NCBI GenBank assembly: GCA_965218435.1
Contig: CBDCKW010000009.1
Coordinates: 3,552,001-3,616,000 of the forward strand
DNA from: Truepera sp.
GTDB taxonomy: Bacteria > Deinococcota > Deinococci > Deinococcales > Trueperaceae
Length of the DNA stretch: 64,000 nucleotides
Direction: 5' to 3'
Notes under the pieces: model-generated
Database searches by the model: none
What the model was told of the DNA's origin: nothing
Seen by the model: the letters and a program-made list of their open reading frames with translations, nothing else
Shown here: in pieces, positions 1 through 64,000 of the stretch
How the letters are laid out: the number at the start of each line of letters is the position of its first letter
Position numbering within the stretch: the first letter of the stretch is position 1
Translations under genes and position numbers: made by a program

Positions 1-1
1 C

Positions 2-325
2 CCGCTTCCGCTTGAAGATTGGGACGCGCCGACTCCGGCGGGTGACCCGGTGGAAAAAATCGGGCTCGAGGGCGCGGTCGCCACGCTCGCGGGCGATGAG
101 CGCGAACTTATCGAACTGGCGTTTTACCAAGGTCATTCGCATCAGGAGTTGGCGGAACTGACCGGTAGACCGCTCGGCAGTATTAAGAGCAAACTCCGCA
201 GCGCACTGCGCAAACTGCGCACTCAGCTAGATGACGGCGTAGAAGATGACACTCGTGATTCAGGTACCGACGCCACCGGGGGTAGAGCTTTAGACCGTTC
301 AGATGAGAAGGGAGGTGAGGCATGA
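2..325 (+). CDS. ECF RNA polymerase sigma factor (SigK/RpoE-like), 3' part only
   Basis: Frame open from window edge; region-4 HTH pattern ERELIELAFYQGHSHQELAELTGRPLGSIKSKLRSALRKL; ATGA overlap with anti-sigma gene. Confidence 0.88.
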   Translation, partial: PLPLEDWDAPTPAGDPVEKIGLEGAVATLAGDERELIELAFYQGHSHQELAELTGRPLGSIKSKLRSALRKLRTQLDDGVEDDTRDSGTDATGGRALDRSDEKGGEA

Positions 326-1098
326 CCGTAGATCAAGATACGCTGGTAAGCTACGCGCTCGGCACCCTTACTCCCCAAGCTGAGGCGGAAGTTGCGGGCT
401 ACCTTGGGGCGCACCCTGAAGACGCGGCGCTGGTCTCCGGATATCTCGAGAGCCTTGCCGACTTTGCGCTGCTCTTGCCCCCGGAGCCCCTCCCGGAAAC
501 CGGTGAAGCCGACTTGATCGCAAGGATTCGGGGTACGGCCCCGCTCGCGCCGGTTATTCCTGACGCGCCGCCCGAAACGCAAACCGGACGCCCCGATACC
601 AGACAACCTGACACCAGACAACCTGACGCACCTGCTACCAAACCGCCCCCTGTGATCGTCGTGCCGAAACGTCCGCATAACCCCAACCTCTGGTTAGCCG
701 GTTTGGGCGCTGTTGCAGTTGCCGCGATGCTCTACTTTGCTGTAGTCACGTTTACCGACCCGAATGTGAGATACGCCCGCGAGTTGGAACAGTACCAGGC
801 CGAACCGGGCGCACAGTCGTACGCGCTGGCCGTAGACGGTGAGGCGAAGCCGCTCGGGACGCTCGTGCGGCTCCAAGATGGGCGCGTCTTCGTCCTGGTA
901 GACTCGCCCCCGGTAAACAATCAGGTGTATCAGGCGTGGAACATCGGCGCTGCGGCGACGTCGCTCGGAACTTTTACGGACCGCGCCTTTTTAAGCCAAG
1001 CTGCCGTGCCGTTGGGGAACACCTTTGGGCTGACGCTCGAGCCTCCCGGCGGCAGCGACCAACCCACCACCACGCCGCTCACATTGGTTAAACTCTAG
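322..1098 (+). CDS. Anti-sigma factor, RskA-like (membrane anchored)
   Basis: N-term YALGTL..EAEV, Pro-rich linker, one TM helix, C-term YQAW...FGLTLEPPGGSDQPT typical of RskA_C; coupled to sigma gene. Confidence 0.85.
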   Translation: MTVDQDTLVSYALGTLTPQAEAEVAGYLGAHPEDAALVSGYLESLADFALLLPPEPLPETGEADLIARIRGTAPLAPVIPDAPPETQTGRPDTRQPDTRQPDAPATKPPPVIVVPKRPHNPNLWLAGLGAVAVAAMLYFAVVTFTDPNVRYARELEQYQAEPGAQSYALAVDGEAKPLGTLVRLQDGRVFVLVDSPPVNNQVYQAWNIGAAATSLGTFTDRAFLSQAAVPLGNTFGLTLEPPGGSDQPTTTPLTLVKL

Positions 1099-1182
1099 GG
1101 TTAAACTCTAGGGCTGAGTTTTAAGGTCGAGCTTCGGGAGGTCAGCGAACGTCATCTGTGGCCACAGTTTGTAGTCTGTCCC

Positions 1183-1208
1183 GCATCCAACTTGCGTAAG
1201 AGCGGGTA
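1183..1208 (+). promoter_or_regulatory. Putative ECF-dependent promoter of CHRD gene
   Basis: GCATCC-N16-GGTA, resembling CATCC-type -35 elements of SigK-like ECFs, directly downstream of the sigma/anti-sigma pair. Confidence 0.4.
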
Positions 1209-1260
1209 TATGTGAAGAGAACCACTTAGAGCCCAGCTCTACATTCGAAAGGAGTTCTTT

Positions 1261-1770
1261 ATGAAACGCACCTTTTTACTTGGTCTTTTACTAACTCTTG
1301 GCGTGGCAATGGCGCAGGGCATGTCGGGCGGGATGATGTCGGGCGGCGAAATGATGTCCGGTGGCATGATGTCTGGCGGCAGCATGATGGGCCAGCCCTT
1401 CCAGGTCACACTCTCGGGTGACAACGAAGTGCCCCCGGTAACGACCGACGCAACCGGCAGCGCAACCGTTACACTGATGGGCGACACCATGACCGTCAAC
1501 GGCGACTTTTCCGGCTTAAGCAGCCCGGTTATCGAAATTGCGGGTAGCTCCGGTCACATCCATATGGGCGCAGCCGGTGAAAACGGCGACGTGATCTTCC
1601 CCCTTAACGTAAGCGTAGACAGTGGGCAGACCAGCGGAATCTTCAGCCTGTCAACCACGCTTACCCCCGACCAGGTCAGTGCCTTTGAAGCAGGCGACTT
1701 GTATATCAACTTCCATACGGAGATGAATCAGGGCGGCGAGATTCGCGGACAGATTACACCGGGAATGTAA
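1261..1770 (+). CDS. Secreted CHRD-domain protein with Met/Gly-rich N-terminus
   Basis: AAGGAG RBS, signal peptide (AMA-Q), LSGDNEVPPV, HIH.GAAGENG, LYINFHT...GGEIRGQI CHRD motifs. Confidence 0.9.
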   Translation: MKRTFLLGLLLTLGVAMAQGMSGGMMSGGEMMSGGMMSGGSMMGQPFQVTLSGDNEVPPVTTDATGSATVTLMGDTMTVNGDFSGLSSPVIEIAGSSGHIHMGAAGENGDVIFPLNVSVDSGQTSGIFSLSTTLTPDQVSAFEAGDLYINFHTEMNQGGEIRGQITPGM

Positions 1771-1783
1771 TTTCGTTTTTCCC

Positions 1784-1813
1784 AAGAAGGCGGCTTTCGG
1801 GTCGCCTTTTTTT
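1784..1813 (+). terminator. Intrinsic terminator
   Basis: AAGGCGGCT-TTCG-GGTCGCCTT stem-loop then T run. Confidence 0.85.
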
Positions 1814-1899
1814 GTTGTAATGCTCGGTTCATTTTGGCGGGTTTTCTTTTTGCCCGAGTACAAAATTTCAAAACGCTTATAGTTGAATATAGTCAAAGG

Positions 1900-2832
1900 G
1901 TGGCGCAGCGACTAGAACAAGTAGAGCTTGGCGGCGTCAAACAGTGGCTCTTGCTCAGAGGCGCTGAAACGCGCCCTATCTTGCTCTTTTTACACGGCGG
2001 CCCCGGCAGCGCCGAGATCGCTACGGCCAGTCGCTATCAGCGGGAGCTCGAGCCCCACTTTTTGGTCGTCAATTGGGATCAGCGCGGCGCTGGCAAATCG
2101 CGCGACCACGGCGTTTTAAGCGTTGAGCAACTCGTCTCTGATACCACCGAACTTATCAACCTGCTCTTAGCGAGGTTTGGGCGGCAAAACCTGTACCTGC
2201 TCGGCCACTCGTGGGGCAGCGCGTTAGGTCTTCTTGTTACGCACCGCTCTCCTGAGCTTGTGCGCGGCTTTATCGGCGTCGGTCAGCTGGTAGACGGGGC
2301 CGAAAATGAACGCTTATCTTTTAGGCATGTGAGGGAGTACGCACGCCGCACAAATAATCGGCTGGCACTTTGGCACCTACGCCGTCATGCACCGCCTTAC
2401 GGCTGTGATGTTCGTGCGCTCCTCGCGCAGCGCACGTGGCTTTACCTGTCTCGAGGCTTTTTTTATTCGCGCGTGGCCGCGCTGCGTTACGTCCTGGCTT
2501 TTCTGACCTCGACTACCTACAATTTGCCCGACAAACTCGGCTACTCCCGCCACCTGCGGACCTCACTCCGGCAGCTCTGGCCGGAAGTGGAAGCCTTAAA
2601 CCTTTCCAGAGACGTTCCCGGCGTCGAGGTTCCGGTTTTGTTTTGCTTCGGAAAATATGACATGACGACCCCTTCAGCTCTGGCCGTGCGGTATTTTGGG
2701 GCGCTGGTAGCGCCCAGCAAGCAGCTCGTGTGGTTTGACGCGTCGGCTCACTGTCCGAACCTCCAGGAACCCCGAAAGTTTGCCTCGGTCGTAACTGCGT
2801 GGGCTGGGCGAACGGGTGAGCCACCGCTATAG
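1900..2832 (+). CDS. Alpha/beta hydrolase (proline iminopeptidase-like)
   Basis: HGGPG, WDQRGAG, GHSWG nucleophile, catalytic D/H; start moved to GTG 1900 because TATAGT lies 6 nt upstream (leaderless). Confidence 0.85.
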   Translation: MAQRLEQVELGGVKQWLLLRGAETRPILLFLHGGPGSAEIATASRYQRELEPHFLVVNWDQRGAGKSRDHGVLSVEQLVSDTTELINLLLARFGRQNLYLLGHSWGSALGLLVTHRSPELVRGFIGVGQLVDGAENERLSFRHVREYARRTNNRLALWHLRRHAPPYGCDVRALLAQRTWLYLSRGFFYSRVAALRYVLAFLTSTTYNLPDKLGYSRHLRTSLRQLWPEVEALNLSRDVPGVEVPVLFCFGKYDMTTPSALAVRYFGALVAPSKQLVWFDASAHCPNLQEPRKFASVVTAWAGRTGEPPL

Positions 2833-3856
2833 TCAGGTCATGACGGCCAACATCTTGTCCCCTTACGGTAAAAACGTCACCGCTGAGCTGAACGATGTCT
2901 ACAACTTAGCGTCTGTTGACGAACTCCTGGAACGCGTCTCTAACTTTTTGGCAGCTGGCTACGGATTTGCAGAGGTTCACATCGAGGAAATTTACGTCGC
3001 TTTTGGCATCGCCGTCAGATTTTCTCACGCCGGTACGAGTTACTATCTGAAGTTCACCGGACGTGCGAACCACGGAGACCCGGAAGGCTTGTTTGCTTAC
3101 CGCGAGTATCTCAGAAAGCAGCAACTCCCTCTCCCTGAAATCGTCGAAACCGTAAACGGAACGTACTTTGAAACTATCCTTGACAATTCTCCTTACGACG
3201 TGACCTATGGGATGAAAACGCTTCCCGGCAGGCCAATCACCCGGAAGACCGTGGGAGAACTCGAGCAGTACGCCCATGTGATGGCCCAGTTTCACCGTCT
3301 CGGCGCAACCTACGAACCCAAGGTTTACGCCAGGTCGCGGGATGTGCACAGGTATTTTGCGGAGGCTCGAGACGATTTAGAGAGCGTAGCTTATGTTCAC
3401 GCGAGGCTCGAGCCGCTTAAGACAAACAACACCTTGTCAAAAACGCATATTCACAGAGACTTTCGGCTTTGTCACGCTCTATTTGAAGACCAAACGCTGT
3501 CAGGCATTATTGACGCCGAGCACGCGGAATATGCTGAACGTATCTTCGACGTTTGCATGGGGCTCGTCAGTCACCCTAATCCTGCTCAGTGCCTACTCCT
3601 AAACTTGGGTGAAATCCTGGAGTATATAAAATATTATGATAGGCTCTACCCGCTTACCCAACCCGACCGTCAGGCACTCAAGGCGATGCTGCTGTGCGCT
3701 CTACTCAACGAGCTGTCTGGCGCTTTTCTCTTCGTTGATACCGGGCAGAGTGAGGCAAGGGAGACAGACATCGCTAAACTGTGGTTGATACTGAAGCACG
3801 TTGAGCCGTTACCCGACGATTTGGGGCTTTTTAGCTCACATCGCCCAACTGCTTGA
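2816..3856 (+). CDS. APH / homoserine kinase type II-like phosphotransferase
   Basis: YYLK, MAQFH, IHRDF (HGD-like) and GIID motifs; start could be ATG 2840. Confidence 0.7.
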   Translation: MSHRYSQVMTANILSPYGKNVTAELNDVYNLASVDELLERVSNFLAAGYGFAEVHIEEIYVAFGIAVRFSHAGTSYYLKFTGRANHGDPEGLFAYREYLRKQQLPLPEIVETVNGTYFETILDNSPYDVTYGMKTLPGRPITRKTVGELEQYAHVMAQFHRLGATYEPKVYARSRDVHRYFAEARDDLESVAYVHARLEPLKTNNTLSKTHIHRDFRLCHALFEDQTLSGIIDAEHAEYAERIFDVCMGLVSHPNPAQCLLLNLGEILEYIKYYDRLYPLTQPDRQALKAMLLCALLNELSGAFLFVDTGQSEARETDIAKLWLILKHVEPLPDDLGLFSSHRPTA

Positions 3857-4277
3857 TCTCTTCGATAAACCGGTCTACCGAATCAAAATCGCGGTAAACG
3901 CTTAGAAAGCGGATATACGCCACGTCGTCCAAGCTTTTTAAGAACCGGAGCGCCTTGATGCCGATAGCCTCAGCCTGCACTTCGGGCGTCTGCACGGCGT
4001 CTTCAAAGGTGTAGGCGAACTCGCGGAGCTGTTTTTCGGTGATGGGGCGTTTGTTACAGGCAATCCTGAGCTTTTGTAAGAGTTTGTCGGGATTAAACGC
4101 CTCGCGCCGCCCCGAACGTTTCACAACCATCAGCGCCTCGAACTGCGCGCGTTCGTAGGTGGTAAAGCGGCGACTACAGACGGCGCACTCGCGCCGCCGC
4201 CGAATCGCCGTGCCCTCGTCGCTGGGGCGCGAATTGACGACGCGGGTGTCGTCCGAAGAGCAAAATGGGCAGTTCAC
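3831..4277 (-). CDS. nrdR: Transcriptional repressor NrdR
   Basis: CPFC...IRRRRECAVCSRRFTTYE zinc ribbon, ATP cone, DDVAYIRF.SVYR. Confidence 0.97.
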   Translation of the reverse strand: MNCPFCSSDDTRVVNSRPSDEGTAIRRRRECAVCSRRFTTYERAQFEALMVVKRSGRREAFNPDKLLQKLRIACNKRPITEKQLREFAYTFEDAVQTPEVQAEAIGIKALRFLKSLDDVAYIRFLSVYRDFDSVDRFIEEIKQLGDVS

Positions 4278-4323
4278 AGGTTGTTCATAACTTATTTCTC
4301 ATGGATTATTTACCGGTGAGGCG

Positions 4324-5172
4324 CTACCAAGTCGTGTCAATGACGTTTTCCAGCGGCGTATCGTCCAGCTCGCTATCCTCGAGGTCTTCATTTGCTTCGT
4401 CTTCGGTATCTTCGTCCAGGGCGTCTTCCAACTCGTCTTCGCCTTCGTCGTAGACGCTGGCCTCGAGGTCGTCTTGGCGCACGTTGGCGTCTAGCGCGGC
4501 CCTTACCTCAGGCAAGAGCGATTCGATATCTTTGGGGGGTGGCGGCAACGTCACGTAAAACCGCTGGCCTGAGAGCCCGGTCTCACGTGCGCCCAAGTAC
4601 ATCACGTTTTCGACGAGCGCCGCGTCGTGTTTGGGGTCCGACGCGCTCCGTGAAGGCACCGCGACGTTCACACTCAGGCTCTCGTGGCGCGACTCAAACC
4701 CCGTCGCCATCCGGGTAATCGCGCCGCGCACTGCCACCATGTGCGGTTCAGTGGCGGCTTTGGGCGGCGACACGATCACGACCCAAGCGTGCTCTAACAG
4801 CCGCGCCGCAGACTTAAGGACCAAAAAGGTGCTTTTGAGGTTTTCGTCTAACAGCTCGCTAAACTCGCCCTCGCCCAGCTCGCTAAAACGGGTGTTACTT
4901 TCAAACGCCGCGACGTGAACAACGCCGGAAAGGTCACCGAAAATCTCAAACACCTTGTCAAACGTGCCGCGCACATCGCTCTGCACCGACATATCAGCCT
5001 GGATGGGAATCGCTTGCCCGCCTAACTCTTCGATTTCGGCGGCCGTCTTCGAGGCGAGCACCACATCTTTGTCGGCGCACACCACGTCAAAGTCGGCTTG
5101 GCCGTAGGCGAGCGCAACTGCGCGCCCGAACCCTTGACCGACATTGGTAACTAAAACGACGCTGACGCCCAC
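4324..5172 (-). CDS. Atypical SDR-family oxidoreductase with acidic tail
   Basis: Rossmann TNVGQGFG, ADMS, VHVAA; no YxxxK; D/E-rich C-terminus. Confidence 0.75.
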   Translation of the reverse strand: MGVSVVLVTNVGQGFGRAVALAYGQADFDVVCADKDVVLASKTAAEIEELGGQAIPIQADMSVQSDVRGTFDKVFEIFGDLSGVVHVAAFESNTRFSELGEGEFSELLDENLKSTFLVLKSAARLLEHAWVVIVSPPKAATEPHMVAVRGAITRMATGFESRHESLSVNVAVPSRSASDPKHDAALVENVMYLGARETGLSGQRFYVTLPPPPKDIESLLPEVRAALDANVRQDDLEASVYDEGEDELEDALDEDTEDEANEDLEDSELDDTPLENVIDTTW

Positions 5173-5279
5173 GACGTTTAAGCATACAGGTTTTTACGCG
5201 CTCAGGTGAAACTTGGCGCAGCTTCGGGGCTTCGTCTCCGGCACGTTGCCCTAGACTGCGGCCCTGTTAAGATGAGGCT

Positions 5280-5342
5280 ATGACCCTTAGGAACACCCGT
5301 AGCAATACCGGTAGCAACAATAAGAGCAGCTTATGGCGCTAG
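5280..5342 (+). CDS. Putative leaderless 20-aa upstream ORF ([20 protein letters not shown])
   Basis: TAAGAT-6nt-ATG; ORF overlaps accD start by 10 nt. Confidence 0.35.
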
Positions 5343-6241
5343 AGCGGTGGTTTCGCCGCAAACGCCCGACCCGCGCCGATGATGACCCCAGCCCCGCCGG
5401 ACTATGGCTCAAATGCGAAGAGTGCAGCGCCCAAATCTACCGCAAAGACTTGGAGGCCAATCTCTACCTCTGCACCGAATGCGGCCACCACTACCGGATG
5501 CCCGCCGACGCGCGCGTGGCCATGCTCGCCGACGAGGGGTCGTTTGAACGCTGGTCGGGAAGTATCCGGGCTGCCGACCCCCTGACGTTTGCAGATACCG
5601 AGACCTATCCGGAGCGGATTAGACGCTCCGCCGACAAGCAGAAGCGGCCCGACGCGATCCTCACAGGTGCAGCAACGCTTTCAGGACAGAAGGTTGCCTT
5701 GTCGGTCATGGACTTCTTTTTCGCCGGGGGTTCGATGGGTTCGGTCGTCGGTGAAGAGATCGCCCGCGCCGCCGAACGCGCCGCTGACGAAGGTCGCGCG
5801 TTCGTCTCGGTGGCGGCGTCAGGGGGCGCGCGGATGCAAGAGGGCGCGCTTTCGCTGATGCAAATGGCGAAGACGACCATCGCGTTGGAGACCCTTTCAC
5901 GGGCCAAACTGCCCTATATCAGCGTGTTGACCGACCCGACAACGGGCGGCGTCACCGCGAGTTTTGCCACCCTCGGCGACATCATCGTCTCCGAACCGCA
6001 GGCTCTTATCGGGTTTGCGGGGCCACGCGTGATTCAGCAAACCATCAAGCAAGACCTGCCGCCGGGGTTTCAGCGGGCTGAATTCCTGCTGCAAAAAGGG
6101 ATGCTCGACGACGTGGTCAAACGCTCTGAACTTAAGGCGCGGCTGGCGCTCTATCTGGAGCTTTTGCGCGGTACCTTAGACCGCACTCCGGGCAGTCCCC
6201 CGAACGCGGTGGGGGGTGAGCCCGGTGGCGCTCCCGTTTGA
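5333..6241 (+). CDS. accD: Acetyl-CoA carboxylase carboxyltransferase beta
   Basis: LWLKCEEC...CTEC zinc finger, [30 protein letters not shown]. Confidence 0.97.
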
Positions 6242-7178
6242 AAAACCGATTGACGACCTCGCCGCGCGGATAGAGGATATGCGCGCCTACGCCGCCGAGC
6301 AAAAGATTGACCTGTCTGAAGAGATTACGCTTCTAGAGGGGCGGTTGGGGGGCTTACAGCGTGACATCTTCGAAAACCTGACGCGTTGGCAACGGGTGCA
6401 AGTCGCCCGCGCCCCGGGCCGTCCCACCGCCCTAGACTATATCGGCCGGGTGTTTGAACCCTTTACCGAACTTCACGGCGACCGGGCGCTCGGCGACGAC
6501 AGCGCCATCGTCACCGGGCTCGGGCGTTTGGGAGGCCACAGCGTCGTGGTGATCGGTCAGCAAAAAGGCCGCGACACGAAAGAAAATATCGGCCGCAACT
6601 TCGGCATGGCGCACCCGGCGGGTTACCGCAAAGCGATGCGGATGTTTGACCTAGCCGACAAGTTCGGCCTCCCGGTCGTAACTTTAATTGACACCCCCGG
6701 CGCGTATCCGGGCGTCGCGGCTGAAGAGCAGGGGCAGGCGTGGGTGATCGCTGAAAGCATCCAGCGGATGAGCCAGCTTACCGTTCCGGCAGTCGCGGTT
6801 GTCATCGGGGAAGGTGGGTCGGGGGGCGCGCTCGCCGTAGGGGTCGCCAACCGCGTGTTGATCCTGGAAAACGCCATCTATTCGGTGATCAGCCCCGAGT
6901 CGTGCGCGGCCATCTTATGGCGCGACGCGTCGCAGGCTCCCAAAGCAGCCGAGGCGCTTAAATTAACGGCTTATGACCTCTTAGAGCTGGGCGTCGTAGA
7001 CGGCGTGATCAAAGAACCGGTCGGCGGCGCGCACCGTGACCCGGCCACCACCATCGGGTGCGTGGCAGTGCGTCTCCGTGAAGAACTAGGCGCGCTCGAG
7101 GGTTTGTCTGAAACCGAGTTGTTGGCGCAGCGGCACGCACGGTTTCGCAATATGGGGCGGCTCGAGGCGGTGACTTAG
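6216..7178 (+). CDS. accA: Acetyl-CoA carboxylase carboxyltransferase alpha
   Basis: [44 protein letters not shown]. Confidence 0.97.
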
Positions 7179-7206
7179 CCCTGCCTGCCGGGGCCTTTGC
7201 TAGGTC

Positions 7207-8190
7207 TTACCGGTCGCCGGACTCGAGCCAAGCCCGCTCCGCTTCACTCAAATTGAGACTGAGCGCCGCTAAATTAGCCGCAAACTCCGCGCCACCCTTA
7301 CAGCCGACCAGCGCGTAGAGGTCTAAAGGTTGACTCGTGACGTACGCGAGCGCCAGTTGCGGGAGCGATACACCTTTATCAGCAGCCAGCTGTTCTGCCC
7401 GTTCTAAACGCTTAAAGTTCGCTTCATAGCAGTACGAGCCAACGCAGAGTTTATCCAAGTACGAGGTGAAGCTCTCCAGATTGTCACGGCGAAACCGCCC
7501 CGAGAAGAAGCCCCCAGCCAGACTCGACCAGGTGAGGAGCGGTGTGTTCTCCCGCCCATACCACGCCCGCGCCGCCTTCCCGGATGGTCCGCCGATACTC
7601 ACGCACCCCGGCCACGGCTCCTGAACTTGTTCGGCTAAGCTGAAGTTCGGGCTGCTTACGGCAAAAGGGGTTAAACCGTGCTCGGCGGCGTACCGGTTGG
7701 CTTCGGCAAAACGCGTCTGCGACCAGTTCGACGCGCCGAAGGCCCGCACCTTACCGCTCTTTTGGTGTTCGTTTAAGACTTCGATAATCGGACCGACCGG
7801 AACGGAAGGGTCGTCGCGGTGCAACACGTAGAGGTCGAGCGTGTCAAACCCGAAACGGGCGAGCGAGTCGTGCAAATCGGCGGTGATGTCAAAAGGTGTG
7901 ACCCGCTTGCGGTCGGCGTTATGGTGCGCACCTTTGGCGATGATGACAACCCGGTCGCGGAGCCCCCTTTCCCGTACCCAGCGCCCGACCGTGCGTTCGT
8001 TGTCGCCGTCGCCGTACACGTGCGCGGTGTCAAACGCCGTGCAACCGAGCGCGAAAACCTCGTCGAGCAGCCGAAACGACCGCGCTTCTTCAGCCGAGTT
8101 GACCATCACCGTACCTTGAACGAGCCTCGAGACCGGCTTCTCTAAACCGGGTAGGGTGCCGTAACGCATGTCTGTCATGTTGCTCCTCAT
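7207..8190 (-). CDS. Aldo/keto reductase
   Basis: FDTAHVYG, LDLYVLHRDD, FGASNW, WSSLAGG. Confidence 0.92.
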   Translation of the reverse strand: MRSNMTDMRYGTLPGLEKPVSRLVQGTVMVNSAEEARSFRLLDEVFALGCTAFDTAHVYGDGDNERTVGRWVRERGLRDRVVIIAKGAHHNADRKRVTPFDITADLHDSLARFGFDTLDLYVLHRDDPSVPVGPIIEVLNEHQKSGKVRAFGASNWSQTRFAEANRYAAEHGLTPFAVSSPNFSLAEQVQEPWPGCVSIGGPSGKAARAWYGRENTPLLTWSSLAGGFFSGRFRRDNLESFTSYLDKLCVGSYCYEANFKRLERAEQLAADKGVSLPQLALAYVTSQPLDLYALVGCKGGAEFAANLAALSLNLSEAERAWLESGDR

Positions 8191-8241
8191 CAGAGCGCAC
8201 GCGCCGAGTCTCCTCGAGCTGATCCGGTTGCCTGCGTCCTT

Positions 8242-8291
8242 TTGTCTTAACCAATTGTTTTAACCAACCGTCTTAACCAATTGTCTTACCA
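8242..8291. repeat. Four ~13-bp tandem repeats (consensus TTGTCTTAACCAA)
   Basis: ttgtcttaaccaa/ttgttttaaccaa/ccgtcttaaccaa/ttgtcttacca in a divergent intergenic region. Confidence 0.85.
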
Positions 8292-8534
8292 GCCTACACC
8301 CGCTAACCTTAACGCGCTCCGCTGTCGTTGCCAGTTCGGGTGTGCGCCGAAAACCAGCCGCCGTCAGTTAATTCACCAGCGGTTGGAGAGACTCGTGTAT
8401 ATACTGAATAACTGCGGGGTGCGTTCTCAGCAGACGGCTGCGCCCTGATTTTAAGCCTGACTTAAGCTTCCAGCCGTAAACTTTTTGCTGATGTCTTTTT
8501 GCTCCCTCTGCCTTTCTTACCAACTCGGAGTGTC

Positions 8535-9785
8535 ATGCGTATAACCCCACTTTTTACTGCCATTGTCTTCGGACTTCTCACGCTGGTCGGTTCCCTTTCG
8601 GCGTGCTCGCAAGTACGTGAGGCCAAAACCCCTTTGACCCCTCCCGAAGTCAGGGCGATCAGCTCGCTGGCCCTCAGCAATCTGGGCGCGCCGCCATCCG
8701 ACCCCTCAAACGCTGTGGCCGACAATCAGCAGGCCGCCAACTTGGGGCACGCGCTTTTTTTTGACAAACGCCTGAGCGCCAACGGTGAGGTGTCGTGTGC
8801 GTCTTGCCATCAACCGGAGCGCGGCTTTACCGACGGTTTAGCCCACGCGCGGGGTATCGGGCAGCTCGACCGTAAAACGATGAGCGTCGTCGGGGCGGCG
8901 CACAGCACCTGGCAGTTTTGGGACGGCCGGAAAGACAGCCTCTGGTCACAGGCTTTAGGGCCGCTCGAGGCCAGTAAAGAGCACGGTCTAACCCGGAGCG
9001 AGGTTGCTGAAGTTGTTGCACGAGCCTATCCTGAGCAGTACGAAGCAGTTTTTGGTGCGCTCCCAAATTTGGACGACGCGGCGCGTTTTCCGGCTCGAGC
9101 GAGTCCGCAAGGTAACGAAGCGGCGCAGGCAGCGTGGGCTGAGATGACGCCCGCCGACCAGGACAGCGTGAGCGAAGTATTCGCCAACGTCGGTAAAGCT
9201 CTAGCGGCGTATGAACGGGGGCTCGAGCCCACCCCGACCCGTTTTGACACCTACGCCGAAGCCGTCGCCAGCGGTGACACGGCAGGGGAGAGTGCGCTTT
9301 CTGCTGAAGAGGTCGCGGGCCTCAGGTTGTTTGTCGGCAAAGCCGGGTGCGTCACGTGCCACACCGGGCCGCTTCTGACCGACGAGTCGTTTCACAATAC
9401 TGGTGTCCCCGCCGCTACCGGGTTGCCGCCCGATTTGGGACGTATCAGCGGTGTAGAGCTTGCCCGACACGACGAATTTAACTGCCTGAGCCGTTTTAGC
9501 GACGCGCAACCTGCAGCGTGTACGGCGCTCAAGGGTTTAAGTGACGACACGTTTGGGCTCGAGCGCGCCTACAAAGTTCCGTCTTTAAGAGACGTTACGG
9601 CGCACGCGCCCTATATGCACGCCGGACAGTTCAGCACGCTCCACGAGGTGTTAGAGCACTACAACACTGCCCCCGCCGCGCCGAGCGGTTACAGCGAAAT
9701 CCATCCGCTGGGTTTGTCTGAAGACGAGTTGGGTCAGCTCGAGGCGTTTCTTAAAACACTCAGCAGCGACTCGGCCTCACGTTAA
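8535..9785 (+). CDS. Di-heme cytochrome c peroxidase/MauG-family lipoprotein
   Basis: LSAC lipobox, CASCH and CVTCH, QFWDGR, KVPSLR..APYMH; GGAG before ATG 8535. Confidence 0.9.
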   Translation: MRITPLFTAIVFGLLTLVGSLSACSQVREAKTPLTPPEVRAISSLALSNLGAPPSDPSNAVADNQQAANLGHALFFDKRLSANGEVSCASCHQPERGFTDGLAHARGIGQLDRKTMSVVGAAHSTWQFWDGRKDSLWSQALGPLEASKEHGLTRSEVAEVVARAYPEQYEAVFGALPNLDDAARFPARASPQGNEAAQAAWAEMTPADQDSVSEVFANVGKALAAYERGLEPTPTRFDTYAEAVASGDTAGESALSAEEVAGLRLFVGKAGCVTCHTGPLLTDESFHNTGVPAATGLPPDLGRISGVELARHDEFNCLSRFSDAQPAACTALKGLSDDTFGLERAYKVPSLRDVTAHAPYMHAGQFSTLHEVLEHYNTAPAAPSGYSEIHPLGLSEDELGQLEAFLKTLSSDSASR

Positions 9786-9817
9786 ACACTGTAACGACGT
9801 AAAAGAAAGGAACACCT

Positions 9818-10186
9818 ATGCTTAGACCTTTACTGATGGCTACGCTGGTAATGACATTGGCCGCTTGCGGTTCACCCGCGCCGGTCGTTGACCCTGCGCC
9901 CATCCCTAAAGAACCCGAGTTAGCGGCTTGCCCGAGTACCATCGTGATTGACAATTTCAAGTACTTGCCGGACGACTGTCAAGTAAGCCGCGGCACCACG
10001 ATCACGTTTCTCAATCAAGACACCGTTCAGCACACGGCGACCTCTCGAGCAGGCACACCCGCAGCGTTCGATACCAGGGACATCAACCCGAAAAAGTCGG
10101 CGACCGTGACCTTTACTAAGCCCGGTGTTTACAACTACTACTGCACCATCCACCCCGATATGGAAGCGTCTATTACCGTCAAATAG
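9818..10186 (+). CDS. Amicyanin/plastocyanin-like cupredoxin lipoprotein
   Basis: LAAC lipobox, HTAT and YYCTIHPDM type-1 copper ligands. Confidence 0.88.
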   Translation: MLRPLLMATLVMTLAACGSPAPVVDPAPIPKEPELAACPSTIVIDNFKYLPDDCQVSRGTTITFLNQDTVQHTATSRAGTPAAFDTRDINPKKSATVTFTKPGVYNYYCTIHPDMEASITVK

Positions 10187-10203
10187 ACTGCCAAGAACTG
10201 AGT

Positions 10204-10231
10204 AAGGCCCGCTCCAGCAGCGGGTCTTTTT
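10204..10231 (+). terminator. Intrinsic terminator
   Basis: AGGCCCGCT-CCAGC-AGCGGGTCT then T run. Confidence 0.8.
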
Positions 10232-10289
10232 GCTTGGAAAGCGGGCTAACTCGTCAGTTCATACGTTAGAGTGACCTAAGGAGCTACTC

Positions 10290-10859
10290 ATGGCGCAGCC
10301 TGTACGGTTGGTTCTCGTCTTTATGCTGATGTTAGGCGGATGCAGTTTGCTCAGCCCGTCTACCGATAAGACGCGCTATCTCGACCACTACATGCAGGAG
10401 TGTGCGAGCTTCGTTCTGACCCTCTGCAACCGTGCCAAAATGCAGCCGAGCGACCCCTGGATGACGAGCTTGAACAGTATCGAAGGCTTTGACTACCAAT
10501 GGGGGTTTGTCTACGAACTCCGAGTTAGAGAAACGCATATCGCCAATCCTCCTGCCGACGGCTCAGCTATCCGGACTGAACTGCTCAGCGTTGTAAGTAA
10601 AGAAAAGGTCGCCCCTGATGTGCGGTTTCAGCTTGCACTGACGACCCGCTACCGTGGTGAGCCTAAGATCGTCAAAGTAGGCGACAACCTCTTCGAGTTT
10701 TATAACGCTAAGACGTTCACTTGTGCTGACGAGCTTTGTGCTGACGTTGAGGCGCTTGTTGGGCGAGAGGGCGTGGTGACGCTCGAGTTCACCCAGCCGC
10801 AAAATCCAGACATGCCGTTACTCGCGCAGCGTATCGTTAGCTTTGAGGCGGCCCAATAA
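10290..10859 (+). CDS. DUF4377-like lipoprotein
   Basis: LGGC lipobox; IEGFDYQWGFVYELRV...NPPADGS. Confidence 0.75.
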   Translation: MAQPVRLVLVFMLMLGGCSLLSPSTDKTRYLDHYMQECASFVLTLCNRAKMQPSDPWMTSLNSIEGFDYQWGFVYELRVRETHIANPPADGSAIRTELLSVVSKEKVAPDVRFQLALTTRYRGEPKIVKVGDNLFEFYNAKTFTCADELCADVEALVGREGVVTLEFTQPQNPDMPLLAQRIVSFEAAQ

Positions 10860-10937
10860 CTTCTACCTGCTGGCAAGTAGGCATGTAGCACCTCAGCTTG
10901 AAGTAGTTGAGCAAATGTGTAAACATTACGCTAGCTT

Positions 10938-11837
10938 ATGGAGGCTGATATGGCAGACGCCAATTCGACAGATTACGCACATCCCGAGGTCCTGGTAACC
11001 ACCGACTGGGTTGCCGACCATTTAGATGACCCAAACATCCGCATCATGGACGTCAGTGAAGACGTGCTCTTATACGATACCGGGCATATCCCTGGCGCGG
11101 TCAAAATTGACTGGTTAGGTGACCTCTGGGACGACACCATCCGCGAATTTATCCAACCCGAGGAACTCGCTCAGTTGTTCGAGCGTTTGGGTGTCTCAAA
11201 CGATACCGAGATCGTTCTTTACGGCGACAAAAACAACTGGTGGGCCTCTTATGCGTTTTGGTTTTTTCGCTACAGCGGTCACGAAAACCTTAAACTGATG
11301 AACGGCGGCCGCGCCAAGTGGGTTGCCGAAGACCGGCCCTTAACGACCGACGCGCCGGACGTAACCCCCGGCTCGTACACACCGGGTCAGCGTAACCCCG
11401 AGCTACGTGCGTTTAGAGAAGATGTTTTGAAGCACTTGGAGCGTGTCAAAGCCGGAACCGGCGCAATGGTAGACGTGCGGAGCCCCGGCGAGTTTAAGGG
11501 CGACGTGACGCACATGCCCGACTATCCGCAAGAGGGCGTCCTCCGTGGCGGCCATATCCCCGGTGCCCAGAGCATCCCTTGGGCGCAAGCTGTTGCCGAA
11601 GACGGGACCTTCAAAAGTGCCGACGAACTCCGTAACTTGTACGAATCCAAAGGCGTGACCGGCGACAAAGAGATTATCGCCTACTGTCGCATCGCCGAAC
11701 GCAGCTCGCACAGCTGGTTTGTGCTCAAATATCTGCTCGGTTATAACAACGTCAAAAACTACGACGGCTCGTGGACGGAGTGGGGTAACAGCGTCGGCGT
11801 GCCGATTGAAAAGGGCGAAGCGCAGCCCGCTAAATAA
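10938..11837 (+). CDS. Tandem-domain rhodanese / thiosulfate sulfurtransferase
   Basis: [18 protein letters not shown] x2, YCRIAERS active loop, YDGSWTEW. Confidence 0.95.
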
Positions 11838-11908
11838 CGTTTAGCTCAAAACCAAAAAGTCGAACTGAACAGGCCGGAAGAGACTCCGGCTTTTGTTATG
11901 CTCTGCAG

Positions 11909-12301
11909 ATGGGCATTCTCTACCAAGAGACGCACGAAGGCATTACCCCGGAGCAACTGACCGGGTTTTTTACACAGTGGCGCAACCCGCGCCCGCCCGA
12001 AGGCCACTTAGCCATTTTGCGAGGTAGTGACTATGTGGCGCTCGCCTTAGACGAAGACAGCGGGCAAGTCGTCGGGTTTGTCACGGCGCTGACCGACGGT
12101 ATTCAAGCTGCGTTTATTCCGCTGCTCGAGGTTCTCCCCGATTATCAACATCAAGGCGTCGGCAGTGTGCTGATGAACAAGGTGATTGAGAAATTTGCGC
12201 ATCTGCCTGCTTTAGACTTGACCTGTAACCCTGCGTTGCAGACGTTTTATGCCCGTTTTGGAATGCAGCCGTCAGTCGGTGCGATCCGCCGCAATCATTA
12301 G
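11909..12301 (+). CDS. GNAT acetyltransferase
   Basis: LEVLPDYQHQGVG motif A, FYARFG; leaderless TATGCT-6-ATG. Confidence 0.88.
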   Translation: MGILYQETHEGITPEQLTGFFTQWRNPRPPEGHLAILRGSDYVALALDEDSGQVVGFVTALTDGIQAAFIPLLEVLPDYQHQGVGSVLMNKVIEKFAHLPALDLTCNPALQTFYARFGMQPSVGAIRRNH

Positions 12302-12380
12302 GAGATTCGTGAAGCTCGAGTCTAGCTAGACTCCTTATGTTGCACGTGAGAGACGAGCGGTATTTGCTATAGTTCAGCTA

Positions 12381-13529
12381 ATGTCAGTAGAAAATGTGCT
12401 CTCGAGACTGGCGCAAAGTCTTCAGGGCTGGAGCAAAGCGGGCCTTAACGAAGCGCAAACCTCTCAGGTGATTGTGCTGCCTACGTTGCAGGCGCTCGGG
12501 TATGACATCTGGAACCCAGACGAGATTGCTGCGCAGATTCACAGCGGTGGTGGTAACGCGGCGTATGCACCTGACTTTACGGTTAAACTCAACAGCAACG
12601 TCTGTTTTATCCTCGAGATTAAAGCCCTTAACAAAGAGTTTTCTCCCAACGACACGGTGCAAGCGGTCAACTACGCCAACGCGTTGGGGCGGCGCTGGGC
12701 CGTTTTAACCAACGGCAAAGCGTGGCATTTTTACGACAATCAGGTCTCTAAACCGGCATCAGATAAACTTGTTCTCACAGTTGAACTTAAAGACCCACGG
12801 GCGGCGGCCTATCTGGAGCGCCTCTTATCCCGCTCGGTGTGGTCGGTAGAAAACGCCGAAAGCAGTTTAGCGGGAGAAGTTCAGGCCACTTCCGCCGAGA
12901 TTCGCCGTCACCTCAAACTGAGTGAGATTGAAACAAAACTGCGTGGTGAACTGCGCGAAGGGTTTACAAAAGACGAGCAAGGGCTAAAAAAGGCGGTGCA
13001 GCTGACGCTCGAGCCCAACGAACGAGAACTTGCCGAAGCATCGCTGGCAGAGTTGGCTAAACACCTCTTAGGGATAGACGTAGTGGCTGCTGAACCAGAT
13101 CCTGAACCTACACCTGAGTTGGCTAGGGATGCTCTAGCTGCCATTATCGAAGGAATGCATAAAACAGCCCCAAGTCAACGGGGTAACCGCTCGTCTGAAC
13201 TGCAGGCGTGGCTAGGTGAAACGGAGCTTCCGGCAACAAACTGGCGAGACATCAACAGCGGCATTGTCGAAGCGATGATTTTGCTAGGGCGTAAGAAATT
13301 TGTCGAAGACAAGGGGTACATCTCTCCGACGAACCAGTCACGAGTCAAAAGGGACGGCTCGCTCTACCCCACACACGCTTACAGACAACTTAGCGATGGG
13401 AGCTTTTTGTTTTTGCATGAAAGCGCCAATAATCATCTGCAGCGAAGTCGCCGGATGCTCGAAGAACTCGAGGTTGCCCCTAGAACCCTGCGCGTTGTCT
13501 ACCGTAGTGACACATTTTATCTACCTTGA
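12381..13529 (+). CDS. Orphan HsdR_N (PD-(D/E)xK) restriction-endonuclease-domain protein
   Basis: NEAQT..LPTLQALGYD, PDF..LEIKA, QAVNYA, LTNGKAW.FYD; no helicase, no adjacent MTase. Confidence 0.8.
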   Translation: MSVENVLSRLAQSLQGWSKAGLNEAQTSQVIVLPTLQALGYDIWNPDEIAAQIHSGGGNAAYAPDFTVKLNSNVCFILEIKALNKEFSPNDTVQAVNYANALGRRWAVLTNGKAWHFYDNQVSKPASDKLVLTVELKDPRAAAYLERLLSRSVWSVENAESSLAGEVQATSAEIRRHLKLSEIETKLRGELREGFTKDEQGLKKAVQLTLEPNERELAEASLAELAKHLLGIDVVAAEPDPEPTPELARDALAAIIEGMHKTAPSQRGNRSSELQAWLGETELPATNWRDINSGIVEAMILLGRKKFVEDKGYISPTNQSRVKRDGSLYPTHAYRQLSDGSFLFLHESANNHLQRSRRMLEELEVAPRTLRVVYRSDTFYLP

Positions 13530-13538
13530 GGAGACCCT

Positions 13539-13919
13539 ATGAAGCTCGAGCACGTCGCCCTAAACCTGCCTGACCCGCAAGCTGCCGCCGCCTGGTACGC
13601 CGAAAACCTGGGCCTGACGATTGTCAAAGCAAATAACGCGGAGCCGTTTATCCATTTTTTAGCCGATGACGCGGGCGGGATGCTCGAGTTCTATAGCAAC
13701 CCGCGTGGCGCAGTGCCCGACTACGCGAGCATGAGCCCGTTTACCTTGCACTTGGCGTTCGCTACAGACGACATCACCGCAGGTTGGGAGCGGCTCTTAG
13801 CAGCCGGGGCGACCGCTGCCGGAGAGCTCGAGACCACCCCGGCGGGCGATCAGATTGTCTTTTTGCGTGACCCCTGGGGCGTAAGTTTGCAGCTGGTCAG
13901 CCGCCGCACCTCTTTATAG
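13539..13919 (+). CDS. VOC/glyoxalase family protein
   Basis: EHVALN, WYAENLG, HLAF, FLRDPWG. Confidence 0.9.
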   Translation: MKLEHVALNLPDPQAAAAWYAENLGLTIVKANNAEPFIHFLADDAGGMLEFYSNPRGAVPDYASMSPFTLHLAFATDDITAGWERLLAAGATAAGELETTPAGDQIVFLRDPWGVSLQLVSRRTSL

Positions 13920-13931
13920 TTGAGCCGACAC

Positions 13932-14011
13932 TAAAAAGCCCCTGCAGCTGTGGGGAAGCTGCAGGGGAAGTGTAAGACGCTTACATGACGTGATGGCCGG
14001 TTGCGCTTACA
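13932..14011 (-). ncRNA. Candidate ~80-nt small RNA
   Basis: Minus-strand -10 TATCCT (14023-14018), no ORF, perfect 11-bp terminator stem (13939-13967) with U5 only on minus strand. Confidence 0.5.
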
Positions 14012-14033
14012 GGGGTAAGGATAGCGCACACGG

Positions 14034-14051
14034 TCTCACAAGATTCTTACA
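14034..14051 (-). promoter_or_regulatory. 11-bp-period direct repeat TGTAAGA-N4-TGTGAGA
   Basis: Sits 10 nt upstream of the TATCCT -10; geometry of an OmpR/PhoB-family box. Confidence 0.45.
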
Positions 14052-14197
14052 AAATCAGAAATGGTTGTCTGCCTCAGCGTTTACCGTAAAGGTTCACACC
14101 CGGCGTAAGACCGGTCGTCTCTGACGTTAAGCTTCACGCGTTGCACGTTCATTCACCGGCAACGGGCGGGTTTTGTCGCAGTGGGTAAGATGCCCTT

Positions 14198-15466
14198 ATG
14201 AAACCGGACAAAAGGCCCCACATTTTGGTCGTCGGGGGCGGCGCAGCCGGGTTTTTTGCGGCGATTACTTGCGCTGAGGCGCAACCGGGGGCACGGGTGA
14301 CGGTGCTCGAGCGTGGCCAACCGCTTGCCAAGGTGCGTATCTCCGGCGGGGGGCGCTGCAACGTCACGCATGATGAACCCGACCCGGCACAGTTCGTAAC
14401 GCATTATCCGCGGGGTTCACGGGCGCTGCGCGGCCCACTGAGCCGGTTTGGAGCTGCTGAAACTGCTGCGTGGTTTGAAAGCCGGGGCGTAAGCCTCAAA
14501 ACCGAGGCCGACGGGCGTATGTTTCCGACATCGAATACTTCGGAAACGGTCGTGAACTGTTTGCTAGACGCGGCACAAAGGGCCGGAGTCGAGCTTCGTA
14601 CCGGTGCGGCGGTGCGTTCCTTAAGCATTTCACAAGAACATGTTCCGGGACGGTTTACGGCAACGCTTAAGGATGGTGAGCAGGTCATGACTGAGCGTGT
14701 TTTACTTGCAACCGGCAGCAATCCGCAGGTTCACCGCTGGGTCACCGAACTCGGCCACGAGGTCGTGCCGCCGGTTCCGTCACTGTTTACCCTAAAGGTT
14801 GCTGACCCCAGACTCGAGGGGCTGGCCGGGGTCTCGGTACCGGACGCTGAGGTGACGCTTTCCGGGACGCCGCTTACGCAGCGTGGCCCGCTGCTCGTCA
14901 CGCATTGGGGGCTTTCGGGTCCAGCAGTTCTTAAACTCTCAGCCTGGGGCGCACGCGAACTTCACGGTTACGACTATCACGCACCTTTACGGGTCAACTG
15001 GCTCCCAACTATGAACGTAGAAGTAGTACGTGAGCAGCTTTACGCTTACAAAGCCGCCGAGCCGCGTAAAACAGTCTCCGGCTATCCTCTTTTCGGTCTT
15101 CCCGGACGGTTGTGGCGCGCACTCGTCGGTGCGGCAGGACTTGCGGAACGTTGGGCAGACGTGTCTAAGGCGCAGCTCGAGCGGTTTGTAGGTGAGCTTC
15201 AGCAGGGGCGCTTTGAGGTGACCGGTAAAGGTGTGTTCAAAGAAGAGTTTGTGACGTGTGGCGGCGTCAAGCTTAAAGAGGTGAACTTTCGGACGATGGA
15301 GAGCCGGATGTGTCCAGGACTTTACTTGGCCGGTGAACTTTTAGACATTGACGGGGTGACGGGCGGGTTTAACTTTCAAAACGCCTGGGCAACAGGGTAC
15401 CTGGCTGGTCAGGCGTTAGCTGAGTCGGTCGGCGCGGTCGGCGCACCGGAGCTCGACGCGACCTGA
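14198..15466 (+). CDS. HI0933/BaiN-like NAD(P)/FAD-dependent oxidoreductase
   Basis: GGGAAG, KVRISGGGRCNVT, THWGLSGP, EFVTCGGV, TGGFNFQ. Confidence 0.93.
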   Translation: MKPDKRPHILVVGGGAAGFFAAITCAEAQPGARVTVLERGQPLAKVRISGGGRCNVTHDEPDPAQFVTHYPRGSRALRGPLSRFGAAETAAWFESRGVSLKTEADGRMFPTSNTSETVVNCLLDAAQRAGVELRTGAAVRSLSISQEHVPGRFTATLKDGEQVMTERVLLATGSNPQVHRWVTELGHEVVPPVPSLFTLKVADPRLEGLAGVSVPDAEVTLSGTPLTQRGPLLVTHWGLSGPAVLKLSAWGARELHGYDYHAPLRVNWLPTMNVEVVREQLYAYKAAEPRKTVSGYPLFGLPGRLWRALVGAAGLAERWADVSKAQLERFVGELQQGRFEVTGKGVFKEEFVTCGGVKLKEVNFRTMESRMCPGLYLAGELLDIDGVTGGFNFQNAWATGYLAGQALAESVGAVGAPELDAT

Positions 15467-16764
15467 GCCGAAACCGGGAGGTGCAGCTTGACCGTGAGGC
15501 CGGTGGGTGAGTTGGCGGCGAGAATGAGCTCACCGCCGTGAACCGTGGCGACCTGCGCGGCGACGCTGAGACCCAAGCCGCTACCGGGGGCGGCCGTTCC
15601 GGGCGTGCGGTAAAAGGGATGGACGGCTTTTGCCAGCGCCTCCGGGGGCATTCCCGGCCCTTGGTCGGCAACGCTCAAGCTGAGTAATCCCTGAGCGGGG
15701 GGCTCGAGGCTAACTACCACCGGCGCACCGGGCGCGTGCTTGCGGGCGTTGTCGAGCAGATTGAGCAGAGCTTGCTGCAGCAAGACGGGGTCGCCCGTAA
15801 AGTTCAGGGTGTCGGGGCCGTGGTAGTTGACCGAGTGCTCGCTCGCCGCGTCTTTAGCTAGCGCCGCGAGATCAAACGTCACGACTTGCGAGCGGTTTTC
15901 ACGGGCCAGCGTCAGGAGTGACGCGCTTAAGCCAATCATCCGCTCGACCTCTTCAGAAAGGACCGTAAGCGTCTCGTCGGCGTCCGCGTAGTTCTCCCTG
16001 TAGGCGCTCAGCTGTAGCCGCATCGCGGTCAGCGGCGTCCGCAGTTCGTGCGACGCGTTCCGGGTAAACTGCGTTTCACGTTCTAAAAAGCCCGACAGCC
16101 GCGCCATCATCCGGTTAAAGGTTTCACTCAGGTCAGAGAGCTCACCCTGACCGCCGTCCGGTGCTCTTAGCGACAAGTCGCCGGAGTCGGCGATGCGGCG
16201 CACCGTGACGAGCAGCTGCCGGAGCGGGCGCAGCACCGGGCCGCTGACGAGCAGGGCCGCGAGTGCGCCGAGCGCCGAAACGAGCAGCGTCGTGACGAGG
16301 ATGGTCTCACGGTAGCGGCCCAGGCTGTAAGCCGGAGCCGGAGACGCGATGGCTCCTTGCAAAAAGAGATCGGGAGAGAGCCGCCGACTCGTCACGCGCC
16401 ACACCCCGAACGACTGGGCCGGAAGTGACTGGGCCGGACCGGGGGTCAGTGGCGCACTTAAGGGCACCCCTGCCGGGAAGGTGCCGAAGGTCTCTTTGAC
16501 GCGTCCCTGATGAACGATGCGGGCACTCGTCAAGTAGTCGTCGAAGCGGGCGTCGAGGTCCCGAAACGAAAGGGTTTCGCCGCGTGGCTGACCCGGGAGC
16601 GCCTGCACCTCCCGCACAAGTTGTGCTAAATAATCGTTTAGGTCGTGGTCTAAGTCGGCGTAAAGCAGCCGCTGAAAGTTGAGGTAACCGAATACCCCTT
16701 GCACGAGGAGCGCCGTCGCCACCATCACGGCAATAAAGAGCACCAGCCGCTGCCGCAGCGTCAC
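15409..16764 (-). CDS. Sensor histidine kinase (HAMP, HisKA, HATPase)
   Basis: Two TM, ASHELRTPL, NLLDNA, DQGPG, GSGLGL. Confidence 0.95.
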   Translation of the reverse strand: MTLRQRLVLFIAVMVATALLVQGVFGYLNFQRLLYADLDHDLNDYLAQLVREVQALPGQPRGETLSFRDLDARFDDYLTSARIVHQGRVKETFGTFPAGVPLSAPLTPGPAQSLPAQSFGVWRVTSRRLSPDLFLQGAIASPAPAYSLGRYRETILVTTLLVSALGALAALLVSGPVLRPLRQLLVTVRRIADSGDLSLRAPDGGQGELSDLSETFNRMMARLSGFLERETQFTRNASHELRTPLTAMRLQLSAYRENYADADETLTVLSEEVERMIGLSASLLTLARENRSQVVTFDLAALAKDAASEHSVNYHGPDTLNFTGDPVLLQQALLNLLDNARKHAPGAPVVVSLEPPAQGLLSLSVADQGPGMPPEALAKAVHPFYRTPGTAAPGSGLGLSVAAQVATVHGGELILAANSPTGLTVKLHLPVSAQVASSSGAPTAPTDSANA

Positions 16765-17498
16765 AAGCCTAACCGGTACCCTCCCGGAACGGTCTGCACG
16801 ACGTCCGGCCCGAGTTTGCTTCGCAGATGATGCACGTAAACCTTGACGACGCCTGTGCCTGCGCCTTCACCCCAGAGTGCGTCGGTCAGCGCCTCGGGAC
16901 TGTAGACGCGGCTCGGTGAGAGGACGAAGCGTTCTAACAGGGCGTATTCACGGCTCGAGAGTTCCACGCGCTCACCCGCCCAAGTTGCGGTGCGGTTGAC
17001 CGTGTCGAGCCCCAAAGGTCCCCGCTGCACGCGGCTTGTTTTGACCTCGTGAACCCGCCGTAAAAGTGCGCGGACGCGGGCTAAGAGTTCAGGTAAGTCA
17101 AAGGGCTTGACCACATAGTCGTCGCCGCCGTCGTCAAGCCCTGTCACCCGGTCGGCCAGGGCGTCTCTCGCAGTCATAAATAGAATTAAGCCTTTGTAGC
17201 CCGCGTTTCTCGCCTCACGCGCCAAGACGAAGCCGCCGTTGTCGTCTTCAGGCAAGCGTACATCGAGCAGTAGCAGGTCGGGTTCAGCCTCGAGAAACAC
17301 AGTCCGTGCGTCCGCTAACGTCGCTGTGTGCGTGACCTCATGACCCTGCGCCGCAAGCGCCTGCAGCACCGGCCGAGCGATATGGGGTTCGTCCTCGAGC
17401 AGCAAAATACGCACAAACATCTCCGAAACCGGGTTTTCTACTGCGCTTTTTACGGCGTTCTTTCTGGTAACCGCTACCACGGCAAGCGAGGTTGGCAT
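16761..17498 (-). CDS. OmpR-family response regulator
   Basis: ILLLED, LLDVRLP, DDYVVKPF, winged helix VYVHHLRSKL..TVPGGY. Confidence 0.95.
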   Translation of the reverse strand: MPTSLAVVAVTRKNAVKSAVENPVSEMFVRILLLEDEPHIARPVLQALAAQGHEVTHTATLADARTVFLEAEPDLLLLDVRLPEDDNGGFVLAREARNAGYKGLILFMTARDALADRVTGLDDGGDDYVVKPFDLPELLARVRALLRRVHEVKTSRVQRGPLGLDTVNRTATWAGERVELSSREYALLERFVLSPSRVYSPEALTDALWGEGAGTGVVKVYVHHLRSKLGPDVVQTVPGGYRLGL

Positions 17499-17518
17499 GG
17501 AAAACGCTAAGATGCAGC

Positions 17519-17608
17519 GGTTACGTCTAGGTTAAGGCTGAAGGGCACAGACCAGTAAGCTAGGGCTTACAAACATCGGGAGGTCACGGGTTTAACCGGC
17601 CCTTAACC
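17519..17608. promoter_or_regulatory. Two oppositely oriented TTAACC-N5-TTAACC boxes
   Basis: GGTTAC-gtcta-GGTTAA (17519-17535) and TTAACC-ggccc-TTAACC (17592-17608) between divergent regulator and dps. Confidence 0.65.
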
Positions 17609-17717
17609 GAAATCGTAAAAACTGTTGTCGGGAGGGAGCAGCATGGTGTAGGGGCAGCGGCAGCTTTAGACTATCTCGGTAAAATATAAACTAACTCACA
17701 TTCATGTAGGAGAACAG

Positions 17718-18365
17718 ATGAAACGATTCGCCTTAGGTCTTTTAGTGCTGGCTGTTCCGGCGGTGCTTGGCACTGCCACCTTGGCACAAAGTCAACCCAA
17801 ACTTCCGGTCAATTCAATCACCGACCTGCCCAAAGCAGCTCCCAAACGGGCCGACCTCGAGAAAGTCGGTCAGGTCTTACAGCAACAGCTCATCGAACTA
17901 CAAAACTTGGCCTTGCAAGCTAAACAAGCACATTGGAACGTCTCGGGGACGCTCTTTTACTCGCTTCATGAGCTCTTGCAAGAGCACTACGAAGGCTACT
18001 CGAAGTACGCCGACCAGGTTGCTGAACGGATGCTCAGCATCGGCGTCTCTTCGGACGCACGCGCCGCAACGATTGCGCAGACCGCCAACATGCCGGTGAT
18101 TCCAGCCGGGTTTATCGACGACGCTGAGGTGATCCGCTTTTTTATCGACGACCTCAAGCTGACCGCCGACCACACCCGCGGGTACATTGACCAGATTGAA
18201 AACTTAGACCCGACGAGTGCGAACTTGCTCCAAGAGGTCGAGTACATCTTGGCGCAGTACCAGTGGCAGTTCCGGGCGTTCGCGCAGCCGACCCCGACGG
18301 ACAACAACAACGGCAGCGAACTCAATCAGGACAACAACGCGCCGCTCTATCCGCAGGGGCAGTAA
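17718..18365 (+). CDS. dps: Dps family protein with signal peptide (Dps2-like)
   Basis: KQAHWNVSG, LHELL, DQVAER ferroxidase motifs; N-term signal peptide; AGGAG RBS. Confidence 0.92.
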   Translation: MKRFALGLLVLAVPAVLGTATLAQSQPKLPVNSITDLPKAAPKRADLEKVGQVLQQQLIELQNLALQAKQAHWNVSGTLFYSLHELLQEHYEGYSKYADQVAERMLSIGVSSDARAATIAQTANMPVIPAGFIDDAEVIRFFIDDLKLTADHTRGYIDQIENLDPTSANLLQEVEYILAQYQWQFRAFAQPTPTDNNNGSELNQDNNAPLYPQGQ

Positions 18366-18406
18366 TACTAACAAGTGTCACGGTTGTCGTAACAATTGTT
18401 AAAAGT

Positions 18407-18436
18407 AAAGGGTAGCGCCAAGCTACCCTTTCCCTT
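18407..18436 (+). terminator. Intrinsic terminator after dps
   Basis: AAAGGGTAGC-GCCAA-GCTACCCTTT. Confidence 0.75.
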
Positions 18437-18733
18437 TGTCAGCCGTCGTCAACTACTAACTTGTCTTTAAGAGGTTAGCTAGCTCGTCGCCTATATGCTC
18501 AGCCGCACGACCGGTTTTTTGGCTTTTACAACGACGCGTGGCTCGAGCCCGGCGGTATTCTCTCGTGGCTTGTCGAGGGACTTTTTTGATCGTAGCAGTT
18601 TGGGTGTTCCGGGAGCGTATACCCGCTCATAACGAACCACGTCAAGTCAAACGTTAAAGTTTTCCGTTACTCCGAAGTCACCTAACTCAAACCGAATTGG
18701 TGCTGGCTTGCTATACTCGTTTTGGAGGCTCCT

Positions 18734-19018
18734 GTGGCACACTGGTCAGAACGCGTTGAAACCGAAGCGAGACGTATTTTCAAGCTGCTCAGCAGTTTAA
18801 CTAAAAGTGCGTTCGAGTCGGGCCACCGTCGCCGCGTGGTGGGCCGCGACAAAGCCGGTAGAGTGCTCTTTAGCGTGTCGCTCAGCTACGTCGTCATCGG
18901 GGCGCTGCTCGTCTTTTTCCTTGCTAGACAGGTATTTTTACTGGCTTTACTCGCACTCGTGGTTGCCTACGCGCTTGGGTACCGCGCCGAGGTAGTGCGG
19001 TACCAAGGCCCACGCTGA
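18734..19018 (+). CDS. Small membrane protein, DUF4342-like
   Basis: GGAGG before GTG; GHRRRVV..GRVLFSVSL then hydrophobic hairpin. Confidence 0.55.
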   Translation: MAHWSERVETEARRIFKLLSSLTKSAFESGHRRRVVGRDKAGRVLFSVSLSYVVIGALLVFFLARQVFLLALLALVVAYALGYRAEVVRYQGPR

Positions 19019-19178
19019 GCGTTTCAGCCGCACGAATTAGAGTGTGCGCCCAAGGTGCATATAACCTTTGTAAAATGTGGTGTTTTTAACATTGCTGCTT
19101 ACCCACGCGTTAGACCAAACGAGCTGTTACAATCTTAGAAATTATGCCTTTTCTCTCTGTGCTCTCCCGGACTAATCT

Positions 19179-19505
19179 ATGAGCGTTCCGCTCAGGCGTT
19201 CGGACCGCGCCGCGCCCGCTCAGCCGCCTAAACAGCGTCGTTGGGGGAGCCTTTTTTTTGCGGTACTCGCGGGCGTCGGAAGCCTTCACGCGCTGCTGAT
19301 GCTCGGTGTTGAAGGGGGACGCTACCTCTATACAGCGCGTGAAGTCACGCGTTTAGAGGCTGAGATCGGTGACCTCGAGGCGGAGACGCACACCCTACAG
19401 GCTGTGGTCAACCACAAAAATGACCTGGCGTTTCGCGAACAGCTCGCCCGCGAACAGGGTTTTATCGGTCCCGATGAAACGCGTATTTTAACTCGGACGC
19501 CTTAA
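19179..19505 (+). CDS. Septum formation initiator (FtsB/DivIC-like)
   Basis: TM, coiled coil, REQLAREQGFIGPDE. Confidence 0.8.
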   Translation: MSVPLRRSDRAAPAQPPKQRRWGSLFFAVLAGVGSLHALLMLGVEGGRYLYTAREVTRLEAEIGDLEAETHTLQAVVNHKNDLAFREQLAREQGFIGPDETRILTRTP

Positions 19506-19561
19506 CCGAAGCTCAGCCTTAATCTCTCTACGACGACCCCAAACTCGGTATGCTTGAGGCT

Positions 19562-19639
19562 ATGAAGCAGTTTTACAGGTTTTACGGAGCATATACCGGT
19601 TTAGAACGGCTCGAGGCTTACAAGCTGGTCGGCCTGTGA
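19562..19639 (+). CDS. Putative leaderless 25-aa upstream ORF (MKQFYRFYGAYTGLERLEAYKLVGL)
   Basis: TATGCT-7nt-ATG; stop overlaps next GTG start (GTGA). Confidence 0.45.
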   Translation: MKQFYRFYGAYTGLERLEAYKLVGL

Positions 19640-21231
19640 GCAACCCCGCAGACAGCAACAAGTCCAGACCTGACGACACGCTCGCCTGGATGAACGAACT
19701 GACCGCCGAGATGGAAGAGCGCCGTAAAACGGTCTACCGGGGCGGCGGCGAAGCGCGGCAGCAAAAACAGCGCGACGCGGGCAAATTGACGGCGCGAGAG
19801 CGTATCGCCGCCCTGTTAGATGAGGACAGCTTTGTCGAACTCGGCGTCTTTACCGAACACGCCGGGGTTGAAATGATGCGCGGTATAGACGCGCCGGGTG
19901 AAGGTGTCGTCACGGGCTACGGGACCGTCTCGGGCCGGACGGTTTTTGTGTTTAGCCAAGACTTTACCGTGCTGGGCGGGTCGCTGGGCAAGATGCACGC
20001 GCAAAAAATTGCTAAAGTGATGGACTTGGCGGTCAAAACGGGTGCGCCGATTGTCGGCTTAAATGATTCGGCGGGTGCGCGGATTCAAGAGGGCGTGGAT
20101 TCGCTTTCCGGTTACGGCGAGGTCTTTTACCGGAATGCGGTCTATTCGGGCGTGGTACCGCAACTTAGTGCCATCTTAGGGCCGTGCGCCGGGGGCGCAG
20201 TCTACAGCCCTGCGCTCACCGATTTTGTGCTGATGAGCCGGGGCAGCTCATACATGTTCATCACCGGCCCCGAGGTCATCAAATCGGTGACGAAAGAAAA
20301 CGTCACCTTTGAACAGCTCGGCGGCGCGGACGTCCATACCCGCAAATCGGGCGTGGCGCACTTTGAAGCGGACGGCGATGAAGCTGTGCTGGAAACCGTG
20401 CGCGAGCTGCTTTCGTACCTGCCGCAATCGGCGAAAGAGCAGCCGCCCACCAAACCGACCCAAGACTCCGACACACGAGAAACGCCCGAACTCTTAAACA
20501 TCGTTCACCCTGACCAGCGCCGCCCGTACCCGATGGTAGACGTGATTAAAGCGGTAGTAGATGATGGAGGGTGGCTCGAGGTTCAACCCGGGTTTGCCAA
20601 AAATATCTTGTGCGGCTTTGCGCGTCTGGGCGGTCAGTCGGTCGGCATCGTGGCTAACAACCCGCGCCACATGGCCGGAACCCTGAACATTGACGCGTCG
20701 GACAAAGCCGCAAGATTCATCCGCACCTGCGACTGCTACAACGTCCCCGTCGTAACGTTTGTAGATGTGACCGGCTTTTTGCCGGGTGTCGCGCAAGAGC
20801 ACGCCGGGATCATCCGGCACGGCGCAAAGATGCTCTACGCGTACGCTGAAGCGACGGTCCCGAAAATTACGCTGATCGTCCGTAAAAGCTACGGCGGCGC
20901 GTACCTTGCGATGAACTCGCGCGATATGGGCGCAGATGTGGTGTTGGCGTGGCCGACGGCGGCAGTGGCCGTGATGGGCGCGGAGGGTGCAGCGAACATC
21001 ATCTATCGCCGTGAAATTCAAGCGTCGCAAAACCCGGAGAGCACGCGGGCGGCCAAAATTGCTGAGTACAAAGAGCAGTTTGATAATCCGTACTGGGCGG
21101 CGGGGCGCGGCTATATTGACGATGTGATCGACCCCAAGGGGACGCGGCAACAGCTGATTCGGCACCTGCGGATGCTACGGGAGAAGGTTGAGGCGCGGCC
21201 GTTTAAGAAGCATGGGAATATGCCGCTGTGA
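19636..21231 (+). CDS. pccB: Acyl-CoA (propionyl-CoA-type) carboxylase carboxyltransferase beta
   Basis: GKLTARER, QDFTVLGGSLG, GARIQEG, GPCAGGAVYSP, KKHGNMPL. Confidence 0.9.
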   Translation: MSNPADSNKSRPDDTLAWMNELTAEMEERRKTVYRGGGEARQQKQRDAGKLTARERIAALLDEDSFVELGVFTEHAGVEMMRGIDAPGEGVVTGYGTVSGRTVFVFSQDFTVLGGSLGKMHAQKIAKVMDLAVKTGAPIVGLNDSAGARIQEGVDSLSGYGEVFYRNAVYSGVVPQLSAILGPCAGGAVYSPALTDFVLMSRGSSYMFITGPEVIKSVTKENVTFEQLGGADVHTRKSGVAHFEADGDEAVLETVRELLSYLPQSAKEQPPTKPTQDSDTRETPELLNIVHPDQRRPYPMVDVIKAVVDDGGWLEVQPGFAKNILCGFARLGGQSVGIVANNPRHMAGTLNIDASDKAARFIRTCDCYNVPVVTFVDVTGFLPGVAQEHAGIIRHGAKMLYAYAEATVPKITLIVRKSYGGAYLAMNSRDMGADVVLAWPTAAVAVMGAEGAANIIYRREIQASQNPESTRAAKIAEYKEQFDNPYWAAGRGYIDDVIDPKGTRQQLIRHLRMLREKVEARPFKKHGNMPL

Positions 21232-21806
21232 ATGATGACCGCTGGCTCGAGCGGTGGTTTCCTCTCCTCGATTCTAAAGACGAAATCTTAGAGTTGGGCT
21301 GTGGTTCAGGGCGGGATACCAAATATCTTGCCGACCAAGGGTTCACGGTTACGGCAACCGATGTAAGCGAAGAAGCACTCGAGGCGTGTGCGAGAGCGGT
21401 TTCTGAAGCAACATGCCTACAGGTGGATATCGAACAACCCTTACCTTTTGCTGACGAAAGTTATCCGCTCATCGTTGCGAGTTTATGTCTCCACTATTTT
21501 TCTTGGCAGCAGACGGTAGCGATAGTTAGTGAGATAAGGCGGTGCCTCGAGCAAAACGGACGCCTCTTTGCACGCTTCAACTCCACCAACGACGTACATT
21601 TTGGAGCTGTAGGATTTAGGGAAATTGAGCCTAACTTTTACTTCGTCAAAGGCAAAAGCAAACGCTTTTTTGACCGTGAGGCGTTGTGTGAGCTTTTCTC
21701 GAAAGGTTGGAAAATCGAAAGCCTCGAGGAGATGACCATTGCCAGGTATGACAAGCCCAAAGTGGTGTGGGAAGTTGTCGTGCACAGGCGAGCTAATCTG
21801 CCTTGA
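21228..21806 (+). CDS. Class I SAM-dependent methyltransferase
   Basis: ILELGCGSG, ASLCLHYF. Confidence 0.88.
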   Translation: MNDDRWLERWFPLLDSKDEILELGCGSGRDTKYLADQGFTVTATDVSEEALEACARAVSEATCLQVDIEQPLPFADESYPLIVASLCLHYFSWQQTVAIVSEIRRCLEQNGRLFARFNSTNDVHFGAVGFREIEPNFYFVKGKSKRFFDREALCELFSKGWKIESLEEMTIARYDKPKVVWEVVVHRRANLP

Positions 21807-21838
21807 ACGGTACCGTTCCAGATTCAAAATCAACTGGT

Positions 21839-21857
21839 AAAAGCAGGCTCGAGACTC
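21839..21857 (+). repeat. Left copy of direct repeat AAAAGCAGGCTCGAG(A/T)CTC
   Basis: 18/19 identity with 23716-23734. Confidence 0.8.
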
Positions 21858-21885
21858 ACGTTCGGATGAGTCAGCTTAGGAGGTC

Positions 21886-22617
21886 ATGGTGGCGCAATCA
21901 CTAGGGGGCAAGGTCGTTCTAATCACGGGCGCGAGTTCGGGAATCGGTGCAGCGACAGCTCGAGCACTCGCCAAACTAGGCTGCAAGCTGGCTCTAGCAG
22001 CGAGGCGGGCGGATAGGTTAGAAACGCTTGCCTCGAGCCTCCCTACAGAAACCCTCTGCCTCAAGACGGACGTGACCAATGCCGAAGATATAACGAGAAT
22101 GGTCGAGCGGACGGTAGCGCACTTCGGACGTATTGACGTGCTCTTTGCCAATGCGGGCCTTTATATTCCTGGCGAGGCTGCCGAGGGGGACCCGGACGCC
22201 TGGGCGCAACTTATGGATGTGAACGTTAGCGGCGTACTGCGGAGCGTCCGCGCGGTACTCCCTCACATGATGGCGCAGAAGTCCGGCGATATTCTCGTCA
22301 CCAGCAGCATCTCGGGTTTTGTTGACATTCACTGGGAACCCGTCTACAGCGCCTCTAAACATGCCGTACAGAGCTTTGTTCACACGCTGCGCCGTCAGGT
22401 TGCGCCGCACAATATCCGCGTGGGCGCGGTGGCACCGGGGATGGTCGCCAACGAGCTCTGGGGGTTTGAAGACCAGGCTAAAATTGACGCGAAGGTCAAA
22501 GAACACGCCAGCCTAACTTCGGAAGATGTAGCGGAGGCAGTGGTGTTTATGCTCAGCCGCCCGCCGCACGTGACGATTCGTGACCTTGTGTTGGTGCCGC
22601 AGCAGCAGGACATATGA
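21886..22617 (+). CDS. SDR oxidoreductase (ribitol dehydrogenase-like)
   Basis: TGASSGIG, ANAG, WEPVYSASK. Confidence 0.9.
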   Translation: MVAQSLGGKVVLITGASSGIGAATARALAKLGCKLALAARRADRLETLASSLPTETLCLKTDVTNAEDITRMVERTVAHFGRIDVLFANAGLYIPGEAAEGDPDAWAQLMDVNVSGVLRSVRAVLPHMMAQKSGDILVTSSISGFVDIHWEPVYSASKHAVQSFVHTLRRQVAPHNIRVGAVAPGMVANELWGFEDQAKIDAKVKEHASLTSEDVAEAVVFMLSRPPHVTIRDLVLVPQQQDI

Positions 22618-22623
22618 TGAACA

Positions 22624-23715
22624 ATGAAGGTGAGAAATATGCCTTTTAGCACTGATACCTACCGTATTCTTATTGCCTCGCCGTCTGATTTAGCAGAAGA
22701 GAGGCAAATAGCTACGGAGGCAATAAACGATTGGAACGCTCAGCACGCGGTTGCCGAGTCAATCATGCTATTGCCTATCAAATGGGAGACGCACGCTGTT
22801 CCACAGTCAGGAGCTAGACCACAAGACGCCATTAACTGTCAGTTAGTACAAGAATGTGACATTTTGATAGGCATGTTTTGGACAAAAATTGGTACAAACA
22901 CAGGTGTCAGTGAGTCGGGAACCGTAGAAGAAATTGACCAATTTGTAGAAGCGGGAAAGCCCACTCTACTTTACTTTTCTAGTCGCCCAATAAATCCGGA
23001 CAAAATAGATATGAAGCAGCATAGGAGGCTCAGAAAGTTTAGAGATGAAACCTACGCGAAAGCGTTAGTGGGCAGCTTTGACAGCCTGGAGAAACTAAAA
23101 AATACGTTAATCCGTGACCTGTTACGTCAAGTACGGGAATTGAAGGCAGAGAAACCGCGTAGCCAAGATGTTGAACTTGACCAAGCGTTTAAGCTCACTG
23201 AACTTATTAGAACACACCGACAGAATAACATCACACCTGAAGATTTTCAAAAGTATCGTGATAATGTTCTTGGGCTCAAGCGCCGCTCTGACTCCGTGAC
23301 ATCAGACCCCGTGCAACCAGGAGAAGTTGGCCCAAATGGTTACAGAGTTGGCTATACACAAGAGGGCGACAAGGTTGAGTGGATACCTGATGATGAAAAT
23401 CCTGGCGAAGAATGGCCGCTTGTGCTACGACGTAGTGACCGAGCAATTATGGACGCTCACAACGAGTTTTGGGATAAAGTGTGGTGGAATCGTCATCAGA
23501 ACTGGCTCTATCAATTAGAAGCTGGCGAAGATGTTCTTACAGAAGAGCAAAAGCCTATCTTAGAACGAGCTAGAAGTGCTGCCAAGCTTATCGAGCAAAA
23601 GTATGGTGAGGAGAACCTTGGCTGGGATGATTTCGAGTGGGGGCTTTTGAGTGGGAAGCTTTCGGCGCTTGCTTGGATAACTGGAGCTGAATGGGAAGAA
23701 TCATTAGACACATAA
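22624..23715 (+). CDS. DUF4062-like (TIR/SLOG-like) domain protein with Trp-rich C-terminal module
   Basis: [34 protein letters not shown]; lower GC than flanks. Confidence 0.75.
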
Positions 23716-23745
23716 AAAAGCAGGCTCGAGTCTCCTCAAGCCTGC
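23714..23745 (-). terminator. Terminator of the cysQ-sat-cysC operon; contains right direct-repeat copy
   Basis: Minus strand GCAGGCTTGAG-GAGA-CTCGAGCCTGC-TTTTTT. Confidence 0.8.
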
Positions 23746-23765
23746 CCAAAAATCTGCTGGAATCT

Positions 23766-24398
23766 CTACGCTTTAACTTTTAAGTACCCGCGTTCGGCCA
23801 ACTCTTCCATAATCTGCACGACACTCTCTTCAATGCTGTTCTGGTCGGTGCGGAGCGTAATTTCGGGTTGGTCGGGCGCTTCGTAAGGGTCGTCAATGCC
23901 GGTAAAGTGTTTGATTTCGCCCGCTCGAGCCTTTTTGTATAAGCCTTTGGGGTCGCGGTCTTCGCACACATCGAGCGGCGTATCCACAAACACTTCGATA
24001 AATTCGCCGTCGTCTACCAACTCGCGCACTTGCTCGCGGTCGCGGCGGTACGGCGAGATAAACGCGGTCAGCACGATGGTGCCGCCGTCAACGAAAAGTT
24101 TGGCGACCTCTCCGATACGGCGGATGTTCTCTTCGCGGTCATCGGCGCTAAAGCCCAGATTTTTGTTGAGGCCGTGCCGCACATTGTCGCCGTCGAGCAA
24201 GTAGGTGTGGTAGCCACGGGCGTAGAGGGCCTGCTCGAGCGCGTTCGCTACCGTGGATTTGCCCGCGCCTGAAAGCCCGGTAAACCACAAGATGCAGGGG
24301 CGCTGGTGCTTGAGCGATCCACGCTCTTCTTTCGAGAGCGTTTGGCTGTGCCAGACGATGTTCTCGGCTTTAATGCTGTCAGCTTTAACTTGCGACAT
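23766..24398 (-). CDS. cysC: Adenylyl-sulfate kinase
   Basis: [38 protein letters not shown]. Confidence 0.97.
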
Positions 24399-24399
24399 C

Positions 24400-25575
24400 T
24401 TACACGGTCTCTTTCTCGGCGTTGCGGTACGACTGAATCAGCACCTCGGCAACTTCAGGGCGCGAAAACTCGGGGGGCGGCAGCTGACCTTGTGAGAGCA
24501 TCGCGCGGACCTTGGTGCCGGAGAGTTGGATGCGCTCTTCAGGCGTAGAGGAGGTCGTTTTCGGCGTCGCCATCTGCTCGGTGCGGAGGCAGTAAAAGGC
24601 GTGCTCGAACTTCATTGGGGTAATCAGCAGGTCACCGTCGTTTAGCTCGTCAAAGATGTCTTGTGCGTCGTAAGTCCCGTAGTAATCGCCGACACCCGCA
24701 TGGTCGCGCCCGACGATGAGGTGCGTACAACCGTAATTCTGGCGCGAAATCGCGTGCAAAATCGCTTCGCGGGGGCCGCCGTACCGCATCGCAGCGGGGT
24801 AGACGCCCAAAATCACCTTATCTTGGTTGTAGTAGCGTTCGATCAAGATGGTGTAGCACTGCATCCGCACCGACGCGGGGATGTCGTCGGATTTGGTCGT
24901 ACCGACGAGCGGGTTGATAAACAGGCCGTCAACGGTCTCGAGCGCGATCTTGGTGATGTATTCGTGTGCCCGGTGAATGGGGTTACGCGTCTGAAACGCA
25001 ACGATCGTACCCCAGCCTTTTTCTTGGAATTTGGCCCTGGTTTCTTTTGGGTAAAACTTGTCGTTGTCAAACTCGCCTTTGGGCAACTCACTAATGAGTG
25101 AAATCGGCCCACCCAAGTAGACGCTGCCCGCGCCCAGCATCGCCGCGACGCCGGGGTGCTTGCTGTCGCCCGTCCGGTAGACCTGCTGCGCTTCGTGGGT
25201 CTGGTCGGGGCGGTACACGTCGGTCACGGTCATGACCGCGAGGACGTTGCCGCCGGTCGTCAGGGCGATGTCTTGGCCGACCGGGTACTGTGCGGCAACG
25301 TCTTCTTTGACCTGCAAAGTGATTGGGATGCTCCAGACTGTCCCGTTAGAGAGGCGCATATCGTTGACGACGCTTTGATAATCTGCTTCACTGACGAAGC
25401 CTTCTAACGGGCTGTAGATGCCGTAAGCGAGGCACTCGAGGTCAGCCAAGTTGCGCTCGGACAATGTAAGTTTGGGCAGGTCTTGCGCACGTTTTACGGC
25501 GTCGTCACGGTCTTGACCGGTCAAGACGCGGTCAACGAGGGTGCCGCCGTGCGGGGCGATGAGGGGTTTAGACAT
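24400..25575 (-). CDS. sat: Sulfate adenylyltransferase
   Basis: [34 protein letters not shown]. Confidence 0.97.
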
Positions 25576-25650
25576 AAGAACTCCTTATGAGATGACGGGT
25601 TATAAAAGCGAACAGCTTAGGGCAGGGTTGCCCAGTTAGCTATAGCCTAC

Positions 25651-26478
25651 CTAGTTAGTAGCGTTTAAGTCCACTTCAGAAGCTTTTGCAAAAAGCGCGT
25701 CGCTCTTGGTCACGATAAAGTGCGGGTTTAAGAGATTTTCTTTGTTGTAGCGGAGCGGCCCGCCGCCGGGTTCGCGGACGCTCGCCCCGGCTTGTTCGGC
25801 GACGCACTGCGCGGCGGCGGTGTCCCACTCCATCGTCGGGCCAAAACGCGGGTAGAGGTGGGCCTGACCGTCGGCGACCAGGCAGAGTTTTAAGGAGGAC
25901 CCGCTCGAGACCAGGTTCACTTTTGTAGTTTGCTCGAGTTCTTTGACCAAGGTTTCAGTCGCGGCCCCGGCGTGCGACCGGCTCGCTACTAAGTTGAGCG
26001 GGCCGCTGTTCGTGGTGTAGTCGTGCGCTTCGATGCGGGTGTCGGTATTTTCACCCTTAAACGCGCCCAGACCCGCCGCCGCCCAATAGGTCAGTTCTAG
26101 GGCCGGGGCGTAAACGACGCCGAAGACCGGCACACCGTCTTCAATGAGCGCGATGTTGACGGTAAACTCGCCGTTACGTTTGATAAACTCTTTGGTGCCG
26201 TCTAACGGGTCAACGAGCCAGAACTGCGTCCAGTCTTTGCGCTCGGCAAAGGGCAGATGCTTCGACTCTTCGGATAACACCGGGATGTCCGGGGTCAGTT
26301 TGTGCAGCTGCTCTAAAATCACCCGGTTTGAGGCGAGGTCGGCTTTGGTCAGGGGTGAATCGTCGGCTTTGGTTTCGACGCCGAAGTCTCCACTTTCGTA
26401 AACCTGCATAATGGCGTCTCCGGCAGCTTTAGCCGTGGCGATAAGCTCGGGCGCGAGCGCCTCTAGGTTGATAGACAT
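25651..26478 (-). CDS. cysQ: 3'(2'),5'-bisphosphate nucleotidase
   Basis: KADDSPLTKAD, WLVDPLDGTKEF, SRSH, GSSLK, EWDTAA. Confidence 0.95.
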   Translation of the reverse strand: MSINLEALAPELIATAKAAGDAIMQVYESGDFGVETKADDSPLTKADLASNRVILEQLHKLTPDIPVLSEESKHLPFAERKDWTQFWLVDPLDGTKEFIKRNGEFTVNIALIEDGVPVFGVVYAPALELTYWAAAGLGAFKGENTDTRIEAHDYTTNSGPLNLVASRSHAGAATETLVKELEQTTKVNLVSSGSSLKLCLVADGQAHLYPRFGPTMEWDTAAAQCVAEQAGASVREPGGGPLRYNKENLLNPHFIVTKSDALFAKASEVDLNATN

Positions 26479-26548
26479 AAAAACTCCTCAGTGGGACTAT
26501 TGGCGGGGCTACTAAGAGAAGACCCCAAAACTTTTACATCATAACGTG

Positions 26549-27769
26549 TTAGCGGCGAGCTTCTTTGTACGTTTGCTCGAGCACCCCGATCAGCTCGGCA
26601 GCGAGGCCGTCTCTGGAAAAGCGGTCTTCGGCCAGTTGACGCGCCTGCCGACCCGCGCTTTTCAGCCACGCCTCGTCACGTAACGCCCTCAGCAGCGTAT
26701 CTTTCGCCTTATCCATGTCGTGCGGGTCAAGTACCAAACCGGCCCCGGTTTCGCGTAAAATATCGGCCTGCCAGCCGCCGTAATTGATCAGTACCGGCCT
26801 TCCGGCAGCGAGCCCGTCGAAAAACTTGTTCGCCGAATTGACCCACATCTCTTTCAGGTCAATAAATAACGACGAGGCGAACGTTGCTGCCGAGAGCACT
26901 GCCGGAACCTGCTTTTTGGGAATCGGCCCCGGCATAAAGAGCGTTTCATCAAAAACGCCGAGTTCCTGAGCGCGAGCTTTAAGATTGTTGTAATCATACC
27001 CGCCGCCGTAAACCGCGAAGCGCACGTCAGGCGCTTCGGCGCGGACCTTGGCGGCGAGGTCGGCCATATACGGCACGCCGTTAATCTGGCCCATCGTACC
27101 GACGTAGACGATAAACGGCCGGTCGCCCAGCCACGCGTGCTCAGCCCGGTACGCGTCACCCGCCGACTTCGGCACGTCAAAAAGGGCTAAGTCACAGCTG
27201 TTGGGGATGACGTGAACGCGTTCCGCCGGATAGCCGGTGTTGACGATACCCTCTTTCATTCCCGGTGAGAGGGCGATCACCTGCGCGGCGTTGCGGTAGG
27301 CAAAACGCTCGAGCCTTTTGGCGGCGTAGATGGTCGGCTCCCCTTTCAGTGCGCCTATTGCAATCGGGAGTTCCGGCCAGAGGTCGCGGACTTCAAACAC
27401 CATCGGCACACGCCGGCGTCTAGCTGCCCACACTGCCGGGAGCGCAATGGTGAGCGGCGTGCTGCTCGCAAAGATCAGGTCAGTTGGGAGACTCGCCGCC
27501 TTTTGCGCTGCGCCGCGGGCATAGTTAAAAAACGCGCCAATACGGTCGCGGACGCTCATCGTATTCGAGTACGGCACCGGCAACCAATGAACGCGAATGC
27601 CGGCTTCGTCTGAGACACGCCAGCCGCTCCCTGGCGCTGCGTGCCGGTCGGCCGTAATCAGGTTGACCTCGTGCCCGCGTGCTACGAAACGGCGGGCCAT
27701 TTCGTAAGACCTGGTGCTGCCGGGAACCTCGGGCGTGTGAAAATACTGGTGCAAGTAGGTGATCTTCAT
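26549..27769 (-). CDS. GT4 glycosyltransferase (WbuB-like)
   Basis: HQYF, FEVRDLWPE, NSANKFFDGLAAGRPV. Confidence 0.92.
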   Translation of the reverse strand: MKITYLHQYFHTPEVPGSTRSYEMARRFVARGHEVNLITADRHAAPGSGWRVSDEAGIRVHWLPVPYSNTMSVRDRIGAFFNYARGAAQKAASLPTDLIFASSTPLTIALPAVWAARRRRVPMVFEVRDLWPELPIAIGALKGEPTIYAAKRLERFAYRNAAQVIALSPGMKEGIVNTGYPAERVHVIPNSCDLALFDVPKSAGDAYRAEHAWLGDRPFIVYVGTMGQINGVPYMADLAAKVRAEAPDVRFAVYGGGYDYNNLKARAQELGVFDETLFMPGPIPKKQVPAVLSAATFASSLFIDLKEMWVNSANKFFDGLAAGRPVLINYGGWQADILRETGAGLVLDPHDMDKAKDTLLRALRDEAWLKSAGRQARQLAEDRFSRDGLAAELIGVLEQTYKEARR

Positions 27770-27791
27770 AGGCTTATCGTCTCATACGGGC

Positions 27792-29030
27792 TTACTTAGG
27801 CGCTGTACGAGGTGAGCTGCGAGCCGCCTGGAACTTGGCCTCGAGCTTGTCTACCACGCCGCCGATGTCGTACTCGGCCATCACCCGGTCGCGGCCACGC
27901 TGCCCCTGTCTGAGCCGTTCGGGTTCGTTGCGAACAAACAGTGTCAATGCGTCCGCTAAACTGCCGACATCTTCCGGTGGAATCAGCTGCCCGCTTCCCG
28001 CTGTCAGCAGTTCACGAGTACCGCCAACGTCGGTGGCAATCGCCGGGAGTCCCCGCGACATCGCCTCGAGGAGCGCAATCGAGATGCCTTCGTGTAGACT
28101 CGGCAACACAAACGCGTCGTAACGGCCTTCGCTATAGCTGTCTAGTAATTCGGTATGGTCTACGTTCCCTAAAAAGGTTACTTGCTCGGTAATGCCTAAA
28201 ACTTGGGCCTGCGTCACAAGCGCGTCCCTTTCGGGGCCGTTTCCGGCGAAGCTGATCTGAACGTTGATCCCCTGGGTTTGGAGGCGGTGGACGGCCCCCA
28301 ACAAAAACCGCTGGCCTTTACGCGGAATCAGGCTCCCGGTACAAGTTACCCGCAACTGCACACCGGGCGGCGGGGCAGTTTTCTCTAAAGGACGGTTGCT
28401 CAGCGGGACGCCCATCCGGATGATCTCGGCTTTTTGCTCGAGCGCGGGTCCGGCAACCGGACGGGCGAGCTCTAAGCCGTCTTCTGAAATAAAGCGGACG
28501 AAACGGGCGCTGTCAACTTTGGCCGGGAACGCGTTGGGTGTTTCGATGTCCCAGCGGTGCGCCGTAAAACTCCACGGCACGTCGCTCGTCTCGCCTGCGA
28601 CCAGCGCCATCGTCGCCGCGACCGACGCCCAATACGCGTGAATATGTTCAGCTCCCCAGCGACGGGCAAGGTCGGCGAGCCACATTGATTTGGGAAACGA
28701 GCCGAGATTTTTTCGCACCATCCACCGTTCAGGCAGGCCGACCAGGGTTCGGGAAAGCGCCCCTACTGCCCGTATAGGTGAACGGACAAAACCAGTTGGG
28801 GCTGCCTTTAACACGTTTTTTGATAAGAGCGCCTCGTAGTCCGTCAGCTCTAAAAAGGGTTCGGCGTCGCTATGAATCTCTGCGGAGTAACGCGTTACCG
28901 GGACGATCTTGAGGTCGTGACCCCGCCGCACCAGCTCGCGCATTTCCGGAAGGGCGAACACTTCGGTCACGCCGTAGGGTAGCGACGCAGTGACGTAAAT
29001 GATCTTCACCGGTTTGGCCCGGACGAACAC
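27792..29030 (-). CDS. GT4 glycosyltransferase (WcaL-like)
   Basis: HIHAYW, SFTAH, EGISIALLEAM. Confidence 0.9.
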   Translation of the reverse strand: MFVRAKPVKIIYVTASLPYGVTEVFALPEMRELVRRGHDLKIVPVTRYSAEIHSDAEPFLELTDYEALLSKNVLKAAPTGFVRSPIRAVGALSRTLVGLPERWMVRKNLGSFPKSMWLADLARRWGAEHIHAYWASVAATMALVAGETSDVPWSFTAHRWDIETPNAFPAKVDSARFVRFISEDGLELARPVAGPALEQKAEIIRMGVPLSNRPLEKTAPPPGVQLRVTCTGSLIPRKGQRFLLGAVHRLQTQGINVQISFAGNGPERDALVTQAQVLGITEQVTFLGNVDHTELLDSYSEGRYDAFVLPSLHEGISIALLEAMSRGLPAIATDVGGTRELLTAGSGQLIPPEDVGSLADALTLFVRNEPERLRQGQRGRDRVMAEYDIGGVVDKLEAKFQAARSSPRTAPK

Positions 29031-29042
29031 CTGTTCCCACGT

Positions 29043-30161
29043 CTATGCATGAGCAGCCTCATGACCCGGTAAGAGAACGTCTAAATATTGCGGCAAAACA
29101 CGCGCTTCGGTAAAGTCGCACGCCCTGGTTTTGAGTGCGGGGTTCAGGGGCGCAGCTAACGTTGCCGAAATAGCCTCTGCCAGTGCCGGGGCGTCGCCTA
29201 CCGGCACCAACGGGGCCAGCCGACCCCCGTCTAAAATTTCTCTGGGACCGCTCGGACAGTCGGTGCTGACGACTTTGCAGCCGCACGCCATCGCCTGAAC
29301 GAGTGCGCCGGGGAGACCTTCAAATTTGGACGAAAGGACGAAGGTATCGGCGTGCGCCATGTAAGTAAACGGGTTGTCAACAAAACCGGGCAAGGCGACG
29401 GCGTGCTCAACGCCGAGTTCACGGGCGAGCGCCCCAAGTTTAGAACGCTGTTTGCCCTCGCCCAAAATCATCAGCCGCGCCGGACGCTCCTGAATGGCGG
29501 CGGCAAACGCTCTGACGAGCGTTGGAAAATCTTTTTGCGGTGCGAGCCGTCCGACGCCCAAAACGACGGGGGGTTCGCCGGGTGCGAACCACGGATGTAG
29601 GGGGGGTTGCTCTGCGCGTTCAAAAAGTTCAGGGGTCACAACCGGATTGTAAATCGTATGGATTTTTTTTAGATCGGTTTTCAGGTAACGCGCCAGATCG
29701 TCTGCGACGCCTTGGGAAACAGCGATGTGCGCGTCCGCCCACGGGTAAACGAGTTTGACCGACGTTTGTAATGACACCCCTCTAAAGCTCGAGGCCGGTT
29801 TGGGAAAAAGCATATTCGATTCGCGGATCACGGTGCGGGTCGGCACACGGGCGAGTTTACAAGCTAGCAGCGCAATCACGCTCGAGTGGTTGAGCGTTGC
29901 TAACAGTGCGGTGGGCCGAGCGCGGCGCAGGTAACGGACCAGCTTGGGCAAGCTGGCGCTGACACCCTTCGAGGCGAGGTCAACGATCTGGACGTCGGGC
30001 GCAACCAGTTCCAAGTAAGGCCCACGAGCTTCGGCCAGTACCAGATCGGTCTCAAACCCCCGCTCTACAAAACCGGCGGCCAAGTTGACCATCATACGCT
30101 CTGCGCCGCCGCCGTCGAGGTTAGGCAGGTAGAGTGACAAGGTGGGCTTACGTTTCGTCAT
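29043..30161 (-). CDS. GT4 glycosyltransferase
   Basis: GGGAER, VGRLAPQKDF, SSKFEGLPGALVQAMACG. Confidence 0.93.
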   Translation of the reverse strand: MTKRKPTLSLYLPNLDGGGAERMMVNLAAGFVERGFETDLVLAEARGPYLELVAPDVQIVDLASKGVSASLPKLVRYLRRARPTALLATLNHSSVIALLACKLARVPTRTVIRESNMLFPKPASSFRGVSLQTSVKLVYPWADAHIAVSQGVADDLARYLKTDLKKIHTIYNPVVTPELFERAEQPPLHPWFAPGEPPVVLGVGRLAPQKDFPTLVRAFAAAIQERPARLMILGEGKQRSKLGALARELGVEHAVALPGFVDNPFTYMAHADTFVLSSKFEGLPGALVQAMACGCKVVSTDCPSGPREILDGGRLAPLVPVGDAPALAEAISATLAAPLNPALKTRACDFTEARVLPQYLDVLLPGHEAAHA

Positions 30162-30257
30162 GGGCGCAACCCCAGCTGCAAATCCGGATACGCCCGACTC
30201 GAGGGGGCATACGAGAACAGAGCATATGGGGATAGGTGAGAGCTTACCATCAAGTCC

Positions 30258-31799
30258 TTAGCGGTACTGCAGTTTGTTCATCTGAACGCGTATAGGTTTG
30301 GGAAAATAGACGCTTACGGTTTTCAAAATCCAGAGGCCGTCCTCACCTAAAAAGAACTTCGGTAAGACCCAGATCAGTACAAGTAGCGTCATACCGACAA
30401 CGCCTACTGCGCCGACTAAAACAGCCAGGTCAGGCCAAGCGAGACTGCGGAACATATCTGCTACCAACCAGGTCTCTAAAGCTGTCACGCCGGTAAGGAC
30501 CAGAGCCGGGACGTGAACCATAAAAAAGGTTGACCATTTCATCTCTGTAACTTTAAGGCTAAGCTGCGCCATCGACAAAAAGTTAAGGGCGATGGCGACA
30601 CTTACCCCAACGGCAACCCCGATGATCCCCTGGTAATGACCGATCCAAGTACCTGCAATAATAAGTGCCGCAAAGATAAGCTGCCGCAAGGCCCTTTGAA
30701 AAACAATCCCCGACGAGCGGCAGAGTGAGTCGCCCATCTTGTAACTCGTTCTAAACAGCATGGCGAAGGCGAATATCTTAAACGGCACGATGATAGGGTC
30801 CCAATTTTGACGGCGACCTAAAAGTACGTGGATAAACTCGGGGGCAAGAAAGAACAAAAACGCGCTGAGCGGCATGACGACGAGCGCAATAGCAACGACG
30901 CCGCGGCGGTACACAGCGCCGAGCGTTTTAGGCTCATCTTGTTTTTTAGACATGGCGGTAAAAAGCACCGAGTCCAAAACTTGCCCGAAATACTGTGAGG
31001 GCAGCACCATCAGCTGATAAGCGCGGCCGTAAAGCCCGACGGCTCGACCGCCCAGGGTTGCGCCGACAATGAGGTTGTCCGAAGTGCTGGCAATTTTATT
31101 AAAAACCTCTCCCAAAGTAAGGCCGGAGCCGAACGAAAGCAGTTCGCCTAAGGCTTTTCTGTTGAGCTGAAAGCCTTTGGGATGAGGCGAGGCGCGTAAA
31201 AAAAGCGCACTGTAAACGATCGATTGGCTGACCGAAGCCCATACCAGAGCCCACGCCCCGAACCCAAGCAGCGCTGTAGCGACGCCGATAACGCCGTACC
31301 CAATGGCATAAGCCGTCACGCCAAAGCGCGCTTTGATACGAAAGTTAAGGTTGCGGTAGTTGAGCGCCCGGGCCACTGCGCCGATACCGTTGACGATAAA
31401 AAGAAACGACATCCCTCTGACGATTTCTAAAAGGCCCGGAACATCGGGGTAAAAGCTTGCAAAAAAGGGTGCGATCAGCCAGATGACGGCGGTTACCAGC
31501 ACGCTTAAGATCATCGTAAAGGTAAAACCGGAGCGGATGTGATTTTCGTCGATGGTTTTGCGCTGAATGAGTGAGGGTGCAATCCCAAACTGGTAAAAAA
31601 ACCCGGCAAAGATCACAATAATGTTGGCGATGTTGACAACCCCAAACTCCGCCGGAGCGAGTAGGCGCGACAAGACGGCCAGCACCAAAAATTGCAAGAC
31701 AGCACTGATTCCGGTACTGGCAAACGACCAGAAAAAGCCTACGAGTGTAAGGTGAGTCAGGCTCTTTTTCTCTGCCTTACGCGGTTTAGCTTCTGCCAC
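30258..31799 (-). CDS. Wzx/PST-type polysaccharide flippase
   Basis: RLLAPAEFG, FGAWALV, VGLYGRAY, many TM helices; GTG 31799 follows GGGAG (ORF track start 31811). Confidence 0.9.
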   Translation of the reverse strand: MAEAKPRKAEKKSLTHLTLVGFFWSFASTGISAVLQFLVLAVLSRLLAPAEFGVVNIANIIVIFAGFFYQFGIAPSLIQRKTIDENHIRSGFTFTMILSVLVTAVIWLIAPFFASFYPDVPGLLEIVRGMSFLFIVNGIGAVARALNYRNLNFRIKARFGVTAYAIGYGVIGVATALLGFGAWALVWASVSQSIVYSALFLRASPHPKGFQLNRKALGELLSFGSGLTLGEVFNKIASTSDNLIVGATLGGRAVGLYGRAYQLMVLPSQYFGQVLDSVLFTAMSKKQDEPKTLGAVYRRGVVAIALVVMPLSAFLFFLAPEFIHVLLGRRQNWDPIIVPFKIFAFAMLFRTSYKMGDSLCRSSGIVFQRALRQLIFAALIIAGTWIGHYQGIIGVAVGVSVAIALNFLSMAQLSLKVTEMKWSTFFMVHVPALVLTGVTALETWLVADMFRSLAWPDLAVLVGAVGVVGMTLLVLIWVLPKFFLGEDGLWILKTVSVYFPKPIRVQMNKLQYR

Positions 31800-31898
31800 A
31801 AAAACTCCCACTCAAAAGCCGAAAGAGGCTGACTCTTCGGCTAAAATAGTTCACCATAACAGCTCAGCCGCGCCTGTAGACTCAGCTGCGTCACAGAG

Positions 31899-32090
31899 TT
31901 AGTTGAGCTCACGGTCGAGCTGCAAATTGCGCGGTGGCTCGTCCTCATCCTCTAGATAAAGATAGTCGTCAATAGCCTCGAGCAAATCCCTAAGCCTCGG
32001 ATCGTCGACGAGCGCGTCACACAGCTCTAACTGCTCCTCTTCTGAAAGTGCAGCAAGCGCTTCGATAAGGTCGCCTACTGAAATTGCCAT
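31899..32090 (-). CDS. Small acidic hypothetical protein (63 aa)
   Basis: GAGGAG upstream of ATG; helical Leu/Asp/Glu-rich sequence. Confidence 0.6.
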   Translation of the reverse strand: MAISVGDLIEALAALSEEEQLELCDALVDDPRLRDLLEAIDDYLYLEDEDEPPRNLQLDRELN

Positions 32091-32491
32091 AACGTGTCGT
32101 CTCCTCAACCTTCTTAGTTCAGCATACCTCGGCCCACCGGGTCGGCGTCAGCCGAATTAGCTACAGTGACGCGTCTTGTGCCTGACTGCGGGGTTCCGGT
32201 ACCAAAGCGTAACGCGTGCCAAGCAGCTATAGACGGGCAAAACTGCTCAATAAACCTGTACGCGTTCTTCGTGGTCGTCAGCTGTGTAGAGACAGCTGAG
32301 GGTAGGGTAGCCGAGCTTGGAACAGCATAAAAGCCTGCCTTTATGCCATAGCGGTAGGTAACTTACCGATCTGAAATGTGCGGCTGCAGCGATATTTTGT
32401 GATCTTGCGCTCTATGATGGCCTATATGGTTGAAGTGAGCCGGACAGTTACTAATAGCTATAAAGCATCCACAGCTTAAGGAAGGTTTGAC

Positions 32492-33379
32492 ATGGCACGC
32501 TATAGGTCTCTTGGGTGGTTTGCCGGCAAAGCGCAGGCAAGGTTACACGAATTATATTACCGGTCGCCGGTATCGAAGTGGGTGACGTCCAGGCAAGCAC
32601 AGATTTACTGCGTCGGGACGGCCAAGTCCGGTACCCATTCGCTGGCCAGTTTGTTTAGTGACGAGCTACGCACCTTCCATGAAGCTGACTGGCAAGCGGT
32701 GATTAAGCTTATCTTAGCGTCTGCCGAGACGGGTGGAGAGCGTCGTGCGTTACGGCACCGTCTGCTCGAGCGTGACCGCCAGTTCGCGCTCGATATCGAC
32801 TCTTCTCAGCTTAACTATTTTTATCTGCCCGAACTGCTCGAGCTTTTTCCAAATAGCAAGTTCGTCCTGACGATCCGTGAGCCTCGTTCGTGGCTCGATT
32901 CGCTGATCAACCACCAGCTCGCCCGGGGCACGCCGCCCCCCGAGTGGCGACGGTTGCGCGACTTCCGCTTTGCCCGAGACGGTGCGGAACATCCACCCGA
33001 AGAAGCCGCGCTTAAAGCTAGAGGGCTCTACACCCTCGACGGCTACTTGTCGTACTGGCGGAGGCACAATCAAGACGTCATCAGGCTGGTACCCCCGGAA
33101 AAATTATTAGTTGTCCGTACCGACCAGATCAGCCAACGTGCCGACGATATCGCCCGCTTCGCCGGGCTACCGCAACGAGGTAAACCGGCCGGTAAAACAG
33201 CCGGTAAAGCGGCCGCTGACAAATCACATACGTTTAAGGCGCTCAAAAAGTTTGGCGTGCTCAGGGAACTCGAGCCGGAATATCTTGACGAAAAGATTCG
33301 TCAGCACTGCAGTGAACTCGTCAGCGAATTTTTCCCGGACGCTCTGCCGAGCCGCGCTTTAGCCGAAGCAAAAGTGTAA
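32492..33379 (+). CDS. PAPS-dependent sulfotransferase
   Basis: 5'-PSB loop VGTAKSGTHSL; 3'-PB motif LTIREPRSWLDS. Confidence 0.85.
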   Translation: MARYRSLGWFAGKAQARLHELYYRSPVSKWVTSRQAQIYCVGTAKSGTHSLASLFSDELRTFHEADWQAVIKLILASAETGGERRALRHRLLERDRQFALDIDSSQLNYFYLPELLELFPNSKFVLTIREPRSWLDSLINHQLARGTPPPEWRRLRDFRFARDGAEHPPEEAALKARGLYTLDGYLSYWRRHNQDVIRLVPPEKLLVVRTDQISQRADDIARFAGLPQRGKPAGKTAGKAAADKSHTFKALKKFGVLRELEPEYLDEKIRQHCSELVSEFFPDALPSRALAEAKV

Positions 33380-33449
33380 CCAAAACGTCAGGGAACAACG
33401 TCAGAAAATGACGCCTCGGCAGCTAGCGGTATAGCGGTATCGGGTCGGG

Positions 33450-34271
33450 CTAAGAGTTACGGCGAACCAGCACCCGAAATATAATAAATAAGCCGAGCGC
33501 CGCGACTGTTAGCACTCCAGCGAGGGCGAGCGCCGCGTCAAGGTCGCGCTCGAGCCCCGCATAGATCGCCAGCGGCAAAGTGCGTGTCCGGCCTTGCAAG
33601 CTTCCGGCAAAGACAATGGTCGCGCCGAACTCGCCTAAGGCTCGCGCCCAGGCCAACACCAGTCCTTCGGTAAACGCAGACCGTGCGAGCGGCCAGGTGA
33701 CGAACCAAAACGCCCCCCAGCGCCCTGCGCCGTCGGTTAAAGCGGCGGCCTCGAGCTCGCGTGACACCCCGGCAAAACCAACTTTAAGCGACCGAATATA
33801 AAACGGACTGGCGACAAACAGCTGCGCTAAAACGACCGCCGAGGTCGTAAACGCCAGATTAAGACCCAGCGCACTTAAGGGTGCGCCGATAAGCCCTCGC
33901 CGCCCAAAAACGAGTAAGAGACCCACCCCGGCGACGACCGGCGGCAATACCACCGGCAGGTCGATCAGGCCGTCGAGCAACCTTTTACCCCGGAAATGAT
34001 AGCGGGCGAGCAGGTAGGCAACGGGCGTCCCGAACAGCACTGTGAGACTCATGCTGATGCCGGTCGTAAGGAGGCTGAGGCGTAAGGCTTCGGCGGCGGC
34101 GGGCTCTAACAGGGTCCCTAGTGCCGTCGGCGCTGCGGCTCGGATGAGCAGCACCGCGACGGGTAGCCCCAAAAGCACCAACAGGACGGCGGCGGCGGCC
34201 AGCAGCAGGCGCGGAACTTGTCTCCCGGAAGCTGCCGGAAAATCCGAATGGTCTAAAGGGAGGGGTGTCAA
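33450..34271 (-). CDS. modB: Molybdate ABC transporter permease
   Basis: DLPVVLPPVVAG, WARALGEFGAT, TRTLPLAIY. Confidence 0.85.
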   Translation of the reverse strand: MTPLPLDHSDFPAASGRQVPRLLLAAAAVLLVLLGLPVAVLLIRAAAPTALGTLLEPAAAEALRLSLLTTGISMSLTVLFGTPVAYLLARYHFRGKRLLDGLIDLPVVLPPVVAGVGLLLVFGRRGLIGAPLSALGLNLAFTTSAVVLAQLFVASPFYIRSLKVGFAGVSRELEAAALTDGAGRWGAFWFVTWPLARSAFTEGLVLAWARALGEFGATIVFAGSLQGRTRTLPLAIYAGLERDLDAALALAGVLTVAALGLFIIFRVLVRRNS

Positions 34272-34486
34272 CGGCGCTAAACCCTAACCGTAGCTGCCGG
34301 ATTTAGAGTGGGCCACCGGGTCATCCTCTAGTTATACCGGACCTGGGCGGCTATACGAGCTCTGAACGTCCGTGTGTCCGAGTCTCTCGAGACCCTTCGC
34401 TGCTGCTGATCGGGGGTAAGCGTACCCAGCACTGTTCTGCGCTCGAGCCGTAGGTGGGTATGTCATACTTGGGTTTCGGAGGTGCC

Positions 34487-35695
34487 ATGCCGGGAGTTGC
34501 GATTATCGGGGCACAGTGGGGAGACGAAGGCAAAGGTAAAGTGGTTGACGCGCTCGCGCATGACGCGGATATTGTCGTGCGCTACTCGGGCGGCGCGAAC
34601 GCCGGTCATACCGTTGTCGTCGGCGGTGAGATTTTCAAGCTCCACCATCTGCCCTGCGGCGTTCTGCACGATAAGCCGGTCTCGGTGTTGGGCGGCGGTA
34701 TGGTCGTTGACCCGTGGTCGTTTCGGGAAGAGTTTGAAGCGTTCGCCGAGCGCCGCGATCCCGGCCAAGTTGTCGTCTCCGAAGAAGCGCACCTGGTGTT
34801 GCCGCATCATAAAAAAAACGATGAAGGCGGCGGGTTTGTCGGCACGACGGGGCGCGGCATCGGCCCCTGCTACTCGGATAAAGCGCGGCGTATCGGTTTG
34901 CGCTTTGGTGACCTGCACGACGAAACGGTTTTGCGCGAACGCCTGGGGCGACTGTTAGAGGCCAAACCCAACTCAACGGCGCGGGTCGGGTGGACCGGTG
35001 TAGACACGGCTTTTGACGCGCTCCGTGAGGTCCGCGAGTTTATCTTGCCGTTTGTAGGCGACGCCGGACATTTAGTGCGTGACGCGCTCCGTAAGGGCAA
35101 GCGAGTGATGTTTGAAGGCGGCCAGGGAACCATGCTCGACCTCGCCTACGGCACCTATCCGTTTGTCACGAGCAGCCACCCGACGACCGGCGGTATTTTA
35201 GTCGGGGCGGGTGTCAGCCACAAGGCCCTCAACAATGTTTACGGCGTCGTCAAAGCGTTTACCAGTCGCGTCGGGCACGGCCCTTTTATGACCGAACTAG
35301 ACGGTGAGATGGCCGACCGCTTGCGCGGCACCGGGTCAAACCAGTGGGACGAGTTCGGGACAACGACCGGGCGGGCGCGTCGCGTCGGTTGGCTCGACCT
35401 GGTACAGCTCAAGTACGCCTGTGATGTAAACGGATTTGACGGTTTGGTCGTCACCAAGCTCGATGTACTTTCAGGTTTGGACGCGGTTCAGGTTTGTACC
35501 GCCTATGAAGACGGTCAGCCCGTTTACGAAACGCTCCCCGGTTGGGGCGATTTGCAGGGGTTAGGCAGCCGTGACGCGCTTCCCCAAGAGGTTTTAGACT
35601 ATCTAAGCTGTATCGAACGGTTTACGGGCGTACCGGTGGCGATGTTTTCGACGAGTCCAAAGCGTGAAGACACTTACGGTGAGATCAGCTGGTAG
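34487..35695 (+). CDS. purA: Adenylosuccinate synthetase
   Basis: GAQWGDEGKGK, GGANAGHT, GTYPFVTSS, EFGTTTGRARR; GGAGG before ATG 34487. Confidence 0.98.
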   Translation: MPGVAIIGAQWGDEGKGKVVDALAHDADIVVRYSGGANAGHTVVVGGEIFKLHHLPCGVLHDKPVSVLGGGMVVDPWSFREEFEAFAERRDPGQVVVSEEAHLVLPHHKKNDEGGGFVGTTGRGIGPCYSDKARRIGLRFGDLHDETVLRERLGRLLEAKPNSTARVGWTGVDTAFDALREVREFILPFVGDAGHLVRDALRKGKRVMFEGGQGTMLDLAYGTYPFVTSSHPTTGGILVGAGVSHKALNNVYGVVKAFTSRVGHGPFMTELDGEMADRLRGTGSNQWDEFGTTTGRARRVGWLDLVQLKYACDVNGFDGLVVTKLDVLSGLDAVQVCTAYEDGQPVYETLPGWGDLQGLGSRDALPQEVLDYLSCIERFTGVPVAMFSTSPKREDTYGEISW

Positions 35696-35770
35696 TTCGT
35701 TTAGTCATGTCAGATAACCTTGGTACTTCGGGTCAGTTTAGCCTACTGACAGAGCGATGCTTAGTCCTTT

Positions 35771-36580
35771 GTGGCTACGGTGATGTCTGAGGATGTAACA
35801 ACCGCCTTTTCCGCTCTGAGTGGTCGGGGTGTACTCGAGGTGCAGCAGCTTCCTGGTGGCTCGGGCAGCCCTTCTTGGCGCGTCACGGCAGCGGACGGCG
35901 TATACGCTGCGCAGCTCTATAACGCTCCGCAGCCTGCCTACGGCCAAGCGCAGTTGCTACGCTACTTGGCCCAGCAGGGTTTTCCCGTTCCCGAAGTTGC
36001 CTTTGTCGGGACATACCAAGCGCACCACCTCTTGGCGCTCAGCTGGGTTCAGGGTCTGACGGTTGCCGAGGCGTTACGCGCCCAACCCGGGAGGGCGCAG
36101 CAACTCGGACAGATATTCGGTGAGGCTCACGCGCGACTTCACGCTGTTCCGGTCACGCCTGAGCTGCACGCAGTTCTGCGGCTGCTCGGCAGCCCGGAGC
36201 AACCCACGAGTACGCCGGTTTTGCTGCATCTCGACTACCATCCGCTCAATGTGCTCACGGATGGAACCGTGATAACCGGCGTGATTGACTGGGAAAATGT
36301 TCGGTTGGGTGACGCCCGTTACGACGCCGCGCGAAGTTTAAGCATTTTGTGTGCCGACCCGAACATAAGAGCTTTACCCACACTGTTTCGGCAGGGTGTG
36401 CGAACATTCCGGCGTAGTTATGTCAGAGGTTACCAAGATGTCATGGGAGAAGCGTCGCTGACGGCGCTAGCACCTTTCCTCTTGTGGTCGGGGCAGTTTA
36501 TGTTGAACGACCTTGGGGGACGCGCTACTCCGAAAGAGGCGAAGGACATCGAACGCTGGTCGGCGTGGTGGCTGCCCTGA
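35771..36580 (+). CDS. APH-family phosphotransferase
   Basis: LHLDYHPLNVL, VIDWEN. Confidence 0.85.
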   Translation: MATVMSEDVTTAFSALSGRGVLEVQQLPGGSGSPSWRVTAADGVYAAQLYNAPQPAYGQAQLLRYLAQQGFPVPEVAFVGTYQAHHLLALSWVQGLTVAEALRAQPGRAQQLGQIFGEAHARLHAVPVTPELHAVLRLLGSPEQPTSTPVLLHLDYHPLNVLTDGTVITGVIDWENVRLGDARYDAARSLSILCADPNIRALPTLFRQGVRTFRRSYVRGYQDVMGEASLTALAPFLLWSGQFMLNDLGGRATPKEAKDIERWSAWWLP

Positions 36581-36698
36581 GGCTAGTAGCCCGCCGCAAA
36601 TACACATTCAGACGATGTTGCTGCTGACGATAAACTCAAAGAAGTTATCACTAAGCCCGAAGCGGGAAGACACCTATGGCACGATCAGCTGATAGCAG

Positions 36699-38012
36699 TT
36701 AGGGTTTTAACGGCCCCGGCAAAGGGTACGCGAGCAGCCTCTTGCCAGCCTGGATGACGAGCGTATTGCCGACCACGTGAGTAGGGCTGAAGGCGTAGCT
36801 GCGGAGTGCAAGCTTTAGCACTACCTCACCCGTTTTCGTATTGACCGCGTAAAACGTTCCGTTTTTAAGGCCGATGTAAAGGCCATTTCCTATTATGTTC
36901 GCACGAGCCAGGGTTCCACGGCCCAACTCGAGCCCCTGCTTTAGCAGATTTACCGGCTGACATGGTTTCTGACGTTGTTTAACAAGCCACAAGGTATTTT
37001 GCCACTCGAGCAAGAACGTCCCGTTATGCGGCCCCGCCAACCACTGCACGTCTCCCTTGGGAACCCTGATAAAGTTCGGTTTCGCCTTACCACCCGGTGC
37101 AGCGAGCGGAAAACAAGCGACGTTGCCGCCACCGGAGATATAAACCGCGTCGGTTACGGCAACCTTACTGTTCCAGTCATTGCCTTTAACCCGATTTTTG
37201 ATGCTGTAGGTACGTTCCTCTAGGCGTTTTCCAGTACGCAAATTGTAGACGTTGAGCCCAAGAATGTCTGGATAATCAAGCCAAGTTACAAAATTATCTT
37301 GAACGAAAAAAACCTTGTTGCCTATAGTTGCCAAAGGGCCATAGGAAGATGCTACGGAAAGAAATTTTCCTGTTTTCGCGTCATAAATGTAGGTATCGGT
37401 AGTGGTAATTGCACCTGAACTTACCGACTGCACAAAGATACGGTCTCTAATAAAAGTCAACGACTTCTTGTTATAAGGTGACCCATTTGGCTGCAGAAAA
37501 GGTTCTTCGGTACGCCATAGCAGTCTGCCAGTGTTTAGGTTAAATGCTTGAATGTCGCCGCCTGGCTCGGCGAGATAAAACGTTTTTCCGGCAATTGTTA
37601 AACCAGTGTAAAGGCCCTCAAAACCAGCATAAATACCCTCTTTATGCCAGTGTACCCGGCCGGTTTGGGCCTCGAGCGCGACCACTTTCCCACCTTGTGT
37701 AATCGCCAGCAGCCAGCCTGAACTGTACCGAAGCTGCGCCCACTTGCCTATTTGATACGTCCAAAGTTGCTGCCCCGTAACGGCGTCTACCGCTTTAACC
37801 TGACCGCCCTGAAGATAAAAAACTCGTTTTTGATCGCTGACAACGCGGGGACCGAGGAAATCTTTTGGGGGTTCGTTTCGGCGAATCTCGAGCTGCCACA
37901 AAGGACGAACGTGTGAAACCTTTTGAGAGCTAGTTTGGGCTGACGCGTGGGAGACGCCAGCACACAGAGCCAGACACACGTAAACGAGAACGAAACGCCT
38001 AGATGGGCGCAT
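36699..38012 (-). CDS. Secreted PQQ-like beta-propeller repeat protein
   Basis: Signal peptide; repeated A.DA.TG..LW blades; lower GC core. Confidence 0.8.
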   Translation of the reverse strand: MRPSRRFVLVYVCLALCAGVSHASAQTSSQKVSHVRPLWQLEIRRNEPPKDFLGPRVVSDQKRVFYLQGGQVKAVDAVTGQQLWTYQIGKWAQLRYSSGWLLAITQGGKVVALEAQTGRVHWHKEGIYAGFEGLYTGLTIAGKTFYLAEPGGDIQAFNLNTGRLLWRTEEPFLQPNGSPYNKKSLTFIRDRIFVQSVSSGAITTTDTYIYDAKTGKFLSVASSYGPLATIGNKVFFVQDNFVTWLDYPDILGLNVYNLRTGKRLEERTYSIKNRVKGNDWNSKVAVTDAVYISGGGNVACFPLAAPGGKAKPNFIRVPKGDVQWLAGPHNGTFLLEWQNTLWLVKQRQKPCQPVNLLKQGLELGRGTLARANIIGNGLYIGLKNGTFYAVNTKTGEVVLKLALRSYAFSPTHVVGNTLVIQAGKRLLAYPLPGPLKP

Positions 38013-39280
38013 CAGTCAGCTTTAAAACCGGCGTAGGCGCGGTCTAACAGTTGAACGGTGTGGAGAACCGGCAGAGGCCGCCCCAGATTTCTAAGCTGTA
38101 ACGCGATTTGCGTCGTACAACCGATGTTGCCGCTGACGATAAGCTCCGCGCCGGTGTCCAGCAGGGTTTGCGCTTTACGCAAACCCAGCTCGCGGGCCAT
38201 CTCCGGGTGTTCCAAGTTGTACGTTCCTGCCGAACCACAGCAGAGGTCGGCGTCAACGGGCTCGAGCACCTCAACCCCCGGAACCTGTCTGAGGAGCGCC
38301 CTCGGTTCACTCGTGACTTTTTGGGCGTGCGCCAGGTGACACGCGTCGTGGTAGGCGATTTTTAGCGGTCCCGGTAGAGCTGGCGGTGCTGGAATTCCCA
38401 GTTCAGACAAAAATACACTGATATCTTTCGTCTTGCTCGAGAAAACCCTAGCCTTTTCCTCCTCCGGCTCACCTTTAAGCCACAGCGAATATTCGTGCAA
38501 ACCCGACCCACACCCGGCAGCATTGGTAATAATAGCGTCTACCTCATCCGGAAATGCTCTGAGATTATTTTTAGCAAATGCCTGCGCTTGTATTTTCACA
38601 CCTGTATGTGCTGCCAATGCCCCACAGCACGACTGCGCTTTGGGAATCACGACCTCGACGCCGTTACGCGCCAAAACCCGGAGTGTTGCCCAGTTGAGGT
38701 CGGGGTCTAGTACCTGTTGGGCGCAACCTGCGAGGAGGGCAACCCTGGCCCGCCTCTTTCCAACTGCCGGAAAAAACTCGGGCAGTGGCTGCGCTTTCGG
38801 GACGCGCTCCGGCAGCATTCCTAACATACTGCCCAGCTTCTTGGGTAACAGCGGACGAAGCGGTTTGACGACGCCTCCGGTTTGTGCGGCGGCGCGGAGG
38901 CGTGCCGGATAGGGCAACGTTTCGGTGACGAGACGGCGAAGGGCTTTTTCGGCGAGCGGGCGTTCGCGCTGCGTTTCGGTTTCCATCCGGAACGGGGTGA
39001 TAAGTTCACCGTATTCGACCCCTGAAGGGCAAGCTGTCACGCACGCTAAGCAGCCCAGACAGGCGTCTATGTAGGGCGTCGCCTCAGCGAGCGAAAGGTC
39101 GCCCTCCAAAACCTCTTTCATCAGGATGATGCGTCCGCGTGGGGAGTGCATCTCTTCACCGCTGACGACGTAGGTCGGGCAGGTCGGCAGACAAAAGCCG
39201 CAGTGGACGCAACTCTCGATTGCTTCGGCCATCGGCTCAGTGAGGGGCGGGCGCTCTTCTACCGGGATGTTATGCTGCAC
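38012..39280 (-). CDS. glcF: Glycolate oxidase iron-sulfur subunit
   Basis: [24 protein letters not shown], two CCG domains. Confidence 0.93.
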
Positions 39281-40358
39281 TCGAGACCTCCGCGTCTGTA
39301 GTATGGGCGGCAGTCACCGTAAAAATGCTGCGCGGGTCGAAAACTTTTTCAATGCGTTCTAAAAATGCGTTGCCGGTCTGCTTACCCAAGTGTGGCTGTG
39401 TCCAACTGCCTGTCAGCGCCAGCCCGGATAAGTTCTGACGTTGAAGAAGGATCTCGAGCCCCGGTTTTTCAGCCTCAGGCCACGCCAGATAACAGACGTT
39501 TCCACCGACCCCGTAGCGGTGCGGCGCGTTAAAAGGGGAGAGTGCGGCCTCTAACGTTGCAACCTGACGCGGGCTGTGAACGACCTTGACGAGTGCGTGA
39601 CCCGCCGGAACCCAGGAGAATGCGTTCGCCTCTCGCCAAAGCTCAACTTCAGCGTCGCCGGTTAAAACCTCGCCTTCTTGCCCTAAAAACGCCTGCACAC
39701 GGTTCAGACGTTTCGGTAACGCTTCGCTGCGTCCACCGAAACGGGCCAGCAACCGGTTTGGGGGGTGAAGCTCGAGCGCCACTGCTTCAAATCCGGACGG
39801 CGCGAGTTGCTGTATCAGTTCATCAGCTTGAGCGAAATCAGTTGCCTCGAGCTGCAAAGTCGCATAACTTTCCGGGTGCGGAAAAACCTTAAAGGTCAGC
39901 TCCACAAGTACCCCAAAACGTCCCAAGCTTCCGACCATCAGTTTGGGAAGATCGAAACCGGCTGCGTTTTTGACGACCTTACCGCCGCCCGAGAGCAGTT
40001 CGCCGGAACCGTCCACGAAAGTTATCCCCAGTAAAAAATCACGGACGCCGCCGTAACGAAAGCGTCCCGGCCCGGATAAGCCAGCGGCGACCGTCCCGCC
40101 TAGCGTCGCCCCGGCGTCGGCAAAAGGCGGGTCGAAAGGGAGGTATTGACCTTCGGCGGCGAGCAGGTCGTTGACCTCTGCGAGCGTTGTCCCGGAAAGC
40201 GCGGTAAAGGTGTATTCGTTCGGGTTGTACTCACTGACGCCGGATAGGTCTGTCAGCGTAAACTCCGCCCCCTGTGACAACGCCGTTTTGCTCCCGCCAC
40301 CCCGCACGCGGAGACGCTTTGCGCTTTTTACGGCTTCTTGAATTTGAGCAGCGTTCAT
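39270..40358 (-). CDS. glcE: Glycolate oxidase FAD-binding subunit
   Basis: [31 protein letters not shown]. Confidence 0.9.
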
Positions 40359-41842
40359 ACGCGGCTGATGACGCCCTGCTGCTCAAGCGGGTGCGGTTTC
40401 GCACTGATCAGCGCGGGCGCTTCGCCGACCCTTTGGTCTACTGCGAGCATTTTGCCGCTGTTGGCGAGTTCTTTGGGGTCTACCGCCTCACGCAGCCGCA
40501 CCATCACCGCCATGTCTTGCTCACCGTACTGCTCAGATAAATAGGCTTTTTTCTCAACCCCGACGCCGTGTTCGCCGGTAATCGAACCGCCCATGCGGAT
40601 GCAGAGACGTAAGATTTCTCCGGCCAATTCTTCAGCGCGTTCCATCTCACCTTGGGTGGAATCGAACAAAATCAGCGGGTGCAGGTTGCCGTCTCCGGCG
40701 TGAAAGACGTTGGCGACTCGGAGCCCGTAGCGTTCGCTTAAAACTTTAATCGCGGCGAGCGCCTCCCCGAGGCGGCTGCGCGGCACCACACCGTCTTGAA
40801 CAAGGTATTCGGGGCTGAGCCGTCCGACGGCGGAGAACGCGCCTTTACGACCCTTCCAAATCTTTTGCCGTTCGGCTTCGCTTTGCGCAATTTGTACCTT
40901 ATATGCCCCCGACGCTTCAATAAGCTCCAACAAAAGTGGGGTTTCGGCGGCAACTTCCTCGAGCGGCCCCTCGAGCTCCACAATCAGCAGCCCCTGTGCG
41001 TCGGTTGGGTAGCCCGCGTGAACGGCAGCTTCAGCGGCGTCCATCGCCAGACGGTCCATAATCTCCATCGCTCCCGGTAAAAGGCCCGACGCGACGATTC
41101 TGGTGACGGCGTTGCCGGCGTCCTCGAGGCTCCGGTAGGCCGCCATCACCGTCTTGTACTGCTCGACTTTCGGCAACAGCCGCAAGGTAATCTCTAACGC
41201 AATTCCGAACAGACCTTCCGAGCCGACGAACAACCCGACCAGATCGGGGCCGAGGGGCTCGAGGCTCTCTCCACCTAACTCGACCACTTCGCCGTCAGGC
41301 AAAGCGACCTTGAGCCCCAACACATGGTTCGCCGTCATCCCGTATTTGAGGCAGTGTGCGCCGCCTGAATTAAACGCGACGTTGCCGCCAAGCGTGCAGA
41401 CCGGCCCCGAAGACGGGTCGGGCGCATACAAAAGGCCGTAAGGTGCGGCGACCCGGCTCACCTGGGCGTTTAGCACCCCCGGTTCGACGACGCAGGTGCG
41501 AGACTCGGGCTCGAGCTTTAGCACACGGTTGAGTTTATTGAGCGCAATGACGATACCGCCTTCGATAGGGAGTGACCCCCCCGACAAACTCGTCCCGCTG
41601 CCGCGTGCCACGAACGGAACGCCGTATTCATAGCAGAGTTTTAACGTGTCCGTCACATCCCGCTGCGTCTGGGCAATGACGACGCCCAAAGGCTGCGCCT
41701 TAAACGCAACCAACCCGTCGGATTCAAAGGTTTTAAGCGCCGCTTTATCCGTGTGTAAGCGACCGGGCGGGAGTGCTTGAGCGAGCTTGTAAAGAAAGTC
41801 AGGCGGCATAACCACCTCCCTATTTGGAACAGTTAGGGTCAT
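40355..41842 (-). CDS. glcD: Glycolate oxidase subunit
   Basis: [34 protein letters not shown]. Confidence 0.93.
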
Positions 41843-42099
41843 TATAAAGCTTTAGAGAGCTGTTTATTCAGGCTATTAGCCTCGACCTTGTGACGTGATA
41901 AGAACTGAGCAGGCAGAATGCTAACTGGGGGATGCTCGAGGTCACAAAAAGGGAGCTTAACACGCTTGAAACTCCAAAACCGGATATCAACTCGGTACAA
42001 GCTGGTCAGCTTGTCTTTCTCATTACAGGTATCAGGCTATACTGACGGCGTTGACGCGCATAAGCTTTTGACGCTTACATACCCGTTACGGAGCCTCTT

Positions 42100-44094
42100 T
42101 TGACGACCCTACCCGAACCCTACAGCGCCCAAGAACTCCGGCTCTTACGGCTCCTAAGCGACCGTTTTCCGACGATTACCGCCGCGCACATCGAGATGAT
42201 GAACTTGAGCGCGATTTTGGCGCTCCCCAAAGGTACCGAGCATTACCTGTCGGATATTCACGGGGCTTACGAACAGTTCGAGCACATCTTGCGGCACGCG
42301 TCGGGGGCGATTCGCCGTAAAATCCGGCAGACTTTTGGCGACGCACTCTCGGCCGAGCAGCAAACCGACCTGGCGCTCCTGATCTATTATCCTGAGACAA
42401 AACTGCGTCAGGTTGCGGCGGCTAATCCCGAAGGTACTCCCGAAGCGTGGTTCGCCGAGACGATTCTGAAGCTCGTTCAGGTCGCGCGTAAATGCGCGGC
42501 GCAGTATACCCGGAGCAAGGTGCGTAAACGTTTAGAGCCGCAATTTGCGTATCTGCTCGAGGAGCTCTTGAGCGAACAAGGTGGCGGCGTCGCGCAAAAA
42601 GAACATTACTACGCCGACATCATCCGCTCGATCACCTTGCTCGGCGAAGGGGAGCGGGTCGTCATCACGCTCTCGTATTTGATTCAAAGTTTGGTGGTAG
42701 ACCGCCTGAATGTCATCGGCGACCTCTACGACCGCGGGGACGCGGCTGAAAAGGTGCTCGACCGGCTGATTCGTTATCATGACGTGTCTATCCAGTGGGG
42801 CAACCACGATGTAACCTGGATGGGCGCGGCAGCGGGGTCTCCGGTTCTAGTTGCCAATGTGGTACGTCTGGCGCTCCGTTACGCCACGCTGTCAACGTTT
42901 ACCAGTGGTTACGGCGTCAGTTTGCACGCGCTTGCCGGGCTCGCTGAAAGCGTTTACGGCGACGACCCTTGTGAAACGTTTTTCCCTAAAGTTGACGCGA
43001 GTTTGGGTGAGTACACACCGGAACTCCTCGCTAAAATGCACAAAGCGGTCACGGTTATTCAGCTGAAGCTCGAGGCCCAAACTATCCACCGCCACCCCGA
43101 ATACGAAATGGACGACCGCCTCGTCTTAGATCACCTCGATTTAGACGCCGGAACGCTCTCGGTAGACGGCACGACTCACCCCCTGCTCGATACAAATTGG
43201 CCGACACTCCCAGACAATGGCGACCGCGCCGCACTGACCCCGGAAGAAGCGGAGGCTATCGGCGACCTGGTGGCGCAGTTTACGCAGAGCAGCCGCCTCA
43301 CGGCGCACATCCGCTTCCTCTACTCGTACGGCAACATGTTTGAAGTCCGTGACGGCAACCTCAAGTTTCACGGCTGTTTACCGGTTGATAAACGCGGTGA
43401 GTTTATCTCGTTTGACTTAGCCGGTGAGACGTGCTCCGGTCCGGCCCTTTTAGCCCGCTTCGAGACGCTCTCCCGCGACGCTTACTTTAGCCGCGACCCG
43501 GCCCGCCGCGCCGCCGGTCAAGACGCTATATGGTACCTCTGGTGCGGTAAAAATTCGCCGCTTTTTGGCCGCTCGAAGATGACGACCTTTGAACGTTACG
43601 TGGTGGCCGACCCGGAAACGCACGACGAGCCCAAAGGCCCCTACTACGACCTTCGCGCGGACGAAGGCTTTTGTAAAAAGGTGCTGCGTGCGTTCGGCGC
43701 AGACCCCGAGCACGGGCACATCATCAACGGCCACACGCCCGTTAAGGTCAGAAAAGGCGCACGCCCAATTTTGGCCGGGGGCAAGCTCATCATTATTGAC
43801 GGCGGCATGAGCGAAGCGTATAGAAGTGTCACCGGCATTGCCGGGTACACGCTCGTCGGCACCTCACACGAACTCGTGTTGGCGGCGCACGAACCGTTTT
43901 CTACCGCGAGTGAGATGATCCGGGAGCACCGCGATCCCGCGCCGCGTATTGAGCAAGTCGAGGTGTTTCCGAAGCAGATTTTAATCGCTGAAACCGATGT
44001 TGGGCAGGCGCTTTATGCGCAGTTAGGCGACCTCGAGAAACTCGTTCAGGCATACCGTCAGGGTGTTCTTGCTGAACGGCTTATAGTTCGGTAA
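42100..44094 (+). CDS. fbp: Fructose-1,6-bisphosphatase class III
   Basis: LPKGTEHYLSDIHG, GDLYDRG, QWGNHD, WYLWCG..SPLFG, INGHTPV, IIIDGG. Confidence 0.92.
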   Translation: MTTLPEPYSAQELRLLRLLSDRFPTITAAHIEMMNLSAILALPKGTEHYLSDIHGAYEQFEHILRHASGAIRRKIRQTFGDALSAEQQTDLALLIYYPETKLRQVAAANPEGTPEAWFAETILKLVQVARKCAAQYTRSKVRKRLEPQFAYLLEELLSEQGGGVAQKEHYYADIIRSITLLGEGERVVITLSYLIQSLVVDRLNVIGDLYDRGDAAEKVLDRLIRYHDVSIQWGNHDVTWMGAAAGSPVLVANVVRLALRYATLSTFTSGYGVSLHALAGLAESVYGDDPCETFFPKVDASLGEYTPELLAKMHKAVTVIQLKLEAQTIHRHPEYEMDDRLVLDHLDLDAGTLSVDGTTHPLLDTNWPTLPDNGDRAALTPEEAEAIGDLVAQFTQSSRLTAHIRFLYSYGNMFEVRDGNLKFHGCLPVDKRGEFISFDLAGETCSGPALLARFETLSRDAYFSRDPARRAAGQDAIWYLWCGKNSPLFGRSKMTTFERYVVADPETHDEPKGPYYDLRADEGFCKKVLRAFGADPEHGHIINGHTPVKVRKGARPILAGGKLIIIDGGMSEAYRSVTGIAGYTLVGTSHELVLAAHEPFSTASEMIREHRDPAPRIEQVEVFPKQILIAETDVGQALYAQLGDLEKLVQAYRQGVLAERLIVR

Positions 44095-44167
44095 ATCTGC
44101 TTGCGCTCCCATTCTCGCCCAGCCATGCCGGGTATGCTTGACGCCGTAAAAACCTGGGGAGGACAAG

Positions 44168-44497
44168 ATGGACGACGACCAAAAAGCCACGCTGGATGAG
44201 TTTAACGAAGCGGTCAACATGACGTCAAAGGAACTCGAGGACTGGCTCGAGACCGACAACTCGAAAAAAGTTGGGCAAAAAGACGGCGGCGGCGAATCCA
44301 CCGGTCACGAGATGGGCCGTGAAATTGTCAAATTACTCGGTAAAAAGCAGGCGGACTATACGGATGATGACGTGAAGCACATGCAAAAAGTAGTTTCTTA
44401 CGTTCACCGGCACAGCGCCCAAAAACCTAAAGGGGACGTAGAAGATACCCGCTGGCGTTACTCGCTGATGAACTGGGGCCATGACCCGCTCAAGTAA
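44168..44497 (+). CDS. DUF3140-like protein
   Basis: VNMTSKELEDWL, ESTGHEMG, WRYSLMNWGHDP. Confidence 0.85.
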   Translation: MDDDQKATLDEFNEAVNMTSKELEDWLETDNSKKVGQKDGGGESTGHEMGREIVKLLGKKQADYTDDDVKHMQKVVSYVHRHSAQKPKGDVEDTRWRYSLMNWGHDPLK

Positions 44498-44541
44498 GCA
44501 GTTTTCACAAAAAACGCGCTGAGATTTGGGCCTCGGTGCTT

Positions 44542-45520
44542 TTAGTTGTGCTTCGATTCCTGAGTGAAATATGCGGTCATTTTCGGGATACGGACGTAGT
44601 TCACCAAAACGCCTATGAGTAAACAGCCTACAGCGAAAGCTTCTAGCAGACTGAACCCTTCATGGTAAATCAGTGTGCCGAGTACTAGTGCTATGACCGG
44701 GCTGACAAAGCTATATAACGCGATCCTTGACACCTCCCAGATAGACAAAAGATGGTTGTACAGCCAGAATCCCAAGAGTGACCCGACAACGACAAGATAC
44801 ATGAGGCTTAATAAGTACTCGAGGTTCCTGTACAGCCAAGAGTTCAACTGGGGACGCCCCTGCCACGCCACTAACGAGCAGTAAGATTAAGCCACCAGAA
44901 AGCATTTGCAGGCTGGTAATAGTCAGTGCGCCGTAGCACTTGATTAGCGGCCGGATAAGCAAACTGCTGACGCCATAACATATTCCGCCTAAAGCAATTG
45001 CGCTGATGCCAAGAAGTTGTTCCGTGTCTGCGCCGAGCTTTGGCAAGACCAGCATTAGCAAACCCGACAAACTGAGGCCGAGACCCGCGAGTTTGTTCCA
45101 ATTTGTCTTTTCTAGCCTGAGCAACAGACTTAAACCTGTGAGCGACACCGCCACTGTTCTAAAGTTCACGAGACCGCTGATGCCAGAAGGTAAAAACTGC
45201 GCTCCCCAAAACAGTAGCCCGTAGTTCAGCGTGATGGTCAGTAAGGCAGCACCTAGCAGGCAGAATAGCTGTCTGCCTTCCGGTATAGTACGTCCGGAAT
45301 GTTTGGCGAACAAAACTAGACCGAAGATACTGCCAGCTAGAACAAAGCGCAGACCCGCAAAGAGGAGCGGTGACAGGCTACCTAAACCCTCTTTCAAAGG
45401 GATAAACGTAGACCCCCAGCAAAAACACAGCAGGAAGAAAATCAGAAGTGGCGTGAGGTTTGTCGCTTTACGTCCCAGACAAGAACTTTTGCATGAAAAC
45501 CAGGTCGAGCCAGCGGTCAA
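44542..45520 (-). pseudogene. EamA/DMT transporter split by a frameshift near 44871
   Basis: First EamA repeat (CWGSTF, AGLRF) in ORF 44711-45520; second (YLVVVGS..FWLY, YSFVSPVIA) continues in ORF 44542-44871. Confidence 0.75.
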
Positions 45521-45995
45521 ACTTAAACCCGACTTCCTTGAAATGAGCTACTTGCTCAAATTCCAAGCTTACATGAAGCCGGAGGCTCGCTTGGTTTTCC
45601 GCGTCTATACCTGCGGTAAGTACATGATAGTTTCTCGAGGTTGCATCTTCCACAAGTTTTTTTAGTAAAGCTCTGCCGACGCCTTTGCCACGTTGCTCAG
45701 CGTCAACATAAACCGAATGTTCGACTGTATGAAGATAAGCAGGCCAAGCGCGAAACGGCCCATAGGTTGCAAACCCTGTAACCTGCAAACCGGATGTAGC
45801 TACAAAAACGGGGTAGCCGTCACTGACTTTGCTACTGAACCACTCTAAGCGGTCTGCGGAGGTAATGGGTTCGTAGCTATATACGGCTGTCGTGTTGAGG
45901 ATAGCGTCGTTATAAATATCAGTGATCGCAGCTATGTCTTGATATTGGGCGTTTCTGATAGCTACTTTACTGCTCACGCCGTATTGTAGCAGCAA
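45468..45995 (-). CDS. GNAT, phosphinothricin/methionine sulfoximine acetyltransferase-like
   Basis: IYNDAI, FRAWPAY.HTVEHSVYV, EVGFKFDRWLD. Confidence 0.9.
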   Translation of the reverse strand: MLLQYGVSSKVAIRNAQYQDIAAITDIYNDAILNTTAVYSYEPITSADRLEWFSSKVSDGYPVFVATSGLQVTGFATYGPFRAWPAYLHTVEHSVYVDAEQRGKGVGRALLKKLVEDATSRNYHVLTAGIDAENQASLRLHVSLEFEQVAHFKEVGFKFDRWLDLVFMQKFLSGT

Positions 45996-46031
45996 TAGGA
46001 GACGTAACTACTGCTCAGAAAGAACTTGAGC

Positions 46032-46484
46032 TTAGACGATTTCAACTAGTTCGATTTCAAAAGTCAAGGCTTCGCCCGCTAACGGATGGTTCGCGTCCAA
46101 CGTTACCGTGTCACCTTCGGCGCTCGTAATGGTCACGGGAATCCGCTGACCGTCTTCTTGTTGAAGCTCGAGCTGCTGCCCCACTTCGGGCATGATTCCT
46201 TCGGGAAACTGCTCTTTGGGCAGCTCCAAGACTAAATCCGGGCGGTGCGTGCCGTAAGCGTCGCTTGGGTTAAGGCGGGCCGTGCGGGTTTCACCGAGCT
46301 GCATGCCGTCTACCGTGCGTTCAAACCCGGCGATGACTTGTCCGGTGCCGAGCCGAAACTCTAACGGTTCGCGGCCTGCGGAGCTGTCAAATTCGTTGCC
46401 GTCGTCAAGTGTGCCTTTGTAGTGGACGCGGACGGTATCACCTTGTTTGGCCGTGCGGGTTGAGGTATCTGTATTCTGTGACAT
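46032..46484 (-). CDS. FKBP-type peptidyl-prolyl isomerase (SlyD-like)
   Basis: VHYKGTL, FDSS, DANHPLAG.LTF. Confidence 0.93.
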   Translation of the reverse strand: MSQNTDTSTRTAKQGDTVRVHYKGTLDDGNEFDSSAGREPLEFRLGTGQVIAGFERTVDGMQLGETRTARLNPSDAYGTHRPDLVLELPKEQFPEGIMPEVGQQLELQQEDGQRIPVTITSAEGDTVTLDANHPLAGEALTFEIELVEIV

Positions 46485-46678
46485 GCGCTAGGGTAACGCA
46501 GACCCGCTTTGGAGACTGTTACCCTCTTAATGCCCAAGTTTAGGTGCGTAGGTGGAGTTTGGGTTTAGGATTTAAGACACTTCGGGTTCTTTCCAAAAAT
46601 TTGAACAGGATTGAGTCTGTGTCCTTTCCAATGACCAGTTAGGTCTTTTCATATGTACGGGTAACTCTTTGGTAATTA

Positions 46679-47041
46679 CTACTTGTTTAACTCTATTTTT
46701 ACTAGCGCCTCCGCTATGTGCAACGCCTCGCGCCTATTTCGCAGCAGCGTATGTTGGGAAGTTCCTAACGAGAATCTTGCCTGAGCTTTCTCTGTCTTGC
46801 TTATCATCGAAGCAAACGCACGAAGGGCTTTTTGCATATCGTCCTGCGTAAAATTATCCTTGTTTTCAGTATTCTCACTCATTAGTACAGACGCATGGTG
46901 TAACGCCTTGAGGTTGTCTCGCAGCATCTTGTGTTGCCATGTTCCTGGCATCAGTTTCTGCTGTGCTTTTTCGGACTTGCTGATGAGCGAAGCTATCGGC
47001 CTAAGTGCTTCTTGCAATTCATGTGCTGTGTAGTTGCCCAC
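46679..47041 (-). CDS. Hypothetical protein with two internal repeats
   Basis: ALR..AS.ISK.EKAQ....GT.QH..LR occurs twice; low GC. Confidence 0.7.
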   Translation of the reverse strand: MGNYTAHELQEALRPIASLISKSEKAQQKLMPGTWQHKMLRDNLKALHHASVLMSENTENKDNFTQDDMQKALRAFASMISKTEKAQARFSLGTSQHTLLRNRREALHIAEALVKIELNK

Positions 47042-47109
47042 AATATACCTTACTGTTCTTCACGCTATCATCGCTATGCCCTGTACCCTTTGGTATGCCT
47101 GACTAGCCT

Positions 47110-47319
47110 TTAATGCCGTTTTCGCGCCTTCCAAGTCCCGCCGTAACGGTACGTTTCAGGGTGCGCGGCTCTCAGTTCTTCAGTACAACTCGGACAGACG
47201 AGCCGCCACGCCGACCCGTCTACCTGCACGCGGTAACGCACCGCCGTCTCTTTGCCGCAGCGTTCACAAAACCCCTCGCGGACGCGCTTGGGTTTCAAAA
47301 TCTGACCTTCAAAACACAA
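47110..47319 (-). CDS. Small CxxC...CxxC protein
   Basis: CERC, CPSC, basic C-term YRYGGTWKARKRH. Confidence 0.65.
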   Translation of the reverse strand: MCFEGQILKPKRVREGFCERCGKETAVRYRVQVDGSAWRLVCPSCTEELRAAHPETYRYGGTWKARKRH

Positions 47320-47322
47320 TCC

Positions 47323-48909
47323 TTAAAAACCGACGGCTTGCCCATCTTTACGGTGGTCGGACGCGGCTAAGTAGCCGTCCCCCAATCTATAAATCAGCTG
47401 CGCCCCACCGAATGAAAAGCTCGCTTCGGGCGCGGTTTCGGTGAGTTGGTGCCCCCTAGAGGTTAGCTCATCCAACACTTCAGGCTTGAAACCCTGTTCG
47501 ACGGCGACTTCTAAGCCCTCGACCACCCGCCAGCGCGGAGCGTCCGACGCGGTTTGTGGATTTTGCCCGTAATCGCAAATCCGCACGACCATCTGCGCGT
47601 GACCTTGGGGTTGCATCGGTCCGCCCATGACGCCGAAACTCATCAGCGGTGCGTTATCCTGCATCAAAAAACCTGGAATGATGGTGTGAAAGGGGCGTTT
47701 TCCGCCTGCGACTTCGTTCGGATGGCCCTTCTCGAGCGTAAACCCCGCACCTCGGTTTTGCAGGCTGATGCCGGTACCCGGAACCACGACGCCTGAGCCG
47801 AAGCCGTAGTAGTTCGACTGAATCAGTGAGACCATCATGCCGTTTTCGTCCGCCGTCGTCAGGTAGACCGTCCCGCCACGCTGCGGGACGCCGTAACCAG
47901 GGTTTTGAGCCTGGGTCATGTCAATAAGTTTGGCGCGTTCGGCTAAGTAAGCGGGGTCTAAGAGCGCCTTGGGCGACACATCGGCAAAGTCCGAGTCGCT
48001 GATATAGCGGTTTGCGTCGGCAAACGCGAGTTTCATCGCTTCGATCTGAACGTGCAGGCTGTCTGCCGAATCCACCCCGTACTCAGCCACCGGGTAATGC
48101 TCGAGTATTCCCACCATGAGGAGCGCCGCGAGCCCCTGACCATTTGGCGGGATTTCGTGCAGCGTCACGCCCCGGTAGTGTTGCGACAGGGTACCAACCC
48201 AATCGGCTTGATGGTTGGCCAAATCCTCTTCGGTGAGGAGGCCACCGTTGGTGCTCGAGTCCGCCACCATCTTCTGGGCCAACTCACCTCGGTAAAACGC
48301 TTCACCTTTGGTTTCGGCAATGCGCTTGAAGGTTTTGGCTTGGTCTTCAAACCGAAACAGCTCCCCCGCTTTAGGGGCGCGGCCCTCCGGCAAAAAGGCT
48401 GAGCCGAAATTCGGCATATCGGCAAAAGCTCTTTCAGCGGACGTCCACGCTTTGGCGGTAATCGGTGAAACTAAAAAGCCGTCACGGGCGTAACGAATTG
48501 CAGGTTCAAAAAGCGCCTCAAACGGCAACTTGCCGAAGCGTTCCGAAAGCGTGACCCAACCTGAGACCGCGCCCGGCACCGTTACGGCGTCCCAGCCGCG
48601 CAGCGGCATCGTGTCTCGTCCTGCAAACCGCTCGGGCGTCAGCGCCGCTGGGGAGCGCCCCGACGCGTTGAGGCCGTGCAGTTCATGGCCGTCCCAAAGA
48701 ATGGCAAAAAGGTCTGAACCGATCCCGTTTGACGTGGGTTCAACGACGGTGAGGGTAATCGCCGTGGCAATCGCAGCGTCTACGGCGTTGCCGCCCCGGT
48801 AGAGCATCTCCAACCCGGCTTGTGCGGCTAGAGGTTGCGAGGTCGCCACGGTATTTTTGGCGAGGACTGGCATCCGCTGTGAGGAGTAGGGGAAATTGTA
48901 AGTAAACAT
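47323..48909 (-). CDS. ggt: Gamma-glutamyltransferase
   Basis: GGNAVDAA, PPNGQG, GTVYL (nucleophile Thr), KRPFHTIIP, GVMGG.MQPQG. Confidence 0.95.
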   Translation of the reverse strand: MFTYNFPYSSQRMPVLAKNTVATSQPLAAQAGLEMLYRGGNAVDAAIATAITLTVVEPTSNGIGSDLFAILWDGHELHGLNASGRSPAALTPERFAGRDTMPLRGWDAVTVPGAVSGWVTLSERFGKLPFEALFEPAIRYARDGFLVSPITAKAWTSAERAFADMPNFGSAFLPEGRAPKAGELFRFEDQAKTFKRIAETKGEAFYRGELAQKMVADSSTNGGLLTEEDLANHQADWVGTLSQHYRGVTLHEIPPNGQGLAALLMVGILEHYPVAEYGVDSADSLHVQIEAMKLAFADANRYISDSDFADVSPKALLDPAYLAERAKLIDMTQAQNPGYGVPQRGGTVYLTTADENGMMVSLIQSNYYGFGSGVVVPGTGISLQNRGAGFTLEKGHPNEVAGGKRPFHTIIPGFLMQDNAPLMSFGVMGGPMQPQGHAQMVVRICDYGQNPQTASDAPRWRVVEGLEVAVEQGFKPEVLDELTSRGHQLTETAPEASFSFGGAQLIYRLGDGYLAASDHRKDGQAVGF

Positions 48910-48917
48910 AAAGCTCC

Positions 48918-49364
48918 TTAGGAGAGTTCTTGGTTCTCGAGGTAAACCGTTTCGCCGGTCTTCTGGGCGGTGAAGGCTTGCTGGGTGCGGCGGCTCGAGA
49001 ACGCATTCAGCTTGTTTAGGGCTTCAGCAAGAGGTACAAACATGTAGGCACTCAGCTCGTCTTCTTGAAGAACAATTGCAGCTATTTGTGCCTGCGTGAT
49101 AGCGCCGCCGTCAAAAATGAACTTTAGGCTCTCGGTACCGCGCTGGTCGCTAGTTTCGTAATCTACACACAGCAAACGGCCTACAGGGAGCTCGAGGCCC
49201 ACTTCCTCGCTAATTTCACGCCGACATGCTCGTTTCGGCGATTCGTCTAGTTCGACCATGCCACCCGGTAACAACCAGCCGTCACGGTAAATCGGTTTGA
49301 CGATGAGCAGGTCGCCTACCTCATTTTGAACAAGGGCTGCTGCTGCCATCTTGTGACCTGCCAT
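48918..49364 (-). CDS. NUDIX hydrolase
   Basis: LPGGMVELDESPKRACRREISEEVG Nudix box. Confidence 0.92.
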   Translation of the reverse strand: MAGHKMAAAALVQNEVGDLLIVKPIYRDGWLLPGGMVELDESPKRACRREISEEVGLELPVGRLLCVDYETSDQRGTESLKFIFDGGAITQAQIAAIVLQEDELSAYMFVPLAEALNKLNAFSSRRTQQAFTAQKTGETVYLENQELS

Positions 49365-49906
49365 CAGCGAAAAAAAGCAACGCCGAGGGCACCCCCGACC
49401 ACGATCAACAGCGCGGGGTGAACGTTAAACCGAACCGATAGGGCAAACGCGGCAACCGCCAAAAGCCAGAGCGCCCAGTTACCGAGCCATGCACTCGGCG
49501 CACCAAAGGCGCTGGGGATAAAGTCGTAGACGACCAAAGCCAAAAGTGCGATGACGATGGGCCGCACACCCCGTAAAAAGCCGTTGATGGCCGGGGCGTT
49601 ACGAAAGCGGACAAAAAGTGAGGCGAGCAGAACCATAGCCACAATCGTCGGCACCGCGATTCCGGCGAGCCCCATCAGCGCGCCGCCCCACCCGCCGACC
49701 TTGTAGCCGACATAACCCGCGAGTTTGGTGGCAATCGGGCCGGGAAGCGTGTTGCCAAAGGCGAACGCGTCTAAAAACTCTTCGCGGGAGAGCCAGCCCT
49801 TCACATCTACGACTTCGTTTTGAATCAAAGGAATCATCGAGGGGCCGCCGCCAAAACCGAACACGCCGACTTTGCCGAACGACCAGAACAGGTCAAAGAG
49901 GAGCAT
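49364..49906 (-). CDS. Short-chain chromate transporter (CHR family)
   Basis: FGFGGG, LPGPIATKLAGYVG. Confidence 0.88.
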   Translation of the reverse strand: MLLFDLFWSFGKVGVFGFGGGPSMIPLIQNEVVDVKGWLSREEFLDAFAFGNTLPGPIATKLAGYVGYKVGGWGGALMGLAGIAVPTIVAMVLLASLFVRFRNAPAINGFLRGVRPIVIALLALVVYDFIPSAFGAPSAWLGNWALWLLAVAAFALSVRFNVHPALLIVVGGALGVAFFR

Positions 49907-49939
49907 AGGGGTTTATTCTTACACGTTTCGTGCTCACGT

Positions 49940-50821
49940 TCAGGCGTCCTCTTGGGGCTCGAGCGCGTCCCGTAAACCGTCACCAAACAAGTTAAACGCC
50001 AGCACCGTCACAAAAATACTCACCCCCGGCCAGACCGCCATCCACGGCGCTTGCGCCATAAAACCCTTGGCTACGTTGAGCATCCCGCCCCAGCTCGGCG
50101 TCGGCGGCTGCACCCCAAGGCCCAAAAACGACAACGACGATTCGGCGATGATGGCCTGGGCAATGGTCAGGGTAGCTTGAACCAGGAGCGGCGTAAAGCT
50201 GTTCGGCAAGATGTGCCGGACGATGATGCGGCGGTCGTACCCGCCTAAAGCCCTGGCAGCTTGCACGTACTCTTCGGCTTTAACGGCTAAAACTTGACCT
50301 CTTGTCAAACGGATAAAGGTCGGGGCGCTGGCAATCCCGATGGCGATCATCGCATTTTGCAAACTCGGCCCTAAAGCGGCGGCGAGGGCAACGGCGAGGA
50401 TTAAAAAAGGAAACGACAGCACCGCGTCGGTAAAACGCATGATGAGTTCGTCCCAAAAGCCGCCGTAAAAGCCTGACACGAGCCCGAGTGGGATACCGAT
50501 AAGCATGGCAATCACGACTGAAATCACCCCGGCCAAGAGGCTTGCGCGTGCGCCGAAGACAACCCTCGAGAGCACGTCGCGCCCTACGTCATCGGTACCT
50601 AACAGGTACTCGGCACTCGGACCCTGACGCACGGCTAAAAAATCGGTGGCAGTCGGGTCATAAGGAGCGATTTGTGGTGCAAACGCAGCTAGAGCGACAA
50701 AGAAGACGATGACAACGGTACCGAAGACCGCAAGCGGGCGACGCCGAAACCGTTTGAGCGCCCGGTTCGGGGGGCGCGTGTTCTCCTCAATCCCTTCGAG
50801 CGGCGTGGCAACTTCGCTCAC
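49940..50821 (-). CDS. Peptide ABC transporter permease (DppC/GsiD-like)
   Basis: LGTDDVGRD, EYVQAARALG, LSFLGLG..PPTPSWG. Confidence 0.95.
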   Translation of the reverse strand: MSEVATPLEGIEENTRPPNRALKRFRRRPLAVFGTVVIVFFVALAAFAPQIAPYDPTATDFLAVRQGPSAEYLLGTDDVGRDVLSRVVFGARASLLAGVISVVIAMLIGIPLGLVSGFYGGFWDELIMRFTDAVLSFPFLILAVALAAALGPSLQNAMIAIGIASAPTFIRLTRGQVLAVKAEEYVQAARALGGYDRRIIVRHILPNSFTPLLVQATLTIAQAIIAESSLSFLGLGVQPPTPSWGGMLNVAKGFMAQAPWMAVWPGVSIFVTVLAFNLFGDGLRDALEPQEDA

Positions 50822-51771
50822 GCGTTTCCGCCCACCTGAATCCGTGGGTTGACGAGCGCGTAGGCGATGTCTACCAGCAAATTGATCAAGATATACGCCG
50901 CCGAAGTAAAGAGCACAACGCCCTGCACCACAGCGTAGTCGCGGTTAAAGACGGCGTCTACGACGAGCTTGCCAAAACCCGGAATTGTAAACACCTGTTC
51001 AGTCAACACCGCACCAGACAAGAGCGCCCCCATCTGCAAGCCGAAAATCGTAATCACCGGAATCAGCGCGTTGCGGAGCGCGTGGCGTAAAACGACGCGG
51101 CGTTTTAACAGCCCCTTAGCCTGTGCGGTGCGGACATAATCTTGCTTCAAAACGTCTAACATCGAACTCCGCAGCTGCCGCATCAACACAGCAGCTAGGC
51201 CCGTTCCAAGGACAAACGCGGGCATAATCATCCGCAGCAAGTTTTGAAGTGGGTCACGGCCGAACTCGACGTAACCCGAAGCAGGAAGCAGGCCCCACTG
51301 CACTGAAAAAAGCAGAATCAACATGATGCCGAGCCAAAAGTTTGGTAGAGACAGGCCCGAAAGTGCGAAGAGTGTCCCGAGATAGTCAACAGCGGTGCCT
51401 TTGCGGACCGCCGACAAGATACCGACCGGCAGCGCAATCAGCAGTGCGACGAGCATACTCAGGAGTGCAAGTTCTACGGTGACCGGCAGTTTCTGCCAAA
51501 TAAGCTGCGTCACCGGCTGATTGGTGCGGATAGATTGCCCCAAATCACCCCGTAAAACCTGACTGAGCCACGCTACATATTGCACCGGTACGGGGTCGTC
51601 TAAGCGGTAGCGTTCGCGGATAAAGGCGATGACTTCGGGGTCGCGCTGCTCGCCAGCGATAATCAGCGCCGGGTCACCCGGTAACAGCCGCTGAATCCCA
51701 AAAACCATCAACGTGACGATAATCAGCGTAGGAATGGCCGTTAAAAAACGTTTGACGATAAAGAGCAGCAT
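50818..51771 (-). CDS. Peptide ABC transporter permease (DppB/GsiC-like)
   Basis: LPGDPA, GDLGQS, DYVRTAQAKGL, NRDY. Confidence 0.95.
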   Translation of the reverse strand: MLLFIVKRFLTAIPTLIIVTLMVFGIQRLLPGDPALIIAGEQRDPEVIAFIRERYRLDDPVPVQYVAWLSQVLRGDLGQSIRTNQPVTQLIWQKLPVTVELALLSMLVALLIALPVGILSAVRKGTAVDYLGTLFALSGLSLPNFWLGIMLILLFSVQWGLLPASGYVEFGRDPLQNLLRMIMPAFVLGTGLAAVLMRQLRSSMLDVLKQDYVRTAQAKGLLKRRVVLRHALRNALIPVITIFGLQMGALLSGAVLTEQVFTIPGFGKLVVDAVFNRDYAVVQGVVLFTSAAYILINLLVDIAYALVNPRIQVGGNA

Positions 51772-51857
51772 CGGTGGGGGTGACCTCTAGGGTGTTTACC
51801 CCGCACGGTAGCCAACAAAAACAAGACCGTGCCTATGCGGGGCTGAGAAAACCTAAC

Positions 51858-53354
51858 TTAGTTGAGCGTGACACCTTGCCAGCGGAGAATCCCGTCGGGG
51901 TAGGCTTCAAACCCTTGTAACGCGCTGGTATGTGGGAAAAAGAGGTTGCTGTGATAGAGGTAGATGATATTGCGGTTGGGCAGGTACAGTTCACCAGCTT
52001 GGTCGTACAAGGCTTTGCGTTTGGCGGTGTCGGACACGGCGCGGGCTTGGTTGAGCAACTCGTCTACTTTTTTGTCGCAGTAGCCGCTCTCGTTGAGCGT
52101 CCCCTCACAAGTTTCAAACTGGTGGATGTTGCCGTCCGGGTCAATCCGGCCCGACCATCCGATCGCAAAGACCTCGTAGTCGCCCTGCTCTTGAAAATCT
52201 AGGGCGCTGGCAAATTCGGTGGCGCGTAAGCTGATGTCAAAGCCAGCTTCGGCTGCGAGGGCTTGAATCACCTCACCCAAACGCACCGATTCGGGGTTGT
52301 TGCCGACCATCAGCTCAAACGAAACGCGGTCAAAGCCGGCTTCTTTGAGGAGGGCTTTGGCCTTCTCGAGGTTGCGTTCGGGGATGGGATAGTTCTCGTT
52401 GTACCAGGGGCTGTTCGGCGGCACGGCCTGGTTGCCGACGATATATTCACCGTTAAAAACAGCTTGGTTGATGACGTTACGGTCGAGAGCAAGTTCTAAC
52501 GCCTCTCGTACCTTCGGGCTGCTGGCCAGGGGCGTCCCCAACGGTTTGGGATTCGAGAGGTTGATGGTCAGCCCTTGGTATCCCAAGCTCGGTGCGGACG
52601 GCAAAGTCAGGTTGGGGTCGTTGCGAATGGCTTCCAGGTCGGTCGGGGCGGGGCGTTCGATCATCTGCAAATCGCCCGACTGCAAGTTGGCGAGCCGCAC
52701 GCTGGTATCGGGGATAGGTAAAAAGACGACCTGCTCGAGCTTGATGCTGTCGGCGTCCCAGTAGTCCGGGAACCGCTCGACGACGATCCGGTCTTGGGCG
52801 ACGCGCTCTTTGAACTTGAAAGGCCCGGCGCAGACCGGGGCGTTCCCGAAATTTTCGCCCTCGGCTTCGGCAGCTTTGGGCGAGACCATCATCCCGGCGC
52901 GGTCGGCGAGCTGCGCGACGATCGGCGCAAAGGGTTGCGTGAGGTTGAGCCGGACAGTATTTTTATCCACAACGTCAACGCTCTCCAACTGCTCCAACTC
53001 ACTCGCGCGGTTTGAGCCGGGAAAATTTTTCGAGCGCTCGAGGTTGTACTTGACCGCTTCAGCGTCGAGCATCGTCCCGTCGTGAAACTTGACCCCGTCA
53101 CGAATATCAATCGTTAGGGAGAGGTTATCGTCGGCAAACTCGTAACCGGTAGCGAGCTGCGGAATGATCTCTGAGTTCTGGGTGATGTCGAAGAGCTTGT
53201 CGCACAAACTGGCAAAGACGATACGGCCCACGTAGGTGCGGCCGAGGTCGGGGTCTAAGATGTCGGGGTCTTCGTTGAGCCCAACTCGGACAGTCTGTGC
53301 CAAACCGGTTGCCGCTAGCATCAGTACGAGTATCCCACCTAAAAACCTTTTCAT
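51858..53354 (-). CDS. Peptide ABC transporter substrate-binding protein (family 5)
   Basis: Signal peptide, LDPD, GVKFHDGT, AGPFKF, WSGRIDPDG. Confidence 0.95.
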   Translation of the reverse strand: MKRFLGGILVLMLAATGLAQTVRVGLNEDPDILDPDLGRTYVGRIVFASLCDKLFDITQNSEIIPQLATGYEFADDNLSLTIDIRDGVKFHDGTMLDAEAVKYNLERSKNFPGSNRASELEQLESVDVVDKNTVRLNLTQPFAPIVAQLADRAGMMVSPKAAEAEGENFGNAPVCAGPFKFKERVAQDRIVVERFPDYWDADSIKLEQVVFLPIPDTSVRLANLQSGDLQMIERPAPTDLEAIRNDPNLTLPSAPSLGYQGLTINLSNPKPLGTPLASSPKVREALELALDRNVINQAVFNGEYIVGNQAVPPNSPWYNENYPIPERNLEKAKALLKEAGFDRVSFELMVGNNPESVRLGEVIQALAAEAGFDISLRATEFASALDFQEQGDYEVFAIGWSGRIDPDGNIHQFETCEGTLNESGYCDKKVDELLNQARAVSDTAKRKALYDQAGELYLPNRNIIYLYHSNLFFPHTSALQGFEAYPDGILRWQGVTLN

Positions 53355-53407
53355 GCTCCTCCTCCTCTCACCGCATATGTGCTCACGGTGAGTTTTTGCG
53401 CGTTAAG

Positions 53408-53452
53408 CAAAGTTTATGTAATTTCACCGCGCATTGTCAAACTTTATGCAAT
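53408..53452. promoter_or_regulatory. Direct repeat CAAA(G/C)TTTATG(T/C)AAT, 30-bp period
   Basis: 13/15 identity, AT-rich, between Lrp gene and divergent ABC operon. Confidence 0.45.
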
Positions 53453-53547
53453 CTGTGCTAAAGTCATGCGCAGCTCAAAAGCTCTAAACTTAGAGACCAC
53501 AAACTTAAAGGCCATACTGCAGCCAGGAGGTTTGCCGAAAAAATCTC

Positions 53548-54030
53548 GTGATGACCTTAGACCGCCTTGACCAACACATTATCAGCGCCTTGGAGGACGA
53601 TGGTCGCCGCCCCTACCGCGACATCGCCCGCGACTTGGGTATCGCCGAAGCGACGGTGCGCTCACGGGTCTCGAGGCTTATAGACGCGGGTCTGATCCGC
53701 ATCACAGCTGTGGGTGACCCCTTAAGTTTAGGCATTGAGGTGGCGGCGATCAGTCTGCTTTCGGTAAAGCCCGGTAGCGCCACCCAAACCGCCGAAAAGC
53801 TGGCAGCGTATCCGAATATCCGGTTCGTCGGCGAGTCGTTCGGTTCAGCAGACATCATCATTCAGACGCTGCACCCCGACATCAGGAGTCTGCACCACTT
53901 TATCGGCACGGAACTGCCGGAGGCGCTCCCGGATATCACCCGGACGGAGACGTTTCAGCTTGCCAGGGTCGTTAAAAGTACCTGGAACTGGCGGGCTTGG
54001 TTTGAGCAAGGAAGGCTTGAAGAAGGCTGA
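53548..54030 (+). CDS. Lrp/AsnC family regulator
   Basis: LDRLDQHII..LEDDGRRPY..IA..LG..EATVRSRV. Confidence 0.93.
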   Translation: MMTLDRLDQHIISALEDDGRRPYRDIARDLGIAEATVRSRVSRLIDAGLIRITAVGDPLSLGIEVAAISLLSVKPGSATQTAEKLAAYPNIRFVGESFGSADIIIQTLHPDIRSLHHFIGTELPEALPDITRTETFQLARVVKSTWNWRAWFEQGRLEEG

Positions 54031-54036
54031 CAGACG

Positions 54037-54568
54037 CTACTTGACGCGCACGAAAACCTGAACCCAGTAGTCCCCACGTTTGCCGACACCCAGCTCGCTA
54101 AACCCCGGATTTATCAGGTTGGCGCAGTGTCCGTCACTCTCTAACCAACCCGCCATCACGGTACCCACGTCCCCCACGTCCTCGTACCCACGGGCGATAT
54201 TTTCGCCGACCCATGACCAGCGGTAACCCGTGCGCGTCACGCGTGTCCCAACGGTGCTGCCGTCCGGCGCGGTGTGGCTGAAGTAGTCGTTGGTCTTCAT
54301 ATCGTCGGCGTGGGCTTGGGCGGCGCTCAGCTGAGGCTCGAGCTTTAGCGCCGTTGTAGGCTCGAAGATACCTTTCGCGCCGCAGTTATAACCGACAATC
54401 GGGTCGCGTTGACCTCTCTCGGCATGACGCGCCCCAGTTCGGTCGGCGGCGTTGCTGAGATGCCACCTTGACCTGTAGGCAAGCCCGGTAGGGTCGGCAA
54501 ACTGCACGCGCTCAAAAAAACAGCAAAAAAGCCCATCGTCTGAGCGGTACTGAAAAGATGTCTTTCAT
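54037..54568 (-). pseudogene. CAP (SCP) domain lipoprotein with two frameshifts
   Basis: Signal (MKDIFSVPLRRWAFLLF), lipobox LSAC and CAP core (HADDM..YFSH, GENIA, WLESDGHCAN) lie in three different ORF segments. Confidence 0.7.
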
Positions 54569-54621
54569 CGCCCTCTTATTCAACCGTCTTTCGGGCAAAA
54601 CAAACACCCAAAGCTTCATAA

Positions 54622-55113
54622 TTATGCCGCTGTCTGTGCCTTCTGCGTCTCTATTCGGGTCGCCTGCGCCGCGTAACGCCCGACGGCTAACAGGCCGAAG
54701 CCGTAAAAAAGTGCGGCCAACCCAAGCAGCAGCGTGGGGTAAAGCGTAGGACTCCCGATCAGCCAGGTAAAAAGCGCAAACCAGACCGGCGCGGCAAGCA
54801 AAATCCCCTCGAGCAGCGCCGCCGAAAGCGCCCCGGCCTGGGTGCCGCCCCGAGTCGTCCACCAGCCGAGCAAGTAGGCTACGGGTGGCTCGAGCGCCCC
54901 TAAGCCGACAAGTACCTGCGCGGTCAAGGGTGTTGCCGCAGGTTCAGGCGTAAACAAGGTAGACAGGACGACCCAAGCCAGCGCAGCGAGCAGGCTCTGC
55001 CCCCAAAAAGCCAGGACAAACAGCAGCCGGAGCGCCCCAGCTGCTTGCGCCCGCGTCGGCGCGTCACTTTTCAAAAATACCTGCAGCGCCTTAAACACAC
55101 TCCGACTATACAA
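54622..55113 (-). CDS. Hypothetical 4-TM membrane protein
   Basis: Hydrophobic ORF filling the gap, typical codon usage. Confidence 0.6.
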   Translation of the reverse strand: MYSRSVFKALQVFLKSDAPTRAQAAGALRLLFVLAFWGQSLLAALAWVVLSTLFTPEPAATPLTAQVLVGLGALEPPVAYLLGWWTTRGGTQAGALSAALLEGILLAAPVWFALFTWLIGSPTLYPTLLLGLAALFYGFGLLAVGRYAAQATRIETQKAQTAA

Positions 55114-55140
55114 GAGCGTGTATACAGTAAGCTGGACGCG

Positions 55141-55661
55141 ATGAACGATCCCCGCTATCCCATCGGTTCCTTTCGTTTAGAACGTGCTCCGACCGAGGCC
55201 GACCGCGCCGCTTGGATAGCGGTGTTAGAGGCGTCTCCAACCCGGCTCCGCGCCGCCGTTTCCGGCCTAGACGACACTCAGCTTGACACGCCCTACCGTG
55301 AAGGTGGTTGGACCGTTCGCCGGGTTGTTCATCATCTGCCGGACAGCCACCTAAACAGTTACGTCCGTTTTAAGTGGGCGCTCACCGAAGATGCGCCGGT
55401 CATCAAAACGTACTTTGAAGACCGCTGGGCCGAGTTGCCGGATTCGCAGGCACCACCGGGGGTCTCCTTGTCTCTTCTGGAGGCTCTACACGAACGCTGG
55501 GCGACGCTGTTACGCGCGATGACCGAAGCTGATTTCGCCCGCACTTTTGTCCATCCTGAAAACGGGGTACAGACGCTTTCTGAAAGTCTTGCCTATTATG
55601 CGTGGCATAACACCACCTCGCACACATTATGAAGCTGCGGGAACGTCGGGGCTGGGGTTGA
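55141..55661 (+). pseudogene. YfiT/DinB-family bacillithiol transferase with C-terminal frameshift
   Basis: DPRYPIG, TPYREGGWTV..VHHLPDSH; expected HHLAHI..LRERRGW tail is in another frame from 55611. Confidence 0.75.
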
Positions 55662-55685
55662 GATATATTTCATCTCTACCCGGTG

Positions 55686-57146
55686 CTATTTCAGCCTTTG
55701 AACGCGGCCCAGCCAGCGGTTAAACAGCGGCACCACCGGATTTTTACGCGCCGTGAGCAAGTCGAGGTGGGCAAACCCCGGTACGACATACGAGGAGAAA
55801 AAACTCCCGGCCCGCAGGTTGCCGTAACCGGAAAAGCCGTCGGTGGTGGTGACTAAACCTCGAGCAGCCCCGATTGCCAGGGTCGGCGCGTTGACGCGGC
55901 TGTGCGGCACGAAGTTGGGCGTGTCCCTCAAATTGAGTGTGAGGGCGCTCATGTCTATGAGCAGCCGGAGCGGGAAATACCACTCGTTGGCGTCTGTTTC
56001 AGGCAGCACCAAGCTGCGGGCAAAGGTGCTTAAATCGGTGGGTTCGGTTTCTAAATTGCCTGCTGACCAACTCACGACGTCAAAACCGTCCGCTACCCCG
56101 GCGACCGTGCGGCTCTGGGTGCTGGTGAAACCGCTCAGTAAGAAGGCCAAAAGATTGCCGCCGTAGGTCGCGCCCACCGGTTCACCCACGGTCGCCGTAA
56201 ACAGAGGCGAGGCGACGAAATCGCGGTCGGTGCGCAACCCGAGTAGGGCGAGATTGGTGATAGGAAAGCTCGAGGCCGGTGACCGCTCCTTTGGTGCTAG
56301 CGCCGCGAGCAGCGCAAGCGCGTCCGACTCGGCGTAAAAGTCCGGGCCGGAGCCGAACGGCAAATAAGGCGGGCCGCGCCCTTCGTCGAACCCTACCGCG
56401 TCCGGTAAAAGTTCCCAATTACCCAACACGAGGCTCTGCGCAATGCCGAACGCGCCGGTGCGACCCAAGGTGCCGTCGAGCAGCAGCAACCCATCAATGA
56501 AGGTGTCCCCGATTCGGCCCCGTTCAAAGGTATACGCCGGATAAAAGCTGACGAAACTCGCGCCGAGTGAGTGACCGCCTAAAATAACTGTGTTCGCCTC
56601 TTGACGGGCACGTTTGACCAGCGCGTGTAAATCCCAAAGGTGCGTCACCAGACCCCAACGCCGCATAAAAGGTAGGTCTTCGGCGGGAACCGGTGCGAAG
56701 CCCTCCGGTGTACCCTGCTCAGTGACGTAGTAGCGGTAGGCGATATTCGGGTCTTTTGCCTTCAGGCTCTGAACGAGTGCGGTGCGGTCCTCGAGCCCAT
56801 TTGCCCGCCGGTCCACGGCCCAGACCTCGAGCCCGGGCCGCGACGCGACCAGCTGCCGCGCTAAGGTGTCGAAGTTGGCAGCCCCGGCGAAAATACCCGG
56901 TACCAGCAGCAAAACCGTCTCGGTAGGTGTATCGGCAAAGTAACGCAAGTAAAAACTTTGGTTGAGGTGTGGCGGCGTACCGGGCGCGTGGTAACCGGGG
57001 ACGCTCTTATACTCGGTTTTTACGGCGCTGGGCTCTAGGTAGAACGGTCCATCCGGTAAGGCCAAGTCGGTGCGGATGTCAGGCAGGCAACTCGTCAGGG
57101 TCATAAGCAGCAAACACGCAGTTAGACGACCACTAAAGGAAATCAC
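55686..57146 (-). CDS. Alpha/beta-hydrolase lipoprotein
   Basis: TAGACT-5-GTG start, LTSC lipobox, WAVDRR, GHSLG, HLDLL. Confidence 0.75.
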   Translation of the reverse strand: MISFSGRLTACLLLMTLTSCLPDIRTDLALPDGPFYLEPSAVKTEYKSVPGYHAPGTPPHLNQSFYLRYFADTPTETVLLLVPGIFAGAANFDTLARQLVASRPGLEVWAVDRRANGLEDRTALVQSLKAKDPNIAYRYYVTEQGTPEGFAPVPAEDLPFMRRWGLVTHLWDLHALVKRARQEANTVILGGHSLGASFVSFYPAYTFERGRIGDTFIDGLLLLDGTLGRTGAFGIAQSLVLGNWELLPDAVGFDEGRGPPYLPFGSGPDFYAESDALALLAALAPKERSPASSFPITNLALLGLRTDRDFVASPLFTATVGEPVGATYGGNLLAFLLSGFTSTQSRTVAGVADGFDVVSWSAGNLETEPTDLSTFARSLVLPETDANEWYFPLRLLIDMSALTLNLRDTPNFVPHSRVNAPTLAIGAARGLVTTTDGFSGYGNLRAGSFFSSYVVPGFAHLDLLTARKNPVVPLFNRWLGRVQRLK

Positions 57147-57182
57147 AGAGTAGTCTACCGAGGCGTTATACTCACCGGCAGC

Positions 57183-58067
57183 TTGAAAGACACCTCGCCA
57201 AAGCCCACGCAAGAGCCTGAACGTAAACCCGAACCTGATGAAGCGAGCCGTACCGAGTTTTGGCGGGTTCGGGAGTTGGGTGAGATGGAGCTTCTGCACT
57301 CGAGCGGCGTTGACCCCGGTCATTCCCGGCATATGCACGAAAGCTTTGCCATCGGCGTCGTTGAAGCGGGCGTCGTCGTCAATCAGAGCCGGGGTGAAAC
57401 GACCCATTTGCCCCCCGGCAGCGTTTACACCTTTAACCCCGGTGATGTACACAGCGGTTACGCGGCGCGCGGGCGCACCGTCAGTCACCGCAGCTTTTAC
57501 CCGAGCGAGGCGGCGGTGCTCGAGTTTGCCCAGGCCAGCGGGCTAAAAGGGACGCCGTTTTTCTGCGCGACTTCGGTAACAAGTCCAAACCTTGCCGCGC
57601 AGCTCCGCTATCTGCACGACCTGCTGAAACGTTCAGACCAGCTTTTGGAACGTCAAAGTGCGACCGCTGAGGTGTTCGGTGCACTGCTGAGCGGCTACAC
57701 GTCGCTTAAAAGCAGCCGCACCGAGGGGAGAGAACCCAAAGCCGTCAGCACCGTTCGTAGCTATCTCGACGCACATTTTGACGAAAACGTTTCGTTGGGA
57801 GACCTGTCCGCGCTCGTCGGCTTGAACCGGGCTTACCTGCTCCGCACCTTTCGCCGCGCTGTGGGCGTGCCGCCGCACAGCTATCTGATTCACCGCCGTC
57901 TCGAGCGGGCCAAAGAACTTTTACGGGCGGGCGAGCCCGTCGCGCAAGTTGCCCTGAGTGTCGGCTTCAGCGACCAGAGCCATCTGAACCTGCACTTTAA
58001 GCGCCAGCTCAACGTCTCACCGGGGCGCTACGCGAAAAGTCACTTTCTTCCAAGAAAATCTCTGTAG
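57183..58067 (+). CDS. AraC family regulator
   Basis: RHMHE cupin arm, double HTH GFSDQSHL. Confidence 0.93.
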   Translation: MKDTSPKPTQEPERKPEPDEASRTEFWRVRELGEMELLHSSGVDPGHSRHMHESFAIGVVEAGVVVNQSRGETTHLPPGSVYTFNPGDVHSGYAARGRTVSHRSFYPSEAAVLEFAQASGLKGTPFFCATSVTSPNLAAQLRYLHDLLKRSDQLLERQSATAEVFGALLSGYTSLKSSRTEGREPKAVSTVRSYLDAHFDENVSLGDLSALVGLNRAYLLRTFRRAVGVPPHSYLIHRRLERAKELLRAGEPVAQVALSVGFSDQSHLNLHFKRQLNVSPGRYAKSHFLPRKSL

Positions 58068-58087
58068 CTGCCCCTCAAACTGACGTT

Positions 58088-58498
58088 ATGACGTTCTCTA
58101 CCAAGATCGCGGTAGTGCTCCGGGATGACCTAGAGCCCTGGCAAAGCCTCAATGTGACGGCCTTTACCGTCAGCGGCATTGCGGGTACGACCGAAAACAT
58201 CCTCGGCGAACCTTACGAAGACGCCGACGGCGCAACCTACCTGCCGATGATTGTTCAACCTATCTTGATTTACGAAGCGGGCGCGGAAAAACTTCGGACT
58301 GTTTACGCTCGAGCCCGCAGCCGTGAGGTGCGTTTTAGTATCTTTACTGAAGACTTGTTCTCCACTCCCGACGACGAAGCAAACCGCGCCGCCGTTAAAG
58401 CCGTTAAAAGTGACGACTTGGCGCTCGTCGGCCTGGCGATGCGAGCCGACCGGGGTGTTATAGACAAGATTTTTAAGGGTGTGGCTCGCCACCGGTGA
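58088..58498 (+). CDS. DUF2000-like protein
   Basis: TKIAVVLRDDL..WQ.LNVTAF, YEDADG, LVGLA. Confidence 0.8.
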   Translation: MTFSTKIAVVLRDDLEPWQSLNVTAFTVSGIAGTTENILGEPYEDADGATYLPMIVQPILIYEAGAEKLRTVYARARSREVRFSIFTEDLFSTPDDEANRAAVKAVKSDDLALVGLAMRADRGVIDKIFKGVARHR

Positions 58499-59772
58499 AA
58501 CGAGTTCATTATGCCTGGGTCATTTTAGGACTGTGTTTTTTCGGGTTGTTGGCGGCTCAGGGGACGCGGCTCTCGTTCGGCGCGTTCGTCGCTCCCTGGG
58601 AGGCTGACTTTGGGGTTGACCGGGCGACTGTATCGTTCGTGTCGTTCGTCAGCTTTCTCGTTTACGGGTTTACACAGCCGGTCGTCGGGCGGCTCGTTGA
58701 CCGTTTCGGCAGCCGCCTCGTGCTCTCGCTCAGCGTACTGCTCGTGGGTCTGAGCCTCGCTGCGACCACCCTGTCGCGCGGGCTGCCTGAGCTTACGCTG
58801 CTCTACGGCGTGGTCGCGTCGCTCGGGTTTGGGGGCGCGTCCGGGGTTGCTGCCAGTGTCGCCGTAACCCACTGGTTCAGTTCCAACCGGGGGCTTGCGT
58901 TCGGCGTTATCGAGGCGGGGATGGCGGCGGGGCAACTCGTACTGGTGCCGACTTCTCTCGTCCTCATCGGCGTGTTCGGCTGGCGCGGAACGATGCTGCT
59001 GCTGGGGGCGTTCAGCGTACTCATCGTTTTTCCGCTGCTCTATTTGCTGCTGCGCTCCTCTCCGAAAACGACCGGCCTGAAGCCTTACGGGAGAGGTCTG
59101 GATACCGATCTGGATACCGAGAGAGACACCCCAGTCGAGCGAGAAACATTGAGCGCAGCAGTAGCCGGTACAAAGTTGGGCGCGGTGTTTGCCTCTCGAG
59201 CCTTTTGGGGGCTCGCGCTCCCCTTTTTCATCTGCGGCGTTACGACGGCCGGCATGATTGACACGCATTTGGTGCCGTTCGCTCACGATCACGGGTTTAG
59301 CACCGAAGTCGTGGGCACTGCCGTCGCGCTGCTGGCTGCGTTTAACATCCTCGGTACGCTTCTCTCGGGGCCGCTCGCCGACCGCTTCGACAACCGCCGT
59401 ATTCTGGCGACGCTCTACTTTGTCCGCGCGTTGTCGCTGTTTTTGCTGTTGGCCGTAAACCAACCGGGTTTGCTCTTTATGTTCGGCGTCGTTTTTGGGC
59501 TTGTAGATTTCGCCGTGCTTGCCCCCGTCAACGTCCTCACCTCGCACTACTTTGAGGGGTACTCCCTGGGCTTTATGTTCGGCGTCTTGTCACTCTGCCA
59601 TCAGGTCGGTTCAGCAGTCGGCGCTTTCGTTCCAGGACTCCTTTACACCCTGACCGGTAGCTACACCGTCTCGTTCGTGGTCGCTGCTTCTGCGCTTTTG
59701 GTAGGTGCAGTGCTCAGCGTAACGTTGCCAAACGCGTCACCTCAGCGTTCCTTAAAACCGCAGGCGGTCTAG
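58495..59772 (+). CDS. MFS transporter
   Basis: 12 TM, GRLVDRFGSR, HWF..RGLAFG, G.LADRF. Confidence 0.93.
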   Translation: MKRVHYAWVILGLCFFGLLAAQGTRLSFGAFVAPWEADFGVDRATVSFVSFVSFLVYGFTQPVVGRLVDRFGSRLVLSLSVLLVGLSLAATTLSRGLPELTLLYGVVASLGFGGASGVAASVAVTHWFSSNRGLAFGVIEAGMAAGQLVLVPTSLVLIGVFGWRGTMLLLGAFSVLIVFPLLYLLLRSSPKTTGLKPYGRGLDTDLDTERDTPVERETLSAAVAGTKLGAVFASRAFWGLALPFFICGVTTAGMIDTHLVPFAHDHGFSTEVVGTAVALLAAFNILGTLLSGPLADRFDNRRILATLYFVRALSLFLLLAVNQPGLLFMFGVVFGLVDFAVLAPVNVLTSHYFEGYSLGFMFGVLSLCHQVGSAVGAFVPGLLYTLTGSYTVSFVVAASALLVGAVLSVTLPNASPQRSLKPQAV

Positions 59773-59785
59773 CTGTCGGGGGCTG

Positions 59786-59920
59786 CTAGTGTACGTCCGG
59801 GTCGTCCTCGGCAGACTCGGCGGCGAGCGCGTGACCGGCAAAGGTCAGCGCCCCAGCTAAAAGCGTAACCCCGGAAAAAACGAGCACAGCGTTAAGTGCG
59901 ATTTGAAGCGCCGTAGCCAT
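59786..59920 (-). CDS. Unannotated 44-aa single-TM protein
   Basis: GGAGG-4-ATG, MATALQIALNAVLVFSGVTLLAGALTFAGHALAAESAEDDPDVH. Confidence 0.6.
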   Translation of the reverse strand: MATALQIALNAVLVFSGVTLLAGALTFAGHALAAESAEDDPDVH

Positions 59921-60102
59921 AGTGCCTCCCAAGGCCCCAGTTTACGCTATTTGGACGAGGCGCAGGGCGCGAAAGTTCAACCGACCTTGCCACTACCGGT
60001 TGTACAAATACTGACTGTATAAACACTGACTGCGCGAACGCCGACGAACCACCAGATGTAAGGTTTTCCCTTGCCTAACACGCCGTCATCCTCCATATTG
60101 GA

Positions 60103-61149
60103 GTGATGAGAGACCACGCCATCGTCCCTACCGCGCAGCGCCTGGCCGAAGAAAATAATGTAGATTGGCGGGTGCTGACCGGGAGTGGTGAAGGGGGCAG
60201 CGTCGTCGAGCGCGACGTGCTGGGTTACCTTGCGCGGGTGATGCGCGGCGAAGAAGCGACGGACCCGACGCCCGAACCTCTGCCCGAAGGTTTAAGTGCG
60301 TGGCCCGAAGAGCCGGAGCGCCGCCGAGGAGCGGCCAGCCAGCATAAAACCAATACGGCTACGGCGACGCGGCCGGAACCTCGAGCCGAAAGTTCCGGCA
60401 GTCAGAGCCCAAAGGGTCAAGAGCCGGACTTTTCTACCCCTTTTAGTGAGCCACGTTCGGCCAAGGTCACTCAGTCAAGCCCAGAAACTGAAGCGTACGC
60501 ACCTTGGACGGTTGACAAACCTGCTAAGGCTACCTTAGAGACGCCTATTGCCGAAAGAGCTTTTTTGCAAGCTGACGCTACTACGCCCAAACCGGCTCCT
60601 GAAACCTTCGCAAATACTGCTAAAACAAATACTGCTAAAACCGGTGCGCCCCCGGTGCAACCCGAACCTGAAGCCCCTGCGCCTGAAGTTTTTACAGCCG
60701 AAGTTTTTGCACCTGCGTCTGTCCCGACTGCACCACCGAAAGAGAACGTTGCCGAGGCGTACCGCCTCGCTTTGGCCGCACTCGAGACCCTCCAAACCCG
60801 CGTTGCCGAGCTTGAAGAGGAGCGGTCACGGCATGTGAACGAACTGCACCAGCTTTCACGGATGCAAGAGACCATCGCGCTACAAAAAAATGAAGGAGCC
60901 AAGGTCGGGGCGTTGCAGAGTGAAGTGCGCGACCTCAAGTCTCAACTTGCAGCGGCGCAGCGGGCGAGTGAGCGGGTCGAGACTCTGGCAGAGCATAACC
61001 GTGACCTCGAGGCGCGGCTGGTGCGGGCGCGAACCTTTAAGAGCCAAGCCAAAGCCGAGTTTGAACGCCTCTTAGAAGACCACATGATGCTCGAGCACGA
61101 ACTCGCCGACCTTAAAAAGGCGCGTCGGGGGCTGTTTCGTAAGGGCTAG
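60103..61149 (+). CDS. E3-binding (PSBD)-domain protein with disordered linker and coiled coil
   Basis: PTAQRLAEENNVD...LTGSGEGGSVVERDV; P/T/A linker; heptad C-terminus. Confidence 0.75.
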   Translation: MMRDHAIVPTAQRLAEENNVDWRVLTGSGEGGSVVERDVLGYLARVMRGEEATDPTPEPLPEGLSAWPEEPERRRGAASQHKTNTATATRPEPRAESSGSQSPKGQEPDFSTPFSEPRSAKVTQSSPETEAYAPWTVDKPAKATLETPIAERAFLQADATTPKPAPETFANTAKTNTAKTGAPPVQPEPEAPAPEVFTAEVFAPASVPTAPPKENVAEAYRLALAALETLQTRVAELEEERSRHVNELHQLSRMQETIALQKNEGAKVGALQSEVRDLKSQLAAAQRASERVETLAEHNRDLEARLVRARTFKSQAKAEFERLLEDHMMLEHELADLKKARRGLFRKG

Positions 61150-61305
61150 GCGCTGAGCCGCCAGGAGCAGTCGGTGACGGTTGCGGCGCACTAGAGAAGA
61201 ATGCAGAAGTCAGAAGGTGCTGACTTGGAGAAGGTGGTGTAGCTCATACACTCGGAGGATAACGATAAAAGCAAAGCTCAGTACGGCCTAGTCGAGCCGT
61301 TTTAC

Positions 61306-61494
61306 CTACGCTAACGCACTAAAAAACGCACAGCTTAGCACCGGTTGCCCAGGGTATTTGGGCGTTTCCGGGTGTACGCAGCGGACAAAGACGCTCTCCC
61401 GGCTGCTCCTTACCAGCCGCGCGGCGGCGCAGCGCCCACAGAGCCCGCCCCGAGCTGCGTGCTCGAGCGCGGCCTTATCAGTTACGTCGTTCAC
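61306..61494 (-). CDS. Small Cys-containing hypothetical protein
   Basis: GLCGRC..S.R.SVF.RC..PKYP..PVL.C; follows nqo15. Confidence 0.6.
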   Translation of the reverse strand: MNDVTDKAALEHAARGGLCGRCAAARLVRSSRESVFVRCVHPETPKYPGQPVLSCAFFSALA

Positions 61495-61508
61495 GGTAGC
61501 TTCAGGTA

Positions 61509-62030
61509 CTACTCGGCGGGCTCGCTGTCACTGTTGTAGAGCATATCGGCAAGTTCAACGAGCATCTCGCGGGTAAATGGCCGTTTGCCTTCGGCGAGTG
61601 CGCCTTTTTTTGCGTCATAGGTCAGTTTGCGGTACACGTGTGATTCAAACGGATGCAGCGTCACCTCTTTGAACACGGTGTGACGCGGCGAGGCGCTGAG
61701 CAGCAGCAGGGGTCGCCCTTTGGGGTCGGAAAGGCTCGCGGACATGATGATCGTCGGCAAATCGTACGGACGTTCCATCCGGTAGATATAGTCGGTAAAG
61801 TCGGCCTCTTTTTCAAACAGCGCGCCCTCGTGCGTTTCGGCGTACTCAACCATCCAGTCTAACAGCTCTTTCCAAGCGGCGTAAAAGGCTGTTTCAGCAC
61901 TTTGACGGGCTTGCACCTGGGCTGAGGCTCGAGACTCGTCTTGGGGTCTATCATGAACGTCTTGCGTATTGCTGGGAGCACTTTGAGACGTGCCTTGCTT
62001 GTTCGGGGCGGCGGGGTCGCGGTTAGCCAT
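61509..62030 (-). CDS. nqo15: NADH-quinone oxidoreductase subunit 15
   Basis: W.ELL.WM.EYA, FEKEADF.DYIYRMERPYDLPT, SPRH as recalled for Thermus Nqo15. Confidence 0.88.
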   Translation of the reverse strand: MANRDPAAPNKQGTSQSAPSNTQDVHDRPQDESRASAQVQARQSAETAFYAAWKELLDWMVEYAETHEGALFEKEADFTDYIYRMERPYDLPTIIMSASLSDPKGRPLLLLSASPRHTVFKEVTLHPFESHVYRKLTYDAKKGALAEGKRPFTREMLVELADMLYNSDSEPAE

Positions 62031-62082
62031 AGGGTCAGTTTACCCTTATCGGGCGCACGCTTATCGGGATATAGTAGCCCCT

Positions 62083-62319
62083 ATGAGAGTTTTACTGTTA
62101 GCTTTCCTCGTCGCCGTCCTAAGTGCTTGTGACGGACCCATCGACCTCGTTGACCCCTATGACCGGATTCAAGGCGAACCGAGCGGCCAAAGCCAGACGC
62201 TTGGCGACACGGCGGTCAATGAACCTGAAGCGCACACGGTCACGTCCGGGGCTGAAAGTGGCGGCGCAGGGGGTGTCCAGACAAATGAAGCGTCCGGCGG
62301 CGCTGAAGAAGGTCACTAG
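62083..62319 (+). CDS. Small lipoprotein
   Basis: TATAGT-7-ATG, MRVLLLAFLVAVLSAC. Confidence 0.65.
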   Translation: MRVLLLAFLVAVLSACDGPIDLVDPYDRIQGEPSGQSQTLGDTAVNEPEAHTVTSGAESGGAGGVQTNEASGGAEEGH

Positions 62320-62336
62320 CCCGCTCTAACCCAGCT

Positions 62337-63533
62337 CTAACTACGAGTGACCTCGAGCCCCACCGGATAGCGGAAGACGTTTTTGGGCTGATACCTGGGC
62401 GTCCCGAGTAACTTTAGCTCAGGCGTATGGGTTAGCAGGGCTTTGAGCGCGTGGCGTAACTCGAGCCGCGCCAAAGGTGCGCCGATACAGTAGTGAAGCC
62501 CGAGTCCAAACGACAGGTGCGGGTTCGGATGCCGCGTCGGGTCAAACGTATCAGGGTCGGCAAAGACGCGTTCGTCACGGTTGGCCGAAGCGTAATAGAG
62601 GCATAACTTGGTGCCTTTAGGCCAGAAGAGGTCTTGATACACCAAATCTTCGCGGACGACACGCTCGAAAAATTGTAGCGGCGTATCAAACCTGAGGGTT
62701 TCTTCAACTGCCGTTTCCAGCTGTTCCGGGTGCGCTTTAAGCGCCTCCCAAAGCTCAGGACGGGACAAGAGCGCAATCAGCCCGTTGCCGACGACGTTGA
62801 CCACCGCTTCGTGACCGGCATCTAAAAAGAGGATCGCATTGGCGACGATTTCAGCTTCGCTGAGGCGTGCCGGGTCGGTAGCATGTAGCTTCACCATCCG
62901 GCTGATGAGGTCGTCTTGCGGCGCGGCGCGTTTTTCTCCCATGAGTTCTCGGACGTAGGCGGCAAACTCACGCGCGGCGGTGACGGCCGCCGCCTCTGCC
63001 TCGGGGGTGCGTTCGGGTTCAAACATCCCGATAATCGCTTTTGACCATGGGACAAGTTGGTAACGGCCCTGTTCAGGTACACCGAGCAGTTCGGCGATTA
63101 CGGTGACCGGAATCGGTTCGGCAAAGTCGCGTAACAGGTCGGCGCGGCTCCCGATTGTAAGTTTTTCGGCAAGCTCAGCGGCTAAACGGTTGCACAGAGC
63201 TGAAATCTTACCCTCTAACGCCCGCACGTGTTTGGGCGTAAACACATCTTGCACCGCTGTCTTGATTCGGGTGTGGTCGGGGGGCTCGAGCTCTAAGAGT
63301 GAGCCGTCTTGAATATCGTCGAAGGGTTCATAAGCCGTATTAAGACGAACTTTGGTGTTCGTAAGCACACGCCCAAGCCGCCGGTCACGCAGTAACACAC
63401 TGACGTCTGCGTGGCGCGTGACGATCCATTTGCCCCACGGCTCATAAAAAAAGATCGGCGCGTCGTCTCTGAGCTGCTGATACACCGGGTATGGGTTTTG
63501 TAGAAAAGTGGGGTCGGTCGGCCGAAACGTCAT
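62337..63533 (-). CDS. Cytochrome P450
   Basis: EPPDHTR, AGHE, EETLRFD, SFGLGLHYCIG. Confidence 0.96.
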   Translation of the reverse strand: MTFRPTDPTFLQNPYPVYQQLRDDAPIFFYEPWGKWIVTRHADVSVLLRDRRLGRVLTNTKVRLNTAYEPFDDIQDGSLLELEPPDHTRIKTAVQDVFTPKHVRALEGKISALCNRLAAELAEKLTIGSRADLLRDFAEPIPVTVIAELLGVPEQGRYQLVPWSKAIIGMFEPERTPEAEAAAVTAAREFAAYVRELMGEKRAAPQDDLISRMVKLHATDPARLSEAEIVANAILFLDAGHEAVVNVVGNGLIALLSRPELWEALKAHPEQLETAVEETLRFDTPLQFFERVVREDLVYQDLFWPKGTKLCLYYASANRDERVFADPDTFDPTRHPNPHLSFGLGLHYCIGAPLARLELRHALKALLTHTPELKLLGTPRYQPKNVFRYPVGLEVTRS

Positions 63534-63823
63534 AAGGTTATTTTAGGTGGTGAGTTACCCCATGCACTAGCCCTGCTCCGGTATGACGCGGTTGCAATCA
63601 TCTGTTTCTGCTGTCCGTAAAGGCGTCCGTCAAAGGCGTCCGTAAAAGTAAAGGCGCTTAAGCCCGGCGAGCTGCTCGCGCAGTAGTTGGGCTGGAAAAC
63701 CACATGACTTTTTGTGTCCGCAGCGTCAGTGACCATAGACTTAACGTCATAAGCGTCTCGCTACGACCAAACGCCTTGTCACCGGACTAGAAAATTCGGG
63801 CACATCGGTTAAGCTCGAGCTTT

Positions 63824-64000
63824 ATGGGAAACGCTGCCGCCATCTGGTCTCTACTCGTCGCCGCTTTGTCAGGGCTACTGATCGGGCTCGAGCGTGAACG
63901 CAAACGGGAAACGCGCGGCTCGATTTTTGCAGGCATCCGCACCTTCCCGCTGATCGCACTTTTAGGTGCGGTTTGCGGTCAGCTTTCACACGAACTCGGC
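63824..64000 (+). CDS. MgtC/SapB family membrane protein, 5' part
   Basis: Translated by hand: MGNAAAIWSLLVAALSGLLIGLERE...AGIRTFPLIALLG; runs off window. Confidence 0.85.
   Translation, partial: MGNAAAIWSLLVAALSGLLIGLERERKRETRGSIFAGIRTFPLIALLGAVCGQLSHELG

Follow-up and report, generated by a model that had tools for sequence, protein, structure and literature searches.

The palindrome CTCGAG is abundant in the Truepera genome (G000) and in most of the phylum Deinococcota, and it follows the helicase-nuclease AddAB rather than any methylase, an association that is new here. The word is abundant, acts at the DNA level, is retained between species, is spaced more evenly than expected, is enriched on plasmids and phage, has no shared methylase and co-occurs with AddAB. 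We propose it as a candidate palindromic Chi site of the Deinococcota AddAB and put the probability of this reading at about one in two.

In the window, by which we mean the whole 64,000-nucleotide stretch analyzed here, CTCGAG occurs 133 times, once per 481 bp, where 19.6 copies are expected from base composition (57.1% GC), and the runner-up palindromic hexamer reaches 38 copies. An earlier note made from the sequence alone had counted about 130 sites, one per ~480 bp, with about 20 expected at ~58% GC, and had remarked that many were Leu-Glu codons; all three statements hold. The sites do not form a local element; the window samples a pattern found throughout the genome. CTCGAG is the commonest hexamer of the 4.81 Mb genome, with 9,883 copies (about one per 490 bases) and a density of 190-246 per 100 kb over the entire chromosome. 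Its observed/expected ratio (O/E) is 6.7, 6.1, 5.2 and 3.4 at Markov orders 0-3, and falls to just 1.24 at order 4 because CTCGAG dominates its own 5-mers.

About two thirds of the genomic sites encode Leu-Glu. By independent gene calling, 93 of the 133 window sites are in the Leu-Glu frame, 10 and 14 are in the other frames and 16 are outside called genes, a class that includes a few sites in ORFs missed by gene calling, e.g. 22032. Together with the order-4 ratio, the Leu-Glu share might suggest a codon-pair or compositional artefact of Leu-Glu, but we consider this extremely improbable. A dicodon-preserving shuffle retains CTC-GAG by construction, and a synonymous shuffle that keeps the protein was therefore used in its place. 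The observed and expected counts were 6350 and 1960 in the Leu-Glu frame, 493 and 80 in the Ser-Arg/Ala-Arg frame, and 1302 and 246 in the Ser-Ser frame; this 3.2-6.2-fold excess in all three frames, with an intergenic O/E of 7.1 (rank 1), refutes the artefact. Enrichment is also absent from G007, G216 and the Deinococcus-like family f2 at varied GC. The earlier note's description of a HIP-like, lineage-wide motif acting at the DNA level is supported.

Table 1. Positions of CTCGAG features in the window and of the candidate reader genes.
Feature	Position	Strand	Basis or context
CTCGAG field, 133 dispersed palindromes	65..63892	.	word count and gene calls
Intergenic CTCGAG, example	8213..8218	.	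outside called genes
Further intergenic CTCGAG	12315, 18542, 21848, 23725, 30198, 34386, 34442, 41935, 63814		outside called genes
CTCGAG off the Leu-Glu frame, Ser-Arg	2450..2455	+	translation; likewise 9094, Ala-Arg
Third-frame CTCGAG, Ser-Ser, ORF 21886-22617	22032..22037	+	translation
AAGCTCGAGCTT, 12-bp extension of one CTCGAG	63811..63822	.	just ahead of a + strand ORF whose start is near 63824
Candidate reader addB	G000:C9:3363359-3365677	-	outside window, ~190 kb upstream, near oriC
Candidate reader addA	G000:C9:3359875-3362589	-	outside window, ~190 kb upstream, near oriC

All 13 positions named in the earlier note carry CTCGAG; the three coding ones have the reading frames given there, and the ten it called intergenic all fall outside called genes (Table 1). 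The extended palindrome AAGCTCGAGCTT is present as described, but the -10 element it was said to cover is unsupported, as a sigma-70 scan of 63500-63900 returned 0 promoter-like sites. Given the preference for G at -1, which is seen at 53% of intergenic sites, it is probably a chance extension.

The sites show no promoter or terminator preference (1.9-2.5 per kb across all intergenic classes), no cluster at oriC (0 in the dnaA-dnaN gap), no helical phasing and no replichore orientation, the 8-mer flank classes being equal on both replichores. No period was stable: a 3.4 kb peak had P=0.005 at one of three bin sizes, and the remaining two gave P=0.095 and 0.165. Neighboring sites repel one another up to ~300 bp, with log-odds per neighbor of -0.55, -0.23, -0.20 and -0.10 at 6-50, 50-100, 100-200 and 200-300 bp and none beyond; 10 control words lacked such a trend, and the spacing is evened (variance/mean 0.879 vs 0.986 +/- 0.011). 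At conserved Leu-Glu pairs, 82% of sites are retained between species (215/263 and 260/319). None of the other words among the top 44 is retained as well (the runner-up reaches 0.66), and by odds ratio CTCGAG ranks second among them. Codon pairs one change away from the site are drained, with 7 of 46 retained and 18 of 46 facing a CTCGAG site. In substitution models a Leu-Glu-specific jump term persists (21.8 log-likelihood units vs <=1.1 in 7 controls); an apparent x6 exchange at site edges fell to 1.26 once general multi-base Leu exchanges were allowed, which makes the estimate of fast gain model-dependent. In the best non-reversible fit, gain is x4-29, loss in one step is x0.04-0.66 and multi-base exits are poorly determined. 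Of nine settings, six favor selection on the site and against near-sites over a drive model with two parameters, and all nine rank site-only selection last; polarization with three genomes rested on just 25 shared genes.

Mobile DNA is unevenly stocked with the word. Small plasmids (O/E 16.7 and 9.1) and Meiothermus phage MMP17 (7.8) exceed the chromosome (6.5), and 68 of 70 TCGA in the Thermus-like genome G021 and 23 of 25 in Thermus phage Riverbug lie within CTCGAG. Five multicopy IS ORFs hold 0 sites, and low-GC3 genes are also poor. Enrichment reaches 42-58-fold in family f5, and density in relatives reaches one per 160 bp; an anagram ratio overcalls G133 (2.7; O/E ~1 in 20 kb) and undercalls Thermus-like genomes. 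The occurrence in all frames and spacers, the evened spacing, the scarcity in IS ORFs and low-GC3 genes, and type IV pilin-like ORFs in G000 (found with a crude motif) could be taken as signs of a DNA uptake or transfer signal of the DUS/USS kind, spread by biased transformation. The uptake sequences of Neisseria and Pasteurellaceae are alike in their all-frame enrichment, evened spacing and low frequency in recently gained DNA. We nevertheless think this origin quite improbable, as known uptake sequences are scarce on phages and plasmids, whereas CTCGAG, which is also shorter than those sequences and palindromic, is richest there. Furthermore, DNA uptake by Thermus is reported to be unspecific, yet Thermus-like DNA keeps CTCGAG, and an uptake signal leaves the match to addAB loss unexplained.

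The earlier note had also suggested that the motif is methylation-driven. In Elhai's model of HIP, an orphan methylase, here one for CTCGAG, tags a strand for mismatch repair, and sites are created in this way. The short-range repulsion is predicted by that model (PMC4390886), the G at -1 would be in keeping with it, and active orphan m6A CTCGAG methylases are reported from three relatives, Marinithermus hydrothermalis, Meiothermus chliarophilus and M. ruber (PMC4752239, table S3). The XhoI-type methylase is patchy (8 of 161 genomes), although all eight carriers are enriched. Against such a drive, to which we give a low probability, G000, f5 and the majority of enriched genomes yielded no CTCGAG methylase, and the phylum has CTCGAG methylases of at least two unrelated types, while in G020 an SPPY-motif methylase lies next to an XhoI nuclease. 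The published SMRT table for Meiothermus silvanus lists no CTCGAG motif, despite which 50 kb of its plasmid is enriched 3.5-fold, and f5 shows no flank preference. The proposed search for an XhoI/PaeR7I-like methylase or Vsr found neither in G000: no methylase there was assignable to CTCGAG, XhoI nuclease was not found (family matches in 2 of 5 other genomes), and Vsr was present in 0 of 5 enriched genomes. NucS, found in 2 of 5 genomes and not in G000, was set aside. Among 31 genomes the m5C (14) and D12 (12) families yielded no shared enzyme, and orthologues of TaqI-like P0123 were confined to G024 and two Thermus-like genomes; an SPPY match on C5 is an amidohydrolase. The sole conserved Trueperaceae methylase, P0001, has full-length copies in G000 and in 11 of 18 genomes of the family. 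Its family has a nuclease-like partner, and it tracks avoidance of CAGCTG, the palindrome shunned most strongly near distant homologues (0.47), rather than CTCGAG outside the phylum, where 1 of 71 loci (L079) is strongly CTCGAG-rich and two more reach 2.4-2.8 on few sites.

AddA orthologues, searched with a protein query, are present in 76 of 77 genomes outside f2, Truepera included, vs 0 of 84 inside it, 36 of the 125 f2 genomes lying outside the search; a Pfam PD-(D/E)XK_1 search matched 5 of 5 genomes and did not discriminate. In the first set outside f2 the count was 27 of 28 at >420 bits, and the exception, G007, is unenriched (O/E 0.95). Strong enrichment occurs in 3 of the 125 f2 genomes, and AddA is present in all three, as predicted beforehand; it was not found in the unenriched congener G216, nor in G207. 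AddB was found in G176 and G215, and searches of G007 and G216 did not find it. In a quick tree the AddAs of the enriched f2 genomes join those of f5 (support 100) inside a single clade of orthologues (99) whose branching agrees with taxonomy. Fifty of 50 metagenome loci of at least 7 kb with AddB have O/E above 1 (minimum 1.15; 31 at >=2), and five of six AddA-less genomes sampled fall below 1. The word therefore tracks host AddAB, as a Chi site does, with several exceptions: G069 (O/E 3.1, addA and addB both not found), which may reflect a recent addAB loss or an assembly gap; the weakly enriched, AddA-positive G016 and G080 (just 1.17 and 1.21); and G296, for which our forecast that AddA is lacking failed, AddA being present in 5 of 5 low-density f1 genomes. 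PMC11143384 describes addAB as absent from Deinococcus, Thermus AddAB as strongly active on incoming DNA, and a Thermus Chi as assumed rather than named. The co-occurrence with AddAB lends support, of an indirect kind, to the recombinational reading also offered in the earlier note.

AddAB was picked after the family-level pattern had been seen, other genes may share its profile, and the independent losses number only about three (the bulk of f2, G007 and G216), two of them in small genomes (2.1-2.3 Mb) that shed many genes. These few contrasts, the 1.2 to 58-fold range of enrichment among AddAB carriers, the enriched G069, and the drained one-off codon pairs with the poor fit of site-only selection would also suit another sequence-specific protein, of nucleoid or repair type, that has the same loss history and binds CTCGAG or biases mismatches to it, AddAB being a fellow traveller. 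We regard this as unlikely, if worth keeping in mind; no candidate emerged, with the Vsr and NucS distributions as above, and recognition of a short abundant word is established for the AddAB family.

AddB was identified through Atlas AddB_N and PD-(D/E)XK clusters at 0.97 and has a Walker A motif and four invariant cysteines, a pattern likewise given for B. subtilis AddB in PMC3321194. It is shorter (772 aa) than known AddB, and a PDB sequence search found no match to a solved AddB. The Walker A Lys is Arg in 13 of 14 members of the weakly enriched group vs 0 of 19, a change that marks one clade and is therefore confounded; ATP binding at this motif may stabilize the Chi complex (PMC3321194).

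For the proposed Chi function, we infer that AddAB reads CTCGAG and that biased conversion drives its spread. AddAB would degrade from a double-strand end until AddB meets CTCGAG on the unwound strand, after which a 3' tail would be left for RecA; as a palindrome, the site would work from either end, making replichore orientation unneeded. Sites would spread via selection for short resection and via conversion, in which a broken or incoming copy without the site is resected past the spot and then copies the site-bearing allele. Near-matches would be pulled into CTCGAG, a second site near a first would gain less, and plasmids and phages needing to survive AddAB would accumulate the word. The restriction systems and orphan methylases that some members have for CTCGAG would be a result of its abundance, not the cause.

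The E. coli Chi is GCTGGTGG, and we know of no Chi site that is palindromic; the enrichment in f5 also far exceeds that of known Chi sites. CTCGAG resembles the Chi of AddAB/RecBCD in being short, over-represented chromosome-wide and gathered by host-adapted phages and plasmids, and differs in its perfect symmetry, unskewed flanks, lack of replichore polarity and density in relatives. The B. subtilis Chi is 5'-AGCGG (PMC3321194). HIP1 (GCGATCGC) and alternate cyanobacterial HIPs (PMC4390886, PMC5861425) are likewise hyper-abundant palindromes; CTCGAG, whose ~2,050 copies per Mb in all frames and spacers fall in the HIP range of about 1000-2000 per Mb or more, is similarly kept between species beyond codon usage and phylum-wide with losses, with cognate orphan methylases in some members. 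Unlike HIP1, whose abundance was not seen outside cyanobacteria (PMC5861425), it is a 6-mer without fixed extension in another phylum, has no shared methylase where Elhai's definition expects a cognate one per genome, and follows addAB, whereas in Synechococcus PCC 7002 deletion of addAB left the influence of HIP1 on transformation in place (10.1101/2024.09.10.611283). Nocardia has an orphan m5C methylase for the same hexamer, with Vsr and an oriC cluster (PMC4752239); Truepera differs in having no Vsr, no conserved m5C enzyme, a genome-wide distribution and an empty dnaA-dnaN gap. Among the matches listed in our literature search, with subscription papers outside its scope, no report describes CTCGAG as hyper-abundant in Deinococcota or as Chi.

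Rather tentatively, we suggest that a compact Deinococcota AddAB reads CTCGAG as the first Chi known to be palindromic, that conversion biased by AddAB wrote it into up to ~4% of some genomes, and that its loss with addAB marks the Deinococcus switch to RecFOR-only break repair, the word then being actively avoided. HIP-like palindromes have lacked an explained function for 30 years, and a candidate reader is now named for one of them. CTCGAG also becomes a candidate for the Chi that has been left without a name in Thermus thermophilus, a species in which addAB mutants and transformation assays are available (PMC9751324, PMC11143384). Should the reader prove to be something other than AddAB, the paired contrasts of gain and loss (G214/G215 vs G216; G007) would help to find the true factor. 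If it is AddAB, a palindrome can serve as Chi, the phylum's repeated acquisition of restriction systems for CTCGAG would be explained, and CTCGAG would be a design rule for linear DNA delivery into these bacteria.

The palindrome CTCGAG occurs 133 times in the window against 19.6 expected, in agreement with the roughly 130 sites of the earlier note, whose named positions and reading frames were all borne out; the -10 element it placed at one site was not recovered, with no promoter match within 63500-63900. Across the genome (G000; 4.81 Mb, 57% GC) the word is the commonest hexamer with 9,883 copies, and the Markov comparison proposed earlier gives a genome-wide excess, with observed/expected (O/E) ratios of 6.7, 6.1, 5.2 and 3.4 at orders 0-3. 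Density is flat along the chromosome, and nearly all other palindromic hexamers lie at or under expectation. When synonymous codons are shuffled within genes (4,641 genes from our own ORF caller), the three frames keep an excess of 3.2-, 6.2- and 5.3-fold, and between genes the enrichment is 7.1-fold, so the multi-frame and intergenic signal described earlier stands. Leu-Glu pairs are written CTC-GAG in 6,629 of 12,408 instances, the pair itself being 1.26-fold above expectation. The enrichment is a DNA-level signal. Separately, GGCGCC, GGGCCC, TTTAAA, AGGCCT and RGATCY are almost missing from this genome (O/E 0.02-0.14), a sign of restriction systems that act now or did so in the past.

The range of the enrichment was surveyed in 161 genomes of the phylum as the ratio of the CTCGAG count to the counts of four anagrams, with Thermus-like, Meiothermus-like and Deinococcus-like as labels inferred from family structure, size and GC. 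The ratio is 0.9-7.6 in family f1, 1.6-5.5 in family f3, 2.3-8 in 23 Meiothermus-like genomes, 0.9-2.5 in 28 Thermus-like genomes and 0.01-0.5 in the Deinococcus-like family f2, G133 excepted. Thermus-like DNA is also enriched despite its low ratio: in 60 kb of one such genome (G021), 68 of 70 TCGA tetramers lie inside CTCGAG. Family f5 carries 23,000-28,000 sites per 4.5 Mb, with O/E values of 58 and 42 in samples of 100 and 60 kb; these samples show no flank preference, which makes the hexamer by itself the signal. In Deinococcus-like genomes the word is avoided (O/E 0.10 and 0.25). The enrichment is real and phylum-wide, and the lineage-wide motif suspected in the earlier note extends to Meiothermus-like and Thermus-like genomes. 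Avoidance in f2 can be strong (for example in G101, G058 and G210), leaving as few as 26 sites in a genome of 2.9 Mb. A contig of a Myxococcota-labelled genome (L079) holds 45 sites (O/E 5.4), and the genes on it share only 28-56% identity with those of G000; it is either mis-binned or a second lineage carrying the enrichment. In two Thermus-like samples and two from weakly enriched Trueperaceae (L289-L291, L295-L297, L306-L307, L372-L374), TGCGCA ranks first or second among enriched hexamers, with an order-3 O/E of 2.3-2.9.

Methylation had been offered as one driver of the motif, with a search for an XhoI-like methylase or Vsr as the means of detecting it. A methylase that we call XhoI-type, from a presumed resemblance, is present in 8 of the 161 genomes, all 8 of them enriched, and was not found in G000; in G001 it adjoins a frameshifted XhoI nuclease, a second ground for the label. 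No m5C, D12, TaqI-like, Vsr or NucS gene was common to the enriched genomes examined. According to sections of PMC4752239, three species of the phylum have active orphan m6A CTCGAG methylases; none is listed there for M. silvanus, yet enrichment is seen on a plasmid of that species (O/E 3.5, with 63 sites in 50 kb). On these comparisons methylation is not the shared cause. On the simplest reading, the abundance of the word in host-adapted phages would account for the repeated arrival of CTCGAG restriction systems, and methylases would be retained as shields. A nuclease and methylase pair in G020 is probably a further type of such a system. The conserved Trueperaceae methylase P0001 was also considered as a CTCGAG methylase and rejected, as this orphan points to CAGCTG instead; members of its family are paired with a small, unnamed ORF resembling a nuclease, and CAGCTG is avoided where they occur.

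Features located in the analysis
Feature	Location	Remark
P0001, orphan gamma-class methylase	G000:C9:3672240-3673922 (L005)	kept in most Trueperaceae searched
XhoI-family nuclease facing SPPY-motif methylase	L229:1198-3095 (G020)	
Metallophosphoesterase gene, 258 aa	G000:C9:3362586-3363362 (L288:3586-4362)	between addB and addA
oriC candidate, dnaA-dnaN gap	G000:C9:3381298-3381648	~10 DnaA-box matches, 0 CTCGAG
Annotated Vsr gene adjoining D12 adenine methylase	L260:26062-27388	Meiothermus phage MMP17
Contig of Myxococcota-labelled genome	L079:1-12197	

Silent one-mismatch neighbors are depleted in G000 (CTCGAA 0.19, CTGGAG 0.21, CTTGAG 0.31). Where Leu-Glu is conserved in two congeners (400 kb of each compared), CTCGAG is retained in 215 of 263 and 260 of 319 instances. 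Identity at fourfold sites is about 55%, and 7 of 46 one-off states are retained. Substitution models hint at fast gain, beyond slow loss alone, with an estimate that varies with the model. A Leu-Glu pair that lacks another site within 250 bp is CTCGAG in 0.61 of cases, against 0.36 for a pair with four, a repulsion that is gone by 300 bp and that appears as a trend in none of ten control words. Within G000 we found no preference for promoters or terminators, no cluster at oriC, no stable period and no replichore skew in the flanks. The skew minimum of the chromosome lies near 3.36 Mb and the maximum near 1.42 Mb; over its whole length GGGGAGA is strand-skewed 309:111 between replichores, and resembles a KOPS-type signal.

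By replicon, O/E is highest in the small plasmids (16.7 and 9.1), followed by the chromosome (6.5) and a 685-kb replicon (4.2), and five multicopy IS ORFs contain no site. These plasmids (contigs C6 and C8, units of ~13 and 10.5 kb) appear in the assembly as tandem arrays of 1.6 and 2 copies and are the densest DNA of the genome in CTCGAG. The word ranks first in phage MMP17 (86 sites in 33 kb), and in Thermus phage Riverbug 23 of 25 TCGA sit inside it.

The candidate reader is the helicase-nuclease AddAB, whose genes lie near oriC in G000. Its AddA matches AddA/RecB models with scores under their cut-offs; its AddB groups with AddB_N clusters, has homologues annotated as 'ATP-dependent helicase/nuclease subunit B', and keeps Walker A and four invariant cysteines. 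An AddA orthologue occurs in 27 of 28 relatives outside f2, the sole absence being the unenriched G007, and across the phylum sample in 76 of 77 genomes outside f2 versus 0 of 84 inside. Of all 125 f2 genomes 3 are strongly enriched and, as predicted in writing beforehand, all three carry AddA, which was not found in the congener G216 (O/E about 0.8, from 683 sites in 2.3 Mb) or in G207, also as predicted. AddB agrees with AddA in the genomes where it was tested, and a quick AddA tree indicates vertical descent. The word is above expectation in 50 of 50 AddB-bearing metagenome loci of at least 7 kb (80 fetched).

Another written prediction failed: AddA is present in all five lowest-density f1 genomes tested (O/E 1.75-2.43 in the four sampled). 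O/E is only 1.17 and 1.21 in AddA-positive G016 and G080, and in G069 a search found neither gene, yet CTCGAG is enriched 3.1-fold. Strong enrichment thus appears to come close to requiring AddAB, although AddAB by itself seems insufficient. There are about three independent losses, of which two fall in genomes of small size, and the same pattern may hold for further genes. The Walker A lysine of AddB is arginine in 13 of 14 members of a weakly enriched clade versus 0 of 19 elsewhere; this might explain weak cases in light of sections of PMC3321194, and it marks one clade only.

Chi, the recognition signal of AddAB, is non-palindromic in the cases known so far, which speaks against CTCGAG being one. 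CTCGAG shares two features of Chi and differs in lacking polarity; it resembles HIP1, the highly iterated palindrome of cyanobacteria, in abundance and retention, but lacks a shared methylase (sections of PMC4390886 and PMC5861425). It is accordingly a candidate Chi that we file in neither class. Also against the Chi reading, the HIP1 effect in a cyanobacterium is intact after addAB deletion, according to part of 10.1101/2024.09.10.611283. Among the matches listed, no report ties CTCGAG to AddAB or Chi, and the available text of two papers on Thermus, PMC9751324 and PMC11143384, names no Thermus Chi.

The best explanation, to which we give roughly an even chance, is that CTCGAG is a palindromic Chi of Deinococcota AddAB. 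AddB reads single-stranded DNA (established in sections of PMC3321194), and a palindromic Chi would therefore not be forbidden; a signal readable in both directions would suit cells that mend both ends of a break. If resection runs past a spot that lacks the site and the site-bearing allele is then copied, conversion would be biased toward CTCGAG. A second site nearby would cancel some of this bias, which would produce the short-range repulsion, and the word would be of most benefit to DNA that comes in as linear molecules. Transformation of T. thermophilus is 30 to 100-fold better in addAB mutants (excerpts of PMC9751324), which shows that AddAB acts on incoming DNA.
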